Assembly: GCF_035084215.1 (NCBI RefSeq) | Contig: NC_090337.1 | Span: 50,468,001 to 50,532,000, forward strand | DNA: 64,000 bases | Source: Heptranchias perlo | Lineage: Eukaryota | Direction: 5' to 3' | The notes under the pieces: generated by a model | Database searches by the model: none | What the model saw: the letters and a program-made list of their open reading frames with translations, nothing else | Told to the model about the DNA's origin: nothing | Shown: in pieces, positions 1 to 64,000 of the stretch | How the letters are laid out: each line of letters starts with the position of its first letter | How positions within the stretch are numbered: the first letter of the stretch is position 1 | Program-made: the position numbers and the translations under genes

Positions 1-1154
1 TTATCTGTGGAATTAGGATAATCAAGTTGTGTTAGAGATAAAACTCTGTACTTCCATTCATTTCTTGATCTCTGGTAAGCCAAAAGTAAAATGGTTTTTC
101 AAACAATGCAGAATTTTGTTCAGGTTAATATAATGTGTTATGGATAGCTCCATCTAAGCTAAATACAGCAATATAAACTAAATCCTAGCTGGGCAAAGAT
201 AAATTCCAGTGTATTTCCTATATTAACTGTGGGCTTTGTCGGTGTAACATTGGGATTTTGTGTCGAATCGCTCCTTTGAGCCCGGACATTGGTTTTCCAT
301 CCTTAAGCGCCCGGGTCTGACACAAATATTGATCATTCCTACACCGCTTCCAGTATTCTAACAAAAGTGTTACCTTTTATTTTACATTAGCTACCAGAGT
401 GTTAGCTAGGCTCTGTTGGCAGCAATCTCACCTCTAAATCAGAAGGTTGTGTGTTCCAGTGTTGCTCCACTATTTTAGCACATAAACTAGGCTGACAAAA
501 CAATTCATTCTAAGTAAAGCATTTAGAGATGTTTCCATGAGAAGTGATAAGTTGCTATATAAATGCACATTTCTTTTTTCCCCCCCCAGTGGCTCTTTAA
601 TACCTTTACCACATACAGTACAAAATCATGTCGGTGCCTCCCCTAACTGTACAACTACCATAAATGCTTAATCGTTCTAGTGAACCCAATACAAAGAGCT
701 AAGAGGAAGGCGATGTTCTGATTTAGTTAATTAATTAAAGCAGATATAGCTAATATGCAAGAGAGAAAGAGACAGGTTGATGCATATTCTATTTTAACCT
801 GAATTTAACATAGAAAATGAAGAGAATATATCGACAGCCTTGATGGTGTACTGACCTGCTATGCTATGGGATGGTAGTACACAGGTGTTACCATTTGGAG
901 TTTGTTCTCCCACCCTATTATTATTCGCAGCAAGGAGAGTTTCAAAATGCAGCTCCAAGTCCACTGTGATCTGAAACTTACAATTTTATGCATGCTGTGA
1001 AGAGAAGGCCGCATAAGTAATAATTACCCTTTTATTGCAGCTATCTTTGCATCAAATTGAGCAAACTGAGCAGCAAACTCTTCTGCCAACTCCAAAAGAC
1101 AGAGAACACCACACCTCAAACCACATCCTTCAACAAAAACTTGTATTTATATTT

Positions 1155-1290
1155 TTTTGTTATTAGTTCACGGGATGTGGGCGTCGCTGGCAAGGCCAGC
1201 ATTTATTGCCCATCCCGAATTGCCCTTGAGAAGGTGGTGGTGAGCTGCCTTCTTGAACCGCTGCAGTCCGTGGGGTGAAGGTTCTCCCAC
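1155..1290 (-). mobile_element. LINE (CR1/L2-group) 3' tail fragment
   Basis: Near-identical to 59135-59335 and to the reverse complement of 31100-31232. Confidence 0.7.
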
Positions 1291-1295
1291 ATATA

Positions 1296-3240
1296 ACGCC
1301 TTTAATGTAGTAAAATGTCCCAAGGTGCTTTATAGGAGCGTTATTGAAACAGAATTTGACACCGAGCCACATAAGGAGATATTAGGACAGGTGGCCAAAA
1401 GCTTGATCAAAGAGGAAGGTTTTAAGGAGCAACTTGAAGGAGAAGAGAGAGGTAGAGAGGTGGAAAGGTTTAGCGAGGGAATTCCAGAGCTTAGTGCCAA
1501 GCCAGTGTGGGTTTCAAAACCCCTTTAACAAAAGATATTTGAAGGAAAGGGTTAACTGTAACCTTTTTAAACAAAGACATTTGAAAACCTGCAAACACAG
1601 CATGGATGGGCACGTGGGGGGTGTGGGGGGGGGCACGTGTGGGCATGGGCATGGGTGGGCATAGGTTGGGCACAGGTGGGCATAGGTTGGCACGGTGGTT
1701 GTAACTCATGGGGGATGGGATCGGGGGACAGTCACGGGGGGTGTCGGGATTCGGAGCCATAGCGGGGGTGCGCGATCGTTGAGGGAGGGGATCGGGGATC
1801 GGTGGTTGGAGGATCGGTGTGGGGAGGGAGGATCGAGGGTTGGGGTGGGAGGATCGGGGTCGGTGTTGGGAGGATCGTGGTTGGGGAGGATCGGGGTCGG
1901 CGGATGGATGTCGGGGGTCGGAGGGGGAGGATCAGGGTTGGGGGAGTGGGTAGGGGGTTCGCGATCGGGGGTCGGGGGTCCGTGATCAGGTGGGGGGGGG
2001 GGGGGGTTGGTGCAGGTAGGCTTAGTGGGCCTGGGGGAAGCACTCCTGCTCCTCCGGGCCCACAAGCTGTGCCTTTCTAGGCACCTACCTGTTAGTCTCG
2101 GGCCTTCGCGCCTCCTTTCACGAGGTATAAAACAGAAGGCCTGTGAATCCCAGCCCCCCAGGGTTGATGTCGGGAATTCGAGAAAATGAAGGCCTGAAGC
2201 CTCCTTGAAAGGTTTTAAGGCCTAACCCATCTCCTGGGAGCGGGTTGGTCGCCAACCCCTCTTCCCGCCCCAGTGAAAACCTGAAATAGGTGGGTTGGAG
2301 GCAGGTTGGGGGCGGGTCTGAAATGGAGTCAATTTTCAATGCTCCCCCGCCCCCAACCCAACCCGTTTTTTTACTTTGAAAATTGAGCCCATGGTCTTTT
2401 CTGCCAGTCTCCAGTCACATGATCAAAGCCTAACTGTCAATCATTGAAGTATGTTAATAATTGAGGCATAGCAACAGGGAGCGATTGAACAAAAAGAATG
2501 ACCCTCCCCAATCCTCCATCCTATTGGTAAAACACAATATAAAAAGACTTTGAGAGAAGAACAGGAGCTCTCTTCTCTTCACCAACTGGCAGTCACAAGG
2601 AATGCACACTGCAGTTGATCATCATGCACGAACAAGAGGACCTTCAGGCCTGATGAGCAAAATCCTTGCTTTAAAGGTTGTACATGTATTAATGATTTGC
2701 CTGATGTGTGTATGAATTGTTAAGTTATTACATAATAACACTGTGAATTATTAAGTCTATAGTGGGATTTTATAAAGGAAAGTCATTTGTATGGTTTGCT
2801 TTTGTTTCATGAATGATTGTATGAATGATAACAACATTAAATAATTACTTTCGATTAACAAAACTATCATGAGTGAGGGTGATTTTCTTTGCTTTTCTAT
2901 TCGTCCAGTGTCCAAGAATCGCACAAATTAAGGAATTCCCTACAGCAGCTGAAGGCATGGCCGCCAATGGTAGAGCAACCTAAATTGTGAATGAGCAAGA
3001 GGCCAGAATTCAAGGAGCGCAGAGATCTCGGAGGGTTGTAGAGCTGGAGGGTATAACAGAGATAGGGAGGGGCGAAGCCATGGAGGGATTTGAAAACAAG
3101 GATGAGAATTTTAAAATCGAGGCATTGCCGGACTGAAAGCCAATGTTGTTCAGGGGGTGATGGGTGTATGGGACTTGATGTGGGTTAGGATAGGGGCAGC
3201 AGAGTTTTGGATGAGCTCAAGTTTAGAGAGTGCAAAGTGG
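1296..3240 (-). mobile_element. L2-like LINE fragments (about 1296-1500 and 2930-3240) separated by inserted DNA
   Basis: Reverse-strand L2-like tail text that resumes at ggaattcc after the interruption. Confidence 0.45.
1500..2390 (-). mobile_element. Non-autonomous Harbinger-type element with GC-skewed low-complexity interior
   Basis: Ends in AAAATTGAGCCC; reverse-complement relative at about 18312-19190; explains the Gly/Pro-rich pseudo-ORFs. Confidence 0.6.
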
Positions 3241-4896
3241 GACCTTCAGGCTAAAATTAGTGGAAGAACTTATTTACAAGAAGAAGAATTATACAAAAGT
3301 AGAAGAAAAAAAGCAATTAAACAGCAATACAATACTTGACTTACATAATATTTAAGCTGAGCTGATAATATAAAAGGTCTAAAATCTTGGCATCTATTTC
3401 ATAATCTTTTAACTGAGTCTGTTATAAATGTAATATGGGTGCTTCAGCTCCATGGAGCTCTCCCACTGCTGTTATGTAGCAACTGGTATGTGAACAGGGA
3501 AATGAACATCTTAAATCAGCTGCCCAGATGTACACCTGGATTTCATTGGAAGTGAACACCAGTTTCTTTGAAGGACATCAAAGATCAAAGCGATCTTTTC
3601 CCACTTGATCTGAAATCAACCAATTTTACCAGCAAATTAGAGAAAAGTGTGAACAGTACATTTCCAGCCATTCCGATGGGCCTATTGATATCTGACTTGC
3701 ATATCAAATAGATCGGCTCTCAGAATGACCCTTCAGAATCTGACAAGTTCTGCCAGTTTCACAAAAAAATTACATTTCAAAGATGAGGGAATTTCTGATG
3801 TAATTAACTTTTAAGTGTATGTAATAACTTCCCTCCAGGAAGCAGGCTGGTCCGTATCGCTTCCCATAGAAATGCAGATATCTCTAGACAGTATTCATGT
3901 ACTGTTGTTTCCCCACAAAGGCAAAGGAACTCCTTTAAGAATGGAGCTAATTGACATTTGCAGTATTTTGGTCTGTCAAATTTAATATGAAAAGATATAG
4001 GGGAAAATATTAACCTAACCTACCCCCTGGGAAACTGACAGGATTGGATTTTGTTTCTGTTTTAATTCCTGCCTGATTTTTACTTTCCACTGACTTCAAT
4101 ACTGTTGATGGACTCCCAGCATTATTTGTGCCCTCTTGTTAATTTGCCCTTGGAGTTGTGGGAAATTGGTGTTGCTGCAGCATTAACCTGGCTGCAATAG
4201 CTTAAAGGGGCATGGCAGCCATTTTATATTTTAAGCAATTTGGATCAATGCAATGTCGGAGGTTAGTCGCTCTTCAGGGAAGCGAGCTCCCTCTTTTACA
4301 AACTATTCAGTTAAAGAATGCCTGCAAGTAGGAGTAGGAGAATGTTTTCCAAATGGGAACCTTGGTAGTTGTGGAGAAGAGCTACATGCCAATTAACTAA
4401 TGAGTTGATGTAGTTACCAAAACAGAACAGGTAATACAGATACAGACCTCTTGCTCTATGGACTTAGATAAGTGGGATGAGACCCTAATGGGAAGTGGGT
4501 GTTCACTCTATATTGGACAGACAGAAACTCTACTGCATGGTCTTCTCAGTAGTTTAATTTGGAGACTCAAATGTAGTGATGTGTTTCTGTGCATGTCAGA
4601 CATCCAGCTTACCAAAACAAAAATTGAATATGCATTTGTAGCAAAACAAATACTACAGATCAGATAACATAAAAGGTAATAAATATGAATCATGTAAAAA
4701 CTAGATGAGTAATTATTAGTACAATTAAGACAATGTTTTAAACTATTTTTCAGTAAGGATACTAATTTTATTTTGCAGCACACGCACACTTCTCAGTTAT
4801 TCTCCATCTTGTGTGTAATTTAAAACCTTTCGACAATAATTTTCTGATCAACTTCTCAGCAACAAAATCACAACATATTGTTTGCAAAGTTCATAC

Positions 4897-4902
4897 TTTA
4901 TT
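4897..4902 (-). promoter_or_regulatory. Probable polyadenylation signal (AATAAA) of the RBR gene
   Basis: tttatt on the + strand about 950 nt past the RBR stop, at the end of an AT-rich UTR-like stretch. Confidence 0.4.
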
Positions 4903-5852
4903 GAACCAAACCTTTTACATATTTGAATTTTCCTTACAAGATAATTACAATTAACTATAGTATTACAACTCAAACAAATTCTTCAGTGTACTCATTTTTT
5001 TCCAGATTAGTTTTACATGCCTGAAAGAATTCCTAGTTAATTAGCTTGTGACTCCTGTCCATCTGTTTCTATATCACTGGAGGCATTTTTGTCAACTGTG
5101 TGCTGCTCCCATATAAACATTTAACAGACTTGTGCCAAATTCCTCCATATACGTTACTTCCCTTTATATATTTTATTTCAAGAAACTGAACATTACAAAG
5201 AAATAGAATACAAGTTGAAACAATAAATTGACAAACATTTAATAGCTCAGGTATAACTCCAAAAAAAGATTAAAATTGCACACTGCTTAACACACAGATT
5301 CGAGTGATGCATATTCTCAACACCTCTTTTATAGGACAGTGTATATTTGTGCAGTAATAGCACTTCACTTATTTTAAATGTAGACCTTAATACTTTTAAA
5401 ATTAAATGTTTATTTTAAATGGTTTAACATTAAGAAAGCACTAAGAGGGATTTAGCATAAATACATAAGTGCAAGAGTTGAAAAATATACTCCACTTACA
5501 TCAATCAACAGCTATAAAATTTCATCCACATATAGAATGAAGTACAGAAGAAGAAAGAGCCATGTTTTGATATGTCACTGGCACTGATATTATATAGAGT
5601 AAATGCTACAGTCCTCAGTAATTCAGAGATGAAAGTATCATGAAATAATTTTCTTAACAATTTGAAATGCCAATTATAATTTTTTTTTGCTTGGTAACAT
5701 TTCTTACCATAGTATTATCAAAATGCAGCTCCTCATAACATTTAGCAAAATAGGGTAACATTGATCAACAAAAATGACTTGCATTGTGACATTGGTTATC
5801 ATGTGGTCAGCCTCTTCATATTTTCGTGCAATATTAGACTCTGATTATTTGC

Positions 5853-8800
5853 TTACATAATTGTACACAATTGCTGGGAAGATGCAGCAAGATTTGCAGC
5901 AAGATTTGCAGCAGGATTTGCAGTGTGATTTGCAGTGCGATTCCACACAGGAATACTTGTTTGCCTTGGGGCCACAGGTTTAGCACAAAGAGCAGCATAG
6001 TTAGAATTTTTGCTGCAAATTTCTTTAGTCTGAAGGCAAGCAAAGCAAAATTCTACATGGCATCTGGCGCATATGACATATTTACACATAGCTTTATGCT
6101 CTAAGAGTAACCCGCATGTAGGACAAGCACGGATTTTGGGACAGTTCAGAATCTTGCTGTAGGATAAAACTTTTGTGTCACAGTTTTTCAAAGTTTGCAG
6201 CTGGATGTTGGTGCACCCCTCATTGTCACATCGATCAGAGCGTGGTGCTCGGCCCTTCCACTCCTTCAGACATTGCCAGCAGAATTCATAAAACTTCCCT
6301 TTCCCGACTGTACAGATTCTACATCTCACCGAGAGATTTGTCAGATCTTTTCGCTCTACACAGCTTTTACATTCAGGGCACTTTTAAAAAAAAAAGACAG
6401 AATAATGAAATGAACACTTAAAAGAATATGCTGGTGCTAAAGTAGGGAGAAAATGGCTGCAATCAGTGTGCAACGCTGCTATAAAGTGATACAGACAATT
6501 TTGGACCTTAACGCTGAACTCAACGCACAGTCTTATCCCTGACCATCTGAACGTTTCTTACAGTGCCTGAAGGACCCCCCCACCAGCGCTATTTAAAGGG
6601 CCATGCAGGTGTTGCAGGTTAGTTGCTGGATTATTGCTTCTGGCTGCTGGTGGAATAGGAAGTGTTTTTTAAAGCTCCCTATTCTTATTGAGTTCCTACA
6701 CTACTTTTGAGAGCGCTTTGGCAGGTATTGCCTTACGGGTCGGAAAGTTACAATCCTGATGGAACAACATTCCTGCCAACCATGGGCGGTCTGCTAGGGC
6801 TCCCGTTGGGCATTGAGCATGACTGGGAGCATGCAGAGAGGCCACAGCCAGCAGGTCAAGCTACGAGGAGGCGCAGGGCATGGAGCAGGAGGCCCTATCC
6901 AATGAGGGCGTTCAGGGATCAATTCTCTTAACTCAACATGACTGAGGAGGATTGCATCCGATGCCTGAGGTTCACCAAGGAAGCCATCACCGAGATCTGT
7001 CAACTGGTGCGGCCACAACTGCAGCCTCAGAGCAGGGCAAGGACACCATTGCCTGTGGCTGTGAACATCACCGTGGCACTGAATTTCTACCGCTCAGGAG
7101 CATTTCAGGCCTCTGCTGGCGACATGCAACATCTCGCAGTATGCAGTGCACTGCTGCAAAAGGGAGGTAACAGATGCACTGTACCGCATGAGGAACAGGT
7201 TCATCACCTTCCCTCTTGACAGTCAATCAGAACGAGTGAGCACGGGGGTTCACCTGCTTTGCTGGCTTCCCCATGGTGCAGAGTGCCATGGACTGCACAC
7301 ATATTGCCCTGCGTGGCCCGCACATCAACTCGGCTGTCTTCGTCAACCGAAAGGGCTTCCACTCCCTCAACGTGCTGCTGGTGTGACCACACACATCGCA
7401 TCTTGGAGTCCGATGCCCACTACCCTGGGAGCATCACAATGCCTTTGTCATGCGGCAGTCCAATGTGCCAGCTATCTTTCATCCGACTCCGAAAGTCAAA
7501 GGCTGGCTATTGGGCGACAAGGGCTATCCCCTCACGACGTGGCTCATGACACCAGTCAGGAATCCACGTACATGTGCACAGCAGGCCTATAATGAGAGCC
7601 ATGCTGCCACATGCAACATCGTGGAGCACACCATAGGCCTCCTCAAACAACGCTTCCGCTGCCTGGACCGGTCTGGAGGAGCCCTGCAGTACTCCCCTGA
7701 GCGGGTGGCCAGATTTGTGGTGGTCTGCTGCATGCTGCACAACCTCGCCATCATGAGGGACCAGCCTTTGCCACCAGTGTCTGCAGAAGATCCTGAGGAG
7801 GAGGAGGAAGAGGAGGCTGAGGAGGAAGAGGCGGAGGAGCAGGAGGAGGGGTTGGAGCCGGAAGAGGAGGTGGAGGAAGATGCAAGGGTGCAGCAGGAAC
7901 CACACGTCTTGTCTGCAAGGGCTCTCTGTGCTCGCCTGATCCGTGCCCGCTATCAATAATTGGAACTACATCCCCCAACTCACCAACAGTCCTACATTCC
8001 CCAACTTTCCCCTCCCACAAGACAATCAAATCTCCCTCCATCAGATTACACATTGGTGTCCTTCTCAGCTCATTGCATAAATAAAAACCACCACCAAATG
8101 CAAAATCAAACTCTCATTTATGGATTAATAAATGAAAATATGCAAACATAACAGAACTATTCACCCTTGTGCATTCCCTTAGTGCCTGTTGTTCGTGTGC
8201 CTTTACCTATCCTAGTGCTCCTACAAGGTGCTTCCCCAGTGGCTGGAGCATGGGTGGTGGAAAGCTGCTGGCTTTCAATGAAGGAACGTCCAGATGGCCT
8301 TGGGGGACGATCTCGAGCAGCTCTGGGCCTGGAGGGCCCGGCTTCAGACTGCACCATCTCAGCATGGGCTGCAGCAGTCTGGCCTGGCTGGCCGACAGGC
8401 AACGACAGGGGCAGTGGTGAAGTGGCAAGGGTGGGAGCAGGAATGCTGTCGTCCTGAGAGAGGACAGCAGGTCTGAATGCCATGGTGCCACTGCCACTCT
8501 CCCGGGGCAGCGCCTCAGCACTCCTGGTGATTGGCTTGAGAACGGATTTCTGGAGTGCTGTGATGCCCTGGAAGCCCCGTTCCACAGTGGTCCCCGGGGC
8601 CACGATAGCAGCAGTCTGAACTTCCAATGCAGCAGTCTGAGCTGCAAATGCAGCAATCAGACCTTGGATGGCAGATGTTTGTGCTGCAATGGATGCTGCG
8701 ATATCAGTCATCAGACGCTGCATCATGGCGGATTCCACAGATGCGCTGATGGAGGTGACCACCCGTTCCATGTGGGAAAGGATGGGCTCCAAGCTCTGCG

Positions 8801-11800
8801 CAAAGCCCTGCGCAAAGTTGGAGCTGGACTCCTCCATGCCCCTTCTCAGGCTTTCTGGCAGGCTTTCCAGTGCCCCAAGCATTTGTTGGTGTACGCCCAT
8901 CATGGACCTGGCAATTACGCCCGTCTTCTGTAGCCTGGCCCATCAAAGTCCTCATCTGACTCCTCTGCAGCAGAACTAGTGAGTGACCTCGCCCTCCGGC
9001 GAGTTGGCTCCTGTGGTATCCATTCCCTCCGCCCTGGCTCCTGCGGACTTGTGCTCGGTGTCTCACCACATGCAGAACCCTCCTCTAACCTAACCTCTAA
9101 AGGACGTGCAGTGTCAGTCTCTGAGCTGGTGGGTGCGAGTGTCAGATCGAGTGACGGTGTGGCTTCAATGTCCCCCTCCTCCTCCTCCTCCTTCTCCGGT
9201 GCCGCCACGTGTTCTTGGGTATCTGCAATGACAAAGGGAAACAGTTTGAGTTGTGGAGTGGGGAAAGGAGCAAGTAAGAGGTGTGTGCTGACAGCATATG
9301 CAGCAAGTGAGTCAGAAAAGGTTATGGAGGAGGGAGATGTGGAAAAGGAGAAGGAGCATTAGATATGCAGAGATCCCTTGACTGGGACATCCAGCGGGGC
9401 ACATTGTAACGGCTGCAGCGACGGCCTGCCCAATGATCCGCAGCACCGTCTCATCAAGGGGGGTGAGGAGATGTAGACATGCCCGTCCAGCCTCAGGTCC
9501 CTCCTGCTGGCGGGTGTTATACACCACCTTCTCCTGCAAGACAGAGGACACCGTGGCAGTGAGTGTCCTGCAAGGTTTGTGGGTGATGTGCCTGACATGG
9601 TCGAATAGCTGCCAGTTTGTGTGACTTGAGTGGTGGTTGTGTGGCCTGCAAGTCTGGTATTATGTGCGGGTGAGATGCAGCATTGCGTATGGATGGCAGT
9701 GTTTGTTGGTGGGTGGTTGGGTGACGGGAGGTGTCGTGCATGGAGTATTGGTGCAGTTGGTTGGATGTGCCACTTGACACTTGCATTCACTCACCTTTAC
9801 CACTCGCGTCAAATCATTAAATTTCTTGCGACACTGCACCCACGTGTGTGGTGCAATGCTCCTGGCATTCACCTCCTGTGCCATGGTCTGCCGATGCCTA
9901 CGCAGCTGTAGTCTAGACAGTCTCCGGCCACCCTGCGGGTACCTGGCTGCCCTCCTTTGGTCCACACCTTCCACCAGGGCCATCAAAGCATCATCAGAGA
10001 ATCTTGGTGCCCGCTCTCTTGCTGGTGCAGCTACTCGTGATGCCATTCTCCCTTTTCCTACTTGGCTGTGTATTTGCCATTGGAAATGCGCCTGCACCTT
10101 TAAGAGGTGCAGGCAGCTGATGACATGAACTGTCCACGCCCCATTTCCAACTTCCTCATTCTCCATGCTGTCTCTCAGCAGCGAGGGCTGTGCTTGCTGC
10201 ATGGAGATTTCATGGTAAGTATCAGGCAGCACGAAGTTCATGTGCTGCCTGCGTTGGGTCCGGTGGGCGCAGGGTCGTAGCGCATTGCGCTACTATCGCC
10301 CAGAATGGACCCTTATCCAATTTTTCCCCCTTTTTATCCAAGCAGTGTGTGGTCTCCTTATTCTTCCTACTAAAATGCACCACCTCACAAGTATCTACTT
10401 GAAATTAATTTGCCAATTACGCACCGATTCTACAAGTTTATTAATTTCTTCTTGTATTTCATCACATTCTTCCTCAGTATTAACTATATCCCCAATTTGG
10501 TGTCATCCGCAAACCCAGCTTCCATACGGAGATGGTGAAAAGAAGATCCCCCTCATCACCCCGGAGAAATCCTTTTTGAGAAATTAGTGTGGAAACATCG
10601 TATCGACCACATGATGGCTGCATGTATATGGCCAGGATGTCCAAGTACATTAAAGCTAAATCCTCTAATTGAGACTTGGTACCCCAATCCAGGCGTACCA
10701 ACAACCCCTCCCCCATCCCCCCCAACACTCCCCCCACCCCCCACAGCACTTAGTAGAAATATAGTGATTTCCTCCGCCACAGTGAGCAGTACTTAGCAGT
10801 TTGGAGCCAATCCCCACCCTCCCCCACCCTTTCCCCTCCAATGAACATTACTCAAGTGATTGGAACCCATCCCCCTCAGCCAAGTAACACCCACTTCGCA
10901 CACTGACTATTGTTTTGGTGATTGTAAAGGCCACTCACTTATGGTTTTCACAGAATAATGGACAGAGAGGCGGAATTCAATCCTCAAAGTAAAACTCCCA
11001 GTCTACCATATCTCTCAAATCACAAATCAGTGGCCCTGGTAATAATTGTGCATTAAAATGCATAAAACTCCTGTCATTATAAAATGTAGAATTACATAGA
11101 ATTTACAGCACAGAAACAGGCCATTCTGCCCAATAGATCTATGCCAGTGTTTATGTTCCATACGATCCTCCTCCCACCTTACTTCAGCTCAGCCTATCAC
11201 CATAACCTTCTATACCTTTCTCCCTCATATACCTATCTGGCTTCTCCTTAAATGCTATTTGCCTCAGCCACTCCATGTGGTAGCGAGTTCTACATTCTCA
11301 CCACTCTCTAAGGAAATAAGTTTCTCCTGTATTCCTTATTAGATTTCTTAGTGACTATCTTATATTTATGGCCCCTAGTTTTGGACTCCCCCACAAGTGG
11401 AAACATCTTCTTTATGTCTACCCTATCAAATCCCTTGATAATTTTAAAGATCTCTATTCGGTCACCCCTCAGTCCTCTCTTTTCTAGAGAAAAGAGCCCA
11501 TGCCCGTTCAGTCTTTCTCACCGTGAAAAATGCCATGAGGGACCCCCTGTTTTTGTTTTAATTTCCCCTTTTAACAAGTGATTCTTAAAGGCAAACAGGA
11601 TTGCAATCAGAATTTGTTGGACAAAATTGTAATTGAACGATGGAAGGCCTTCAGGAGGGAAATGGTTCAGATACAGAGTGGACACATTCCCACATGGGGG
11701 AAAGGAAGGGCATCCAAAGCTAGAGCTCCCTGGATGACTAAAGATGTAGAGATTAAAATGAAACAGGAAAGGAGGCTTATGATAAATGTAAGATTCATAA

Positions 11801-14800
11801 TATAATAGAGAACAAAGCTGAATACAGAAAGTACACATTAGATCTAAAAAGGGAATCAGAGGGACAAAGAGAGAGTATGAGAATAGATTAGCAGCTAACA
11901 TAAAAGGGAACCCAAAAAGTCTTTTATAAACATATAAATAGTAATAGGGAAGTCAAAGGAAGGGTGGGGCCGATTAGGGTCAAAAAAGGAGATCTTCTTG
12001 TGGAGGCAGAGGGTATGGCTGAGGTACTAAATGAGTACTTCACAACGGTCTTCATTAGAGAAGAGGATGCTGCCAATGGAGGAGATAGTAGCGATATTGG
12101 AGAGGATAAAAATAGCGAGGTACTTAAAAGGTTGGCAGTACTCAAAGTAGAAAAGTCACCCAGTCTAGATGGGATGCATCCTAGGCTACTGAGGGAAGTA
12201 AGGGTGGAAATTGAGGAGGCTCTGGCCACAGTCTTCCAATCCTCCTCAGATATGGGGATGGTGCCGGAGGACTGGAGGATTGCAAATGTTACACCCCTGT
12301 TCAAAAAAAGGTAAAGGGATAAACCTGGCAATTACAGGCCAGTCAGCCTAGTGTCGGTGGTGGGGAAACTTTTAGACACAATAATCCAGGACAAAATTAA
12401 TTGGCACTTGGAAAAGTACGGGCTAATAAATGAAAGTCAGCACGGATTTGTTAAAGGAAAATCATGTTTCACTAACTTGATTGAGTTCTTTGATGAAGTA
12501 ACGGAGAGGGTTGATGAGGGTAGTGCGGTTGATGTGTATATGGACCTTCCAAAGGCATTTGATAAAATACCACATAATAGAATTCTTAGCAAAATTAAAG
12601 CCAATGGGATTAAAGGTACAGTGGCAGCGTCGATACAAAATTGGCTAAGGGACAGAAAGCAGAGAGTGGTGGTGAATGGCTGTTTTTCAGACTGGAGGAA
12701 AGTAGACAGTGGTGTTCCCCAGGGATCGGTGTTGGGACCACTGCTCTTACTGATATATATTGATGGCGTGGACTTGGGTATAGAGGATATAATTTCAAAG
12801 TTTGCAGATCTCATGAAACTCGGAAATGTAGTAAACAATGTAGAGAATAGTAGCAGACTTCAGGAGGACATAGACAGACTGGTGAAATGGACAGACACAT
12901 GGCAGATGAAATTTAATGCAGGGAAGTGTGAAGTGATACATTTTGGTAGGAAGAATGAGGAAAGGCAATATAAAATAAATGATACAATTTTAAAGGGAGT
13001 GCAGGAACTGAGAGACCTGGGGGTATATTTACACAAATCTTTAAAGGTGGCAGAACAAGTTGAGAAGACTGTTGAAAAAGCACGTGGGATACTTGGTTTT
13101 ATTAATACAGGCAGAGAGTACAAAAGCAAGGAAATTATGATAAACCTTTATAAAACACTGGTTAGGCCTCATTTGGAGTATTGTGTCCAATTCTGGGCAC
13201 CACACTTTTGGAAGGATGTCAAGGCCTTGAAGGTGCAGAAGAGGTTTACAAGAATGATTCCAGGGATGAGGGACTTCAGTTATGTTGAGAGACTGGAGAA
13301 TCTGGGGTTGTTCTCCTTAGAACAGAGAATTTTAAGGGCAGATTTGATAGAGGTGTTCAAAATCATGAACGGTTTTGCTAGAGTAAATAAGGAGTAACTG
13401 TTTCCAGTGGCAGAAGGATCGGTAGCCGGAGGACACAGATTTAAGGTGATCAGCAAAAGAAACAGAGGTGACACGAGGAAACATTTTTTTACGCAGTGAG
13501 TTGTAAGGATCTGGAATGCACTACCTGAAAGGGTGGTCGAAGCAGATTCAACTTTAACTTTCAAAAGGGAATTGGATAAATACTTGAAGAGAAAAAATTA
13601 CAGGGCTATGGGGAAAAGAGCAGGGGAATGGGACTAATTGGATAGCTCTTTCAAAGAGCCAGCACAGGCACGATGGACTGTACCATGCTATGATACTATC
13701 TTGCCTGAATCAACAGTGCTGATAGCCTTATTCTTCTATACCCGCACTCCATTCAGACCTTCAGAACTTTTTTTAATTCCTGTAATGACCCGTATTTATT
13801 GCTAACTAAAAAAATAAATTGCTGGGGCTGGATTACCCATTTGTATTCACAGTACTTTGCAGCAGCGAGTGTGGCAACCTTCTCTTCAAAATATTGCTGC
13901 TCATCATCAGTCAGCAGTGCATGTCTGCGAACCTCCACGTAGGACCATTCCTTGTTACACTTATTCTTTATAGCAGGACAGTGGAATGTGAAATGACCCT
14001 ACAACAGGAATTGAAAATTATATTGCAAAAATATCACTTTTAACAAATCACTAAAAAAAACACACCAAGCAAGAAATAAAACAGGAACGTGTACAAATGA
14101 ACTTCCGGACACACTGACCTGGTCTATTAGGCTCCGACACCAGCTAGTGAGTGAATTGGGGTCAACAGCGTGTCCACAGGACATTTCCACTCTCAGAACA
14201 TCTGGCTCATCATCTCCTGAAATGGACATCTCTCATTTGAATTATGACAAAGAAAGTCTACGGTTCAAAAAATATAATGCAAACGCTATCCACAAATTCT
14301 TTAACAGTCTTTTTCTTCAAACGAGTTGAAAACATGCTTGACAACCCATTTTCTTTCTTTGCTTACAAACACATAATGTAATTACTAACTACATCGAGTG
14401 TATCCTGGTGTGACTTGCACCATTATGAAAGTGCTCCATGTCTCTTTATCTCTCCAAAAATAAAGTATCCGAACACAATTTTAAATGAAGGCAATACCCC
14501 TCTAAAAAGAGATCAATATCACCTAAAATGAGTATCATTATAATCCTTCATCTTTTTGTCAGTAAGTTGAAAATACGTCACTTTGTCATTGGAAAAGTAA
14601 CAAACGCATCAAAGCGATATTTTGTATTATGTTGGAATTCGCCATCCAAAACCTGACTGGAGAAATAACAGTTATCAAACGCTAGAATTAGACTTTAGTG
14701 GTGTTAAAACGTCTCTTTATTTTCAAGCTGCCTTGTTACTGATGTGAACGGTTTGGTATTTTACCTGTGATCTCGTCCTTTCCCTTTACAAATTTCAAAG

Positions 14801-14846
14801 TACTGTCATTGGGATCGTAGCGCTTTTCTTCGACAGGATCCGTCAT
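5853..14846 (-). CDS. RBR (RING1-IBR-RING2)-type E3 ligase-like protein, 4 exons, 289 aa, degenerate RING1
   Basis: GT-AG exons with matching phases: 14846-14765 (MTDPVEEKRYDPNDSTLKFVKGKDEIT), 14216-14119 (GDDEPDVLRVEMSCGHAVDPNSLTSWCRSLIDQ), 13998-13837 (GHFTFHCPAIKNKCNKEWSYVEVRR...YCEYKW), 6380-5853 (CPECKSCVERKDLTNLSVRCRIC...FCWQCLKEW = IBR; RACPTCGLLLEHKAMCKYVICARCHVEFCFAC = RING2/Rcat). Total 870 nt, open. Confidence 0.9.
6782..7959 (+). pseudogene. Harbinger (HARBI1-like) DDE transposase, disrupted
   Basis: Fragments with motifs RCLRFTKEAITEIC, DCTHI..NRKGFHSLNV, WLLGDKGYP, VEHTIGLLKQRFRCLD, CCMLHN and an acidic tail; premature stop at 6929-6931 and frameshifts at about 7125-7440. Confidence 0.85.
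8157..10046 (-). pseudogene. Harbinger Myb/SANT-like (NAIF1-like) DNA-binding protein, spliced, probably disrupted
   Basis: RERAPRFSDDALMALVEGV...WVQCRKKFNDLTRVVK followed by a gtgagt donor; downstream coiled-coil/low-complexity exons at 8157-9220. Confidence 0.75.
11095..11520 (-). mobile_element. CR1 LINE 3' end (reverse)
   Basis: catagaatttacagcacagaaacaggcc tail plus RT C-terminal remnants. Confidence 0.7.
11540..13700 (+). mobile_element. 5'-truncated CR1 LINE (degenerate ORF2 reverse transcriptase)
   Basis: ORFs 11964-12314 and 12351-13397 contain VPEDWRIANVTPLFKK, QHGFVKGKSC, GVPQGSVLGP, FAD and LEYCVQFW; 3' ctatgatactat tail. Confidence 0.92.
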
Positions 14847-14939
14847 TCTGCTCCTCTGCCTCAGTCCCAGCAGACCTCGGCGGACAGTTCGGAACAACAC
14901 GGGATTTCTGAATAAAAACCCATCGGATTTAGATTGAGC

Positions 14940-15110
14940 AAAACCAATCGAATGAAAGGGCTCCCCACGGGCCAATCGCATCAAACCAATGGAAGGTGGG
15001 TGGGTGTTTGCTTCGTGGGGCGTGGCTATGTTAAAATCTCGTAAAGTTTCATTTTCCTTTTCTTCTGAGCACAATATGATTCCCGGAACGGTTGGCTGTA
15101 CCGGGAAATC
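14940..15110 (-). promoter_or_regulatory. RBR gene promoter: ISRE, GAS, CCAAT boxes, GC box
   Basis: AGTTTCATTTTC (GAAAATGAAACT on -) at 15045-15056; perfect GAS TTCCCGGAA at 15080-15088; near-GAS TACCGGGAA at about 15099-15107; three CCAAT at about 14943-14990; GGGGCGTGGC at about 15017-15026; 100-260 nt upstream of the ATG at 14846. Confidence 0.75.
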
Positions 15111-15218
15111 TTTCATCCTCTATTCGTGTTTCTAATGAAGTCGCGAATGTGTTATTTATAATCATTTTTATTATTGTTACAAATATCCAACGGAGGAAAT
15201 CTTTTGCCAGTGAAGGTA

Positions 15219-15470
15219 ATGTGGCTTTCCAACTCTGTGCCCATTCTTTCCAGTGGCTTCCCAACTCTGCCCCCATCCCTCCCAGTGGCTTCCCAACTCT
15301 GCACCCATCCCTCCCAGTGGCTTCCCAACTCTGCGCCCATCCCTCCCAGTGGCTTCCCAACTTTGCGCCCATCCCTCCCAGTGGCTTCCCAACTCTGCAC
15401 CCATCCCTCCCAGTGGCTTCCCAACTCTGCGCCCATCCCTCCCAGTGGCTTCCCAACTCTATGCCCACCT
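15219..15470. repeat. 32-bp minisatellite (about 7.8 copies), unit CAGTGGCTTCCCAACTCTGCGCCCATCCCTCC
   Basis: Units start at 15251, 15283, 15315, 15347, 15379, 15411 and 15443 (partial), plus a degenerate copy at about 15219; no spacers. Confidence 0.95.
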
Positions 15471-15489
15471 CTACCAAAATTCCCAGAGT

Positions 15490-16887
15490 GATCGGTTAGC
15501 CTATCATCAGTAGTAGAGAAAATGCTAGATTCTATTATAAAGGATGTGATATCAGGACACTTAGAAAATATCAATGGGGTTAGACAAAGCCAATATGGAT
15601 TTATGAAAGGGAAATCATGTTTGACAAACTTACTGGAGTTTTTTGAGGATGTAACTGGTAGAATAGATAAGGGAGAACCAGTGGATGTGGTTTATTTGGA
15701 TTTTCAGAAGGCCTTTGATAAAGTCCCACATAAGAAGTTAGTGTGCAAAATTAAAGCACAAGGGATTGGGGGTAATATACTGGCATGGATTGAAAATTAG
15801 TTAACAGATAGGAAACAGAGGGTAGGAATAAATGGGTCTTTTTCGGAGTGGCAAGCAGTGACTAGTGGGGTACCGCAGGGATCAGCGCTTGGGCCCCAGC
15901 TATTCACAATATATATCAATGATTTGGATGAGGGAACCAAATGTAATATTTCCAAGTTTGCTGATGACACAAATCTAGGTGGGATTGGGAGTTGTGAGGA
16001 GGATGCAAAGAGACTTCAAGGAGATTTAGACAAGTTGAGTGAGTGGGCAAATACATGGCAGATGCAGTATAACATGGATAAATGTGAAGTTGTCCACTTT
16101 GGAAGGAAAAACAGAAAGGCAGAGTATTATTTAAATGGTGATAGATTGGGAAATGTTGATGTACAAAGGGACCTGGGTGTCCTTGAACACCAGTCACTGA
16201 AAGCAAACATGCAGGTGCAGCAAGCAGTTAGGAAGACAAATGGTATGTTGGCCTTCATTGCAAGAGGATTTGAGTACAGGAGCAACGATGTCTTACTGCA
16301 GTTACACAGAGCCTTGATGATACCACACCTGGAGTATTGTGTACAGTTTTGGTCGCCTTGCCTAAAAAAGGATGTACTTGGCATAGAGGGAGTGCAGCAA
16401 AGGTTCACCAGATTGATTCCTGGGATGGCAGGACTGTTGTATGAGGAGAGATTGGGTCGACTAGGCCTGCATTCACTTGAGTTTAGAAGAATGAGAGGGG
16501 ATCTCATTGAAACGTATAACATTCTGACAGGGCTAGACAGACTGAATGCAGGGAGGATGTTTCCCCTGGCTGGGGTGTCTGGAACGAGGGGTCACAGTCT
16601 CAGGTTACGGGGTAGGACATTTAGGACTGAGATGAGAAGAAATTTCTTCACTCAGACGGTGGTGAACCTGTGGAATTCTCTACCACAGAAGGCTGAGGAG
16701 GCCAAGTCACAGAATATATTTAAGAAGGAGCTAGATAGATTTCTAGACACAGAAGGCATCAAGGGGAATGGGGACAGAGCGGGAATTTGGTATTGAGATA
16801 GGGGATCAGCCATGATCATATTGAATGGCGGAGCAGGCTCGAAAGGCCGAATGGTCTACTCCTGCTCCTATTTTCTATGTTTCTATG
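15490..16887 (+). mobile_element. 5'-truncated CR1 LINE
   Basis: RT ORFs 15522-15800 and 15858-16796 (YLDFQKAFDKV, FADD) split by one stop; 3' ttctatgtttctatg. Confidence 0.92.
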
Positions 16888-18311
16888 AACTAAATCTTGC
16901 TCACAGCATTGAAACCACCCTAGTCAAAGTCACAAATTGACACAGTCTGTGACTGCAACCATAGTGTGTTATACATCCTTGTTCTCCTTGACCTCTCTGT
17001 GGCATTCCATACAATCAGCCATGCCCATCCTCCTCCATTGTCTCTCTGTTGTGCAGCTCCGAGGGATTATATTTGCATGGTTCTGCTCCTACCTGTTGCA
17101 ACACAGCCAGAGCTTTTCTGCCAATGTTTTCACTTCCTGATCCCACGCAATGGGGGTAATTTTCACCCTCACCATTTGCGCAGTAAACCAGCAGAGTGGA
17201 CCTCCTGCCTGCTATAGAACTCACCCGATTTCCATTGCATAACTTCGACAGGAATATGGCCGGTTACTATATTTCTTGTAATCTATTTGTATATTACCCA
17301 TACAATTCAGTCTCTAGCAATAACCTGGAAAGTCCCTGATTTAATTCCTGGCCTATGCTGAGTTAGTGGATCTCAGTGAAGACAGTCATAAATATGATAT
17401 AATTGGCCCTCAGGCAGGGAATGGTAAAATGGGATAAGGTTCTCCCTTCTGTTCGGTTTCCAGTAAACCCCGCTGTAAGCTAAAACCGTATGGATATTTG
17501 GTGATGGTAGAATTGGACTCAGCTGTGATGTTCCACCTGCTGGCATTCTTTGTCCAGACCCCATGCATGAATCAACACCATCAGAGGATGACGGGAGAAA
17601 CTTGATCACTCCTTATTGTCCCTGCTGTATTACTGAACCAACTGGAAGTGTTTCAGTAATTGTTTCCCTTGGCACTGAATCGTCCTTCCTATGTTGTGAG
17701 CTGCTTTCAACTAGATACCTCCATATGTGCAGTTGCTCCAAGTTGTGAACAGAAATGAAGGTCCAAGTGGAAGAGGCTTTCCATGGAGTGGAATGCATGA
17801 GTAGAGGACTAAAATGCAACAGAGGAACTGAGTGTAGCCAAGGCAGTGGGACAGACAGGGGACTGAAATGAGCCGATGATCAATAAGATTTTAATCCCTT
17901 ATTTGCCAGCTGAAATTTTTTTTTAAGAAATTAATTAAAATTTCTTCCAGTAATAGTCAGAAGCTTAAACTCATTTATGTTTCAGGATTTTCACTCTATT
18001 TTTCTCAGGTTCAACATCTCAGAGTAATCCCACAGATGATCCCTCACTCCCTATGATCCAGAGTGTACTTTCACATGCCCAGTATCTGGGTAATTTGTAG
18101 CATGCCCAGGGAACGAACAGAAACCCCTTATTATTTGTTACTGTGGTTTAGGCCACAACTGCCAGATTAATTAAACAATAAATGGATAAGTAAATAGAGC
18201 CATGTTGCACTGTACATTTATAGTAGGGTACAGGCTTAGCTGTACCTTCTTGGGAGATAGAGATAAACAGTTATGTCTACTAAATTGCGATGTAAACTGG
18301 ACCGGACACAA

Positions 18312-19190
18312 GGGGCAGAATTTTAACAGTGAAAAACGGGTGGGTTGGGGGCAGGGAGGCATTGAAAATCGCAACAATTTCAGACCGGCCCCCAACCCAC
18401 CCCCAACCTGCCTCCAACCCACCCATTTCCGGTTTCACCAGGGCGGGACGAGGGGCGGACAACCAACCCGCTCCCAGGAGGTGGGTTGGTCACTAAAACC
18501 TTTCAAGGAGGCTGCGGGCTTCTATTTTGAAAGGTTTTGAGATTTCAACCCCTGGGTGCCAGGATTCCCGGGCCTTCTCCTCCACGCCACACGAAAGGAG
18601 GCGAGAAGGCCTGAAGCTGCAGGTAAGTGCCTTTCTGGCACAGCCTGTAGGATGTGGAGTGCTTCCCCTAGGCGCAACAAGCTTCCTGCAGTGTTCCCCC
18701 AGTGATTGCGGACCCCCTCCCCAATCTCCGCTCCTCCCCTCAATGATCGCAGCCCCCGCGATGACCTCCAATCCCGACCCCCAATGACCGCAGACCCCCA
18801 TGATGACCCCTGATCTCGGCCCTCCCTTCAGTGACTGACTCCTGATCCCTTCCCCTATGACTGTCTCCCCCCTGTGACCCCCATGCGCACCAGTGCCACC
18901 TGCCCACCGGTGCCCCCACGCCCACCAGTGCCCCATGCCCATCAGTGCCCCCTGCCTATCAATGCCCCCAGGTGCCCACCCATGCCCCCTTATCTATCCA
19001 TGCCCCCATTGCCTCCCCCATCCATACAATCAAAGAATTACCTGAAGACTTACCTTTTCACATACTCTTCCTATCTCTGCTCCCGTCTGATTGAGGTCAG
19101 CCTATCAATCAGGTCAGCCAGTAAACCGACAAAGAAAAAGATGTCCTTATGTCAAAATCATAAGGACGTCCGGGAAACCTGTAATTTTAT
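18312..19190 (+). mobile_element. Non-autonomous Harbinger-type element (same family as 1500-2390)
   Basis: Begins GGGGCAGAATTTT; homologous to the reverse complement of 1500-2390. Confidence 0.6.
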
Positions 19191-20081
19191 GAGACCTGCA
19201 CCACCATGGAGACCTCTCATAGAGGTTTATGAGAAAATCATGGGGTCACTGTCTGTGATTTTCCTTCCATTGACATTAAAGGCTGGAAAATCATGGGCAA
19301 TGCAGTCACAAATTTCCAATAAGCTACATACTGTGTGTGAGACACTGTTGGTGATGCCCCCTATCTCTCAGTGCTTTTTGAAATTATATGCTTGTGAATT
19401 GTAGGTTTCCACCTCTAATTCAAAGATATTTTTCGCACTAAAAACATTTCAATTATCCAATAATTTGAATTAAACAATGTAAATAAGATAGGAAAGTAGG
19501 AATTTAACGCTAAAAAACTGAATTGTCTGATAAGTTGAATTGTGTGACTTTGAATTAAGAGTAGACTGTAATTTTGCCCCACCATCCTTGAGCTTATGAT
19601 ATTAAACGCTCATTGTTGCTCATCATTCTAGCTATAGCTACACATTTCCCACGTTACACTTCTGCTCATTCCCTGATGCTGAGAGGAAAGTGCTGCAGGC
19701 CATTAATATGTGTATATCATTGTTTGGACAAGTCAAGACATCAGCCTACCCACAACCAACATTATTGGACTCAATAGTAGGCACCACTAGTGGCAACAGT
19801 TTACCTTTACCACCGGCTGCACTTTCCCTTCTGAAAGAACGAAACCATCTTGCGATGTACAATTTATGCTGCTTCATTTATATTGCAATGCTACCACTGA
19901 AGTCATGGCTGCCCCTAGAGGTAGCTCCATAATATAAATGGGGTATAATAAAGCATACAAGCCGTCAGATACATACAAGTCTCGTTGTTACAATGTAAAA
20001 AAAAGGGAAATTGTAAATACTGTAAGTATGAAATAAAAACAGAAAATGTTCAAAAAACATAGCAAGCCAGTCAGCATCTGT

Positions 20082-20456
20082 AGAAAGACTTGCATTTATA
20101 TCGCACCTTTCACGACCTCAGGACGTCTCAAAGTGCTTTACAGACAATGAAGAACTTTTGAAGCGTAGTCACTGTTGTAATGTAGGAAACGTAGCTGCCA
20201 AATTGCTCACAGCAAGGTCCCACAAACAGCAATGTGATAATGACCAGGTAATCTGCATTTTAGAAATGTTGGTTGAGGGATGAATATTGGCCAAGGCACC
20301 GGGTAGAACTCCCCTGCTCTTCTTTGAAACAGTGCCATGGGAACTTTTACGACCATCTGAGAGGGCAGAAGGGGCCTCGGTTTAGCATCTCATCTGAAAG
20401 TCAGTACTTCCAACAGTGCAACACTCCCTCAGTGCTGCACTGGATTGTCAGCCTAG
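20082..20456 (-). mobile_element. Deu-type tRNA-derived SINE with L2-like tail (SacSINE1-like), inside Penelope-related inverted termini (about 20030-20085 and 20540-20595)
   Basis: aagacttgcatttata...cacaaacagcaatg core shared with 20690-21110, 34822-35270 and 61945-62405. Confidence 0.65.
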
Positions 20457-20689
20457 CTATTACATGTGTGTATCCTTCGTCAGAATAGTTCCATGAAGAG
20501 TTACACACTTGAAAAAACATTAACCTGTCTTTTTTCTTTGCAGATGCTGACTGACCTGCTGTTCATTTCCAGCGTTTTCCTGTTTTTTTATTTCTTGTTA
20601 CATACTGCTTGAGACCAGTAAGTAAATTCTCATCAGTGGTTCATCTGAAAGAGGTTTGTGATCCTATACTGTATCGGAACTTCAACTGG

Positions 20690-21110
20690 GAACACCTTTC
20701 CCGTCCTCACTGATATCCCAAAGCAATTTACAGTCAATTAATTATTTTAAAGTGTAGTTACAATTGTTATATATGCAAATTCAGCAGCCAAATTGCATAC
20801 AGCATGATCCCACAAACAGCAGTGAGCTAAAATAACCTGTTAATCTGCTTTGGTGGTGTTGGTTGAGGGATAAATGCTGGCCAGGATACCAAAAGGACTC
20901 CTTTGCTCTTCTTTGATTAGTGCCATTGGATCTTTTACGTCCACCAGAACAGGCAGATGGGGGGCTTCAGATTAACATCTCATACAAAAAAAGAGCCTCC
21001 AATAAATGCAGCACTGGCTCAGCAGGGCAGATTAAGCCTATATTATGTGCTGAAGTCCCTTTATTGAAGCTTGAATCCTTCTGAGTCAAAGGGTTATCAC
21101 TGAGCCAAGA
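20690..21110 (-). mobile_element. Deu-type SINE copy (diverged)
   Basis: Homologous to 20082-20456. Confidence 0.55.
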
Positions 21111-21529
21111 CTGTGGTAAGGAAAAAGTGAACAAACTACAGAATCAACAAGTGTTGAATGTGGAACCCCGCATTTTGCACTCAATGTGTACTGCCATCAG
21201 CAGAGTAATGGAGAGAATCAACTGTGGAGGGGGGAGGAAACAGATTTTAAGACGAAAGATACCCATCAGTTTGAAATGTATCCTCGAAAATCTATTCAAA
21301 AATATACACAAATTGCAAAAAGACGAGCACATCAACAACAGTGCCAGCTGAATGTTTTAATTTCTATTCACTGTAACACTTAGACAGATAGTACCAGAGC
21401 TTTCCAGACATCAATGCCAGTAATGTTTCGGAAACCGTTCGTTCTAAGAAAATAACAAAATAAACAGCGAACATTCATTCGCTCTGTAACTTGTATCTGA
21501 TCTGGAGCCGCCGCTATTTCCTCTGCCTG

Positions 21530-21883
21530 TCAGCTGCTCCCTCCTTGTAGCACGATCAGGATGGTCGATTTGTTTGTAATCCCGTTATCAAACAGTTTAT
21601 CCGTATCCCTCAGTTGCCGATTAGCAAACAGCGCTCGCATCTTTTCTTCTCTGGCTGTTGAAAGAGTTGTAACATCATTTAATAAACTGAATAAAAGTAT
21701 TGAAACAACTTGCTCCCGATCTGAATGCGCGGATACATTACCCGCGTTCGCTGGTAACTTGGCTATCAGTTTCCTCTTAATTTGTAGCGCAGTCGTTGCG
21801 TTAAACTCGTATTCCGAGTTGGCGACTTCGACCGGGATTGTTTTTCCTTCGATCCCACGTACGAACACTTGATACATCGTCAT
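21530..21883 (-). CDS. Single-domain ubiquitin-like protein (Ubl-A), 88 aa, C-terminus ...STILIVLQGGSS
   Basis: Exon 21883-21742, 87-nt phase-1 intron (gtaatg...caacag, 21741-21655), exon 21654-21530. Protein MTMYQVFVRGIEGKTIPVEVANSEYEFNATTALQIKRKLIAKLPANAAREEKMRALFANRQLRDTDKLFDNGITNKSTILIVLQGGSS aligns to ubiquitin motifs (QIFVKTLTGKTITLEV; RLIFAGKQLED; GIQKESTLHLVL). Confidence 0.85.
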   Translation of the reverse strand: MTMYQVFVRGIEGKTIPVEVANSEYEFNATTALQIKRKLIAKLPANAGNVSAHSDREQVVSILLFSLLNDVTTLSTAREEKMRALFANRQLRDTDKLFDNGITNKSTILIVLQGGSS

Positions 21884-21966
21884 CTTCACTACTCTGTCCT
21901 GGTCACTATTGTTGCTGTTGCTCAGCCCAGCTCCAAGTCTAGTGAATTTCTCTAGAGACAAGATTT

Positions 21967-22031
21967 AGTTTCACTTTGACTCCAGGTCAAAGGAAGGGAA
22001 ACAGTTTCACTCTGGATGGTATTTTTCACTT
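21967..22031 (-). promoter_or_regulatory. ISRE/IRF-E cluster upstream of Ubl-A
   Basis: AGTTTCACTTTG at 21967-21978, AGTTTCACTC at 22003-22012, TTTTTCACTTC at about 22022-22032; 85-150 nt upstream of the ATG. Confidence 0.7.
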
Positions 22032-22124
22032 CATGATAAAGAATAGTTTAAATTTCCTATAATCATTTTAGTTATTATTGCTATCATTGCACTAAAGTCA
22101 GTTGTGCTTTTGTAAGACTGGGTG

Positions 22125-22425
22125 TGAAGGGAGTCGAAAACAAGGAGGCATAACCTTAAAATGAGAGCTAGGCCATTCAGGGGTGATGTCAGGAAACACT
22201 TCCTCACACAAAGGGTAGTGGAAATCTGGAACTCTCTCCCCTGAAAAGCTGTTGAGACTAGGCCAATTGAAAATTTCAAATCTGAGATTGATAGATTTTT
22301 GTTAGACAAGTGTATTAAGGGATACGGAACCAAGACGGGTTGAGATACAGATCAGCCATGATCTAATTGAATGGTGCAAGAGGCTGGAGGGGCTGAATGG
22401 CCTACTCATCTTCCTATGTTTCTAG
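22125..22425 (+). mobile_element. CR1 LINE 3' fragment
   Basis: RKHFLTQRVVEIWNSLP-like motif and ttcctatgtt tail. Confidence 0.7.
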
Positions 22426-22489
22426 GTTATGGGATAAAAGAAGGCAACAAAACTTAAGGTCTACAAGGCAAAATTATAACATCCTCACT

Positions 22490-22550
22490 ATATGTGTGTG
22501 TGATAGCTGGACCACTTACAGTCGTCACATCAGAAAACTCATATCATTTT

Positions 22551-22583
<33 letters not shown>

Positions 22584-23020
22584 TGATGGTGGTACAAGAT
22601 TCCAGACACTGAAGAGGTCCTCAGAAAAGAAAATATGCCAGGAATAGAGGCAATAATAGTAATGGTGCAACAAAATTGGGCTGGTCACTTAGTCAGAATG
22701 CCTGATACTAGACTACCCAAGAAGCTATTCTACGGTGAGCTGAAGTTTGGTAAATGCTCTCATGGTGGTCAGTTCATAAGATACAAAGATTGCCAAAAGA
22801 CCAATCTAAAAAAAGGTGGCATCTCAACTGACACATGGAAGCATAATGCTTGTGACAGGAAAAAGTATCAAGTCGTATCCAGCTAGCCGAAGAGCCAAAG
22901 GAAATCAAGGAAATATCAGCCCTCAATCTGATATCTGATGTGTGTGTGGGAAAATATACCTCCCTAAAATCGGACTTTACAATCATATGTAAATCCAGAA
23001 CCTGTATAAATTGGAGATGG
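22490..23020 (+). mobile_element. RTE-clade (BovB-like) LINE 3' fragment
   Basis: WAGHLVRMPDTRLPKKLFYGEL...GGQ..RYKD motif typical of the RTE RT C-terminus. Confidence 0.75.
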
Positions 23021-24005
23021 ATCATAGGCTGTCATCATCATCCATCACTTGTGAGCATAGAGTTAGGACTTGATGCAGTACATCTTCATTCTCAAATATC
23101 TCCAGGGCCTTGCAGCACCTCACCTTTGTGATCTTTCCCAACCCCATATTCCAACATATTTTGTGTGTTTCCATCCACCATCCCTCCCATTTACCTTCAG
23201 TGGCAAAGCCATCAGTCACCACATCCATGCACTCTTGATTCTCTCCTTATACCTATTTGCCCTGCTACGTCTATGTCTTTCAAAGGTCTACCTCTTAAAC
23301 TACACTTGCTCAGGTTCTCCCCTACTTCCTGCTTGGTGTCCATCACTTCTATTGTAAAATGTCTTGGGAACTTTTATTAAGTGAAAGATACTATATAAGT
23401 GTAAGTTATTAGTATCAGGGCAAGGTCATGCAAGAAGGACACAAACTTGAAATCAATTTGAACCTATGGATAATTTTCAACAGTGTCTTTTAGCTTGTAA
23501 CTTAATTTATCAGGCCCGTGAATAGCTTCCCAGTGCCTCATTTCCTGCCCCCTTCCGACAGACACCAGAGATATGCTTTTGAGTTGGGAAACTCCCCCCT
23601 GACTCATACCCCCATGCTCAGCTGGAGTCAGTTTCCTGGCAGGTGCATCCCAGCACTTATGTCAACCCAGTGAATTTTTGGCCCGAAAGTCATGACCTGT
23701 AAACAACTATGCACATATATCTGCTTGTTGTCACCAGTGCTGTGCATTCCACCACACAGTATAAGTTGGGTAGATTTCAGAGCACAGTCAAAGCTGCTAC
23801 AGGACTGCATCTACTGGGAGCTCATTAGATGTGTGCATAAATGCACAAAACATTTTTTAAATGTTTGGGGAAAGCAGCGTCCAGTTTCTCTTGATATTAA
23901 AAAGAATCAATTTTAAAACATAAAGTTAGAATGTGGCCATCTTAGGAATGCCTAAGCATTTTTTACAACTCTGCTTGAGACCATTGAGTGCCAAACCAAA
24001 ATAAT

Positions 24006-24716
24006 GGCCCAGAATTTGCTGTCAAAATAACAGTGAGGCTAACGGCACTCGCCGTTATTTCTGCGCAGATGCACAGTTAAACATGGAAATTCTAAAGTTG
24101 CTGTCCGAGATGCGCCGCTCCGCAGTTAGCTTCATGAAAACAACATCTCGCTGTCTGCCTCACCATTGAAATGCTTTGAACGGTGTGAAGTTCCTGTATT
24201 TGCGCAATAGATATGAACGAAACTCACCAAAGAAAGTTAAGTCTTGTCATTAATAGTCCAAGTACTCTCTTAACAACATCATAAATGTTAATTTTTTACT
24301 ACCAGTCAACCTCTCTGGCACTGAAAATTTATTATTACAAGTGTGGAGTTTTAATTGTTGGAGATTTTTAAAAAATTAAATAACTTTTTTTTAACTTTTC
24401 CTTTCCGTCTCTTTTTCTCTCTATTAATCCAATCTTTCTTTCCCTCTTTATTTTTCTTTCTGTACCTGATTTGACATTGAATTCTAACTTACACTTCCTT
24501 CTCAGTCCTTGCGCTGTTAATTTCACAATCCTTCAATCTGATTGGTTAAGGAGTTGTTTGCCCTGTTCACTCAGGTCCCAGATTCCCGGATTCCCTCACG
24601 GCGACGTTTCCATCTCGCATTTCCAGCAACTTGCGGAGCCAAGGTATCGAGATTAAACGGGCAAGGGCAAGTCTAACAGCAGACGTTCATTGCCCTGCTG
24701 CAGCAAATTCTGGGCC
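24006..24716. mobile_element. MITE (Harbinger-type) with 16-bp perfect TIR and 3-bp TSD
   Basis: TIR GGCCCAGAATTTGCTG at both ends; AAT flanks both sides; second family member at 29637-30426. Confidence 0.85.
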
Positions 24717-25863
24717 AATGTAAGACAGCCTCCTAGAGGGGACATCACACTACCTGGCTTTCGGGATTCAGATCAGAATCTGACTCCTGAGTTAAACTGC
24801 CATTTCCTTGTCGATGCGCACTAGAGATGGCTTTGCATTGATGTGAAGGTGGGAAGGGTAACAGCAGCTTAAATGTAATGGTGTCTAATCTGTTGGTGAC
24901 TGCAGTGCTGTATCGCATTTGTGTCAGCGGTTAATTCTAAATATAATATTCATCTGGTCATTAGTGTAAAAATATGGGTTCACATCAGATGAGTGGTTCA
25001 ATCCAATTTATTAACAATAAACAGAATAAATGCAAGTCCTTCAAAAGCAGATTCCAAAGCTTTCTGTATATTGTTCAAATTTCCAATAGGGAGAAAACAA
25101 ATACAAGGGCCCAATTTAAGAATGTTGTCTCCAGTTGTTCACATTCTGTGACATTCTCCGCTTCCTGGTTCATATGGAGTCATTCATCTCAGCATCTCCC
25201 TGTCCTAACTTGGCTAAAACACAGCCATGAACCTACCAAACTTTTCTAATCTTATTTACAGAAATTACAAGCAAGAGATTCATCCATTTCATTCTATCTT
25301 AACAGAAATAAAGGAGAAATAAAGTAAAAGCTTAACTTTAAGAAAAAAATATAATGTGCAAGTTAATTTCTTGCATGCAGAAATGATTCTATAATAGCAC
25401 TGGAATTCTTTACCATTAGTTGGTCTTCACTTTTGATTCTTTTTCTGTATTCAAATTCCAGCTTTAATAAAAAGGCATAGTAGACAAACTACGCACAAAT
25501 CTGAACAGCTTGTGTATTAATCAACCTCACATAATTGGCATTACTATAAATTTATTTCATGGTTGGTTCTTGTCACTGGTTGTGTTACAAAGGACATTCT
25601 AAGATTTTGTCTTAAAGTACATTTAAGAAAAAGTATCTAGAAAGCAGCATGAACCATTGTGTGGAAGGTATATAAGTGCTATGAGAATATTGAACCAAAA
25701 CTTCACCAGTTGCTTGTTTCTTATAAAACAAGGACATTTGAAATGATTAATACGTTCCTTTTGAAAGTAGTCCTTGATGAACTACAATGCCTTGATATCA
25801 CTGTCCCAAAGAAATCACTTTGTAACACATTAAGAGTTGCACTTCTGCAGAACATTTGAACGG

Positions 25864-26923
25864 ATATTATTAAAGGACTTAAAGTGGGTTGGTATCAGTA
25901 GATATGTTACATCAACACTTTAACAAGTGGGTACAACCATACCTGATCTTAAACTGAAATTTAACCGTCACCATGCACAGCACAACCTCAACATTTTATT
26001 CCCACTCCAAGCCTAGGGGTTCTATCACACGGGGGTTCCAGAAAATGGACATTTAAATGTCTAGTTCTGATTCTTCGGATCTTGGCTGCTTCCAACACCT
26101 TGGGTATGAATATCAGTTCTGTGCTTCAAAGAGTACATGTTCTCATTTGCACTCATTGCAGGAGTTTTAGGGTTCAATTTTGAAATGGTGGCAAGTTGGC
26201 AAGGGGGTGAAGGTGCATGTGACAAACCCGAATAAATAAAACTCACCGTTTCCGACGCAATCGCGACGTAATTGATGGTGATTAAAGTTCTTTCTGGGTT
26301 TCGCGCCCGGCAGCCAGCCTGATTGACAGGCCGGCTGCCGACAGGAGCTGCAACACAAGGGGTGGGGGGGAGAGAAAGAGAGAGATGGAGACGTCATCCG
26401 GTGCTGGAACTGAAGATCAAGGGGGGTGGGGGGGGCACAGAGTGGAAGATCGGTGGGGGAGAGTGGAAGATCGGGGGTGAGAGTGGAAGATCAGGGGTGA
26501 GAGGGGGAGATTGGGGGGACATGGGGGGGGGAGGAAGAGGAGATTGGGGGGACATCGGGGGGCTGAAGAGGAGGAGATCGGAGAGGGAGACATCGGATAT
26601 CAGAGCAGGGTGGAAAGGTAGGTTGATTTTGTGTTTTAACTTTGTGCAATGGTTTTTTATTTAATTTATTTTGTTTCTTTTTGCCTGATCCGGCCCCTCA
26701 CGCCTGGTTTCACTAAACAAAAACTAGACATTTAAATGTCCATTTTCTGGAACCCCCGTGTGATAGAACCCCTAGGCTTGGAGTGGGAATAAAATGTTGA
26801 GGTTGTGCTGTGCATGGTGACGGTTATATTTCAGTTTAAGATAAGGTATGGTTGTACCCACTTGTTAAATGTTGATGTAACATATCTACTGATACCAACC
26901 CACTTTAAGTCCTTTAATAATAT
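25864..26923. repeat. Long inverted repeat: arms 25864-26066 and 26722-26923
   Basis: Arms are reverse complements with about 3 differences over about 203 bp; 655-nt spacer. Confidence 0.92.
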
Positions 26924-27159
26924 GTCACAAGTAAAGTGCCTTAAGTATCTCAATGAGGTACATTTGGTTCTTTAACTATCATCCCACCGACTTTCATTGC
27001 CGGCGGGACTTCCCGATTCAGGACGCCCGCGTGCACACAGCTGCGTCTGTGGGGAATTCAGAAGTCGGCGGGTTGGACCCAGCTTCTGAACTCGCTCTGC
27101 ATTTCTGCAATTTTCGTAGCCCCCCACCTGCCCACAATTTATGTTTAAAATCGAGTCCT
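26169..27159. mobile_element. Harbinger-type MITE carrying the right arm of the inverted repeat
   Basis: Termini gggttcaatttt ... aaaatcgagtcc. Confidence 0.6.
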
Positions 27160-27427
27160 TAGTGTCTGCTCCTGAAACACTTGGATGGTTCTCAAAATCA
27201 TTGCAACAATCTGTACCAGAGAGCACCTAAAGGGATAAAGGCAACAAAGAACATTCATAAGTGTTTCTTTCATTTAAGTTCAATTTACAGGTAAAACATT
27301 TCAATACCGACAAAGAATCAAGTGAGCTGGCTCACACTCTGTGGCATGCTCAGCTTCTGCTTCATAGCGAAACTGCAAACCAAAATCTAGAATTACTCTT
27401 GTTGATATTATAGAATGGGCAGTCATT

Positions 27428-28178
27428 GTGGGGTAATTTTCAGTTCCGGAGTGGGGGGTAAAATGGGCGGTAGTGGATCGGCCGGCTGTTATATGTTCTC
27501 CCAATTTTCCTTTCTATTGAAGTTAATGGAAAGCAAAATTGGACAGAGTGTGTAACGAGCGGCATATCCATTACCATCCATATTGTGCCCATGCTGAAAA
27601 CAAAAATTCTCCCCGTTGGGGTAGATTTAACTGTTGGGCATCTAACTGGCAGAGTGTACTGGCTGCCCAACACAAACGAGCGTCCTGAAGCAGCTCACAT
27701 CGGATTAAGGCGGCACAATTTCGGCTGTTCCAGAGGCCAACCAGCAAGGTAAATCCTGGGGTGGGGGTTGCGATCACAGAGAGCCCGGGGCAGCAGCAGC
27801 ACAGATTATTTTTGTGGGGTCTGGAGGAACACTCCGGCTACACCTGGCTCCACAGAAATAATTTTAAATGTACCTTTTTGGGGCCTCTTCAGACGTATCA
27901 CCAGCAAAACTGGTCGGAGAGAGCACGGTGCATGCTCCAACCGGTTCTGTCCTGAAATGGCAACTGGGGTCCTATGTACCTCACAGGACTCTGATTTGCA
28001 TATTAAAAGGGACCTAACTCCCTGAAACAGACGGTCACTTTGTCCGGCCAGTGGTAGCCCCTGTAAAAATGGTAGCAGCCAGAGTATTGGCGTTAATGGG
28101 GTGGTAAGTCTACATACCCCAGTTTGAGGCTATCACGACCCCATTAACGCCGATTTTGCTGAGTTAAAATTGACCCTA
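27428..28178. mobile_element. Two adjacent short MITE-like elements
   Basis: ggggtaatttt...aaaattctcccc (27428-27614) and ggggtagattt...aaaattgaccc (27618-28176). Confidence 0.45.
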
Positions 28179-29636
28179 CTGTGTTCTATCCTCTATTTTA
28201 ACACAGGGCTTAACACCTTCACTACAGAGGAACATCATACATGTATGTTAAGGTTTGTCCACTGATATCACCAATAGTAATTTATAGGTTTAAGAACCAA
28301 TTGGCATGGTTTAAAGCAATTGTTCTCCTAATAAGTAGGTACAGTAACATATAAGAGCTTATTAACTATAATGTAGAACTATTTTAAGTAGGGGACCCAG
28401 AGTTAAATCCCTGTCTTGAGTGTAATTCAAGTATATTTATCATTGGTTGTGGGGGGGAGGGGGGGGGGAATGTTGCTTGCTCTCAGCTAATTCATGTGAT
28501 GAAACATAACATGGCTGCAGGGTATTCTATTTCATGGTTGAGGTGATGAGAAAAGTGCCCTGCTCCTGCCTGGGCCTAGCACTGGTGGGCTCAGGCCTGC
28601 AGCTGTGTGTCTGGCTTCAGTGTTCAGCAGCCAGAAGGTCCTGATTCTATCTGACAATCCTGAGGGTAAGCTGCCAATCTGAAACATGGCCCTACCTGAA
28701 AGTCTTTGGCCTGTCTCAGGACCCGTGTGGAGCCTCTCTAGTCAGCAGGAGTCAGGGGCTCGCCGCAGCAATATGTTCTTTGGGTGCCACTACCCTGGGG
28801 CACCAAGCCTGTGCTTGGCGTTAAGTGAGGAATGGTCCCTGCACCTACTGCAGATGCAGGCCAAACTCCCTCACCAGGAAAACCCCAGGTCAATGTAAAA
28901 TGGGCAGAGACTCAGCAAACTGGATCTCTACACCTTTTTTCTGACCTTTGTGTCCTTCTATCTCTTCCTCTCAGCTTAATGTGCATTCTGAAGTTCATAG
29001 AACGTAAAACAATAGCTACAACAGGTGTTCCAGAGTGGGAAGCCTAGGCTTGGCCATCAATGGTGGGGCAAAGGGATGCATAAGAGGCCAGAATTAGGAG
29101 GAATGAAAAGTTCTGGGCAGGTTGTAGGGCTTAAGGAAGTTACAGAGATGGAGAGAATTCAGGGTCAGAAGCTCAGCTCAGGGTCAAATAGGACATCAAG
29201 GTTGGTAACAGTCTGGTTCAACCTGAGATTGTGGCCGGGAAGGGGAATGGAATCAATAGACAAGGTATGGAGTTTGTTGCAGGGGCCGAAGACAGTAATA
29301 TGATTAAATTTTTATCTATTTCATTTTCTTTTCTGTTTTTCGATGCCTTCATTTACATTTATGCTTAAATGCCTCAGCCTCTCTCAAAAGAATGGGCTTC
29401 AACTGGATATTTTTATTTCACAACAAATAAGGGAGAACTTTCAAACACACTTGTGCATTCTGAGCATTTGCAGGTTGCAGATGTTTACTGGATTGCAATC
29501 TGTGCATCAACAGGAGTTGGAAGGGTGTCCCTATCCTGTGAGAATTTGACAGTTCCTTTGTTTTTCTGCAGGGAATCTGAGACTGAATTCTCAAAGCTTT
29601 TATTTCAGGAAAGGAATGAATTTATATAAACATATT

Positions 29637-30426
29637 GGCCCAGATTTTGTTATCAAAATAACAGTGAGGGTAATGACGTTCGCCAATATTTATGCGCAAA
29701 TGGTACAGCGACTTCAGGCAGGGACAGATGCGTGGTTATACTCAAATATCCAAAAATTGCTGTCCAAGTTGCGCCAATCCGCTGTTAGCTTTGCGAAAAC
29801 GGCATCTCGCTGTCTGCCTCACCATTGAAATGCATTGAATGGCGTGACGTTACCGTATTTGTGCAGTAGATTCGAACCAAACTCACCACAGAAAGTTAAG
29901 TCAGATCATTTCAAGTCTAAGTACCCTTTTAATGACATGATAAGTGTTAATTACTGCCAATCAAGCTCTCTGGCATTGAAAATTAACTGTTACAAGTGTG
30001 GGGTCTCAGTCCTTCAGATTTTATTTGTTGGAGATTTAAAAAATGTAAAATTTTAAATTTAAATTTTTTTTTACTTTTCCTTTCTGTCTCTTTTCTTTCC
30101 CTCTCTCTCTTAATCCAATCTTTCTTTCCCTCTCTTTATTTCTCTTTCTGTACCTGATTTGACATTGAATTCACCCACTCTAATTTACACTTCCTTCTCA
30201 GTCCTTGTGCTGTTAATTTCACAATTCTTCGATCTGATTAAGGAGATACACAGTTGCTTGCCCTGTTCACTCAGGTCCCAGATGACCCGTTTCCCTCGCT
30301 GTGAAGTTATCAGTTTGCACTGTTAGCAATATACCACGCAAAAAAATTGAAAAACCTAAATGTGCAAGGGCAAGTCTAACTAACAGCAGAAGCCATTAGA
30401 TGCCCTGCTACAGCAAATTATGGCCC
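29637..30426. mobile_element. MITE, same family as 24006-24716
   Basis: ggcccagatttt ... aaattatggccc termini; colinear internal homology. Confidence 0.8.
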
Positions 30427-30716
30427 AATGATTTCCTGTTATGAACTCCCACCAGGAAAACCATGATAGCACTTGGCAACACTGTGATCATTTGAGAAGC
30501 AGCAGTGGAAACAGTAACAGCTGTTACTGTAGCTTCTTTTTGCTGGTTCGAGAAGAAAATAGATAGTTTACAGAGAATGGATTCTTTGTTAGTCAATTAT
30601 CAATTTTTTAATTGTTATATATTTAATTTAAAAAATCTTGAACAATTTTTGTGTCTTAAAGATTTTTTTATCTATGAAAAACTTGAAAACTGCATAAGCA
30701 ATTAACTTTGAGCATT

Positions 30717-33700
30717 TTATGAGGCTAATACTCTATTTTTCTCTGTAAGTTGGTTTGTGTTCTGTGATACCTTGCTATGAGAGTTTTCTTCTCCTTCCAC
30801 AGCTGTTTTTAGTTGAGGACATCCTAGAAAATAAAATGTTCCAACAATTACCACTTTCTGGCCAACAAGCATGTCCTGTTTCCCAAACGTAGATCAGTAC
30901 AACACTTTAAAAAATAAAGACAGCACCTCCCAAACCCACGACCTCTACCACCTAGAAGGACAAGGGCAGCAGGCACATGGCAACAACACCACCTGCACGT
31001 TCCCCTCCAAGTCACACACCATCCTGACTTGGAAATATATCGCCGTTCCTTCATCGTCATTGGGTCAAAATCCTGGAACTCCCTACCTAACAGCACTGTG
31101 GGAGAACCTTCACCACACGGACTGCAGCGGTTCAAGAAGGCGGCTCACCACCACCTTCTCAAGGGCAATTAGGGATGGGCAATAAATGCTGGCCTTGCCA
31201 GCGACGCCCACATCCCATGAACCAATAAAAAAAATTTTTGTTTTGTTTCTCTCAATTATTCATAATCTACTGTATGCCCTTCCAACAATCTTTTTCTATA
31301 CAGTGGAATTATGGCTGGCAAACATATAGTGATTAAAAATACAAGTCAAGGCGGCTTAGATTTATTTAACAAGCCCTATCATGCATCACAGTTTAGAGTC
31401 ACTTCTTGAACTGTTAGTATGTCAAACATTATTTCCATTTGCCGCATGTTTTGATTAGAGGTTACTAAGTTCAATTGTGTTATAAGCACTGCAATATTGA
31501 GGCAGCAATACAATGGAAAGGGACATAATTACACAAAATGGAACTGGTGTCAAATTATTATACATCCACAGCAGTAATTGCAGAGAGTTGGGAATAAGTC
31601 ATCTGAATGACATGTTGATTGTGAAAGGCGTGCAGTGTAGGGTCCATTCTGTGGTAGAGAACTCATATGGTGCTTCAAAATGGAGATGGGAAAGCAAGGA
31701 AAGTTTTGATGCTACAAAATACATGCTAATATAAACTTTAGCTCATAAGTACAATGCATGGAAGCATTTTGTAAAATAATCATTTGCTGAAATAAAACAA
31801 TTACTAGTTGAATTCTACAAATCGCCATACCTGGTGTGTTGTTTGTATCTTTCCTTCTGTACATAATCAGGTAGGCTGTTTTGGAACTGCAAATATTAAA
31901 CAATTTACTTTTTTAAAAAAAGATACAACAGAAAGAAACGTGTCTTGTGTCTTGTACCAATATGTATGACTTTACATTGCCCACATTAAATTCTCCAATT
32001 TCCCATTCCTTGGCCCATCTACCTAATTTGTCTAAGTCGATTTAAATATTTTAAAATCTCTCCTACACTAAACACCTGACCACATCATGACAATAACTGC
32101 CCAATATATCTAATGCGCAAAACTATAAGTTATTTTAGTAATTTATTTCAAATATCTCTCAAAAGTCACTTGTAACAATACTTTTGTCAATTCAAAAATA
32201 TGCTAGCAGTACAGATCAAGTATGAAATGAATTTGATCTTTTACCTCACAGAGACTTGCTTTATCTTCTTCAAGGACAACCATGATAAGTAGACATTCAC
32301 AGAAGTCATGCAAAGAGGGAACAAAAACAAAAAATTAACTAACTCTCATGATGAAGTCGTATGACAGGAGTTCAAGAATTGGATTCATCAACACAATTAC
32401 TGAAGTACTTATAATTGAAAAATAATCAATAGTAGATTTCGGGGGCTAAAGGGGATCTCCTTCATTGACCTAACTCTGCTGAGAGCCCCAACCCACCGTC
32501 TCTCCCTCTGGCAGCTCACATGCTCAACCTAAACTACTTAAAGCAGACACATTAGTCATTCTGGATATGGAGGTGATGAACATATCAAACCATTGAAGTT
32601 AAAATGTTATTCTTATTTTTAAAAAACTGACATGGGAGTGTGGACACTATAATGGGTTAGATACTAGCCTTTCACCTCTGAAACCAAAGTTCAAATCTAG
32701 CCCACATTGATCAGATGAAAAATCTCCTCTGTCTGCTGGTTGTAAGGGTCCTATGTGAAATGAGTTTGGGTAGTCTTAATCCAGTTAATAGCAATAGGCC
32801 TACAGTACAAAACTGTCCCTAATTTGGAACTAATTGGCAATCTCACTCACAGAGGCCACAGAATGGCTGGCATCATACTGCTGATGCAATACAGGTTGCT
32901 TTTCTGAGGTTCGGGCTGAGACATGTTGAGGCAGAGAAAACGTTGCTTTACTCTGCATCTGGTTGTGCTTTACCTGGCCTGGCAGTGCTTGATTCTGACA
33001 CTGGGTGCATAAACTCCTTTATCTTTATGAGCAAAATTTTTTGTTAAAAACTGACATAAATAAAATATTAATGCATTGAAATGAATGAACTTATAGCTAA
33101 CAAGTCAGCCAAAGTTCATTCATTTCAGTGCATATTTTGCTTTTTTCATTAATATTTCAAAAAACGAATACTTCCATTGCCCATGTATGTCCATCCTCCT
33201 CATACCAAGAATGGCTGAATTGACAAATGTAAGTTTGTTCATTTGGGTGTGTGAGATGTCAGAAGGAGTTGCGCTAAGCTGGGGCTGCTAGCAGAGTTGG
33301 GTAAGGCTAGAGCTGCCAATAAGAGTTGGATTAGGTTAGGGCTGGTAGGTGGAGCTGGAGATGGGTTGGGGCACAATATACTTTAGTCAAGTGATCTAAC
33401 AGGAGCTTTATACCCTGGCCTGTAAAACAGACTTCATAAAAATTTTGGTGGCCATTTCTCTTAAACATTGTGCACTCCATAGCTGAATAAGCAAAATATT
33501 TGCTATTTATGCCAGTTAAATGCCATCTAGTCATGGTCCTTAAAGGAACTGCTGCAGGTCAATCAGGAAATGTCCCAGGAAAGTTAAAAAAAAGTGTTGG
33601 TAGGCCCACAAGGAGCAAAAACTCTGGGCCACTATTTGGCCATCCGTGGGCCTAGGATTGCCTCCCCCTCCTCAGGCACCGATTATTGGATGGCTGTGTG

Positions 33701-36700
33701 TGGCAGCCAACCGATTTCTCATCCTCCAAATCAGCGAGCTGAAGCAGAGCATCCATTTGCCACTCGCAGTTCACCAGTGCAATGTGAAAGTGGCCCAGGG
33801 CTCAAAATGGCTCGGGCCTCAAACCAGCAAGAACTGGCCAGCGGTAGTTAAAATTAGCCCTACTATTCTACTATAATTAATCACCTTATGTCATCAAATC
33901 ATTTACTTTTATTCAGCTGATCGTCCTCCTCCATTTTTGAAGTAACTTTCTTCCTTATGTTCCAGCACACATTATCCCTAACTGAGAAGACAGACATTCT
34001 CCTAATAGATGCTGTACAATAGCATTAGGTGATGTGCTGCCTGATTCCCCTCCTCTCTTTCCTGGAGGTGATAAACTTCCTATCCATAATGCCTTGGAAA
34101 CATTTTTATTCTACAGATCGCATAGTTACCTTAACAGTTGTGTCGTTGAAATAGTACCAATTACCATCAGCGACTGATTTGATTTCAGCATAATAGTGGC
34201 CACTCCCATACACTCCACTGTGATGCCATATTGCAAACAGCTCGTATTTTTTCTCCTAAACATAAGAGAGAAATGAAAAAGCAAGATGTGATTTCTTTCC
34301 TCTTGTGACGTGAATTTTCCTATATACAAATTCAACTTTTCTTTGCATTGACTGATCATGTACATGTATTTGCACCTTTTAATAGTACCATGACATAACT
34401 GAGGTATTTTTAATGTTGTTGAGAGGACAATTCATTTGGCAGTGCATTCCTGCCATGCAAATGACCCCATCCCCACAATACGGGAGTTGCCAACATCTGT
34501 AAGGTGGAGTGTCCCAGAGCTGTGAGAGATGGGTGAGTCATTTAAGAAGGATACTCCAGTGTTCTGATGAAGGGTACACAACCAAAACATATCTTTTCTC
34601 TCTACAGATGCTGATTGACCTGCTGTGTATTTCCAGCATTTTCTGTTTTGACTTCAGCATTTGCAATTTTTCCTTTTTATTTTATCCAAGTACAAGGCTA
34701 TGTAATTGTCTTATCCTTACAGTTATTTTCCTAAATTAAAAGAATAAACTCTTTATGCTTTTAAAATCAGCAAAATTCTCAACTGTGTCCAGACTCTCAG
34801 TCAGAGATGCCATGTTTCAGAAAGAAAGAAAGAAAGAACTTGCATTTATATAGCACTCTTTAACTACCTCGGGGTGTATCCAAGAGCTTTACTAGTACTT
34901 TTGAAGTGTTAGCACTGTTGTAATGTGGGGAAACTTGGCAGCTAATTTTTGCCCAGCACGTTCCCACAAACAGCAGTAAAATAAATGACCATATCATCTG
35001 TTTTAGGGGTTGGCCAGGACACCAAAAGAATTGCCCTGCTCTTCTTTGAATAGTGCCATGGGATCCTTTAAATTTATCTGAGAGAGCAGACAGGGCCTCG
35101 GTTTAATGTCTCATCTGAAAGATATCACCTCCAACAGTGCAGCACTCCTTCAGTGGATTATCTGCTCAAGTCTCTGGCGTGGGACTTGAATCCACAATGT
35201 TCCGACTCAGAGGCGAATGTGCTACTAAGTGAACCAAGGCTGATACGTAACTGAGCCAAGGCTGACACCAAATCTAATGTTCAGATTTCAAAGAGCCTGG
35301 GTGCCTAGCATTGGGGTTGTAATGAATAGCCAAATGATCTCAGTCCATTCTGCTGCTTAGTAATTTAGATGGAGCAAAAACATAAAAAATGTACTTTCCA
35401 GGTTCAATCCACAGTTTGTTAGGTGATCTCAGTCAAGACAGCAATATGGGTGCTGGCTAAGGAAAGTAAAAAAAAATCAATCAGAGATCCTGTTCCTGTC
35501 AGCTTTCAATGACTCCTACTGGAAACCGTGTTGTATGGACATTGAATGACAATATCGGGTGAGGACAAGATCAGACTTGGCCAATGTGATGCCCACCATG
35601 GTGCAACAGACTACCAGGCTTCAGTGTCTAAGAATAACTACTTGGCTGAATTACTGGAGAGTTACCAGTACCTCTGGAATAGTTCCCAATATGAGTCTCT
35701 GCCTTTAGGAGAAAAGGGAAAAAACTCAAGAAAAAAACAGCTCAAACTAAGAATTTGAAGTTATCCCAAAATACGAATTTCTTTAAGTCATATCAGCTTT
35801 TAAAAAAACAGAACAAAATAGTGTCTCCATATTAAAAGCTAATTTTCTGCAGCTCTTCATAACATGTATTAGGAGAGTGCCAATTACAGCAAGATTATAT
35901 ATATTTGTGATACGGTCATTTAAGGTGACAGTTTCCACTTCGGTGCTTTGGTCACACACTGGGAGTACTTAGCAGGGAACTGCACACCCACAGCCCATCA
36001 TTTTCCAACTGTTCACTTTAATGGACAGAAAATCACAGATTGGGGTAAAGCAATTTCCAGATATGGGGGGTAAGATTAACTTTTGGCTGTAGTGTAAAAC
36101 GTACAATATCGGCCCGGCCACCCGTTAAACGTTGCTTCTGATTTTCGTTTCCAGAAAATTAGCAGAGGTGTTTAATGGTGGCGGGGGGGCGGTTATCGCA
36201 TGTTTTACACTATTGCTCAAAGTCAAAATTACCCCCATGTGCTCTTAGTGTGCACTGGAAGGGCTGAAATGGAAAAACTCCCCTTTAGTTCCAGCTTTTA
36301 CTGTACATTACACCGTGCCCATTCTTTTTCTCAATGCATCCCCAGAGAGGATCGCTTACCTTTAAAAAGATGCTCATTCACTCCATTGGGAGCGTTTTTA
36401 AAAATAACTGACCTTATATCTTCAGTCCAAGGCCTTGTTCTCTCCCAACTAACACTGGCACAACAGGCCAGGCAACTCTGCTGCGCTTCAACAAGTTTGG
36501 ATCATCCGCTCCGACTGTAGAACTGACCCTGTCCCCATAATTTGGAATAGGGTCAACATCATCAGCCGTCATTGGCAGGGAGTTCCGCTCTACCGCACAT
36601 CTGCTGATTGAGCAGGGATCCCAGAATTTTGGGGACTAAGAGTTTATTTATTTGATATCTGTTGGACTTGGTGATATCACTTCTATAGTGAAATTCTATA

Positions 36701-39700
36701 AGCTTTTTGGAACAAAAAATGGTGAATATCTGGCAGAGTGGAATAAGGATTGAGGGCAGGACTCAGGTTCTGCATCTTCCAAAACACACTATAATTTCCA
36801 GTGAAAGTGGATGTAGCAGGAAGATGTGCTCCACCCAAAGTGGTGGATGTATGCAAATAAAAGGATAATGTGGGCTTAATCTGATCCATCAGAAATTCCG
36901 TCATTTAAGCCAGTATTGCAGCTGACTTAACTCAAGCCCGTATAAAAGAGGAGTGAGTTACCTGCAAGATTTGCCAAACCAGAAAATGGTTGATTTCACA
37001 GGCTCTGATTGTCCACAAACTACGTCTAAGCTTTGTAGCCTTTTAGAACTGAGATGGAACCTCATATCAAGGCTTATGAGTTCCAGGATTCTTCCACAGT
37101 CTGCATCAGTACTTCAAGGACATGGGCAGCCTGGTCCTATCTCCTGCCAGTTACATGAGCAGGTATCTGAAGGGAGGGCTGACTGAAAGGTTCACATGAG
37201 CTCTCTTCAAGAATGAGGACAGCATCATGAGGGCAAACTCCTGCCTCACTTCTAGTGCTGGGTCCTGGATCTGCCTACTCACTGATCAGCACGATGGTAG
37301 ACATAAGAAATAGGAGCAGCAGTAGGTCATATGGCCCCCAAGACCCAGAAAGATCAGGAAAGATTGCTGCCGAAGTTCTTGGAAGCAGGTTGGCATCATT
37401 CCCTTGAGGCCTGAAGGACAGTGGTCAATGCCTCCATGTGACTGTCACTAAACAGTCTGGAGGCCTCTCAGTTGGGACACATGGATGCAGAAGTTCATGG
37501 AAGGTTAGGGAGGTTAGGGAGGAAATTGCGGGTCCCCTAGCAGAGATATTTGAATCATCGACAGCTACAGGTGAGGTGCCTGAAGATTGGAGGGTAGCAA
37601 ATGTTGTGCCTTTGTTTAAGAAGGGCGGCAGGGAAAAGCCTGGGAACTACAGACCGGTGAGCCTGACATCTGTAGTGGGTAAGTTGTTAGAGGGTATTCT
37701 GAGGGACAGGATCTACAGGCATTTGGAGAGGCAGGGACTGATTAGGAACAGTCAGCATGGTTTTGTGAGAGGAAAATCATGTCTCACGAATTTGATTGAG
37801 TTTTTTGAAGGGGTAACCAAGAAGATAGATGAGGGCTGTGCAGTAGACGTGGTCTACATGGACTTCAGCAAAGCCTTTGACAAGGTACCGCATGGTAGGT
37901 TGTTACATAAGGTTAAATCTCACGGGATCCAAGGTGAGGTAGCCAATTGGATACAAAATTGGCTTGACGACAGAAGACAGAGGGTGGTTGTAGAGGGTTG
38001 TTTTTCAAACTGGAGGCCTGTGTCCAGCGGTGTGCCTCAGGGATTGGTGCTGGGTCCGCTGTTATTTGTTATTTATATTAATGATTTGGATGAGAATTTA
38101 GGAGGCATGGTTAGTAAGTTTGCAGATGACACCAAGATTGGTGGCATTGTGGACAGTGAAGAAGGTTATCTAGGATTGCAGCGGGACCTTGATAAATTGG
38201 GCCAGTGGGCCGATGAATGGCAGATGGAGTTTAATTTAGATAAATGTGAGGTGATGCATTTTGGTAGATCGAATCGGGCCAGGACCTACTCCGTTAATGG
38301 TAGGGCGTTGGGGAGAGTTATAGAACAAAGAGATCTAGGAGTACAGGTTCATAGCTCCTTGAAAGTGGAGTCACAGGTGGATAGGGTGGTGAAGAAGGCA
38401 TTCGGCATGCTTGGTTTCATTGGTCAGAACATTGAATACAGGAGTTGGGATGTCTTGTTGAAGTTGTACAAGACATTAGTAAGGCCACACTTGGAATACT
38501 GTGTACGGTTCTGGTCACCCTATTATAGAAAGGATATTATTAAACTAGAAAGAGTGCAGAAAAGATTTACTAGGATGCTCCCAGGATTTGGTGGTTTGAC
38601 TTATAGGGAGAGGTTGGATAGACTGGGACTTTTTTCCCTGGAGAGTAGGAGGTTTCGGGGGGATCTTATAGAAGTCTATAAAATAATGAGGGGCATAGAT
38701 AAGGTAGATAGTCAAAATCTTTTCCCAAAGGTAGGGGAGTCTATAACGAGGGGACATAGATTTAAGGTGAGAGGGGAGAGATACAAAAGGGTCCAGAGGG
38801 GCAATTTTTTCACTCAAAGGGTGGTGAGTGTCTGGAACGAGCTGCCAGAGGCAGTAGTAGAGGTGGGTACAATTTTGTCTTTTAAAAAGCATTTGGACAG
38901 TTACATGGGTAAGATGGGTATAGAGGGATATGGGCCAAGTGCAGGCAATTGGGACTAGCTTAGTGGTATAAACTGGGCGACATGGACATGTTGGGCCGAA
39001 GGGCCTGTTTCCATGTTGTAACTTCTATGATTCTATAACTGCCACTCATTACAAGTAGTGCTGCAGCATTTCAAATCCATCTCAGATACTCGCAGAATGG
39101 ATGGTACCGGCCTCTACCACTAGACCTCCAACCTGTTTAAGGTCCTCTGAGATGATCCTCAGAACCCCCCCCAGAGATAAGATGTTCACCCAGTAACCGT
39201 CATTTTAGAGTAGGACACCTGAGATCTGAGTTTCGAGGCCCTCAAGTAGGGGTTGACTTCTGTGGCACCTCTGCTGCCCACTGTCAGACTCCACTGGTAC
39301 CTGGGCCTTCCCCTTGCACCCCATTGTTCTGTGGCTCACACAGTGACAAACCATCATTACAGATATATGGATTCTCCACTCCCCCCCACCCCCGCCCCCG
39401 CCACCCCAGCCCGGGTGGATTTCTCTGAACTGGTGAGTGAGGGTGAAAGGGTGAATGATATCATAAATGATTAGAGGTACTTAGGGCAGAGATGGAAGGG
39501 GACTGGCCACTTTCAATTTCTTCTTCTTCCTTTACCTTTTCCTCTGTAGCATCTTGCTGTGACTGATCTAAAGGGGAAAACAAAGGAAACTATATTAGAA
39601 GTGTAAGCTCTTTACTAGAAGTCTCATAGCTGCATTTGTCAGGTTTCTTGCATTAGTGCTCTGGTCCATAAGCCATGCTAATGGCAAGCTCCTGATGGGT

Positions 39701-42700
39701 CCAACATACCTTCAGCTGCCACAGTCCTTCTCAATTCACCATCTCCAACAGTGCTGTCTGTACACCCAGGATCTTCCTTCTGTAATGCCATGGGTCGAAA
39801 GCCAATTGGTCCTCTGCCTGTATCCTGAGACTGGTCATTATTATGGGTATCATTCTCCTGTGATGGAGGATGAAAAAGAGCAGAATGTTAGTTGTTTGAC
39901 AATAGAGCAGAGTTCGTGTGGCAGTGATCTCCTGCCCCAACCCCAAACAGCCGGTCCCTTATATCTTATAATCTCATTCAGCATATTATCTGCCCATTTG
40001 TAACTACATTTCCCATTTGAGGTCCAACAACCAGTATAAGCAGCCTAACGCCAGTTTCAGCTGGGCATCCTGAGCCAATATGGCGTCCGGCATAATTCTG
40101 GTCCAGATCAGACTGGACAGATTGCGACACGAAAATTTGGGGCCCTAACGCCCATTTTACAGGCGCAGATTGGGCGGCCATAAGTTGAATTTCACCCTCA
40201 ATTTTTCCATCTGTGGCCATTGGTGGCTCCTTTTCCCGTCACACCAACCACCACCTCCCACTTAAGAGGAAAGAAGAAAAATAAAGAGAAGCAGAAGAAG
40301 ACAGAGAGAAAAGCAAAAGGAAGAGTTAAGGCGAGAGAAGCAGAAGAGAAGAGAAAGAGATCTTTCACTAACATAGACATCCTTTCTTACGTTGGGACAT
40401 CAACTTTTGTGTCATTACTTTAAAATTAAATACTTGTAACAAATTCTGCAAATGAGATGAACACTAGACGGTTTACACTTGTAGGCCATTTTTGAGTACA
40501 AAAGATAAACCCCACCCCATCTGCCACCCAGCGAGCACGAATCCACGTTTATCGACTTCTGGTTCTATACCCTCTCCGTTGTGTATATATGTGAATCCTT
40601 AGAGCTTCACATTGAGATTTTGGGGCATTCTGGGGTGACTTGAAGAAAAGTTTCCCGGGCAACAAAACTCCAGATTTGCGAGACCTGCGGCTGACATATT
40701 GAAAGTTCACTAGATTGATTCCTGGGATGAGAGGGTTGTCCTATGTGGAGAGATTGAGTAGAACGGGCCTATATTCTCTGGAGTTTCGAAGAATAAGAGT
40801 TGATCTCATTGAAACATACAAACTTCTAAGAGGGCTTGACAGGGTAGATGTTGATTCGAGGTACTTAAGGCAGAGATGGAAAGGGACTAGCCACTTTCAA
40901 TTTCTTCTTCTTCCTTTACCTTTTCCTCTGTAGCATCTTGCTGTGACTGATCTAAAGGGGAAAACAAAGGAAACTATATTAGAAGTGTAAGCTCTTTACT
41001 AGAAGTCTCATAGCTGCATTTGTCAGGTTTCTTGCATTAGTGCTCTGGTCCATAAGCCATGCTAATGGCAAGCTCCTGATGGGTCCAACATACCTTCAGC
41101 TACCACAGTCCTTCTCAATTCACCATCTCCAACAGTGCTGTCTGTACACCCAGGATCTTCCTTCTGTAATGCCATGGGTCGAAAGCCAATTGGTCCTCTG
41201 CCTGTATCCTGCGACTGGTCATTATTATGGGTATCATTCTCCTGTGATGGAGGATGAAAAAGAGCAGAATGTTAGTTGTTTGACAATAGAGCAGAGTTCG
41301 TGTGGCAGTGATCTCCTGCCCCAACCCCAAACAGCCGGTCCCTTATATCTTATAATCTCATTCAGCATATTATCTGCCCATTTGTAACTACATTTCCCAT
41401 TTGAGGTCCAACAACCAGTATAAGCAGCCTAACGCCAGTTTCAGTTGGGCATCCTGAGCCAATATGGCGTCCGGCATAATTCTGGCCCAGATCAGACTGG
41501 ACAGATTGCGACATGAAAATTTGGGGCCCTAACGCCCATTTTACAGGCGCAGATTGGGCGGCCATAAGTTGAATTTCACCCTCAATTTTTCCATCTGTGG
41601 CCATTGGTGGCTCCTTTTCCCGTCACACCACCCACCACCTCCCACTTAAGAGGAAAGAAGAAAAATAAAGAGAAGCAGAAGAAGACAGAGAGAAAAGCAA
41701 AAGGAAGAGTTGAGAGAGAAGCAGAAGAGAAGAGAAAGAGATCTTTTACTAACATAGACATCCTTTCTTACATTGGGACATCAACTTTTGTGTCATTACT
41801 TTAAAATTAAATACTTGTAACACATTCTGCAAATGAGATGAACACTAGACGGTTTACACTTGTAGGCCATTTTTGAGTACAAAAGATAAACCCCACCCCA
41901 TCTGCCACCCAGCGAGCACGAATCCACGTTTATCGACTTCTGGTTCTATACCCTCTCCGTTGTGTATATATGTGAATCCTTAGAACTTCACATTGAGATT
42001 TTGGGGCATTCTGGGGTGACTTGAAGAAAAGTTTCCCGAGCAACAAAACTCCAGATTTGCGAGACCTGCGGCTGACATATTGAAAGTTCACTAGATTGAT
42101 TCCTGGGATGAGAGGGTTGTCCTGTGTGGAGAGATTGAGTAGAACGGGCCTATATTCTCTGGAGTTTAGAAGAATAAGAGTTGATCTCGTTGAAACATAC
42201 AAGCTTCTAAGAGGGCTTGACAGGGTAGATGTTGAGAGGATGCTTCCCCTGGCTGCAGAGTCCAGAACTAGGGGACATTGGGCTAGAAATTGGGCCGTCT
42301 AGCGCCCGTTGTTTTGGCGGGATGCGGCCTCTCGAAGTGCCACGATGGCGTCTTGGCTGCGCACACACGTTTCTAGCATGACGTGCACCGGATGCCATCT
42401 TGCGCAGAGAGGGAATGCCGGCAGTATGTAAAGTAAGGAGAAAATGGATACAATCTGTGTGCAACACTGATTTAAAGTGATAGACACCATTTTGGGACTT
42501 AACACTCCATTCAACCATGACCATCTCAACCACGACCATCTGAACATGTCATACAGTGCCTGGAGGACCCCCCACCAGCGCTACTTAAAGGAACCATGCA
42601 GGATTTACAGGTTAGTTGCTGGATTATTGCTACTGGCTGCTAATGCAGTTCCAACTGTTTTTGGAGGTCTCCTGGAGTTGAATACTAGGACAAGGGGATG

Positions 42701-45700
42701 TGGCCTAACTTTAGAGCCAGGAAGTGCAAGAGTGAAGTTAGGAAATGCTTCTACACGCAAAGAGTGGAAGAAGTTTGGAACGCTCTTCTGCAACTAGTAG
42801 TTGATGCTAGCTCAATTGTTAATTTTAAATCTGAGATTGATACATTTCTGTGAACCAAGGGTATTAAAGGATACAGAGCTAAGGCGGGTATAAGGAGTTA
42901 GGTCACAGGTCAACTATGATCTCACTGAATGGCGGAACAGGCTCCAGGGGCTAAATGCCACTGCCACTTTCTGCGTCCTGGTATGCGCCACTTTCTCCTG
43001 CAAAAAAGCAGGACGTGCGTCTTGGTGATGTGCCTGTCACGGTTGAATAGCTGCCAGTGTGTCTGGCCTGTGAGTTGTGGCTGGGCGGCTTGCAACAGTG
43101 GTCATGTGTAAGGGTGAGAGGAAGCATTTGATTGGAAGAGTTGAATACTGATGGAAAGTGTTTGTTGGTATGTGGGGGATGGAGGGTGTAGTGCGTGGAG
43201 GAGTGGATGCAGCTAGAAGTGCAGTCCGTAGGAGATACCACATGACAGTTGACCTCACTCAACTTGACCACTTGTGTCAAAGCATTCAACTTCTTCCTGC
43301 ACTGCATCCATGTTTGTGGTGCTATGCCTGGCATTGACTTCATCCCCCGCTGCCTCCCACTGCCTTTTGGGCATATCTCTGGAGGGCCTCTTGCCCCCAC
43401 TGTGGATATAGGATGTCCCTCCTTCTGTCCACCTCTTGCACCAAGGCCTCTAGTGTATCAGCAGAGAATTCTGGTGCACACACTCTCGCAGGCCTGGTAT
43501 AAACTCAGACTGGCAGATTGGTGAGGTCTGGCATGCAGATTGGAGGATGTGGGATTTAGTAGTGTGCAACCTTTATTCAATGTTTTAACATAACTCATCA
43601 GTTTGTAAACATAGGGACGGGACCTGCATCTGTGTTTTATGTGTGCAATGTCTGATCTCCGTTCAGACTACGTGCAGAAAGCAGACGGTTATTTTCAGCA
43701 AACAGGTACCGGCTACCTTTAAGAGATTTTAATAGTCATCCTCCCCATAGTCTCAGGATAAGGGGTCAGCCATTTAGGACTGAGATGAAGAGAAATTTCT
43801 TCACTCAGAGGGTTGTGAATATTTGAAATTCTGTACCCCAGAGGGCTGTGGATGCTCAGTTGTTGAGTATATTCCAGACCAAGAGCGATAGATTTTTGGA
43901 CTCTTAAGGGAATCAAGGTATATGGGGATCGGGTGGGAAAGTGAAGTTGAGGTCAAAGATCAGCCATGATCTTACTGAATGGCGGACCAGGCTCGAGGGG
44001 CTGTATGGCCTACTCCTGCTCCTATTTTTTATGTTCTTATGTCTTCCAAAAGTTGACTGTCAGCATGTATGAAACCGCCCTTTCTCAGCTGGCACTTCAT
44101 GCTTTCTTTATGGGCGGTGAGGTTTACCTGTACTCAATGCTCCAAGATTCTTTGATACATTCTACATTTCACAGCCACTGCTGCAAACTCCCCACACTCA
44201 TGCTTCAGATTCTAACCAATAGATGATCCTAGAAACTGCACTCAATAGATGACCAACCATCCTCTCTGCACTCTTTAGCGACTGTTGTTTTGCCATAATA
44301 TGAAAAGTAAGGAAGTCTCACATACGTTTGCAATTTCTTTACAAAGTCTCAAAGACAAGTTGTACTCTTTGAGGTAAGTGCATCTGATCAGAACAGCTGC
44401 TTTGTACGTTCAATTGCTGTATGCACTATAATTGTTGCATTGATGCAAAGCGGTTTTATTTCACACTGACACTGCAGTGATAATATAAATGAAACCCATG
44501 GGATTAAAGGAACATTGGCAGCCTAAGTACAAAGTTGGCAAAGGAAGATTAAAGGTGATTGGCAAAGGAACCAGAGGCGACACGAGGAAACATTTTTTTA
44601 CGCAGAGAGTTGTTATGATCTGGAACGCACTGCCTGAAAGGGTGGTGGATGCAGATTCAATAAGTATCAAAAGGGAATTGGATAAATACTTGAAGGGAAA
44701 AAATTTACAGGGCTATGGGGAAAGTGCTAGGGATTGGGACTAATTGGATAGATCTTTCAAAGAGCCGGCACCAGAACGATCTGCCGAATGGTCTCCTTCT
44801 CTGCTGTAACATACTATGATACTATAATACTAACCTGAATCCAGAATTAGGTTGGAACCTGACACCTGAACAAAGTGAACTGAGACTCCCTGAAGCATGA
44901 AGTCTCTCTTCTCTTCACTTTGGATTCAGTTTGGACCTTTACACCAACACAAAACTTGTGGAGTTCGAACGCACCCCTAATTAAATATCTAATAAGTTAA
45001 CTAATCAATAATAGACAACTAAAGTATTCACATTTGATGAAATAATTCAAAAATGATGCCCAAATAAATAGAAAACCTAGTATATTATGGGGCCAAATTC
45101 ACATGGCATTCCACCAAATTCCTGCTGTAACTCCAGCAGGAGTCAGGTAGAATGGTTTGGAGCCTCAGCCCGCCCCTTAGATGGGGGGGCAGTGCCAATG
45201 GTGGAGACTCCCTACACTAGGGGTTCCTGCTTCCCCGGCCCCTCAGAGACATAAGGTAACACTGGAGGTTGGTATACCCAGTCAGATGAGGCATAGCAGC
45301 CCCCAGAAGGGCACAAGTGAGTCCCACCAGGGAGTCCAGGCCAGGGAAGTGGACTGGACCCCCGAATATTAGGTAAAAGTTTTTATTTATAAAAAATCAA
45401 CACATCAATGCCATCTTCCCTGCTGAAGCATAGTAGGCAAAGGCAGATCTTTTCTTCCATTGCTCTTACTCATTCTGTAATTTTTGAACTGCTTCTTAGT
45501 TTGGTGTCATCTGCAGATTTGACTACACTGCCTTGAGCTTCTGAATTGACATAAATTAGAAATATTAGAGATCCCTGCACTGAGCCTGAGGTACTCACCT
45601 CTGATATAACTCCTCTGATGAGTATTTGTTGTTTCCCACCCTTCAGCCAATTTCTTATCCATTCCAACTGAGGCAGTGGAGAAAGGCAGGTTTGAAATGG

Positions 45701-48700
45701 AAACAGGAAAAGTGAAACAGAATCTTATTAGATTGCCTGAGGAAAAGAAAAAAGCAGGCCAACACCAAGAGTGCAGATGGCCCGAACCTCTTAAACAAAT
45801 GAGGAAAATCTGCCAAGAGAAGTAGAAAATAAAAACACTTTTATTATGTGATTAACTGCAAATGGGAGGTTTTGGAAAGGGAAGAATATGTTGATGGGGT
45901 TAGATGAAGAAGGGAGGGAGGAGGCTCGTGTGGAGCATAAACACCGGCATGGACCTGTTGGGCCGAATGGCCAGTTTCTGTGCTGTACATTCTATGTAAT
46001 TCTATCAACCCTCTTAAAAAGAGATTTTAGGTATCATCCAAGATGTGCCTGCCAGTCCCATGTTAATGAGATACCTTCCCAATGACCCACAAACTCTAGT
46101 AAGGTCAAGCGTTTGAGGGAAAACCAAAGTAACTGACAGGAATGCAGCCCAAGGATTTTTGGGCCCATATCATCAATGTGATTGCAGTTCTGATAAAGTT
46201 TCATCGACCTGAAACATTAACGCTGTTTCTTTCTCCACAGATGCTGCCTGACTTGCTGAATATTTCCAGCATTTTCTGTTTTTATTTCATCAATGTGATG
46301 ATTAATTACCATTATATTCACCACATAATTAACATCAGCAGTGAAAGCAAATGTGTGCAAGAAAAATATAATTTCATCAACCACGTTTTTGATATTAATT
46401 TACTAAAAACAAGGAAAGTCCAGCATGGAACGGTCAATATGTTCTGTAAAAGTTAACAGTACAGCATTGAAATCAGAGTAAATTAATTATTCAACACCAG
46501 ACACTCCACTAAATCTCTTAACTTTTGGTGCTATTGTAAAATGGGCAATTATCAGAGTGGATCGGCCGCATATTATACACCTCGCCTGATTTTCCTTTTC
46601 ATTGACTTCTTACCTTGTCCATTGTGGGTTTTAGACACCATTCATTGCAGTTGTCCTGTACAAAAATTAAATTAAAAATTGCAATGAAGTATAAAATTTG
46701 TGAGATCAGATGTATGGTATGTAATTTTGAATAAATACATTTCTGTGCATTTCGGAATAAGAAATAATCATGACGTAACAATACATTGCAGATTTAGTAG
46801 GAGATGCCGTCACCATGCTCAATGTACTAGAGCATGAACTCGGACGCACTTCACAATCAAGCTGCCAAATGCTAAGAAATACATGCAGTTATTCAAATTA
46901 CTTAGTGTGGTAGTCTCATATACTTGCTAGCACCATAGACCACAAGCGCAGAACAAAACATGCAACAGGGCACAAAACCTGACTTCTGGAAGCTACATAA
47001 ACCATTGCTGACATAGGTCTGCTCACAAGGGCCATATATACCACTGTCATGGTCCAGTCATGGTGAAGGTACCATGTACCAACAAGTAAGCTAAATAGCC
47101 AGTGAAAACTAATTAGCCTGTAAGTTTTATCTTCTTGAGGTGATACTGAATCTTGTGTGTGGGTAATATATTTCATCCAAGAATAAGCTAAAATCCCAAA
47201 TGTTGCATAAAGTAGCAAGATAGGATAAGAGCTGCAACTGGATAAGAGCTAATGGTTTAAGTGAAGACATGTGGAAAAATTAAAAGAATGCATTGAAAAT
47301 TTACTATAAGGCAGCCATTGTTAGGAGCCATTACATGCTTTCAAGTTCCATCTGCTCCTGACTTAATCACAAGTGTACATAATGACAATGACAATTTTCT
47401 GGAACACACAGCGAATTCATCTCCAGCAAAATGAATACTCTACACTATTCTCCATTAAAATATTAGCATTAATAATAATGGCAAGTATCTTACCTGGGAT
47501 TTGTGAAACTCCAACGCAAGTGGAATAGTAATGCACTCATTAAATTTCTGATAATACATCCAGAAGTCAACAGCTTCAAATCGTTTTAGTTGGAATGTGA
47601 GAATTTGAGGCAACTGTTTAAAATAGTATCTCTGCAAAATGTAAGGTCAAGTTAGTGCAACAAATCTTAAAAGGAATCTTGTTAATGAAAGATAGAGATA
47701 AATGTTATGTTTGTATTTCATTCATAATTAGGATGAAGATATGCAGAAATAAATATCTATAATACATTTAAAATATTACAACTACATGCACCTCCTGTTA
47801 AATTTTTACATTATAAATTCCTATGTCCACATTTATAATGAAAACTGCCCATGTAAACTTGTCACGCTGTAATTACAGCCTTTCACCAGTGAAGGTGCTG
47901 ACATCCAGTATTTCTAAGGGCCTCAAGGAGGTGATTTCACCTTGAAAAAATCAGACTTTGCATCCATTCAGCTGCCTCTGCTGCTTCTCCCCTTCCTTTA
48001 ACAGCCAACGACTTATGGAATTATATAAACTATCTTGGTGACAGAGTGGCAAACTTACTGTTTCTGTTTTAGTCTTTGTGCTACAATGGTCACAATAAGG
48101 CTCGTTGTCGCCTTCCATAGTATCCTCCTTCAAGAACTCTTGAAGAGCTGTTTCCTTTAAAAAGAAAGTAACAGGTTAAAATCAGAATATTGCAGCACGT
48201 CGAAGGCCTTGCACTAGTAGATAGTTATTTACAATGAGTTCAATACATGTCATACAGTTATTAAATCACACAGCGACTCCGATTTAGCCACATGCACTAA
48301 TTTTAGTAGAAAACACCTTATACACAATACAGGTAAATGTACTTCACATGGGTGTATTTACTTAACAAACATCTACCACCATTCAGTGACCAAGGAAGTA
48401 AACCAACCACAATGATCAAAAAAACACTCACACACTCTGCTTTTGATTTTACCAACAAATGCACAAAAAGGTTAAAGTTCACATACATACGTGAATGAGT
48501 ATTGAAATCACATGACCAACAATTGTGTCTGTTATTCATTGTTTATTTACTAATCAGGCATGCAATTAGCCACATCTGGATTGCCAACATCTCACACAGT
48601 TGTTAAATCACGGCACACAATGCATTATGGGACGTTGTGCTAGTTCCTCGTGTTCCATTGTCAAATCACCATGATGTAAATCTTAGAGGAGTTATGTAGT

Positions 48701-51700
48701 CAGAGCTGCTTAAGATTTGCTGGCTCTACACTGAAGGTTGGTGATGCATTTATGCCACTGTGAGCAGTACAGCAGTGTGAAAATCCTGGTCTGACAAGGA
48801 TAAGTGGAAATTCTATCTGGCTCTATTTCATTTGCTTTATCAAAGACATCACGCTGTTTAGTTAGGAAGAAACTAAATGGCAGATTCAAACCAGTTAGAT
48901 ACATTTTTCCTAAGTACTATTAAACACCTTTCTATAGATATCTGATTGCATACAAGTGAGGAAGATTAGAATTTAGACAAAAGAATATATACTCTGATTA
49001 ATTTTCAGGTTAAAGTCATCTAGGGCAGAATGCAAAAATATCAAAGGGTAAAAATAGCAGCTTACAGACAGAAGCAGTAACTTTGGACCAGAATTGAAAG
49101 TGAGTGGTGCATCAAAGGTCCAGGGGTTAAAAATATATGCGGGTATAAGCAAGAAGAGCACGTAAGATGGCATATTTGGAACTTAAAAAGAACAAGAAAG
49201 TTCAGAGCAGCACTGACCATAGTAGTATCGATAAAATTCAGAGAGACAAGAAAGGTTGTGACTGAGAAAAAGAGGTTAGTGCTTAGGAGACAGAGATGGA
49301 TCACCTATCAAACAACAAACTTTTTCTTCTTTACTGTCTAGAGCGGCAAGGGATGCGTTAGAAGAGCTTTCCATATATGGAAGCAGTATTCAAGAAGTCA
49401 AGAGTGGAAAAGTGTTTGGAACAAGAGCAAACTGAGCTTCTTGGAGACAACTTTAGCAATGGAGATGTGTATGTTCCATTTGAGATCAGAAGAAATGAGG
49501 AAGCCAGGAATATCAATAGAATGAAGGGCTAACTGCATTCAATTTAGTTTAAACATTTTGCTCTCCAAGTTAGCAAAAATGCAGTTGCTCAGTTCTCAAT
49601 TAAAACATAATGTAAGTGCCTGCAAGTCTTGGATAATAAAAGATAAATATTGCAATGTCCGAGACTGTTTCAAATGTGAATTACTTTGGATTAATTTTGT
49701 GATGTAGTGGATATCTAAAGTGTCACTGGTACTGGACTCCACAAACAGAATCAATGTAAAAAAGGGATGTTTGCCACATTGCTGTAAAGTAATTTAATAA
49801 TCTGAATACAAAATATGGGTTTAACTCGTTTGCTTTATAATGTTTTAATCTTACCAGATGTCTAATCTTTGCTGAAGAGTAAGCTAAACGAATGGGTAGA
49901 GGTACATCCAGAAAGAAACAGTCATCCTCAAAAAGATTTGCGCACACTGAGCACTTCATGGATAGAACCATTATGATCTGATAAAACTAAAAGACATAGC
50001 ACAATGAGCACTGAGCCCATGATCTGTCATTCAGAATTTAACAGAATACTGAAAAAAAAAACTGATATTTTGAATCCCATCTCAAAAAATACTGATGCTT
50101 CATTGTTGCCATTGACAAATCTTCAAGCCTTTTTTTTAGGTGTACAATATACTTTGGAGGGTGGGTGGGGGGGGAAGAGGATAAATACCGTGGGGGAAAA
50201 AATCCTCGACCATTCCAGTTCACTCTCTCCCGTAACTTTGGAAGGAGTGCGACAGAAGGGCTGGAAATCCCCAGCCATTGCTGGCACTTCTTGCACACCC
50301 TTGCAAGGCCAGTGACGTGAAGGGGCAGGGACAGGAGCACTGACTCCCTATGTCGAGAAGCCCTGTGACATCAGCATCGCAGAAGGTCAGTACATCTTGG
50401 GAAGCTGGTACGTCCAGTGAGAAGAGGCATACCAGTCTCTTCCCTGGTGGAAGTGTGGCCTACCTGGATTTCCAGGCCTAGATCATTGCCTGGTCCCATG
50501 AAGGGGTCAGAAATGCTATAAGATTCTTCTGGCGTCCTTATAAAAGGAGCTGATGGGATAAATGCGTGTATCTTTCAAGGGGCAGTGGGGGGAGTCCCTT
50601 CACCCCCGCCGGGCCTGGAACTGGCATATTCCACTGACTTTTCAGCCTATTGGGGCAGGCAGGTGCCCAAGATCTGCCCCTAGAGGCGTGGGTATTTGTC
50701 ATGGCCATTCAAGTCAGGAGCCCTCCCTTTGATCCACATACTCTGTTAGGGCCAGAGGTCACTAGCAGGCACACTACTGGCATAACAGCTGGGATTGTAC
50801 CCTGCGGATTTTAAGGGTGCTGGATTTTTTTTTTAATTTTAAGATTGACAGTTTTGACAATTCACAGAACGTGACACAGCTTCCTGTTTGTAAGCTACAA
50901 CTTCCTGTTTGTAAACCACAACCCTGTCTACTGATGGAAAAAGTCTGAGAGCACTGTAGACAGTGTTTAGAATCCAGGGAAACATCTATTAGAACAGCTC
51001 AATATTTTAAAAATAGCTATAAAAATGTTTATAGAAAAACAGCAACAAAGTAAAGCACCACTATCTGAGGTCATTTTGATAGCAAAATCAATGTAACTTA
51101 ATATAAGGGTCTGTGAACTTCAATTGAAAATAATTTGACAGATCTCAGTTAATGTGTCATTAACTGCTGCATTTGTATTTCAATTTATTATGCAAGAGAA
51201 AAGGAGTGCTAATCACAGTGCTGGGAAATGAACTAATGCCTTAAGGAAGGGGCTTACCTTTCATCAGGCACACAATAAAAATGATCACGGCTGTAGTGAC
51301 GACACAATATCACTGAAATTCTTAAAGATAAGTTGTCAGTGTTTGCTTTACCCTCCCAATCCCCCACGGACTGTGTCTCAGTGCCAGGATACTCAGTGGT
51401 GTATGGGTGGAGGGTGCATCCTGAGGAAGATAGAAGCCCTAGGCCCGTGGTGTGACCATGACTTTTAGAATCGAGTTGATTCAAGGAGAGGAGAGAAGCC
51501 ACTCCCTGGAAACACAATGCGTGAAGAGTTCCGGTCAATGAAAGCCAAGTTGGCTGCAGAGGCAGTGACACCGTACGGTCAAACTAATACGTGAACTGTG
51601 ACACTGTACAACAGGTAAAAAGTCAATCAAATATCACTGTGTATAATATGAACACAGTACAATAAATTATAATACAAATATAGCACATTAAATAACTATT

Positions 51701-54700
51701 CAAAGTAAATGATGCTAACTATATATAATTTATTATTTCATCTATATGCCCCCATTCCTTCTGAATCCCTTTCCCTTCCATTACCAGATTTGGCTCCTGC
51801 TCCATCTCAATCTCAGCCCCTTGCTCCCTCCCAATCTCCAGTTTCTTTCACTCATATATGTTACAACATGTCCTGGGTGGTTTCTCTAAATCTGGCCCAG
51901 TACCCACTTTTGATCCAATGCACACTGGTTGTCATCTTGCCCTGGGCTTTTAAAAAGATATAAAATGATAATTGAATAAAGCAGTAATGAGGTACGTGTT
52001 AGAGATATAAAGAGAGAGAGAGTGGGTGATATACTGAACAAAGCAAACAGATGAAAGGACTTACAGAATGAGGGAGAGAGAAAGGATGTGGAAAAGGAGT
52101 TGGAGACACATGGGAAGGTGTAGAAAAAAGGGGAAAAAGGAAAACAGAAAAACTAAGAGTCAGACAAGCAGAGATCCAGTTACAAGAAGAGAGATGCAAT
52201 TTTTAAAAAATTGTCGGTGGGCACTACCTCAGATTAACCTTACCTCGACAATGTTATGCTCCTGATCCACTTCAGTCTTCAGTTTGCTTATCAGATTGCG
52301 GAAACATTCTTCTATATCACACTGTTTTGAAACTTGAAAAGAAAAATTGTAAAAAATAATGTTTAAATGAACATATACCTCTATACAGTACATTAAAAAC
52401 CTTAGCCTGGATTTCCCGATACGTGCTGGCATCAGTGGAAGGGCAGCAGACATGCACTTCTGCCCGACCGTTAACTCTGCTGTTAATCCTGGCAGGCTTC
52501 CTAGGGTACTGCACAGTTAAGCTAGTTTATGTACTCGTCCTTGAATGGGCTGGAACCAACAAACTTTGATCCAGAGGTGATTGCACTAGCACTGAACTAA
52601 GCCGATTGCTTATTCATCTACTATGTGAAGACTAAGGCTTGTGTCATATCCAGTAAGCTAAATACAAAACAAAGGTTTCTGTTCAGCCCCAAGACAATGC
52701 TACAATACCAAATATTGTGTGTTTGAGGTGTGTACTTTTGTTCATAGAGGGAGAGCATGATAGAAATATCTGATGAAAGCCAAAAAGGTATTGCCATCAT
52801 CACCATGGCACACAAGCTCAACCATACAGCTCTCTCCATACAGCAGCTCCCTCTCTTTTCATCTGTTTCAATTGCACTCAATATATTCTATTTTCCGCTT
52901 TCCTTTTTTCAGAGAGAGAGAGAGATTCAAAAGCCTATGAACAGATTCTCTGGCATTCCCTCACATTTGCTTGCCTTTTTGTTCCTCTGTGTCCTTATAA
53001 GGACGATGTACTGGAAGCTGTTGCAAAACCATTACTTTTCCTTGTGCTGGTGTGCACCAGGATTTTAGGAAATGGTAGCAATCCAGGTCTTCCCTCTTGA
53101 AAATTAAAAGAAAAAAAGGATTCCAAAACCTCGAAACGTTGCGATAACATCAGGGATGCAGCCACGACACACCGAGATAAAATATTATTGGACTAAATGC
53201 CCTTAGCGCTGCAGAAATAAAGTAGGACTTTGCCACTCTCTCCCTTCTGGCATACACCATGGATTCACAGCTTGGTCATTGCAATTTTTTGAATACATTC
53301 TCAGGCTTTCACTACAAGAAATGTCTTAGGAAACTTAGTGTTGGCTTCCCCTACCGAGTCTTCAATGTTGGCTTCACTTAATGGACCAACTTAATCGCAG
53401 AAAAGTGACAAATGGACCAGGCAGCAGAATACTAAGAATTGGAGAAACATTTTTTTTGATCAATGGTTAGGTAGATAGATACATAGACACTAAATGGATA
53501 GATTTGTCCAATGCTTACCATTCAGTCCCAAGCTTGTGGTCAACTCATTTGTCTCCAAAGATTTTACCTCTCTGCTTTCTAATTTGTTGAACAGACTTTT
53601 CAATTTGTGTATAAAATCCACATCTGTTTCTAAGCTAGAAAAAATATGGAATTTTAACATTTAAGAAAACCAATTCTGTTTGCAATTTAGGAACAGAATA
53701 ATCTTGAAATTTCCAATGGAGTAATCCTAAATCCTTTAGGGTCTCTGAATGGTTGACAAATATCTTTTAAATGCAAATAAGCATTTGGGCACATACACAA
53801 AGGGGGTGAAATTCCTTCTGTCGATAATTTCAGCGAAAAAGTCATGAGAGTAGAAAATGGGAAATCCTACTTTGTATTCAAACTGACTTTTTTTTGGAGG
53901 AATTTCACCTCCAAACATGCTTGTTCAAAAAAATCACACTAACACTCTATGCCATGGGACGGTAACATACAAAGGTTCCGTCCATGCAACTTACAATACA
54001 GTGAGCTTCCAGTCCTAGCTAACTGGGGATAACTCATATGCTGTTATATAAGCAGGAACTTCACATTTTTTAGCAGAACAAATACACTGGCTAATGCTTT
54101 GGCTGGTATTCCACTTTACATAATGGATTATTTCTGCATTTTATGGATATTTCTATCTCTTTGCTGAAGTTTGAAAATTTCATTCCATTTTCCAGCCCCT
54201 TGCATCCATAATACGAAAAACAGAATTTGTTTTGGATATTATTTGCACTTTTCAAAGTGAACAATGTAATTGCTGGAGAACACTAATTTTGCCTGCCCCA
54301 ATATTACTGCTCATTAACTGCAACTAATTAGATGCACAGTATAGTTTCTAGACCCAACCCAATAATGTACTTTAATTTCAGAAACACCCATCCAACATTT
54401 TTATTTTCCTTATTTCCTACATCAGCCATTCTGAGTTTGATTAGCCAACCAGTACTGAATTACAGACTGTTCTGTGTTTTAGACTTGTCGCCCTCCCCAC
54501 ATTGACTGAGCACTGGATGGGTGCAGTGTGCCCAAAATGCACTACATCTCTCCAATCTTCAGTTACCCTTGAATCATCACAAGTAGTAGTTTCTAGCCTC
54601 TTGTGTTCTGACTGCATTATACACTTTGTTCTCAATTTCCAAGCAATAGTTCACCAAACTTTCCAGTTCAAGATTTTTCTAAATCTGGATCTTTACATTT

Positions 54701-56174
54701 ACAGAACCCATAAACGGTCTTACCAATGACCAATAGTGCTCTTTTAGCAGTCCGAAGTAATTCTAATGCCTACCTGGCAATGTAATGTTTAACTTCTGGG
54801 GTCATGAACCATGTTTGAAGCAACGTGTTCAGATAACAAGTGGCTCCTTGATTGATCAATCCAACAAAAGCTATGCATATAATAAAAAATGGACATTAAA
54901 GGAAAAGTTGATTAGAATCAAAACAGTAGCTGTTCTGCTGAGAGTCTTTCTTTACAACAACCTACATTTATATAATGCTCCTCACATGTAGGGAGGCATA
55001 TCAGAGTGCTTCACAATAAGGAGGAAAAAGATACAGTAGACAAGAGAGAGAGGGAACTGTGCAGAGCGTAGTGGCTGAATGAATGCTTAGCTGAATGAAT
55101 GAATGAATGAATGCCGGTCGCTTGTCGTTTTAATTCCCCCTCCCACTCCTACTCTGACCTCTCTGTCCTCGGCCTCTTACACTGTTCCAATGAAGCTCAA
55201 CGTAAGCTCGAGGAACAGCACCTCATCTTTCGCTTAGGTACTTTACAACCTTCCGGACTCAACATTGATTTCAATAACTTCAGATCATAACCACTCTTTT
55301 GTTTCTTAACCTGTCCCATTACCAGCCTCTTTGCCTTGCACCATCATCCCTTTTGTCATTTAATCACTTGTGACCTCTACCCTATCCCATTTTGTTCTTT
55401 CCTTCCCTCCCCTCCCTCCCCCCTTTCCCTGGCTCTGTACTTGTTTAAAAACTGTTAACTCTTTAACATCTTCCAGTTCTGATGAAAGGTCATCGACCTG
55501 AAACATCAACTCTGTTTCTTTCTCCACAGATGCCGCCTGACTTGCTGAGCTTCTCCAGCACTTTTTGTTTTTGTTTCAGATTTCCAGCATCGGCAGTATT
55601 TTGCTTTTGAGGTTACATAGCCCCTTGGCTGAAAAGCCTGGGGAATCTAGATGCATGTGGAGTATCCAGATTTAGTGCGGACATTGTGGACGGTGCCAGT
55701 TAGTATGCTGAAGATGTCAACTTGGGTGGAGGTCCACTTTCTGCCTGCATAGTACGCTGGAGGATGAATTTACAATTCTACAGTTCCACTGTTTCCCTTT
55801 TGGTGTGAAAGATCATCGATCTGAAATGGATAACTGTTTCTCTCTCTCTCCACAGATGCTGCCTGACCTGCTGAGTGTTTCCAACATTTTCTGTTTTTAT
55901 TTCAGCATTTGAACCTACTGCTTTTGTTGCCTTACCTGGTCTTTTTGAAATGAATCCACCAAACCCACTGAAAATGCTTTTCGTTGTACCTGTAAAAAAT
56001 CACCGAAAGAGTTGTAATAGCGGGGGCAGACTCTCGTACTGTTGTTTACAAAGCGATCATCAATCCCTGAATCGGCAGCTCAGTATTAAAGTATTGTCTT
56101 CATATTAATACACCTATGATTAAGTGAGAGTCGGGCTGCTTACCTGTACTTCTCCTGTTGATATGTGGCCACAT
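30717..56174 (-). CDS. Ubiquitin/Ubl-specific peptidase (peptidase C19), USP18-like catalytic-domain-only protein; about 368 aa core, about 434 aa with optional micro-exons
   Basis: Phase-consistent GT-AG exons: 56174-56144, 55989-55936, 54870-54774 (Cys box [23 protein letters not shown]), 53634-53519, 52332-52244 (QCDIEECF), 49986-49855 ([12 protein letters not shown]), 48154-48059 (YCDHC), 47631-47494 ([12 protein letters not shown]), 46655-46614, 34255-34130 (His box [20 protein letters not shown]...WYYFND), 32267-32245, 31886-31831 (TAYLIMYRR), 30823-30717 (stop; less certain). Lower-confidence in-frame exons: 44865-44835, 41798-41772 or 40417-40391, 40951-40920 or 39567-39536, 36635-36528. 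Confidence 0.85.
30919..31232 (+). mobile_element. LINE (CR1/L2-group) 3' end with A-rich tail
   Basis: [25 protein letters not shown]-type ORF end; tail shared with 1155-1290 and 59135-59335. Confidence 0.7.
34130..34255 (-). CDS. USP exon with the catalytic His and Asn/Asp boxes
   Basis: 126-nt exon reading [42 protein letters not shown], flanked by tttag| and |gtaact. Confidence 0.9.
34822..35270 (-). mobile_element. Deu-type tRNA SINE (near full-length)
   Basis: (gaaa)n tail, shared core, tRNA-like head gggacttgaa..actcagagg..tgctac. Confidence 0.7.
37500..39036 (+). mobile_element. 5'-truncated CR1 LINE with uninterrupted RT ORF (young copy)
   Basis: ORF 37438-38958 is open through all RT motifs ([18 protein letters not shown]) to the natural stop; 3' cttctatgattctat. 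Confidence 0.95.
39474..42234. repeat. Tandem duplication of about 1.38 kb (39474-40854 and 40858-42234)
   Basis: Both copies begin gaggtactt..gcagagatgg and end gggtagatgttga; nearly identical, as the paired ORFs 39656/41040 and 39978/41362 also show. Confidence 0.95.
42280..43745 (-). mobile_element. Degenerate Harbinger remnant nested in a CR1 3' fragment (42085-42279 and 43747-44040)
   Basis: Starts GGGCTAGAAATT; Myb/SANT remnant [16 protein letters not shown]; homologous to 6490-6700 and 9530-10020; CR1 text resumes after it. Confidence 0.65.
44530..44825 (+). mobile_element. CR1 LINE 3' end
   Basis: [17 protein letters not shown] motif; actatgatactat tail. Confidence 0.75.
45420..45670 (-). 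mobile_element. CR1 RT fragment
   Basis: WIRNWL...QGS...ADDTKL remnants. Confidence 0.55.
54774..54870 (-). CDS. USP exon with the catalytic Cys box
   Basis: 97-nt exon reading [31 protein letters not shown], flanked by tag| and |gtagg. Confidence 0.9.
55115..55610 (+). mobile_element. Penelope-like element 3' fragment
   Basis: [23 protein letters not shown] (GIY-YIG C-terminus) followed by the ctgatgaaagg...gatgc.gcctga tail. Confidence 0.7.
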
Positions 56175-56430
56175 CTTGTGGAACACGCGGAACAGGGAAG
56201 ACAAACTGCACCTGCAAGTACAGAAAATAATGACCAGGAGTTTCGCGGCTCGTTTAACTCCAGTCACCGACCACATCGCCCAAGTACAGTCTAGTCCCAA
56301 AACGTGTGGATTGCTCGCCGTCTTGCACCATAGAAACTGCGATTATTATTTTTTTCTCTCTACTAAGGACGATCCCCTTTATTATTTGCAAGGATCGGTA
56401 TTTCTCAGTTACAGTAAAACAAAACCTTCA

Positions 56431-56516
56431 ACTTTCCGTTTCAATTTCCCTATTTGCATTGTGACTTTGTTTGCAACGGTGCAGACGAGAAATAAGGGAG
56501 TTTAGTTTCAGTTTAC
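56431..56516 (-). promoter_or_regulatory. ISRE/IRF elements upstream of the USP gene
   Basis: ACTTTCCGTTTCAATTTCCC at 56431-56450 (GGGAAATTGAAACGGAAAGT on -, three GAAA units at 6-bp spacing) and AGTTTCAGTTTAC at 56504-56516; locally CpG-richer DNA 250-340 nt upstream of the ATG. Confidence 0.75.
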
Positions 56517-56888
56517 TGTAACGTGTCGTCCGTGAGGCCCACGTGTGCCAGGGTTATAAACCACGTGAATGAGCAGAAACTGTCTTGACGGGAAAATGAC
56601 AATATACCTTTTGGGCAGATTTTAATGTCCCTTTTATTTCTTTTAGTGCAGACTCCAGGAGATTGGCATCCAGGAATTAGGACGCAGGAGTCAGCTGTCA
56701 ACATTTCTGCCGATCCCGTGGCAGACTTTGGCAACTCAATACTGTTGTGTGGGGCGGGATTTTAACCTAACCCGCCTGTCGTTAAACTGACGAGATTGGG
56801 CACAATGCTGGTTTTACACACTGCCCGATTTAACTCTCCACTGTAGTCATTGGACGGGCTGTAAAACCGACATTCCACCCGATCCCAT

Positions 56889-58946
56889 GGGCTCGATTTT
56901 AGCGTCGGGTTTCCTGCGGGTTTCCAGCGGGGGGGGGACCCCGAAAATCCCAATATCCAATCACGTGACCGGATCGCGCCGAGATCCCGGCCACTTCCGA
57001 GTGCCGCGCTGACGTGCGGGGCTGCGTGCGCAGGCCCCGCTGGTGGGAATCCCGCAGGCAATTAAAGCCAGCGGGGTTCCACTTGAGTGTACTTACCTTG
57101 CTTGTTGAGGTCATTAAATGAGCTGAAGCAGCTGTCAAAACAGGAAGTGTGGGATTTTAGGTTCAAGGCAGTGTGTTTCACAATCTGGGGGAAACAGTCT
57201 CCCTTCAACCGGTCGTGTTCCAGCCAGCAGCCTGTGGCAGCTGCCAAGGTGCACTCCACAGCGGGTGGGAGAGCCCTCACCCACGCAGGAGGCCACCGCG
57301 TCACGTAGGGCAACCCCTGCCCTCCACCACCCCCCGCCAAGCCAGAGGACAGACCGACGTGAAACCGCAGCCCCAGTGCGAGGAACCACCTACCTACCCT
57401 GCACAACCCCTCAGACCAACACCTGCCAGATGGGTGGTGCGTTGACATCCTCGGAGGACAAACAGCATGACCAGCCCCAGCAGCCTCGCAGTCCACGCCG
57501 TCCACCTCTGACACGTGGAGCTCCACAACAGAGTGCTGTGACGCATCCACCTGTACAGCAGGAGGGAGGGCTACCGCAGAGAGAGACGCGTCGCAGAGGG
57601 CACTACCCTCCGCACAGGGTCCACAGACCGAGGCGCAGCTCCCCGGACCTCTCTGAGCAGCAGTGCACACGGAGGCGCAGATTCACTCGACATGTAGTCG
57701 TGGAGATCTGCAGGATCTTTCATGCCGAGCTGCTCCTGGCTGGCCCCAGCACCATCTGCTTACCTGTCGCTGCCAAAGTCACCACTGCCCTCCACAACCT
57801 CTCCTCCGCATCCTTCCAGGGTGCAGCCGGGTACACCGCCGATGTCTCTCAGTCGTCTGCGCGGAAGAGCCCTGCAAATACACCTGCACCTATTCTGCAG
57901 TAACACAATGGGTGGCATCAGTGGTGGGTCCTCATAGTGATACCCAGGAGCGGGCATTATTGGACACAACAGACAGGATTCGCGGAGACATGGCAGTGGT
58001 GGTGCCAATATAATGTGTGAAGTTTGTTGCTCTGAAATTCAATATAGGTAACACCCATGGCAAACCCTCAGACACCCTTGTGCATCCCCTTCATGCTCAC
58101 GACACGTTTGCCGTACGCTGCCTACTGCACATATGCGATGCATGCCCTGTGGCTGCAGCACAGGTGGTGGCAGGTTGAGTGAGGCTGGCCGTGAGAGAGA
58201 TGCACGAGAGGGTGAGTATGGGATAGAGCCATGAGATTGTATGAGGATTGGGTTGCGTGTTAGTGGCGGGTGAGTACTGGTGAGGTGAGTAGGTGCAGGT
58301 AAGATGAGGATGGGGTTTGAGTGGGTATGAGGGGTGATGTGACAGAGTAGTGTTGGCGCTGCCGAAGGAGATGTGGGGTGGGGGCAGTGTTGTGGCAGAC
58401 GGAGTGTAGGGGAAAGACTACGTGTTCTCATTGTGGCTGACCTACTGAGGTCATTGGAGCGCCTCCTGCACTGTATGCAGGTGGGCGATATGTTGGTGGT
58501 GCAGGTGACCCCCTCTGCCACCTCGAGCCAGGCCTTCTTGGTGGCAGAGGCAGGCCGCTTCCTCCCGCCCGCCGGGTGGAAGATCTCTGTCCTCCCCCGC
58601 CTCCTCACCCCATCTGATGATACCTGGGGTGAGGCATCATTAAACTGGGAGCAGCCTTTCCCCTGGGCTGCTCCATGCTGTAATTTGTTCTATTGGTTGC
58701 AGCATCTGTCAGTGGAGGACTGCCCCTTTAAGTAGAGAGCCTCCAGCTGACAGATCGTACTGCGCATGCGCAGCCCGCCCGATGCGCAGACCAGCAGCGC
58801 GGACCCCGGAGGAGCAGGTAAGTGATTCCAATTAGTGCATTGCCTGCTATGATCGTGCGGGCAACCCACTAATTTCACCGGGCGCGGAGGCCACGCACCC
58901 GAAACCCAACCCGCCGGAAACCCGCAGGCCTGCTAAAATCAGGCCC
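56889..58946 (+). mobile_element. Internally deleted Harbinger transposon with TIRs and CAT target-site duplication
   Basis: TIR GGGCTCGATTTTAGC / GCTAAAATCAGGCCC; CAT at 56886-56888 and 58947-58949; N-terminal transposase remnant (+, about 57430-57900, LPVAAKVTTAL) and Myb/SANT remnant (-, about 58410-58677, CIQCRRRSNDL). Confidence 0.88.
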
Positions 58947-59134
58947 CATGAGTTTCCTGCCCAACGAATTTGGTTCAAATTACTCTCCATCTACGATTTT
59001 GCCACCAGACTACGGGAAACGGATTTAGCAGCGAAAAGCAAAATACTGCAGATGCCGGAAATCTGAAACAAAAACAAAAAAACGCTGGAAACACTCAGCA
59101 GGTTCGGCAGCACCTGTGAAAGGAACAAAGCTCT

Positions 59135-59335
59135 TTTTTTTCTTTATTCGTTCACGGGATGTGGGCGTCGCTGGCAAGGCCAGCATTTATTGCCCATCCC
59201 TAATTGCCCTTGAGAAGTTGGTGGTGAGCCGCCTTCTTGAGCCGCTGCAGTCCGTGTGCTGAAGGTTCTCCCACAGTGCTGTTAGGAAGGGAGTTCCACG
59301 ATTTTGACCCAGCGATGATGAAGGAACGGCTCCCA
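59135..59335 (-). mobile_element. LINE 3' tail fragment
   Basis: Same family as 1155-1290. Confidence 0.7.
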
Positions 59336-60011
59336 GTGGAATCTCCACCAGTAAGATAAACTCACAGCTGCAAGGGTGGAAAACCTGGCAGTGATACATT
59401 GAGACCTGAGGGGAATTAAAAGGGGTGGAAAAGAGGTCAAGAGGAATACTTTTCTCAAGCCATGATTAGTTAGTAGCTGGGGCCTATATGAAGGCAGAAG
59501 AGCCCAATATTCGGCCTTCTCCCTCCATCCAGTGACTTAGGGGGCTTACTGCCAGTACCGCAGGGACCATCACCACCATTCTCCAGGCTGTCTTCGGGGT
59601 GGTAGTCAGTAAGCAGGGAAATATGATGGTTTGGCGACCCTCACCTCTCCAAGAGATGAGCAGGGAAGGAGGAGGAGGAAAATTGAAATTGGCAAGGAAT
59701 GCAACAGTAGGCTTCCTAACTGATTTTCCCACTTTTTCCACCACTACCCCACCTGACCTTGGGTGAGATAATGGTTGAAAATCCAACCTGATATCTCTGA
59801 ACTCTGGAGATTAAAGATTTCTTTTTTAAAGTAAGGAGTATATGAATCTACTGCTTGAAATTATAATCTCATAATTTATGAGAGAATTGCTCGTGCTCTG
59901 TGATCTATCATTTTGATGAGCATAAAAACACTGAAATATGGCAGTAGAAGGAATGAAAGAGCAGCCTTTGATTTTAAGGTTTGGCTGTAAACAAGAAAAG
60001 TGAGTAAAAAT

Positions 60012-60035
60012 GAAACTGAAAGTCTTATATAAATA
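60012..60035 (+). promoter_or_regulatory. ISRE plus TATA box of Ubl-B
   Basis: GAAACTGAAAGT at 60012-60023 followed closely by TATATAAA at 60026-60033, about 85 nt upstream of the ATG at 60116. Confidence 0.8.
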
Positions 60036-60115
60036 CTCTGACCGTGCTCTCAGCTCATAAGTGAGCTCCAAATTTCACAGCAAGTCATACAACAGTCAGT
60101 CTGAGGAAATTTGGA

Positions 60116-61069
60116 ATGGGCAGCCAATTCCAGGTCTTTGTAATAGGCATTAAAAATGAACGGATTTTAGTGGATGTCGGAAAAACAGAGGAAGAAATGA
60201 ACCGATTGGTTGTTTCAGAGTTTAGGAAGTTGCTGTTACTAAAATACCCTGGCAACATTGGTAAGTAGCAGTTAATTGTTTTTTTTTTGAAAGACATAAG
60301 TTAACCTAGAGTTGGGTACATAAAAGAAAGTGGCCCATTACCAGTGTGATGTGATGAACTGGATGTCCCTCTTCCTGGTGGGGAAGCAGTGGGGCTCTCT
60401 AACCTATGACTTGATCTGCATCATGATTAATCAGAACTGCACATCTAAAGCCTCGCCTCCCTACTAGCATTTGGATACAACAGGCGGGGGAGGGGTGGCT
60501 AATGGCAGCTCCTGCAGGGACAGGGGGAGAAAAATCCTGATCAGGGCAGGTAGGCAGCAGACGGTATAATGGCGTCATTTTCCAACATTTCCAACCAATC
60601 CCACCTGAGGTGGGACAGGATAATGTAGGGAAATCCAGCTTGAAGTCTTCTACAATGAAATATAACAGGTTCTGATCTTCCAATTTACAAATACGCTTTC
60701 TTGTATCGGTTTAGTTTTAAAAGTTGATTTTACATGAATAAATGTAGGTGATGGGTGAAGATTTGCACAAGATATCTGTGGGCCATATCTGCCATTTTCC
60801 ACATTTAAAATGATCACCATTGTGGATTATCTGTGTTTATCATTATCATTGAAGCCAATCATAAAAGGCCATATTTTATATTGACTGTGCAATTTAAAAA
60901 ATGTTTATTATTTACTTAATTTGCAGTAAATGATGCACGCCTGCTTTTTGCTGACATTGAACTGGAAGACAAAGAAACATTCGGGAAATACCAGATTAAG
61001 AACAGATCTACCATCCTGGTGGTGCTACAGCTGGACGGTGGGGCTGCACAGTTGCACTTTTTCAACTAA
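60116..61069 (+). CDS. Single-domain ubiquitin-like protein (Ubl-B), 95 aa precursor, ...VVLQLDGG-AAQLHFFN
   Basis: Absent from the ORF track. Exon 60116-60260 (|gtaagt) plus exon 60927-61069 (ttgcag|), with a phase-1 intron at the same position as in Ubl-A. Protein MGSQFQVFVIGIKNERILVDVGKTEEEMNRLVVSEFRKLLLLKYPGNIVNDARLLFADIELEDKETFGKYQIKNRSTILVVLQLDGGAAQLHFFN. Confidence 0.88.
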
Positions 61070-61696
61070 CTAGCCCTGTTGGAGATTTTCCTTGGAACAA
61101 TTTCTCCGATGCAACTCTAAAATTAAATGTCAACAAAAAATCCAAGGGCTAGGAATTATTGAAGGAATGGCATCAAATGTATTTATTCTTTGTTTAAATC
61201 CAGAGAAATTGTTACATGTTATTAAACTCTCATGCTTAGCATACTACAGCTTACTGGTTAGTTCGAATTGCTGGAAAATTCTTTTACTTTTCTTTACGCT
61301 GCCATTTTATTTACATTACAATTCAAAATACTGGATAATTTCATTTTTTTCATGGAAAATGACTTTGAATTAACAGGAGTCGGTTGTATTCTAAAGATGT
61401 TGGCTTGTAGCCACATCGATGTACATGACACTTAAGACAGCTTTTTAGGAAGAGGGGATGGAGTATCTCCTTGTCCTTTACTCTCATTCCTTGTACAATT
61501 CTATGTGCTGCCTCAAGTATTCACCTTTCCTAGAACCTTAAGGGTCTCTTTGCCCCATCCCTTGATCTGCCTGATTAATTATAACTGCCCATCTAGGGTC
61601 TGTTTTGTAGAAGTTTTGTGTAACTGTCCTGTCTTGTTATGCATATGTTGTGTTACCTCTGCATTATTTTTCTTGAAACCGTAAAATGAAAAAACA

Positions 61697-61707
61697 AATA
61701 AAATAAA
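61697..61707 (+). promoter_or_regulatory. Probable polyadenylation signal(s) of Ubl-B
   Basis: Overlapping AATAAAATAAA about 630 nt after the stop, following an AU-rich UTR with ATTTA motifs. Confidence 0.5.
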
Positions 61708-61789
61708 TGTGCATTGATGTCAATTGATTGAAGTGATTTTTCTGTTATAAACAAACAAATTCATCTAAGGACGAATTGAAAAACTTTTC

Positions 61790-62720
61790 CCGAGAGAGTG
61801 CAGAAGAGATTTACCAGAATGGTACCAGGGATGTGGGACTTAAGTTATGTGGAGAGACTGGAGAAGCTGAGGTTGTTCTTCTTAGAGCATAGAAGTTGAG
61901 ACGCAATTTGATAGAGGTATTCAAAATCATGAATGGTTTTGATAAAAGAAAGACTTGCATTTATATAGCGCGTTTCATGACCTCAGGATGTCCCAAAGCG
62001 TTTTACAGCCAATGAAGTATTTTTGAAGTGTAGTCACTGTTGTAATGTAGGAAACGCGGTAGCGAATTTGCACACAGCAAGCTCCCACAAAAAGCAACTT
62101 GATAATGACCAGATAATCTGCTTTAATGATGTTGGTTGAGGGATAAATGTTGGCCAGGACACTGGGGTTAACTCCGCTGCTCTTCTTAAAAATAATGCCG
62201 TGGGATCTTTCACGTCCACCTGAGATGGCAGATAGGGCCTTGGTTTAATGTCTTATCCAAAAGACAGCACCTCTAACTATGCAGCACTCCCTCAGCACGA
62301 CACTGGAGTATCAGCCTAGATTTTGTGCTCAAGTCTCTGGAGTGGGACTTGAACCCACAACCTTCTTTGACTCAGAGACAAACGTGCTACCAACTGAACC
62401 ACAGCATAGTGTAACTAAGGAGAAATTGTTTCCAGTGGCAGAGAGATCGGTAAGCAGAGGACACAGATTTAAGGTGATTGGCAAAAGATCCAGAGGCGAC
62501 ATGAGGAAAAAAAAATTGCAGCAAGTTGTTATGGTCTGGAATGCACTGCCTGAAAGGGCGGTGGAAGCAAATTCAATAGTAACTTTCTAAAGGGAATTGG
62601 ATAAATACTTGAAGGGAAAAAAATTAGAGAGCTATGGGGAAAGAGCAGGGGAGTGGGACTAATTGGATAGCTCTACCAAAGAACTGGCTTGGGCACAATG
62701 AGCAAAACATGATTCTATGA
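61790..62720 (+). mobile_element. CR1 3' end interrupted by a reverse Deu-type SINE (61945-62405)
   Basis: CR1 text ([13 protein letters not shown]... then LFPVAE..RGHRFKV) flanks a complete SINE. Confidence 0.8.
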
Positions 62721-63154
62721 TGTAAAATATCAACAAGTGTTATCAGGCACTTTTACATTAAACTCTAAATACTGATGCAAGACAACGCAATTTAAATCTT
62801 TTATTGAAAATGTTATTGTGTTTTGGAAAAGACTGCTGCTTTATCATCTGGCTACAGCTTTATTTTAATTTGAATTAAAAATTTAATTTGAATTAAATTA
62901 ATTTTTTATTTTTATGTTGGCTAAACACCAACGGGCCAAACGACCTGTATTCATGTTGTAATTTATTGGAATTCTGTGTAAGCCACAGCACAAAACAAAG
63001 GGCGAGGAACATACAGCGACAATTAAGAAAGAACTTCCCTTTATGTAGCGCCTTTCACAACCTCAGGACGTGTCAAAGTGCTTTACGGCCAATGAAGTAC
63101 TTTGGGAAATATAGTGGTGCAGTGACATTGGGCAGCATGCCATGTTACTATTCA

Positions 63155-64000
63155 GTGATGATGTGGAGATGCCGGTGATGGACTGGGGTGTACAAATGTA
63201 AGGAATCTTACAACACCAGGTTATAGTCCAACAGTTTTATTTGAAAATCACAAGCTTTCGGAGGCTTTCTCCTTCGTCAGGTGTGTGTGGGATTCCTTGA
63301 AATTTATCGCATATATAGACAGAGAACAATGCCTGGTGATTACAGATCATCTTTCCAACGGTCCGTTATCAAGGCAATCAAAGGAATTGAATGGTGTTCA
63401 GACAGAGAGACATTAGATACTAGACGACTGAATATACAAACGGCCAGAACCAAAGAAAGAGAGGGAGAGAGAGAGAGAGAAACATCCAAAAGGAAGAGAA
63501 AGAGAGAGAATGACCAGTTGTATTAAAAACAGATAACTTTTTTGTCGCTGGTGGGATTACGTGTAGCGCGACATGAACCCAAGATCCCGGTTGAGGCCGT
63601 CCTCATGGGTGCGGAACTTGGCTATTAATTTCTGTTCGACAATTTTGCGTTGTCGTGTGTCTCAAAGGCCGCCTTGGAGAACGCTTACCCGAAGATCGGT
63701 GGCTGAATGTCCTTGACTGCTGAAGTGTTCCCCAACTGGGAGGGAACCCTCCTGTCTGGCGATTGTTGCGCGGTATCCGTTCATCCGTTGTCGCAGTGTC
63801 TGCATGGTCTCGCCAATGTACCAGGCTCCGGGTCATCCTTTCCTGCAACGTATGAGGTAGACAACGTTGGCCGAGTCACAGGAGTATGAACTATGTACCT
63901 GGTGGGTGGTGTCCCCTCGTGTGATGGTGGTATCTGTGTCGATGATCTGGCATGTCTTGCAGAGGTTACCGTGGCAGGGTTGTGTGGTGTTGTGGACGCT
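63155..64000 (-). mobile_element. Penelope-like retroelement, GIY-YIG endonuclease end, with in-frame stops; runs off the window
   Basis: Minus frame reads PCHGNLCKTC...NVVYLIRC...WYIGET..LRQRMN...VGEHF...EQKLIAKFRTHEDGLNRD. Confidence 0.85.

Follow-up and report, generated by a model that had tools for sequence, protein, structure and literature searches.

Vertebrates have few ubiquitin-like modifiers (Ubls), and the textbook example induced by interferon is ISG15. It carries two ubiquitin domains ending in LRLRGG, and the E3 ligase of its system is a HECT protein. Parkin, HOIL-1, and the Ariadne ligases have a RING1-IBR-Rcat layout with a catalytic cysteine, and in some RBRs a regulatory partner, such as the Ubl domain of Parkin or an allosteric ubiquitin, docks on the ligase in unconjugated form. 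In bacteria, the Bil (ISG15-like) defense operon, in the accessible part of its description (bioRxiv 10.1101/2023.09.04.556158), sets an antiviral Ubl beside its processing enzymes and encodes an E1, an E2, and a deubiquitinase. In salmon cells, virus and IFN-γ induce two genes named in 2025, ARIT and "USP18-like" (PMC12234341), and ARIT ranks with the genes of strongest induction, at log2 fold changes of 11.6 to 13.5 after IFN-γ. The accessible part of that report describes the "USP18-like" clade as USP47-like and names no induced ubiquitin-like gene besides ISG15 among the genes examined in salmon.

The locus described here, a 64-kb stretch of the shark Heptranchias perlo (NC_090337.1; the window), resembles the ISG15 system (ISG15, UBA7, UBE2L6, HERC5, and USP18) in having a Gly-Gly Ubl with a pro-extension, promoters of ISRE type, and both an E3 and a protease related to USP47. 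In contrast to ISG15, its Ubls have a single domain with tails LDGG and QGG, its E3 is an RBR, and its genes are clustered. The likeness to Bil is one of analogy; the shark cluster holds an E3 and a USP, with no E1 or E2 found. We suggest that the three families likely act as an interferon-switched second tagging module besides ISG15, with dedicated tagging at about even odds (roughly 0.5).

Gene content of the shark array

The four genes of the window are real and spliced; as the original prediction held, they are present across 5853..61069. The module runs on past both edges of the window, which is the middle part of a tandem array of single-domain Ubl, ARIT-type RBR, and USP47-like protease genes. 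The features of the window are as follows.

5853..14846, minus strand: predicted ARIT-family RBR E3 ligase gene, 289 aa, identical to P0003; four exons (14846-14765, 14216-14119, 13998-13837, 6380-5853), three introns joined in contigs
15046..15062, minus strand: tandem GAAA motifs of ISRE/IRF type, 209-216 nt upstream of the RBR start
21530..21883, minus strand: Ubl-B, 88 aa, one ubiquitin-like domain, equal to P0001; exons 21883-21742 and 21654-21530, intron joined in contigs
21968..21977, minus strand: ISRE/IRF-type motif, 94 nt upstream of the Ubl-B start
26972..56276, minus strand: USP47-like (most likely "USP18-like") deubiquitinase gene, catalytic domain only, equal to P0123-P0125; eight 5' introns joined in contigs
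34255-34130, minus strand: USP His-box exon
39468..42235, minus strand: tandem duplication of 1.39 kb, 98.3% identical, doubling two USP insert exons
54870-54774, minus strand: USP Cys-box exon
56432..56514, minus strand: ISRE/IRF-type motifs, 165-238 nt upstream of the USP start (NCBI model)
60007..60022, plus strand: tandem ISRE/IRF-type motif, 103-109 nt upstream of the Ubl-A start
60116..61069, plus strand: Ubl-A, 95 aa, one ubiquitin-like domain; exons 60116-60260 and 60927-61069, intron joined in contigs

The USP end at 26972 is that of the NCBI model, with an alternative stop at 30717. All joined introns (three of the RBR, one of each Ubl, and eight of the USP) have GT-AG ends, in contigs from four runs of one sample that were judged to be RNA by a tool's guess, none being recorded as RNA.

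An exon scan of C13 from 50.335 to 50.615 Mb, the 280 kb of the array, found only the three families: four single-domain Ubls, four RBR loci (three whole and one orphan last exon), and four USPs plus one partial copy. Other genes in the array may have been missed because the scan was crude. The prediction that the window lacks an E1 and an E2 held on the whole contig, where none was found among the 28 ThiF matches and the 61 UQ_con matches listed.

An ISRE/IRF element had also been predicted within about 350 nt of each start codon, and a strict motif, AAANNGAAASY (chosen after the sites were seen), indeed lies on the sense strand upstream of all four, at 94 (Ubl-B), 103/109 (Ubl-A), 209 (RBR), and 165/238 nt (USP); of 20,000 windows of 350 nt drawn at random from the array, 2.9% have it on one strand or the other. 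In all four shark Ubls of the array it lies 88-109 nt upstream, compared with a single-strand rate of 0.8% for random windows of 150 nt, the paralogues being non-independent, and the tandem motif of Ubl-A stands directly 5' of a TATA-like box. The motif is absent within 350 nt of two array RBRs. Of the predicted interferon induction, the part concerning the RBR and the USP47-like USP agrees with the salmon virus and IFN-γ data in the accessible part of PMC12234341, which cover ARIT and USP18-like; Ubl induction in other fish was not found in the accessible supplements of PMC7573153.

Ligase, protease, and Ubls

The window RBR is predicted to be an RBR E3 ligase by the order and fold of its IBR and Rcat zinc domains. 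It has a degenerate RING1, an IBR, and an Rcat with C213, and Pfam IBR matches it twice. Its model (pLDDT 87) resembles HHARI, Parkin, ARIH2, and HOIP; the best Foldseek matches were HHARI, Parkin, and ARIH2 (E 1.7e-7 to 1e-6), with whole-chain TM of just 0.26-0.37. The Rcat cysteine, predicted to be retained, is intact, aligns with that of ARIH1/2, and shows no change across 110 of 110 relatives. Distant relatives read CKH at this site, and the second residue after C213, elsewhere His, is Tyr or Asn in vertebrate members. By its sequence, this protein is assigned to the ARIT clade of PMC12234341, bare RBRs without a transmembrane tail; two entries of that report's accessible alignment, from carp and alligator, match hits P0091 and P0321.

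Whereas PMC12234341, in its accessible part, calls the RBR structure typical, alignments show RING1 to be one zinc site short. Its first CxxC and its C5/C6 pair are missing family-wide, so that this is not a canonical two-zinc C3HC4 domain, while C41, H43, C67, and C74 are kept in 107-109 of 110 relatives. Because of these losses, E2 binding by ARIT is uncertain. The shark protein ends in a CaaX-type motif (CTIM), and a CaaX tail is also visible in the monkey sequences of that report and goes unmentioned in the accessible text. ARIT relatives were absent from viral contigs (0 of 70 stretches).

The USP has an intact Cys box, His box, and downstream Asn/Asp, and matches Pfam UCH (E 1.7e-42), which bears out the predicted protease. 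Its label as USP18-type did not survive in the strict sense: its best solved relative is USP47 (110 bits, versus 70 bits for USP18), and it reads CY in the Cys box and groups with USP1/2 of the array (support 100/100), in a clade apart from the CC-type (USP18-type) genes (support 95/95), which ruled out USP18 proper. Those genes lie at the far edge of the array and on C21 beside PEX26, the neighbor of USP18 in human; since PEX26 maps to C21, the array was rejected as the mammalian USP18 locus. The C21 His-box exon alone gave no separation (27.9 bits to USP18, 29.7 bits to USP47). The window USP is most likely the "USP18-like" of PMC12234341, as seen in the accessible part of that report, a clade of USPs with the catalytic domain alone that are related to USP47 but distinct from USP18 and from USP47 proper: it would fit by its NCBI USP47-like label, its ARIT linkage, and its position in a tree that does not fix the sister group.

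Both Ubls have the ubiquitin fold as judged from Pfam PF00240 and an Atlas model (TM about 0.8 versus ubiquitin clusters). The prediction of two di-Gly Ubls stands for Ubl-A, with LDGG at the canonical position followed by an 8-residue extension; in Ubl-B (QGG-SS), as in its sawshark relative, Gly-Gly comes two residues ahead of the ubiquitin position. Two other array Ubls, like Ubl-A, have Gly-Gly at ubiquitin 75-76. All four shark Ubls keep Gly-Gly and a 2-20-residue extension despite a mere 36-46% identity, a pattern shared by the Ubls of the teleost, dugong, and L091, and among family members with a tail Gly-Gly is at the exact ubiquitin position in six of seven. Tails of PGG (four of the seven) and DGG (one), unlike the RGG of ubiquitin, would fit a dedicated protease. 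A word search with Ubl-B gave two proteins among six candidates, and when a profile built on the Ubl alignment was run against cluster representatives, all 150 matches listed were polyubiquitin-type multi-repeats of at least 293 aa, so the taxonomic range of the Ubl rests on few sequences.

The predicted separateness from ISG15 is borne out, as the shark two-domain LRLRGG (ISG15-type) genes, and also USP18 genes, are on other contigs. The C-terminal domain of shark ISG15 is 21-37% identical to the family Ubls, which have a 6-residue insertion and mostly non-LRLRGG tails.

Linkage and fusion in other species

The Ubl/RBR/USP neighborhood is a real, conserved module, in keeping with the expectation of conserved linkage. 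On salmon chromosome 7, USP18-like (23.856-23.862 Mb) lies 157 kb from ARIT.1 (24.019-24.045 Mb), with ARIT.2 at 24.100-24.110 Mb, and the teleost-like contig L084 carries ARIT, Ubl, ARIT, and USP inside 12.5 kb. Relatives in bony fish, described in the original prediction as seemingly existing but uncharacterized, are present, and their RBR and USP had already been named in PMC12234341, the accessible part of which gives coordinates without remarking on linkage and does not describe this Ubl. Ubl and RBR share one gene model in 2 of 184 RBR-family records (dugong and alligator); these models are perhaps automatic mis-joins, in which case the adjacency would stand anyway.

ARIT relatives were seen at 15 metagenome loci; 9 of these carry a ubiquitin-family match, and in 6 a Ubl lies in frame ahead of the RBR, with Gly-Gly at the joint in 5. 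L094 (RGG ahead of the RBR) was left uncounted because Pfam called no ubiquitin domain. For four of the five Gly-Gly fusions, the tree puts the Ubl outside the vertebrate Ubl group, which itself has a support of just 92/89; L082 was too short for placement. Just 1 of the 15 loci has a USP, which groups weakly with the window clade (56/80). In L083 the match is an exon of LRLRGG type that lies on the opposite strand, perhaps unrelated. The salmon USP18-like/ARIT linkage, the L084 cluster, the dugong and alligator joins, and the metagenome fusions are new here.

Parkin and HOIL-1, like the fused ARIT relatives, have a Ubl ahead of the RBR; in the fused relatives, unlike in those ligases, it usually ends in Gly-Gly, and in the shark ARIT is a bare RBR with RING1 reduced to C41/H43/C67/C74 and the Ubl is its own gene. 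The Ubl could be a split-off regulatory domain of ARIT that binds unconjugated, with ARIT transferring ubiquitin or ISG15 and the USP reversing this. This reading, which we consider unlikely but worth taking seriously, draws on the fusions, one of which (L081) lacks Gly-Gly as a regulatory Ubl domain would, on the misplaced Gly-Gly of Ubl-B, on the failure to find an E1 or E2 in the cluster, and on the suggestion, in the accessible part of PMC12234341, that ARIT is a possible ISG15 E3. Gly-Gly followed by short removable extensions argues against it, because a purely regulatory domain need not keep Gly-Gly, and so does the protease gene that accompanies the Ubl/ARIT pair in shark and teleost.

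A proposed second antiviral tag and its alternatives

It is improbable, in our view, that the free processed Ubl is the effector, either as a decoy or inhibitor of viral and host deubiquitinases or as a signal like free ISG15, with the USP maturing it and ARIT being a co-regulated ubiquitin ligase. The tails do diverge fast (RGG, DGG, PGG, and the short QGG) beside a family-specific insertion, a strong promoter motif precedes every Ubl individually, and Ubl-B and ARIT are separate pieces in contigs, but this leaves the repeated in-frame ARIT fusion in non-vertebrate loci unexplained. We give as little credence to a cluster of co-regulated interferon-stimulated genes held together by tandem duplication and shared enhancers without biochemical partnership, which would suit the recent segmental duplications within the array (93-97% identity), the USP18-type paralogue at its edge, and four divergent ARIT-like genes on other contigs with no Ubl within 10-20 kb around, since vertebrate interferon enhancers do not explain non-vertebrate fusion or adjacency of Ubl and ARIT.

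The tagging module that we favor is built on gene content, splicing, promoter motifs, linkage and fusion elsewhere, the RBR fold, and intact catalytic residues; it is weakened by the lack of an E1 or E2 among the matches, by the early Gly-Gly of Ubl-B, by the missing zinc site of RING1, by the fusion without Gly-Gly and the fused Ubls outside the vertebrate group, by the rarity of a USP among the 15 loci, by the two array RBRs without the motif, and by the absence of an induced Ubl besides ISG15 among the genes examined in salmon. In this module, the neighboring USP would cut the pro-Ubl back to Gly-Gly and afterward take the tag off, while ARIT would take the Ubl onto its Rcat cysteine and hand it to targets, presumably with a borrowed E1 and E2 encoded elsewhere (UBA7 or UBA6 are guesses). 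The Ubl would be induced by interferon together with the module, CaaX-bearing ARITs may be membrane anchored through prenylation, and Ubl-B with its short tail may be a non-conjugated or atypical member.

Our results lead us to propose, tentatively and at somewhat less than even odds, that an undescribed Ubl with its own writer (ARIT, in some cases prenyl anchored) and eraser arose from a pre-vertebrate Ubl-Gly-Gly-RBR polyprotein, was split and brought under interferon control in jawed vertebrates, persisted from sharks through afrotherian mammals (ARIT as far as Old World monkeys), and was lost in apes, making it a second antiviral tagging system absent from humans. If true, this would be a new branch of innate immunity, with a further tag that has a linked ligase and protease, and the recently named orphans ARIT and USP18-like would gain a substrate. 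As ARIT was reported, in the accessible part of PMC12234341, to have been lost before hominoids, the module would set the immunity of humans apart from that of both fish and monkey models. The regulatory reading too would be new, as it would bring in a free-standing Ubl regulator and a prenylated RBR with half a RING1, and the cluster pinpoints the exact candidate proteins.

The window genes and the surrounding array

Window genes, each rebuilt from its exons

14846-5853, minus strand: RBR, a ligase gene of the ARIT family, 289 aa
21883-21530, minus strand: Ubl-B, a single-domain ubiquitin-like gene, 88 aa
from 56276, minus strand: USP, a protease gene, catalytic domain only
60116-61069, plus strand: Ubl-A, the second single-domain ubiquitin-like gene, 95 aa

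All four genes can be taken as real, as NCBI-listed Heptranchias perlo proteins match the RBR and USP exons at 100%, and four runs of a single sample, guessed by the tool to be RNA, gave contigs that bridge every RBR intron (three), the intron of each Ubl and eight introns of the USP. The ISRE element claimed near each start codon is also present: each of the four starts is preceded, at 94-238 nt, by a strict ISRE-type motif, which occurs in 2.9% of 20,000 random 350-nt windows, a descriptive ratio, the motif having been fixed after the sites were seen. The long last intron of the RBR contains transposon frames at 7387-7956 (+) and 8160-10289 (-), which we take to be Harbinger-like, of DDE and Myb/SANT type, and a USP intron holds an open 516-aa reverse transcriptase frame (37408-38955, +), presumably of a CR1/LINE-type element. 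A 32-bp tandem repeat (15221-15467; 7.7 copies, 93% matches) lies immediately upstream of the motifs that precede the RBR.

The predicted four-gene cluster exists, but it is not confined to the window. Genome searches and 400 kb of flanks place it in an array larger on both sides, from 50.335 to 50.615 Mb of contig C13, on which the window spans 50468001-50532000. The array contains four each of Ubls, RBR loci (one a last exon only) and USPs, plus a partial USP copy. Upstream it directly adjoins a satellite of at least 53 kb (C13:50268001-50321024, L021-L026) whose offsets step by about 29 or 58 bases, and downstream it is bordered by exons that we read, presumptively, as ephexin-like and EF-hand type, for which a structure search gave no match. 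Recent segmental duplications (93-97%) at C13:50342622-50415534 and 50364757-50366745 correspond to the partial USP copy and to a stray duplicate of the last exon of the window RBR. No E1 or E2 gene was found on the rest of the contig either, which carries none of the genome's 28 ThiF or 61 E2 matches (both counts lower bounds). Four divergent ARIT-like genes lie outside the array (C38:22.54, 28.62 and 29.48 Mb; C18:18.99 Mb; L103-L107), and the 10-20 kb inspected around each showed no Ubl.

Ligase and protease families

An AlphaFold model of the RBR (110 input sequences, pLDDT 87.4) matches HHARI, Parkin, ARIH2 and HOIP, with the low whole-chain TM expected because RBRs are flexible. Among 110 aligned relatives C213 is invariant and falls at the Ariadne Rcat cysteine, in agreement with the claim that this residue is retained; its context is CKH in four distant relatives and CKN or CKY in vertebrates. 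RING1 keeps C41, H43, C67 and C74, but its first CxxC and its C5/C6 pair are missing. A CaaX-type C terminus is found in 14 of the 110, from sharks, lungfish, amphibians and mammals; the window RBR itself ends in this way (5853-5867, minus strand), as do relatives in metagenome locus L082 and shark locus L105. The best 120 of 497 relatives include sequences from sharks, teleosts, lungfish, amphibians, alligator, platypus, xenarthrans, manatee and colugo.

The USP was predicted to be of USP18 type, and in the strict sense this did not hold. Its closest solved structure is USP47 (110 bits versus 70 for USP18), and in a tree of nine rows of exon peptides it forms one clade with two array paralogues (100/100), while the last array USP pairs with a gene on contig C21 (95/95) that has a double-cysteine Cys box and is found some 50 kb from PEX26, which we take to be the neighbor of USP18. 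Since the window USP stands apart from that gene and scores best against USP47, its sequence identifies it as a USP47-like relative and not as USP18 in the strict sense. A USP18-type paralogue closes the array (C13:50590678-50614662, L006-L009), separate from the PEX26-linked C21 copy (57.81-57.93 Mb). Two near-equal PEX26 matches in opposite orientation, 2 Mb apart (C21:57.756 and 59.769 Mb), represent either a duplication or an assembly artifact. Two insert exons of the window USP are tandemly duplicated (39468-42235), and several such repeats occur in sawshark relatives (P0128, P0129), indicating that insert copy number varies.

Both families are already named in PMC12234341, the RBR clade as ARIT and the USP47-like clade as USP18-like; the window's RBR belongs to the first, and its USP most likely to the second. 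There, both are induced by virus and IFN-gamma in salmon cells, ARIT is present in monkeys (whose aligned sequences end CLIL) and absent in hominoids, and ISG15 alone is reported as induced among the ubiquitin-like genes examined. The available text of PMC11258392 lists "RNF144A-A," linked to ARIT by name only, among virus-induced trout genes, and that of 10.1101/693333 does not mention the zebrafish gene.

The Ubl family, its linkage and its fusions

All four shark Ubls share a two-exon layout, a promoter motif 88-109 nt upstream and a Gly-Gly followed by 2-20 residues, with 36-46% identity among themselves and 30-41% to ubiquitin. They group with Ubls of teleost, dugong and alligator and with two from metagenomes (10 of 20 tree rows; at 92/89, support misses the star threshold). 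The group is recognizable by about six extra residues following the second strand. Its tails read PGG in four of seven, and RGG and DGG also occur. Both window Ubls keep the Gly-Gly, but in Ubl-B, as in its sawshark relative, it comes two residues early, which on sequence is the main flaw in the claim of two di-Gly tags. An Atlas cluster of 92-aa ubiquitin-domain proteins (117 chordate members) is named after an E3 ligase, a weak hint of Ubl-ARIT adjacency.

Linkage recurs in other species. Searched with the ARIT alignment, metagenome contigs yielded 15 loci, six of them with no Ubl match (in one, the RBR begins at the contig edge). In 12.5 kb, locus L084, whose ARIT is nearest those of wrasse and grouper (74-78%), carries ARIT, Ubl, ARIT and USP; its Ubl has two exons, a PGG-F tail and, 62 nt upstream, a tandem GAAA motif. 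In AT-rich, intronless L091 a free Ubl (PGG-FR) directly follows ARIT. On salmon chr7, a table in PMC12234341 implies 157 kb between USP18-like and ARIT.1, a proximity on which its accessible text, searched for linkage terms, makes no remark. Two of 184 RBR-family protein records join the vertebrate Ubl and ARIT in one model, the dugong with the Ubl after ARIT and ending PGG-A, the alligator with the Ubl before ARIT and its tail missing; real fusions or misjoined neighbors, they show adjacency either way. Six further metagenome loci, taken as non-vertebrate from their divergent, intron-poor sequence, have an in-frame Ubl before the RBR, with Gly-Gly at the joint in five. In L086 a free Ubl ending RLRGG (12495-12737, minus strand) adjoins a Ubl-Ubl-ARIT fusion; its closest relative in the tree is that fusion's Ubl (98/93), and it is possibly an independent split. 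In the literature searched, mostly outside subscription journals and with closed supplements that may bear on the point, we found no description of the Ubl family or cluster, nor of the linkage of the three gene types, the Ubl-RBR fusions, the half RING1 or the CaaX tail.

A putative tag, writer and eraser

The original prediction is thus confirmed as an observation and partly supported as an interpretation. The module resembles the ISG15 system in outline, but its Ubls are not ISG15; contig C28 (33.93-34.05 Mb, L096-L098) has nine two-domain ubiquitin-like frames of two subtypes, and the three examined all finish in RLRGG, two with an extension, so that ISG15-type genes exist apart from the array, in what is by its sequence an expanded ISG15-type array.

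The strongest rival reading, tentative and rather unlikely, is that the Ubl acts as a non-covalent, Parkin-like regulatory domain while ubiquitin or ISG15 is transferred, a reading favored by the short tail of Ubl-B, the one fusion lacking Gly-Gly and the lack of E1 and E2 genes nearby. The best reading remains that Ubl, ARIT and USP are tag, writer and eraser, to which we give roughly even odds, as a fusion of Ubl and RBR through a cleavable Gly-Gly appears to have been split later into neighboring genes, with Gly-Gly, pro-extension and linked protease all kept. Interferon would switch on all three genes, the USP would expose the Gly-Gly of the pro-Ubl, and the Ubl, charged by E1 and E2 encoded elsewhere, would pass through C213 of ARIT to a target, with CaaX-bearing ARIT forms, if prenylated, possibly transferring it at membranes.

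What the first reader, a model, noticed from the sequence alone, without database searches (positions are those of the whole stretch)
15045..60035. All four genes carry their own ISRE/IRF elements
Seen: GAAAATGAAACT (15045-15056, RBR); CAAAGTGAAACT plus two more IRF-like sites (21967-22031, Ubl-A); a triple-GAAA element and AGTTTCAGTTTAC (56431-56516, USP); GAAACTGAAAGT 2 nt before TATATAAA (60012-60033, Ubl-B). Established: GAAANNGAAA is the ISGF3/IRF consensus. Inference: their position just upstream of all four starts indicates coordinated regulation rather than chance.
Basis: partly seen in the sequence, partly recalled or inferred. Interest (0 to 1): 0.7.

Follow-up and report, generated by a model that had tools for sequence, protein, structure and literature searches.

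The report
Interferon switches on shark tagging cluster
Four neighbouring shark genes (two small ubiquitin-like proteins, a ligase and a protease) each have interferon-type DNA elements at their start, so they are likely switched on together in the antiviral response and may form an untested protein-tagging kit parallel to ISG15.

Summary
All quoted motifs are present at the stated coordinates, and spliced RNA contigs confirm four transcribed genes. Seven of the nine best ISRE-like sites in the window lie 84-228 nt before the four start codons; the other two are one duplicated intron/exon stretch. Background is about 0.02-0.03 hits per 350 bp. Qualifications: the bare GAAANNGAAA core is scattered (8 of 13 hits elsewhere), Ubl-A fails a published fish consensus, and USP's elements fall inside some transcripts. 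The window is the middle of a ~280-kb cluster (5 USP, 4 RBR, 4 Ubl); 9 of 11 identifiable starts carry such elements, two RBR paralogues do not. The RBR belongs to the ARIT clade (58% identical to salmon ARIT.1) and the USP resembles the 'USP18-like' clade, both virus- and IFN-gamma-induced in salmon. The promoter logic is ordinary for interferon-stimulated genes. The open point is the module: an unnamed single-domain Ubl family linked to ARIT from sharks to dugong, perhaps a second ISG15-like system. Induction in shark and conjugation are untested.

The parts
4903..14921 (-). RBR E3 ligase gene of the ARIT / si:ch211-212k18.15 clade (289 aa; coding exons 14765-14846, 14119-14216, 13837-13998, 5853-6380); ends in a CaaX-like motif
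   Evidence: splice joins in 4 of 4 runs; exons reproduce RefSeq protein P0001 with GT-AG ends; 5' limit 14921 is calculated from a contig length, 14870 is listed; RBR fold
14944..15022 (.). three CCAAT boxes and a GC box in a CpG-rich RBR promoter (CpG o/e 1.07 against 0.38 for the window)
15045..15062 (-). tandem ISRE/IRF element of the RBR gene, 199 nt before the ATG; the only strict GAAANNGAAACT in the window
   Evidence: consensus recalled
21382..21952 (-). Ubl-A gene, single ubiquitin-like domain, 88 aa (coding 21742-21883 and 21530-21654); tail two residues shorter than in the rest of the family
21967..21978 (-). IRF-E/ISRE-like site of Ubl-A, 84 nt before the ATG and 15 nt beyond where 3 of 4 contigs end
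   Evidence: fails the published fish consensus
22003..22033 (-). two weaker IRF-like sites of Ubl-A, at background score
26975..56545 (-). USP47-like / USP18-like protease gene (RefSeq ATG 56276; Cys-box exon 54776-54871, His-box exon 34130-34255); catalytic Cys, His and Asp motifs intact
39509..40904 (-). two strong ISRE-like matches (39509-39520 and 40893-40904) in a duplicated unit inside the USP gene; purine-rich stretch that sawshark models read as coding; not promoter sites
56431..56448 (-). triple-GAAA ISRE of the USP gene, 155 nt before the ATG; inside some transcripts
56504..56516 (+). second IRF-E/ISRE-like site of the USP gene, 228 nt before the ATG
56759..59330 (.). repeat block separating the divergent USP and Ubl-B promoters
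   Evidence: multi-copy in self-BLAST
60006..60033 (+). tandem ISRE (60006-60023) and TATA box (60026-60033) of Ubl-B
60068..61712 (+). Ubl-B gene, single ubiquitin-like domain, 95 aa (coding 60116-60260 and 60927-61069), diglycine followed by an 8-residue extension
   Evidence: splice join in 4 of 4 runs; Pfam ubiquitin

Best explanation
The four genes are transcribed and each has an ISRE/IRF-type element near its start, and these are likely functional interferon-response promoters that would switch the ligase, the protease and both ubiquitin-like genes on together during an antiviral response. Inferred mechanism: type I interferon signalling (ISGF3) and virus- or interferon-activated IRFs bind the GAAA repeats; STAT1 dimers would add IFN-gamma input at the GAS site of the RBR gene. 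Each gene has its own element because the promoters are small unique islands hemmed in by repeats. Shown: motifs, positions, gene structures, family assignment. Taken from salmon and trout: induction of the ligase and protease clades. Inferred: binding and induction in this shark, and induction of the Ubl genes.
For: 7 of the top 9 sites in the window and 7 of the top 8 site clusters in 464 kb lie within 450 bp before a cluster gene start. Background is 0.022-0.026 per 350 bp. 9 of 11 starts have empirical p of 0.02 or less. Of the 4 outside starts fixed by protein homology alone, 2 carry an element. Paralogous promoters align almost only at the element; the best pair is Ubl1/Ubl-B across ISRE plus TATA, z 6.7. 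The elements lie in unique, not repeat, sequence. An OAS-family gene has an equally strong element about 190 nt before its ATG. The genome has IRF and type I interferon genes (16 exon-level matches each). Salmon ARIT.1/2 rise by log2 13.5 and 11.6 and USP18-like by 4.9 with IFN-gamma, and all rise with ISAV (PMC12234341 Table 3); P0001 is 58% identical to ARIT.1. A trout gene of the same name and cluster is IPNV-induced (PMC11258392). In zebrafish IFIT promoters ISRE presence predicted reporter response (PMC3688568).
Against: No stimulation, binding or reporter data exist here for any shark gene. My matrix and first regex were set from a recalled consensus after seeing the finding; the independent published pattern hits only 3 of 4 window starts and 6 of 11 cluster starts. 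RBR2 and RBR4, the copies of the type nearer teleost ARIT by their Rcat motif, have no strong element (p 0.29 and 0.27). Three outside USP starts were assigned by looking next to the element, which is circular. USP elements lie inside some transcripts. No element of score 13.5 or more was found between or near the five minus-strand ISG15-like copies, whose first exons are unknown. The RNA is one sample of one study.
Confidence: 0.85

Rival explanations
1. Extension of the best reading: the co-induced genes form a dedicated tagging kit. The USP trims the Ubl extension to expose the diglycine and later removes the tag; a shared E1/E2 charges the Ubl; ARIT takes it on its catalytic cysteine and passes it to targets, possibly at membranes through its CaaX tail.
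For: All four members of this Ubl family found in the genome lie in the cluster. Diglycine plus extension is kept in 8 of 8 aligned homologues. Ubl and RBR have neighbouring accession numbers on one chromosome in three skates, and a dugong gene model joins an ARIT to a Ubl of this family. Salmon ARIT.1/2 and USP18-like lie within about 250 kb on chr7. Rcat cysteine is invariant in 60 of 60. RING1 lacks the first cysteine pair in 108 of 110, hinting at altered E2 use.
Against: No conjugation, thioester or cleavage has been shown. No E1 or E2 gene was seen in the cluster, though I did not search for one specifically. Ubl-A's tail is two residues short and its sawshark orthologue shares this, so it may not be activatable. 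Linkage of tandem immune genes does not prove shared chemistry.
Confidence: 0.4
2. The genes are interferon-induced but work with ubiquitin or ISG15: ARIT as an ordinary ubiquitin or ISG15 ligase, the USP as a USP18-like deconjugase or interferon brake, and the Ubls as free binders, allosteric activators or decoys.
For: The authors who named ARIT raise ISG15 ligation as the open possibility. The genome has a separate ISG15-like array. The USP scores nearly equally to USP47 and USP18. Ubl-A's short tail. Allosteric activation of RBRs by ubiquitin-like proteins is established (recalled).
Against: Does not by itself explain why a diglycine-plus-extension tail and linkage to ARIT persist from sharks to a placental mammal.
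Confidence: 0.4
3. The elements mainly drive basal, immune-tissue expression through IRF1/IRF2/IRF8 rather than acute interferon induction.
For: All four genes are assembled from runs not recorded as stimulated. Ubl-A and the second USP site fit IRF-E better than the full ISRE. Salmon ARIT.1 has low basal expression in immune tissues.
Against: Salmon ARIT reads go from 0 to hundreds or thousands on stimulation. Tandem GAAA arrays and a GAS site are typical of inducible promoters (recalled).
Confidence: 0.1
4. The matches are chance products of A-rich DNA picked after the fact.
For: Total counts are only about 1.5-2 times expectation; 8 of 13 bare cores lie elsewhere; two equally strong sites sit inside the USP gene.
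Against: Four of four starts at a background of about 0.025 per window; repetition at outside paralogues; conservation of the element in otherwise diverged promoters.
Confidence: 0.04

Closest known systems
ISRE/IRF-E and GAS promoters of vertebrate interferon-stimulated genes (e.g. zebrafish IFIT promoters, PMC3688568)
   Same: GAAA repeats within a few hundred bases of the start, often in tandem, one beside a TATA box; 3 of 4 match the consensus used in that paper.
   Different: Not tested functionally in a shark; Ubl-A's best site has a degenerate first half; USP's sites overlap the transcribed 5' end in some contigs.
ARIT RBR clade (Grimholt et al. 2025, PMC12234341; zebrafish si:ch211-212k18.15)
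   Same: RBR-only protein without a transmembrane tail; 58% identical to salmon ARIT.1 over 264 aa; the paper's turtle, alligator and echidna members match my hits or their cluster members.
   Different: In the parts I read the paper has no shark, promoter or ISRE mention and no Ubl partner. It calls the RBR structure typical, whereas RING1 lacks one cysteine pair and Rcat reads CK[N/Y] without the histidine. The window's copy ends in a CaaX-like motif.
USP18-like (USP47-like) clade (PMC12234341) and USP18
   Same: Short USP of the USP47/USP18 neighbourhood, annotated USP47-like; near ARIT genes as in salmon chr7.
   Different: No tree against the paper's clade could be built; five copies here; an insertion of duplicated exons inside the catalytic domain; substrate unknown.
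ISG15 system (ISG15, UBA7, UBE2L6, HERC5/6 or ARIH1, USP18)
   Same: Modifier, ligase and protease all appear interferon-controlled; precursor with an extension after diglycine.
   Different: Single-domain Ubl with a mostly LPGG-type tail instead of a di-Ubl ending LRLRGG; genes clustered, whereas ISG15-like genes lie on another contig; conjugation not shown.

Membership tests
ISRE-driven interferon-stimulated promoter | match to an ISRE consensus near the start | tested here: met
   RBR, USP and Ubl-B match the published fish consensus; all four match AAANNGAAASY
ISRE-driven interferon-stimulated promoter | Ubl-A matches the full GAAA-N(1-2)-GAAA consensus | tested here: not met
   first half is CAAA; IRF-E-type match only
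ISRE-driven interferon-stimulated promoter | positional enrichment above background | tested here: met
ISRE-driven interferon-stimulated promoter | element lies upstream of the transcription start | tested here: inconclusive
   beyond contig ends for RBR and Ubl-B and 3 of 4 Ubl-A runs; inside USP contigs; contigs cannot fix starts
ISRE-driven interferon-stimulated promoter | ISGF3/IRF binding and element-dependent induction | not testable with these tools
   needs reporter, ChIP or stimulation RNA-seq
ARIT RBR clade | sequence grouping with salmon ARIT and its tetrapod members | tested here: met
   58% identity to ARIT.1, E 1e-107; nearest solved RBR, ARIH1, only E 0.007; no tree with outgroups was built
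ARIT RBR clade | RBR only, no transmembrane tail | tested here: met
   289 aa, IBR hits only; model matches ARIH1, ARIH2 and Parkin
Canonical RBR E3 | Rcat catalytic cysteine | tested here: met
   C213 invariant in 60 of 60, aligned to the ARIH1 RING2 cysteine region
Canonical RBR E3 | two-zinc RING1 with an N-terminal CxxC | tested here: not met
   CxxC before the first CxH in 2 of 110; RNF144 has it in the paper's alignment
USP18-like (USP47-like) clade | phylogenetic sister position to USP18 | tested here: inconclusive
   best PDB hits USP47, then USP34/USP9X/USP18; His-box exon equal for USP47 and USP18; no reference sequences for a tree
USP18-like (USP47-like) clade | intact catalytic triad motifs | tested here: met
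   Pfam UCH 1-254/254, E 3e-42; motifs located
ISG15 | two tandem Ubl domains ending LRLRGG | tested here: not met
   Ubl-A and Ubl-B are single-domain; di-Ubl genes lie on C28
Conjugatable ubiquitin-like modifier | beta-grasp fold and C-terminal diglycine at the ubiquitin position | tested here: inconclusive
   fold met; diglycine in register for Ubl-B and two outside paralogues, two residues early in Ubl-A
Conjugatable ubiquitin-like modifier | E1 activation and transfer to substrates | not testable with these tools
   needs biochemistry

The most novel reading that the evidence does not exclude
Jawed vertebrates carry a second, genomically clustered, interferon-induced protein-tagging system: an unnamed single-domain Ubl, the ARIT ligase (reduced RING1, membrane-anchored in one branch) and USP18-like proteases. 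It runs parallel to ISG15, survives from sharks to afrotherian mammals, and its ligase was lost on the way to apes and humans.
Probability: 0.4. Interest if true: 0.85.

Novelty: new variant of a known kind. Interest (0 to 1): 0.55.

Why it matters
ISREs before immune genes are ordinary, and induction of the ligase and protease clades is in print for salmon. What the elements add is the first hint that the unnamed Ubl genes share that control, which turns a gene neighbourhood into a candidate pathway with named parts that can be tested in vitro. If conjugation holds, vertebrates have an overlooked antiviral modifier system that humans appear to lack. The promoters also give ready reporters for testing whether ISGF3/IRF and GAS logic is already in place in cartilaginous fish.

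Tried and rejected
Counting the bare GAAANNGAAA core: not discriminating. The two strong internal sites at 39509 and 40893 were rejected as promoter elements: one duplicated purine-rich unit just past a splice donor. A repeat origin of the four elements was rejected: all lie in sequence unique within the 464 kb compared. Contig depth is low for all four genes in run X4 and higher in X1-X3; not used, since contig depth is a poor expression measure and I had no housekeeping control. No holder was on record as RNA; the GT-AG joins show spliced RNA. ISG15-like copies as positive control: inconclusive, first exons unknown. Seven 10-kb stretches around other ubiquitin-family hits gave two sites of 12.5 or more, both near one polyubiquitin gene, but their starts were not mapped. 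Four distant RBR-like loci on C38 and C18 showed no Ubl or USP match in 50 kb each. Whether the last USP of the cluster or a locus on C21 is true USP18 was not resolved. A complex prediction of RBR with Ubl-A gave no model and no verdict. The 50%-representative search was swamped by polyubiquitins; 6 of 150 rows were family members. Gene-name searches in supplements of two zebrafish papers found nothing, not even isg15, so they are uninformative. Literature searches listed no paper on the Ubl family or the three-part cluster.
Full report
Observation. The window is G000:C13:50468001-50532000 of a 3.25-Gb genome; its proteins match RefSeq records of the shark Heptranchias perlo. Contigs of four runs (one sample, one study) show the splice joins of the RBR, Ubl-A and Ubl-B genes in 4 of 4 runs and spliced USP contigs in 3 of 4. 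The genes and their 5' regions are therefore real. RBR contigs reach 14870 (listed) to about 14921 (calculated from a contig length). Ubl-A contigs end at 21948-21952 in 3 of 4 runs and at 22148 in one. Ubl-B contigs start at 60068, 60069, 60078 and 60137, fitting the TATA box at 60026. USP contigs reach 56477, 56522 and 56545, so the USP elements lie inside at least some transcripts. Contigs cannot fix start sites.

More than chance? In total count only mildly. AAANNGAAASY has 10 hits against 4.6-6.0 expected, and the bare core 13 against 4.6-6.9, with 8 of 13 away from the starts. By position, clearly. With a weight matrix set by hand from the recalled consensus, 7 of the 9 best sites in the window are at the four starts; the other two are copies of one duplicated unit inside the USP gene. 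Background for the regex is 0.022 per 350 bp in 404 kb around the cluster with the 11 promoters masked, and 0.026 in 270 kb elsewhere. The matrix and regex were chosen after seeing the finding, so I also ran the consensus printed in PMC3688568: it hits RBR, USP and Ubl-B but not Ubl-A, with 6 hits in the window against 3.9 +/- 1.9. The RBR promoter also has the window's only TTCCNGGAA (GAS type, consensus recalled) at 15080-15088.

The wider cluster. In 464 kb around the window, tblastn finds 5 USP genes (one partial duplicate), 4 RBR genes (one only as its last exon) and 4 single-domain Ubl genes between about -135 kb and +147 kb. Of 11 starts that could be placed, 9 have an element with empirical p of 0.02 or less, and 7 of the top 8 site clusters in the whole region lie before such starts. 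Against this: three USP starts were assigned from an ATG and splice donor next to the element, which is circular; of four outside starts fixed by homology alone, the two Ubls have elements and RBR2 and RBR4 do not (RBR4 has a kB-type site instead). Paralogous promoters align almost only at the element, so it is inherited and retained rather than independently gained. As a positive control, an OAS-family gene on C28 has a tandem element of score 16.5 about 190 nt before its ATG, repeated in four copies. The genome has IRF and type I interferon genes.

What the genes are. The RBR has 387 relatives at E 0.001 or better; the 120 listed run from sharks through teleosts, coelacanth, lungfish, axolotl, turtle, alligator and platypus to xenarthrans and manatee. 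It is 58% identical to P0327, which I equate with salmon ARIT.1 from the transcript-to-protein accession offset; ARIT.2 is in the same cluster. Grimholt et al. 2025 (PMC12234341) named this clade, report log2 rises of 13.5 and 11.6 with IFN-gamma and rises with ISAV, and report it in monkeys but not apes or humans. They also define a USP18-like clade, annotated USP47-like, induced by log2 4.9. Their supplement places ARIT.1, ARIT.2 and USP18-like within about 250 kb on chr7; I saw no remark on this in the parts I read. The window's USP is annotated USP47-like and scores to USP47 and USP18; its place in that clade is likely but untested by a tree. The model of the RBR (pLDDT 84.5) matches ARIH1, ARIH2 and Parkin. 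C213 is invariant in 60 of 60 aligned proteins (the query plus 59 of the other 119 listed), followed by K rather than the usual histidine motif in 119 of 120; the first RING1 cysteine pair is absent in 108 of 110; 10 of 120 end in a CaaX-like motif, among them this protein.

The Ubls form their own family: single domain, about 38% identical to ubiquitin repeats and 40-48% to family members, diglycine plus a short extension. All four copies found in the genome are in this cluster; ISG15-like genes are on C28. In three skates a Ubl and an RBR have accession numbers 2-3 apart on one chromosome, in elephant shark they share a scaffold, and a dugong model joins an ARIT to a Ubl of this family, which most likely reflects adjacent genes merged by annotation. 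Ubl-A's tail is two residues short, as in its sawshark orthologue, so it may not be conjugated.

Mechanism. Best supported (0.85): these are interferon-response promoters, read by ISGF3 and IRFs, with added STAT1 input at the RBR. Shown are the motifs, positions and genes; induction is borrowed from salmon and trout for two of the three gene types and inferred for the Ubls. What the products do together is open: a dedicated Ubl tagging cycle (0.4) or ubiquitin/ISG15 chemistry with the Ubls as free regulators (0.4).

Papers seen. PMC12234341: passages, sections 3.2, 3.7 and 4 whole, supplement SF1 parts 2-4 of 4, no figures, not SF2. PMC11258392: passages and supplement rows. PMC3688568: passages. 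bioRxiv 10.1101/693333: passages, supplements closed. Two zebrafish papers: supplement search only. Searches listed no paper on the Ubl family, the three-part cluster or these promoters; the library lacks most subscription journals. Two earlier AI notes of this scan describe the same cluster in other genomes; I found them after my own analysis and do not count them as evidence.

Verdict. Observation confirmed, interpretation supported with qualifications. The regulatory elements are ordinary; the module they mark is an unnamed variant of the ISG15 theme whose chemistry is untested. Interest 0.55.

Noticed in passing
window 15080-15088: Perfect GAS-type palindrome 18 nt from the RBR ISRE, fitting the very strong IFN-gamma response of salmon ARIT.
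   Followed up: partly
window 5853-5867 (end of RBR coding sequence): CaaX-like C-terminus, shared by 10 of 120 relatives (sharks, lungfish, axolotl, manatee, armadillo) and by the monkey sequences in the ARIT alignment; suggests prenylation of one ARIT branch.
   Followed up: partly
window 21530-21550: Ubl-A's diglycine sits two residues early relative to ubiquitin and to the rest of its family; possible non-conjugated or decoy member.
   Followed up: partly
window 39460-41390: A 1.4-kb unit with two coding exons is duplicated inside the USP catalytic domain and used variably in RefSeq isoforms; sawshark models have more copies.
   Followed up: partly
window 26975-27226: The last coding exon of the RefSeq USP model matches a very common repeat (15,499 first-look candidates); repeat-derived or mis-modelled C-terminus.
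   Followed up: partly
L039 (G000:C13:50580974-50581076, in L039/L040 region; window +112974 to +113076): A fifth USP of the cluster has a strong ISRE, a TATA-like box and an ATG in textbook order; its His-box exon scores best to USP18.
   Followed up: partly
G000:C13, window +100381: The RBR4 promoter lacks an ISRE but has a kB-type site 56 nt before the start.
   Followed up: no
G000:C13, window -125000 to -60000: A ~48-kb-offset segmental duplication copies part of USP1; RBR1 was found only as its last exon.
   Followed up: no
L055-L067 (G000:C28:33.93-34.05 Mb): Five ISG15-like di-Ubl copies face four OAS-family genes with C-terminal di-Ubl exons (OASL-like), each of the latter with a tandem ISRE.
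   Followed up: partly
L008-L011 (C38, C18): Four more distant RBR-like loci without a Ubl or USP match in 50 kb; some have ISRE-like sites near their first matched exon.
   Followed up: partly
window 6800-10400, 42000-43500, 56900-58900; 11900-13400, 15500-16800, 37400-39000: Harbinger-like elements and CR1-like reverse-transcriptase fragments (labels recalled from their ORFs), plus a 32-bp minisatellite at 15221-15467 that bounds the RBR promoter.
   Followed up: no

Follow-up and report, generated by a model that had tools for sequence, protein, structure and literature searches.

The ISG15 system (UBA7, UBE2L6, HERC5/ARIH1 and USP18) combines a ubiquitin-like (Ubl) precursor carrying a di-Gly motif with an ISRE-like promoter, USP18-related proteases and an RBR ligase. 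Grimholt et al. 2025 named a previously undescribed RBR clade, ARIT, together with a 'USP18-like' clade, and treated both as possible ISG15 enzymes (PMC12234341). In salmon cells, virus and IFN-gamma induce both, and UBA7 is the sole E1 induced; on salmon chromosome 7, ARIT.1, ARIT.2 and USP18-like lie within ~250 kb (PMC12234341). ARIT is also reported from reptiles and monkeys, and as lost in hominoids (PMC12234341). The available part of that paper names no Ubl of the kind described here and does not remark on the linkage.

We analysed a window of 64,000 nucleotides from Heptranchias perlo (contig NC_090337.1, positions 50,468,001 to 50,532,000) and read 200 kb on either side of it. A ~280-kb array (window-relative -132 kb to +147 kb) holds four Ubl genes, RBR ligases and USPs. 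One of the four, Ubl-B, shares with ISG15 the four features listed above, and human ISG15 also has an 8-residue extension. Ubl-B differs in having one domain, not two, and the tail LQLDGG (LRLPGG in its family), not LRLRGG; here, moreover, the genes for tag, E3 and protease are clustered. ISG15-like genes form an array of their own in the shark, on C28 (33.93-34.05 Mb), with at least nine two-domain LRLRGG genes, which show 30-35% identity and fall outside the zgc:194655 clade to which Ubl-B belongs. A separate USP18-like best match is found on C21. The C28 genes are of two types, one ending at the di-Gly and the other with a 12-residue extension, and more than one ISG15-like lineage may be present there.

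Ubl-B is ISG15-like by anatomy, yet it is not ISG15, FAT10, NEDD8 or SUMO. FAT10 has two domains and a CYCIGG-type tail whose Tyr is read hydrophobically; Ubl-B has one domain and LQLDGG. SUMO shares Gln72 with Ubl-B but not the rest of the tail, and neither NEDD8 nor SUMO is the closest match. The zgc:194655 family is uncharacterised and spans chimaera to lungfish. It goes unmentioned in the available parts of a zebrafish ISG preprint (10.1101/693333, whose supplementary tables may list it) and of a 2026 review (PMC13030082). A literature search, with most subscription journals outside its coverage, turned up no paper on family, tail or locus. The locus is likely an ISG15-like pathway, undescribed in the literature searched. 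The main interest lies in the locus; the Ubl-B tail alone is a modest finding.

The Ubl-B gene and its promoter

The gene is laid out as follows (positions are those of the window).

60005..60023, plus strand: tandem ISRE/IRF-like motif upstream of Ubl-B, with matches at -109 to -103 from the ATG
60026..60035, plus strand: TATA-like box of Ubl-B, from a motif scan
60116..60260, plus strand: exon 1, 48 codons + 1 nt, ATG at 60116, from the gene model and contigs
60261..60926, plus strand: intron of 666 nt, GT..AG, phase 1, skipped by the contig joints
60927..61069, plus strand: exon 2, coding part with stop (TAA 61067-61069), from contigs and PF00240 over its cut-off
61025..61042, plus strand: tail LQLDGG, ubiquitin positions 71-76, from the codon map
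61043..61066, plus strand: 8-residue C-terminal extension, a predicted pro-peptide, from the codon map
61070..61712, plus strand: 3' UTR, AATAAA at 61697, contig ends at 61711-61712 in two runs

The open reading frame comprises two exons and 95 codons and encodes a single domain. Exon 2 alone passes PF00240 (Pfam ubiquitin) with 26 bits against a cut-off of 25.4; Rad60-SLD stays below its Pfam cut-off. The tail codons start at 61025 (L), 61028 (Q), 61031 (L), 61034 (D), 61037 (G) and 61040 (G), which places the di-Gly at ubiquitin positions 75-76, as in conjugated (type I) ubiquitin-like modifiers. Position 60259 is joined to 60926 in contigs of all four runs, two from organism A (the same sample as the genome) and two from organism B (a related species), and in a further contig comparison the joint was present in three of four organism-B runs. 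The intron has no contig cover save for one low-depth contig that enters its 5′ end in one run. Jointly the contigs of the four runs cover 60060-61712; they begin at 60060-60069, ~30 bp 3′ of the TATA-like box, and cannot fix the start site. Our reading of expression relies on the skipping of the intron, as the contigs are RNA-like by a tool's guess and no run is recorded as RNA. The coordinates, the Pfam match and the 666-nt joints thus bear out the two-exon gene with LQLDGG and eight further residues that had been proposed from the DNA, and Ubl-B is confirmed as a genuine shark gene that is spliced and encodes a small ubiquitin-like protein. Two protein database searches did not return the Ubl-B protein, which fits an unannotated gene. 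When longer proteins were sought in a database with exon 2, none of six candidates passed, which is weak evidence.

The ISRE/IRF-like promoter motif lies 88-109 bp 5′ of the ATG in all four Ubl genes. The same pattern occurs in 1.3% (same strand) or 1.8% (either strand) of random 170-bp windows (n = 20,000); it had been loosened from a stricter first version that matched three of the four Ubl promoters, which are paralogous and hence not independent samples. The stricter pattern also matched upstream of USP1, USP3, USP4 and RBR2. It would be through this motif that interferon induces Ubl-B. We rejected the idea that Ubl-B and USP4 are driven from one bidirectional promoter: their ISRE-like motifs are separate and 3.6 kb apart, with repeat sequence between.

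The array around Ubl-B

Within the window the other genes of interest lie on the opposite strand.

5853..14846, minus strand: RBR E3 ligase of ARIT type, four exons seen, from IBR Pfam families and ARIT motifs
21530..21883, minus strand: Ubl-A, two exons with an 87-nt intron, tail VLQGG + SS, two residues shorter
21967..21977, minus strand: ISRE-like motif upstream of Ubl-A, from a motif scan
31826..56174, minus strand: USP4 (a local label), head-to-head USP of the USP47-like/USP18-like class, 3′ end not mapped
Parts of USP4, minus strand: predicted ATG 56174; Cys box exon 54870-54774; QxDxxE exon 52332-52244; His box exon 34255-34130; later exon from 31886
56431..56442, minus strand: ISRE-like motif upstream of USP4, from a motif scan

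Ubl-A, B, C and D each have two coding exons, a phase-1 intron at the equivalent place and an extension after the di-Gly. Their tails are VLQGG + 2 (A), LQLDGG + 8 (B), LRLPGG + 2 (C) and FRLRGG + 20 (D) residues. Ubl-D, at C13:50373678-50374254, combines a ubiquitin-like tail with its 20-residue extension and is absent from the database matches. Four USPs carry both Cys and His boxes (USP1, USP3, USP4 and USP5), and USP2 is a partial gene of three exons. Seven exons of USP4 join in frame to give 264 codons without a stop, with both boxes intact. Its Cys exon is closest to USP47/USP7, and its exon borders are common to USP5, which in turn matches the USP18-like gene on C21. USP47 and USP18 are treated as ohnologues (PMC5381560). 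The start codons of Ubl-B and USP4 lie head to head, ~3.9 kb apart. The same arrangement recurs for Ubl-C with USP5, and is seen for neither Ubl-A nor Ubl-D. In USP5 (C13:50590674-50614656), a USP18-like paralogue, the His box has CFRD instead of the FND of most USPs, a change that may alter activity. An identification of USP5 as the true USP18 was dropped, as by eye the C21 gene matches the salmon USP18 His box better.

Three full RBR genes and one lone RBR exon were found. The array RBRs consist of the bare RBR module with ARIT motifs and have no transmembrane tail, as judged by eye against alignment SF1.12 of the PMC12234341 supplement. Shark and salmon therefore have the linkage of ARIT and USP18-like genes in common, given the salmon chromosome 7 arrangement. 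Outside Heptranchias perlo there is a hint of Ubl and ARIT adjacency in the name of an Atlas cluster of 92-aa chordate Ubls, alone, which was automatically called after the ARI8 ligase.

Further features of the region are the following. The last RBR1 exon (4462-6440) is duplicated upstream (-103243 to -101255) at 93% DNA identity, without the other exons. A tandem duplication of ~1.4 kb with 98% identity sits in a USP4 intron (39468-42235). Upstream, the cluster abuts a satellite of 29-bp units (C13:50268001-50321000) that extends over at least 53 kb, with ~1830 copies. Sequences at 6400-10300 and 56900-59000 resemble Harbinger-type DNA transposons, one copy lying between USP4 and Ubl-B. Downstream (+176 to +247 kb) we find what we take to be ephexin-type RhoGEF-like and EFHD-like genes, possible synteny markers.

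The zgc:194655 family and the Ubl-B tail

A profile of the paralogue exons matched 54 proteins among 3365 candidates, in a search that depends on shared words. We kept 44 as full-length, dropping five ubiquitins, four partial records and one duplicate coelacanth model. Their hosts are chimaera, sharks, rays, bowfin, sturgeon, teleosts, coelacanth and lungfish; in this shared-word-dependent search no tetrapod member was among the 54 matches. A profile search of 1.84 billion representatives gave mostly polyubiquitins among its best 150, with three single-domain family members. Databases label the family zgc:194655, polyubiquitin-like, NEDD8-like, L40-like or uncharacterized.

In a tree of 89 columns that also includes two ubiquitins and two ISG15-like domains, the 44 proteins, Ubl-B and Ubl-D form one clade (support 100/99), apart from ubiquitin and ISG15-like sequences; the inner forks are mostly unresolved. 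Ubl-B has the longest end branch (0.94), and its placement within the clade is likewise unresolved. Its identity is 34% with ubiquitin, 47% with Ubl-C and no more than 54% with any other member. Clade membership, the ~47-54% identity to its nearest relatives, the two-exon plan and the di-Gly with extension tie Ubl-B to the family; Gln72/Asp74 in place of Arg72/Pro74 and the long branch set it apart. Orthology to a lungfish protein with Gln72 and a similar N-terminus was considered and is unsupported, as the two are not placed together, in a part of the tree that lacks resolution. PF00240 on exon 2 of Ubl-B and a model of its paralogue Ubl-C (pLDDT 79.5; TM 0.76-0.78 to ubiquitin among the top matches) indicate the beta-grasp ubiquitin fold. 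The best 60 of 280 PDB sequence matches were all ubiquitin or its variants.

The di-Gly is followed by an extension of 1-44 residues in all 46 members of the clade. The pro-peptide of Ubl-B, singled out in the original prediction, is therefore ordinary. The di-Gly itself is kept in all 46 and in the organism-B orthologue; its absence from orthologues would have refuted the original prediction. The consensus tail is LRLPGG. With the two short-tailed Ubl-A sequences set aside, position 72 holds Arg in 38 of 44 members, Lys in 2, Gln in 2, Pro in 1 and Met in 1; at position 74, 37 of 44 have Pro, 3 His, 2 Arg and 1 Leu, and Ubl-B alone has Asp. From the usual, although not universal, Arg72/Pro74 Ubl-B thus departs at both positions, and no xQLDGG protein occurs among the 54 matches; xQLDGG is not a family tail. 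The description of the tail as charge-reversed holds for residue 74 (Arg to Asp relative to ubiquitin, Pro to Asp relative to its own family), but residue 72 is merely neutralised (Arg to Gln). On this alignment Arg74 is lost family-wide, and only Gln72 and Asp74 are special.

Organism B retains LQLDGG, with the codons of Gln72 and both glycines identical and those of Leu73 and Asp74 changed silently. Conservation of the motif in an orthologue, the check proposed at the outset, is thus found, weakly: at the intron divergence of 27/322, each of the Gln72 and Asp74 codons has a ~79% chance of keeping its residue by chance. The extension is of equal length with two residues changed. The main transcript of organism B differs at ten positions in exon 1 and at seven in coding exon 2, one of which is read from a loose contig end. 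This makes 17 differences over 285 coding nt, compared with 27 over 322 nt of intron. The dN/dS of 0.49-0.66 does not fall significantly below 1 (Fisher p 0.22; two species). We note that two organism-B runs contain a second Ubl-B-like copy or allele (60127-61066), which starts MGK like the family consensus.

Judged from these comparisons, Ubl-B evolves fast. A redundant copy drifting towards loss, whose tail has no adaptive meaning, would account for the rate, the long branch and the lack of xQLDGG among the 54 matches, and the array does contain partial duplicates in USP2 and the lone RBR exon. Such drift sits poorly with a coding part free of stops and indels between two species when the 3′ UTR has many (35-38 gap letters), with replacements that are mostly conservative, and with ~50% protein divergence from the paralogues while frame, splice sites and promoter motif stay intact. 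We regard it as improbable.

Predicted activation and processing, and possible roles

Residue 72, held from the outset to be a determinant of E1 selectivity, is a published E1 filter: Arg42, 72 and 74 touch the UBA1 crossover loop, and the Tyr of FAT10 occupies the same pocket of UBA6, a non-Arg residue 72 being accepted (PMC12355090). In UBA7 an acid adjacent to the equivalent of residue 74 is important (PMC10409785). UBA1 takes ubiquitin tails X-X-R-X-X-G-G (PMC6136576), and therefore the family R-x-P-G-G tail may fit ordinary E1s. Arg72 is reported indispensable for UBA1 peptide recognition (PMC6136576), and so Ubl-B may not be charged at all.

The genome E1s found are UBA6, a single UBA7-like gene and UBA1, which also has an unplaced copy that looks identical. 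No further ubiquitin-type E1 or UBA7 paralogue was found in two genome family searches, which scored 14 and 42 candidates and give lower bounds. The crossover loops of UBA1, UBA7-like and UBA6 read QDPPEK, RDPPDR and RDPPEEE; in each enzyme an acid stands six residues ahead of the catalytic Cys. The UBA6 loop, with three acids, is the most acidic. The UBA7-like gene (C20:10353620-10551841) spans ~200 kb and has a UBA1-like crossover loop; we infer its identity from exon similarity.

Among proteases, USP28 binds Arg72 through Glu258 and contacts Arg74 through Gln254; in USPL1, which is adapted to SUMO, Phe takes the place of that Glu (PMC8983731). The published enzymes USP2 and USP21 also read Arg72 (PMC5442100). 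When the USP28 contacts are placed by spacing on the QxDxxE box, which reads QQDLEE in USP1, QQDIEE in USP3, QCDIEE in USP4 and QLDAEE in USP5, USP4 retains the Arg72-binding Glu and presents Cys to residue 74, versus Gln in USP1 and USP3 and Leu in USP5. At this contact, the one site compared, USP4 has no basic residue that would compensate for Asp74. The published contacts in E1s and USPs support the expectation that Gln72/Asp74 would fit UBA1 and ordinary USPs poorly.

From that expectation a permissive or dedicated E1 and a dedicated protease, the head-to-head USP, had been drawn. In its full form this would be a channel with USP4-specific processing, a permissive or special E1 and a pathway orthogonal to ubiquitin and the paralogues. 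UBA6 does provide a precedent in accepting a non-Arg residue 72 in FAT10, but its loop is the most acidic where residue 74 passes, and no extra E1 emerged from the lower-bound searches. SUMO-USPL1 is likewise a precedent for an adapted USP; USPL1, however, replaced the Arg72-binding Glu by Phe, and USP4 keeps it. The Cys that USP4 alone has at the position contacting Arg74 in USP28 could speak for specialisation, although it is not a base. Head-to-head pairing occurs twice, but Ubl-A and Ubl-D lack it, and the ISRE-like sites of Ubl-B and USP4 are their own. LQLDGG is kept in organism B, at the ~79% expected by chance for each codon. USP4, named as the obvious candidate, is one of four array USPs with Cys and His boxes. 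We consider a dedicated channel quite unlikely, and the E1 and protease proposals gained no support.

Allosteric binding of ubiquitin and Ubls to RBR ligases is established, as are roles of free ISG15. An uncharged Ubl-B, whether precursor or free mature form, could be an inhibitor, decoy or allosteric ligand that binds ARIT, one of the cluster USPs or a deconjugase of a pathogen. It has lost both tail arginines, the loops of all three E1s are acidic, and Ubl-B is still expressed with its reading frame and ISRE-like motif intact. Against such a non-conjugated regulator, both species retain the di-Gly and an extension of eight residues; we think it unlikely, if a little less so than the two alternatives above.

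Our preferred reading, to which we give about an even chance, is that Ubl-B is a weak-fitting variant tag in a shared, ISG15-like, interferon-induced pathway of its cluster. Ubl-B, transcribed and spliced as the contigs indicate, would be induced by interferon through the ISRE-like motif, and a USP18-related protease of the cluster, with USP4 not singled out, would remove the extension. An ordinary UBA7-like E1 or UBA1 would then activate Ubl-B, likely slowly because Gln72 loses a salt bridge and Asp74 faces acid. Linkage and the co-induction in salmon suggest that it would pass via an E2 to the neighbouring ARIT RBR ligases and then to targets. LQLDGG would be derived from the family LRLPGG and would likely tune or dampen conjugation or removal, with no private pathway. 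On this reading Ubl-B would be a poorer substrate than those paralogues that have Arg72. More speculatively, and with greater doubt than belief, the locus could represent a third immune Ubl pathway of jawed vertebrates beside ISG15 and FAT10: an operon-like, interferon-driven locus for tag, RBR ligase and protease, split in this shark into four tags whose tails differ, among which the Ubl-B tail would escape Arg-reading deconjugases of host or virus.

New conjugated ubiquitin-like modifiers are seldom found in vertebrates, and this family is mislabelled in databases as polyubiquitin, NEDD8 or L40. If the shared pathway is real, the orphan ARIT ligases and USP18-like proteases gain a candidate cognate tag. 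Since ARIT is reported from monkeys but as lost in hominoids, the pathway could represent an immune module now missing from humans. Zebrafish or salmon cells would allow an immediate test of the family, and the four natural tails in one genome are a ready series for the reading of residues 72 and 74 by E1s and USPs. In this series the short Ubl-A tail VLQGG corresponds to VLRGG in the Pristiophorus orthologue, so that the deletion is common to two genera; it may shift the di-Gly beyond the ordinary E1 and USP sites.
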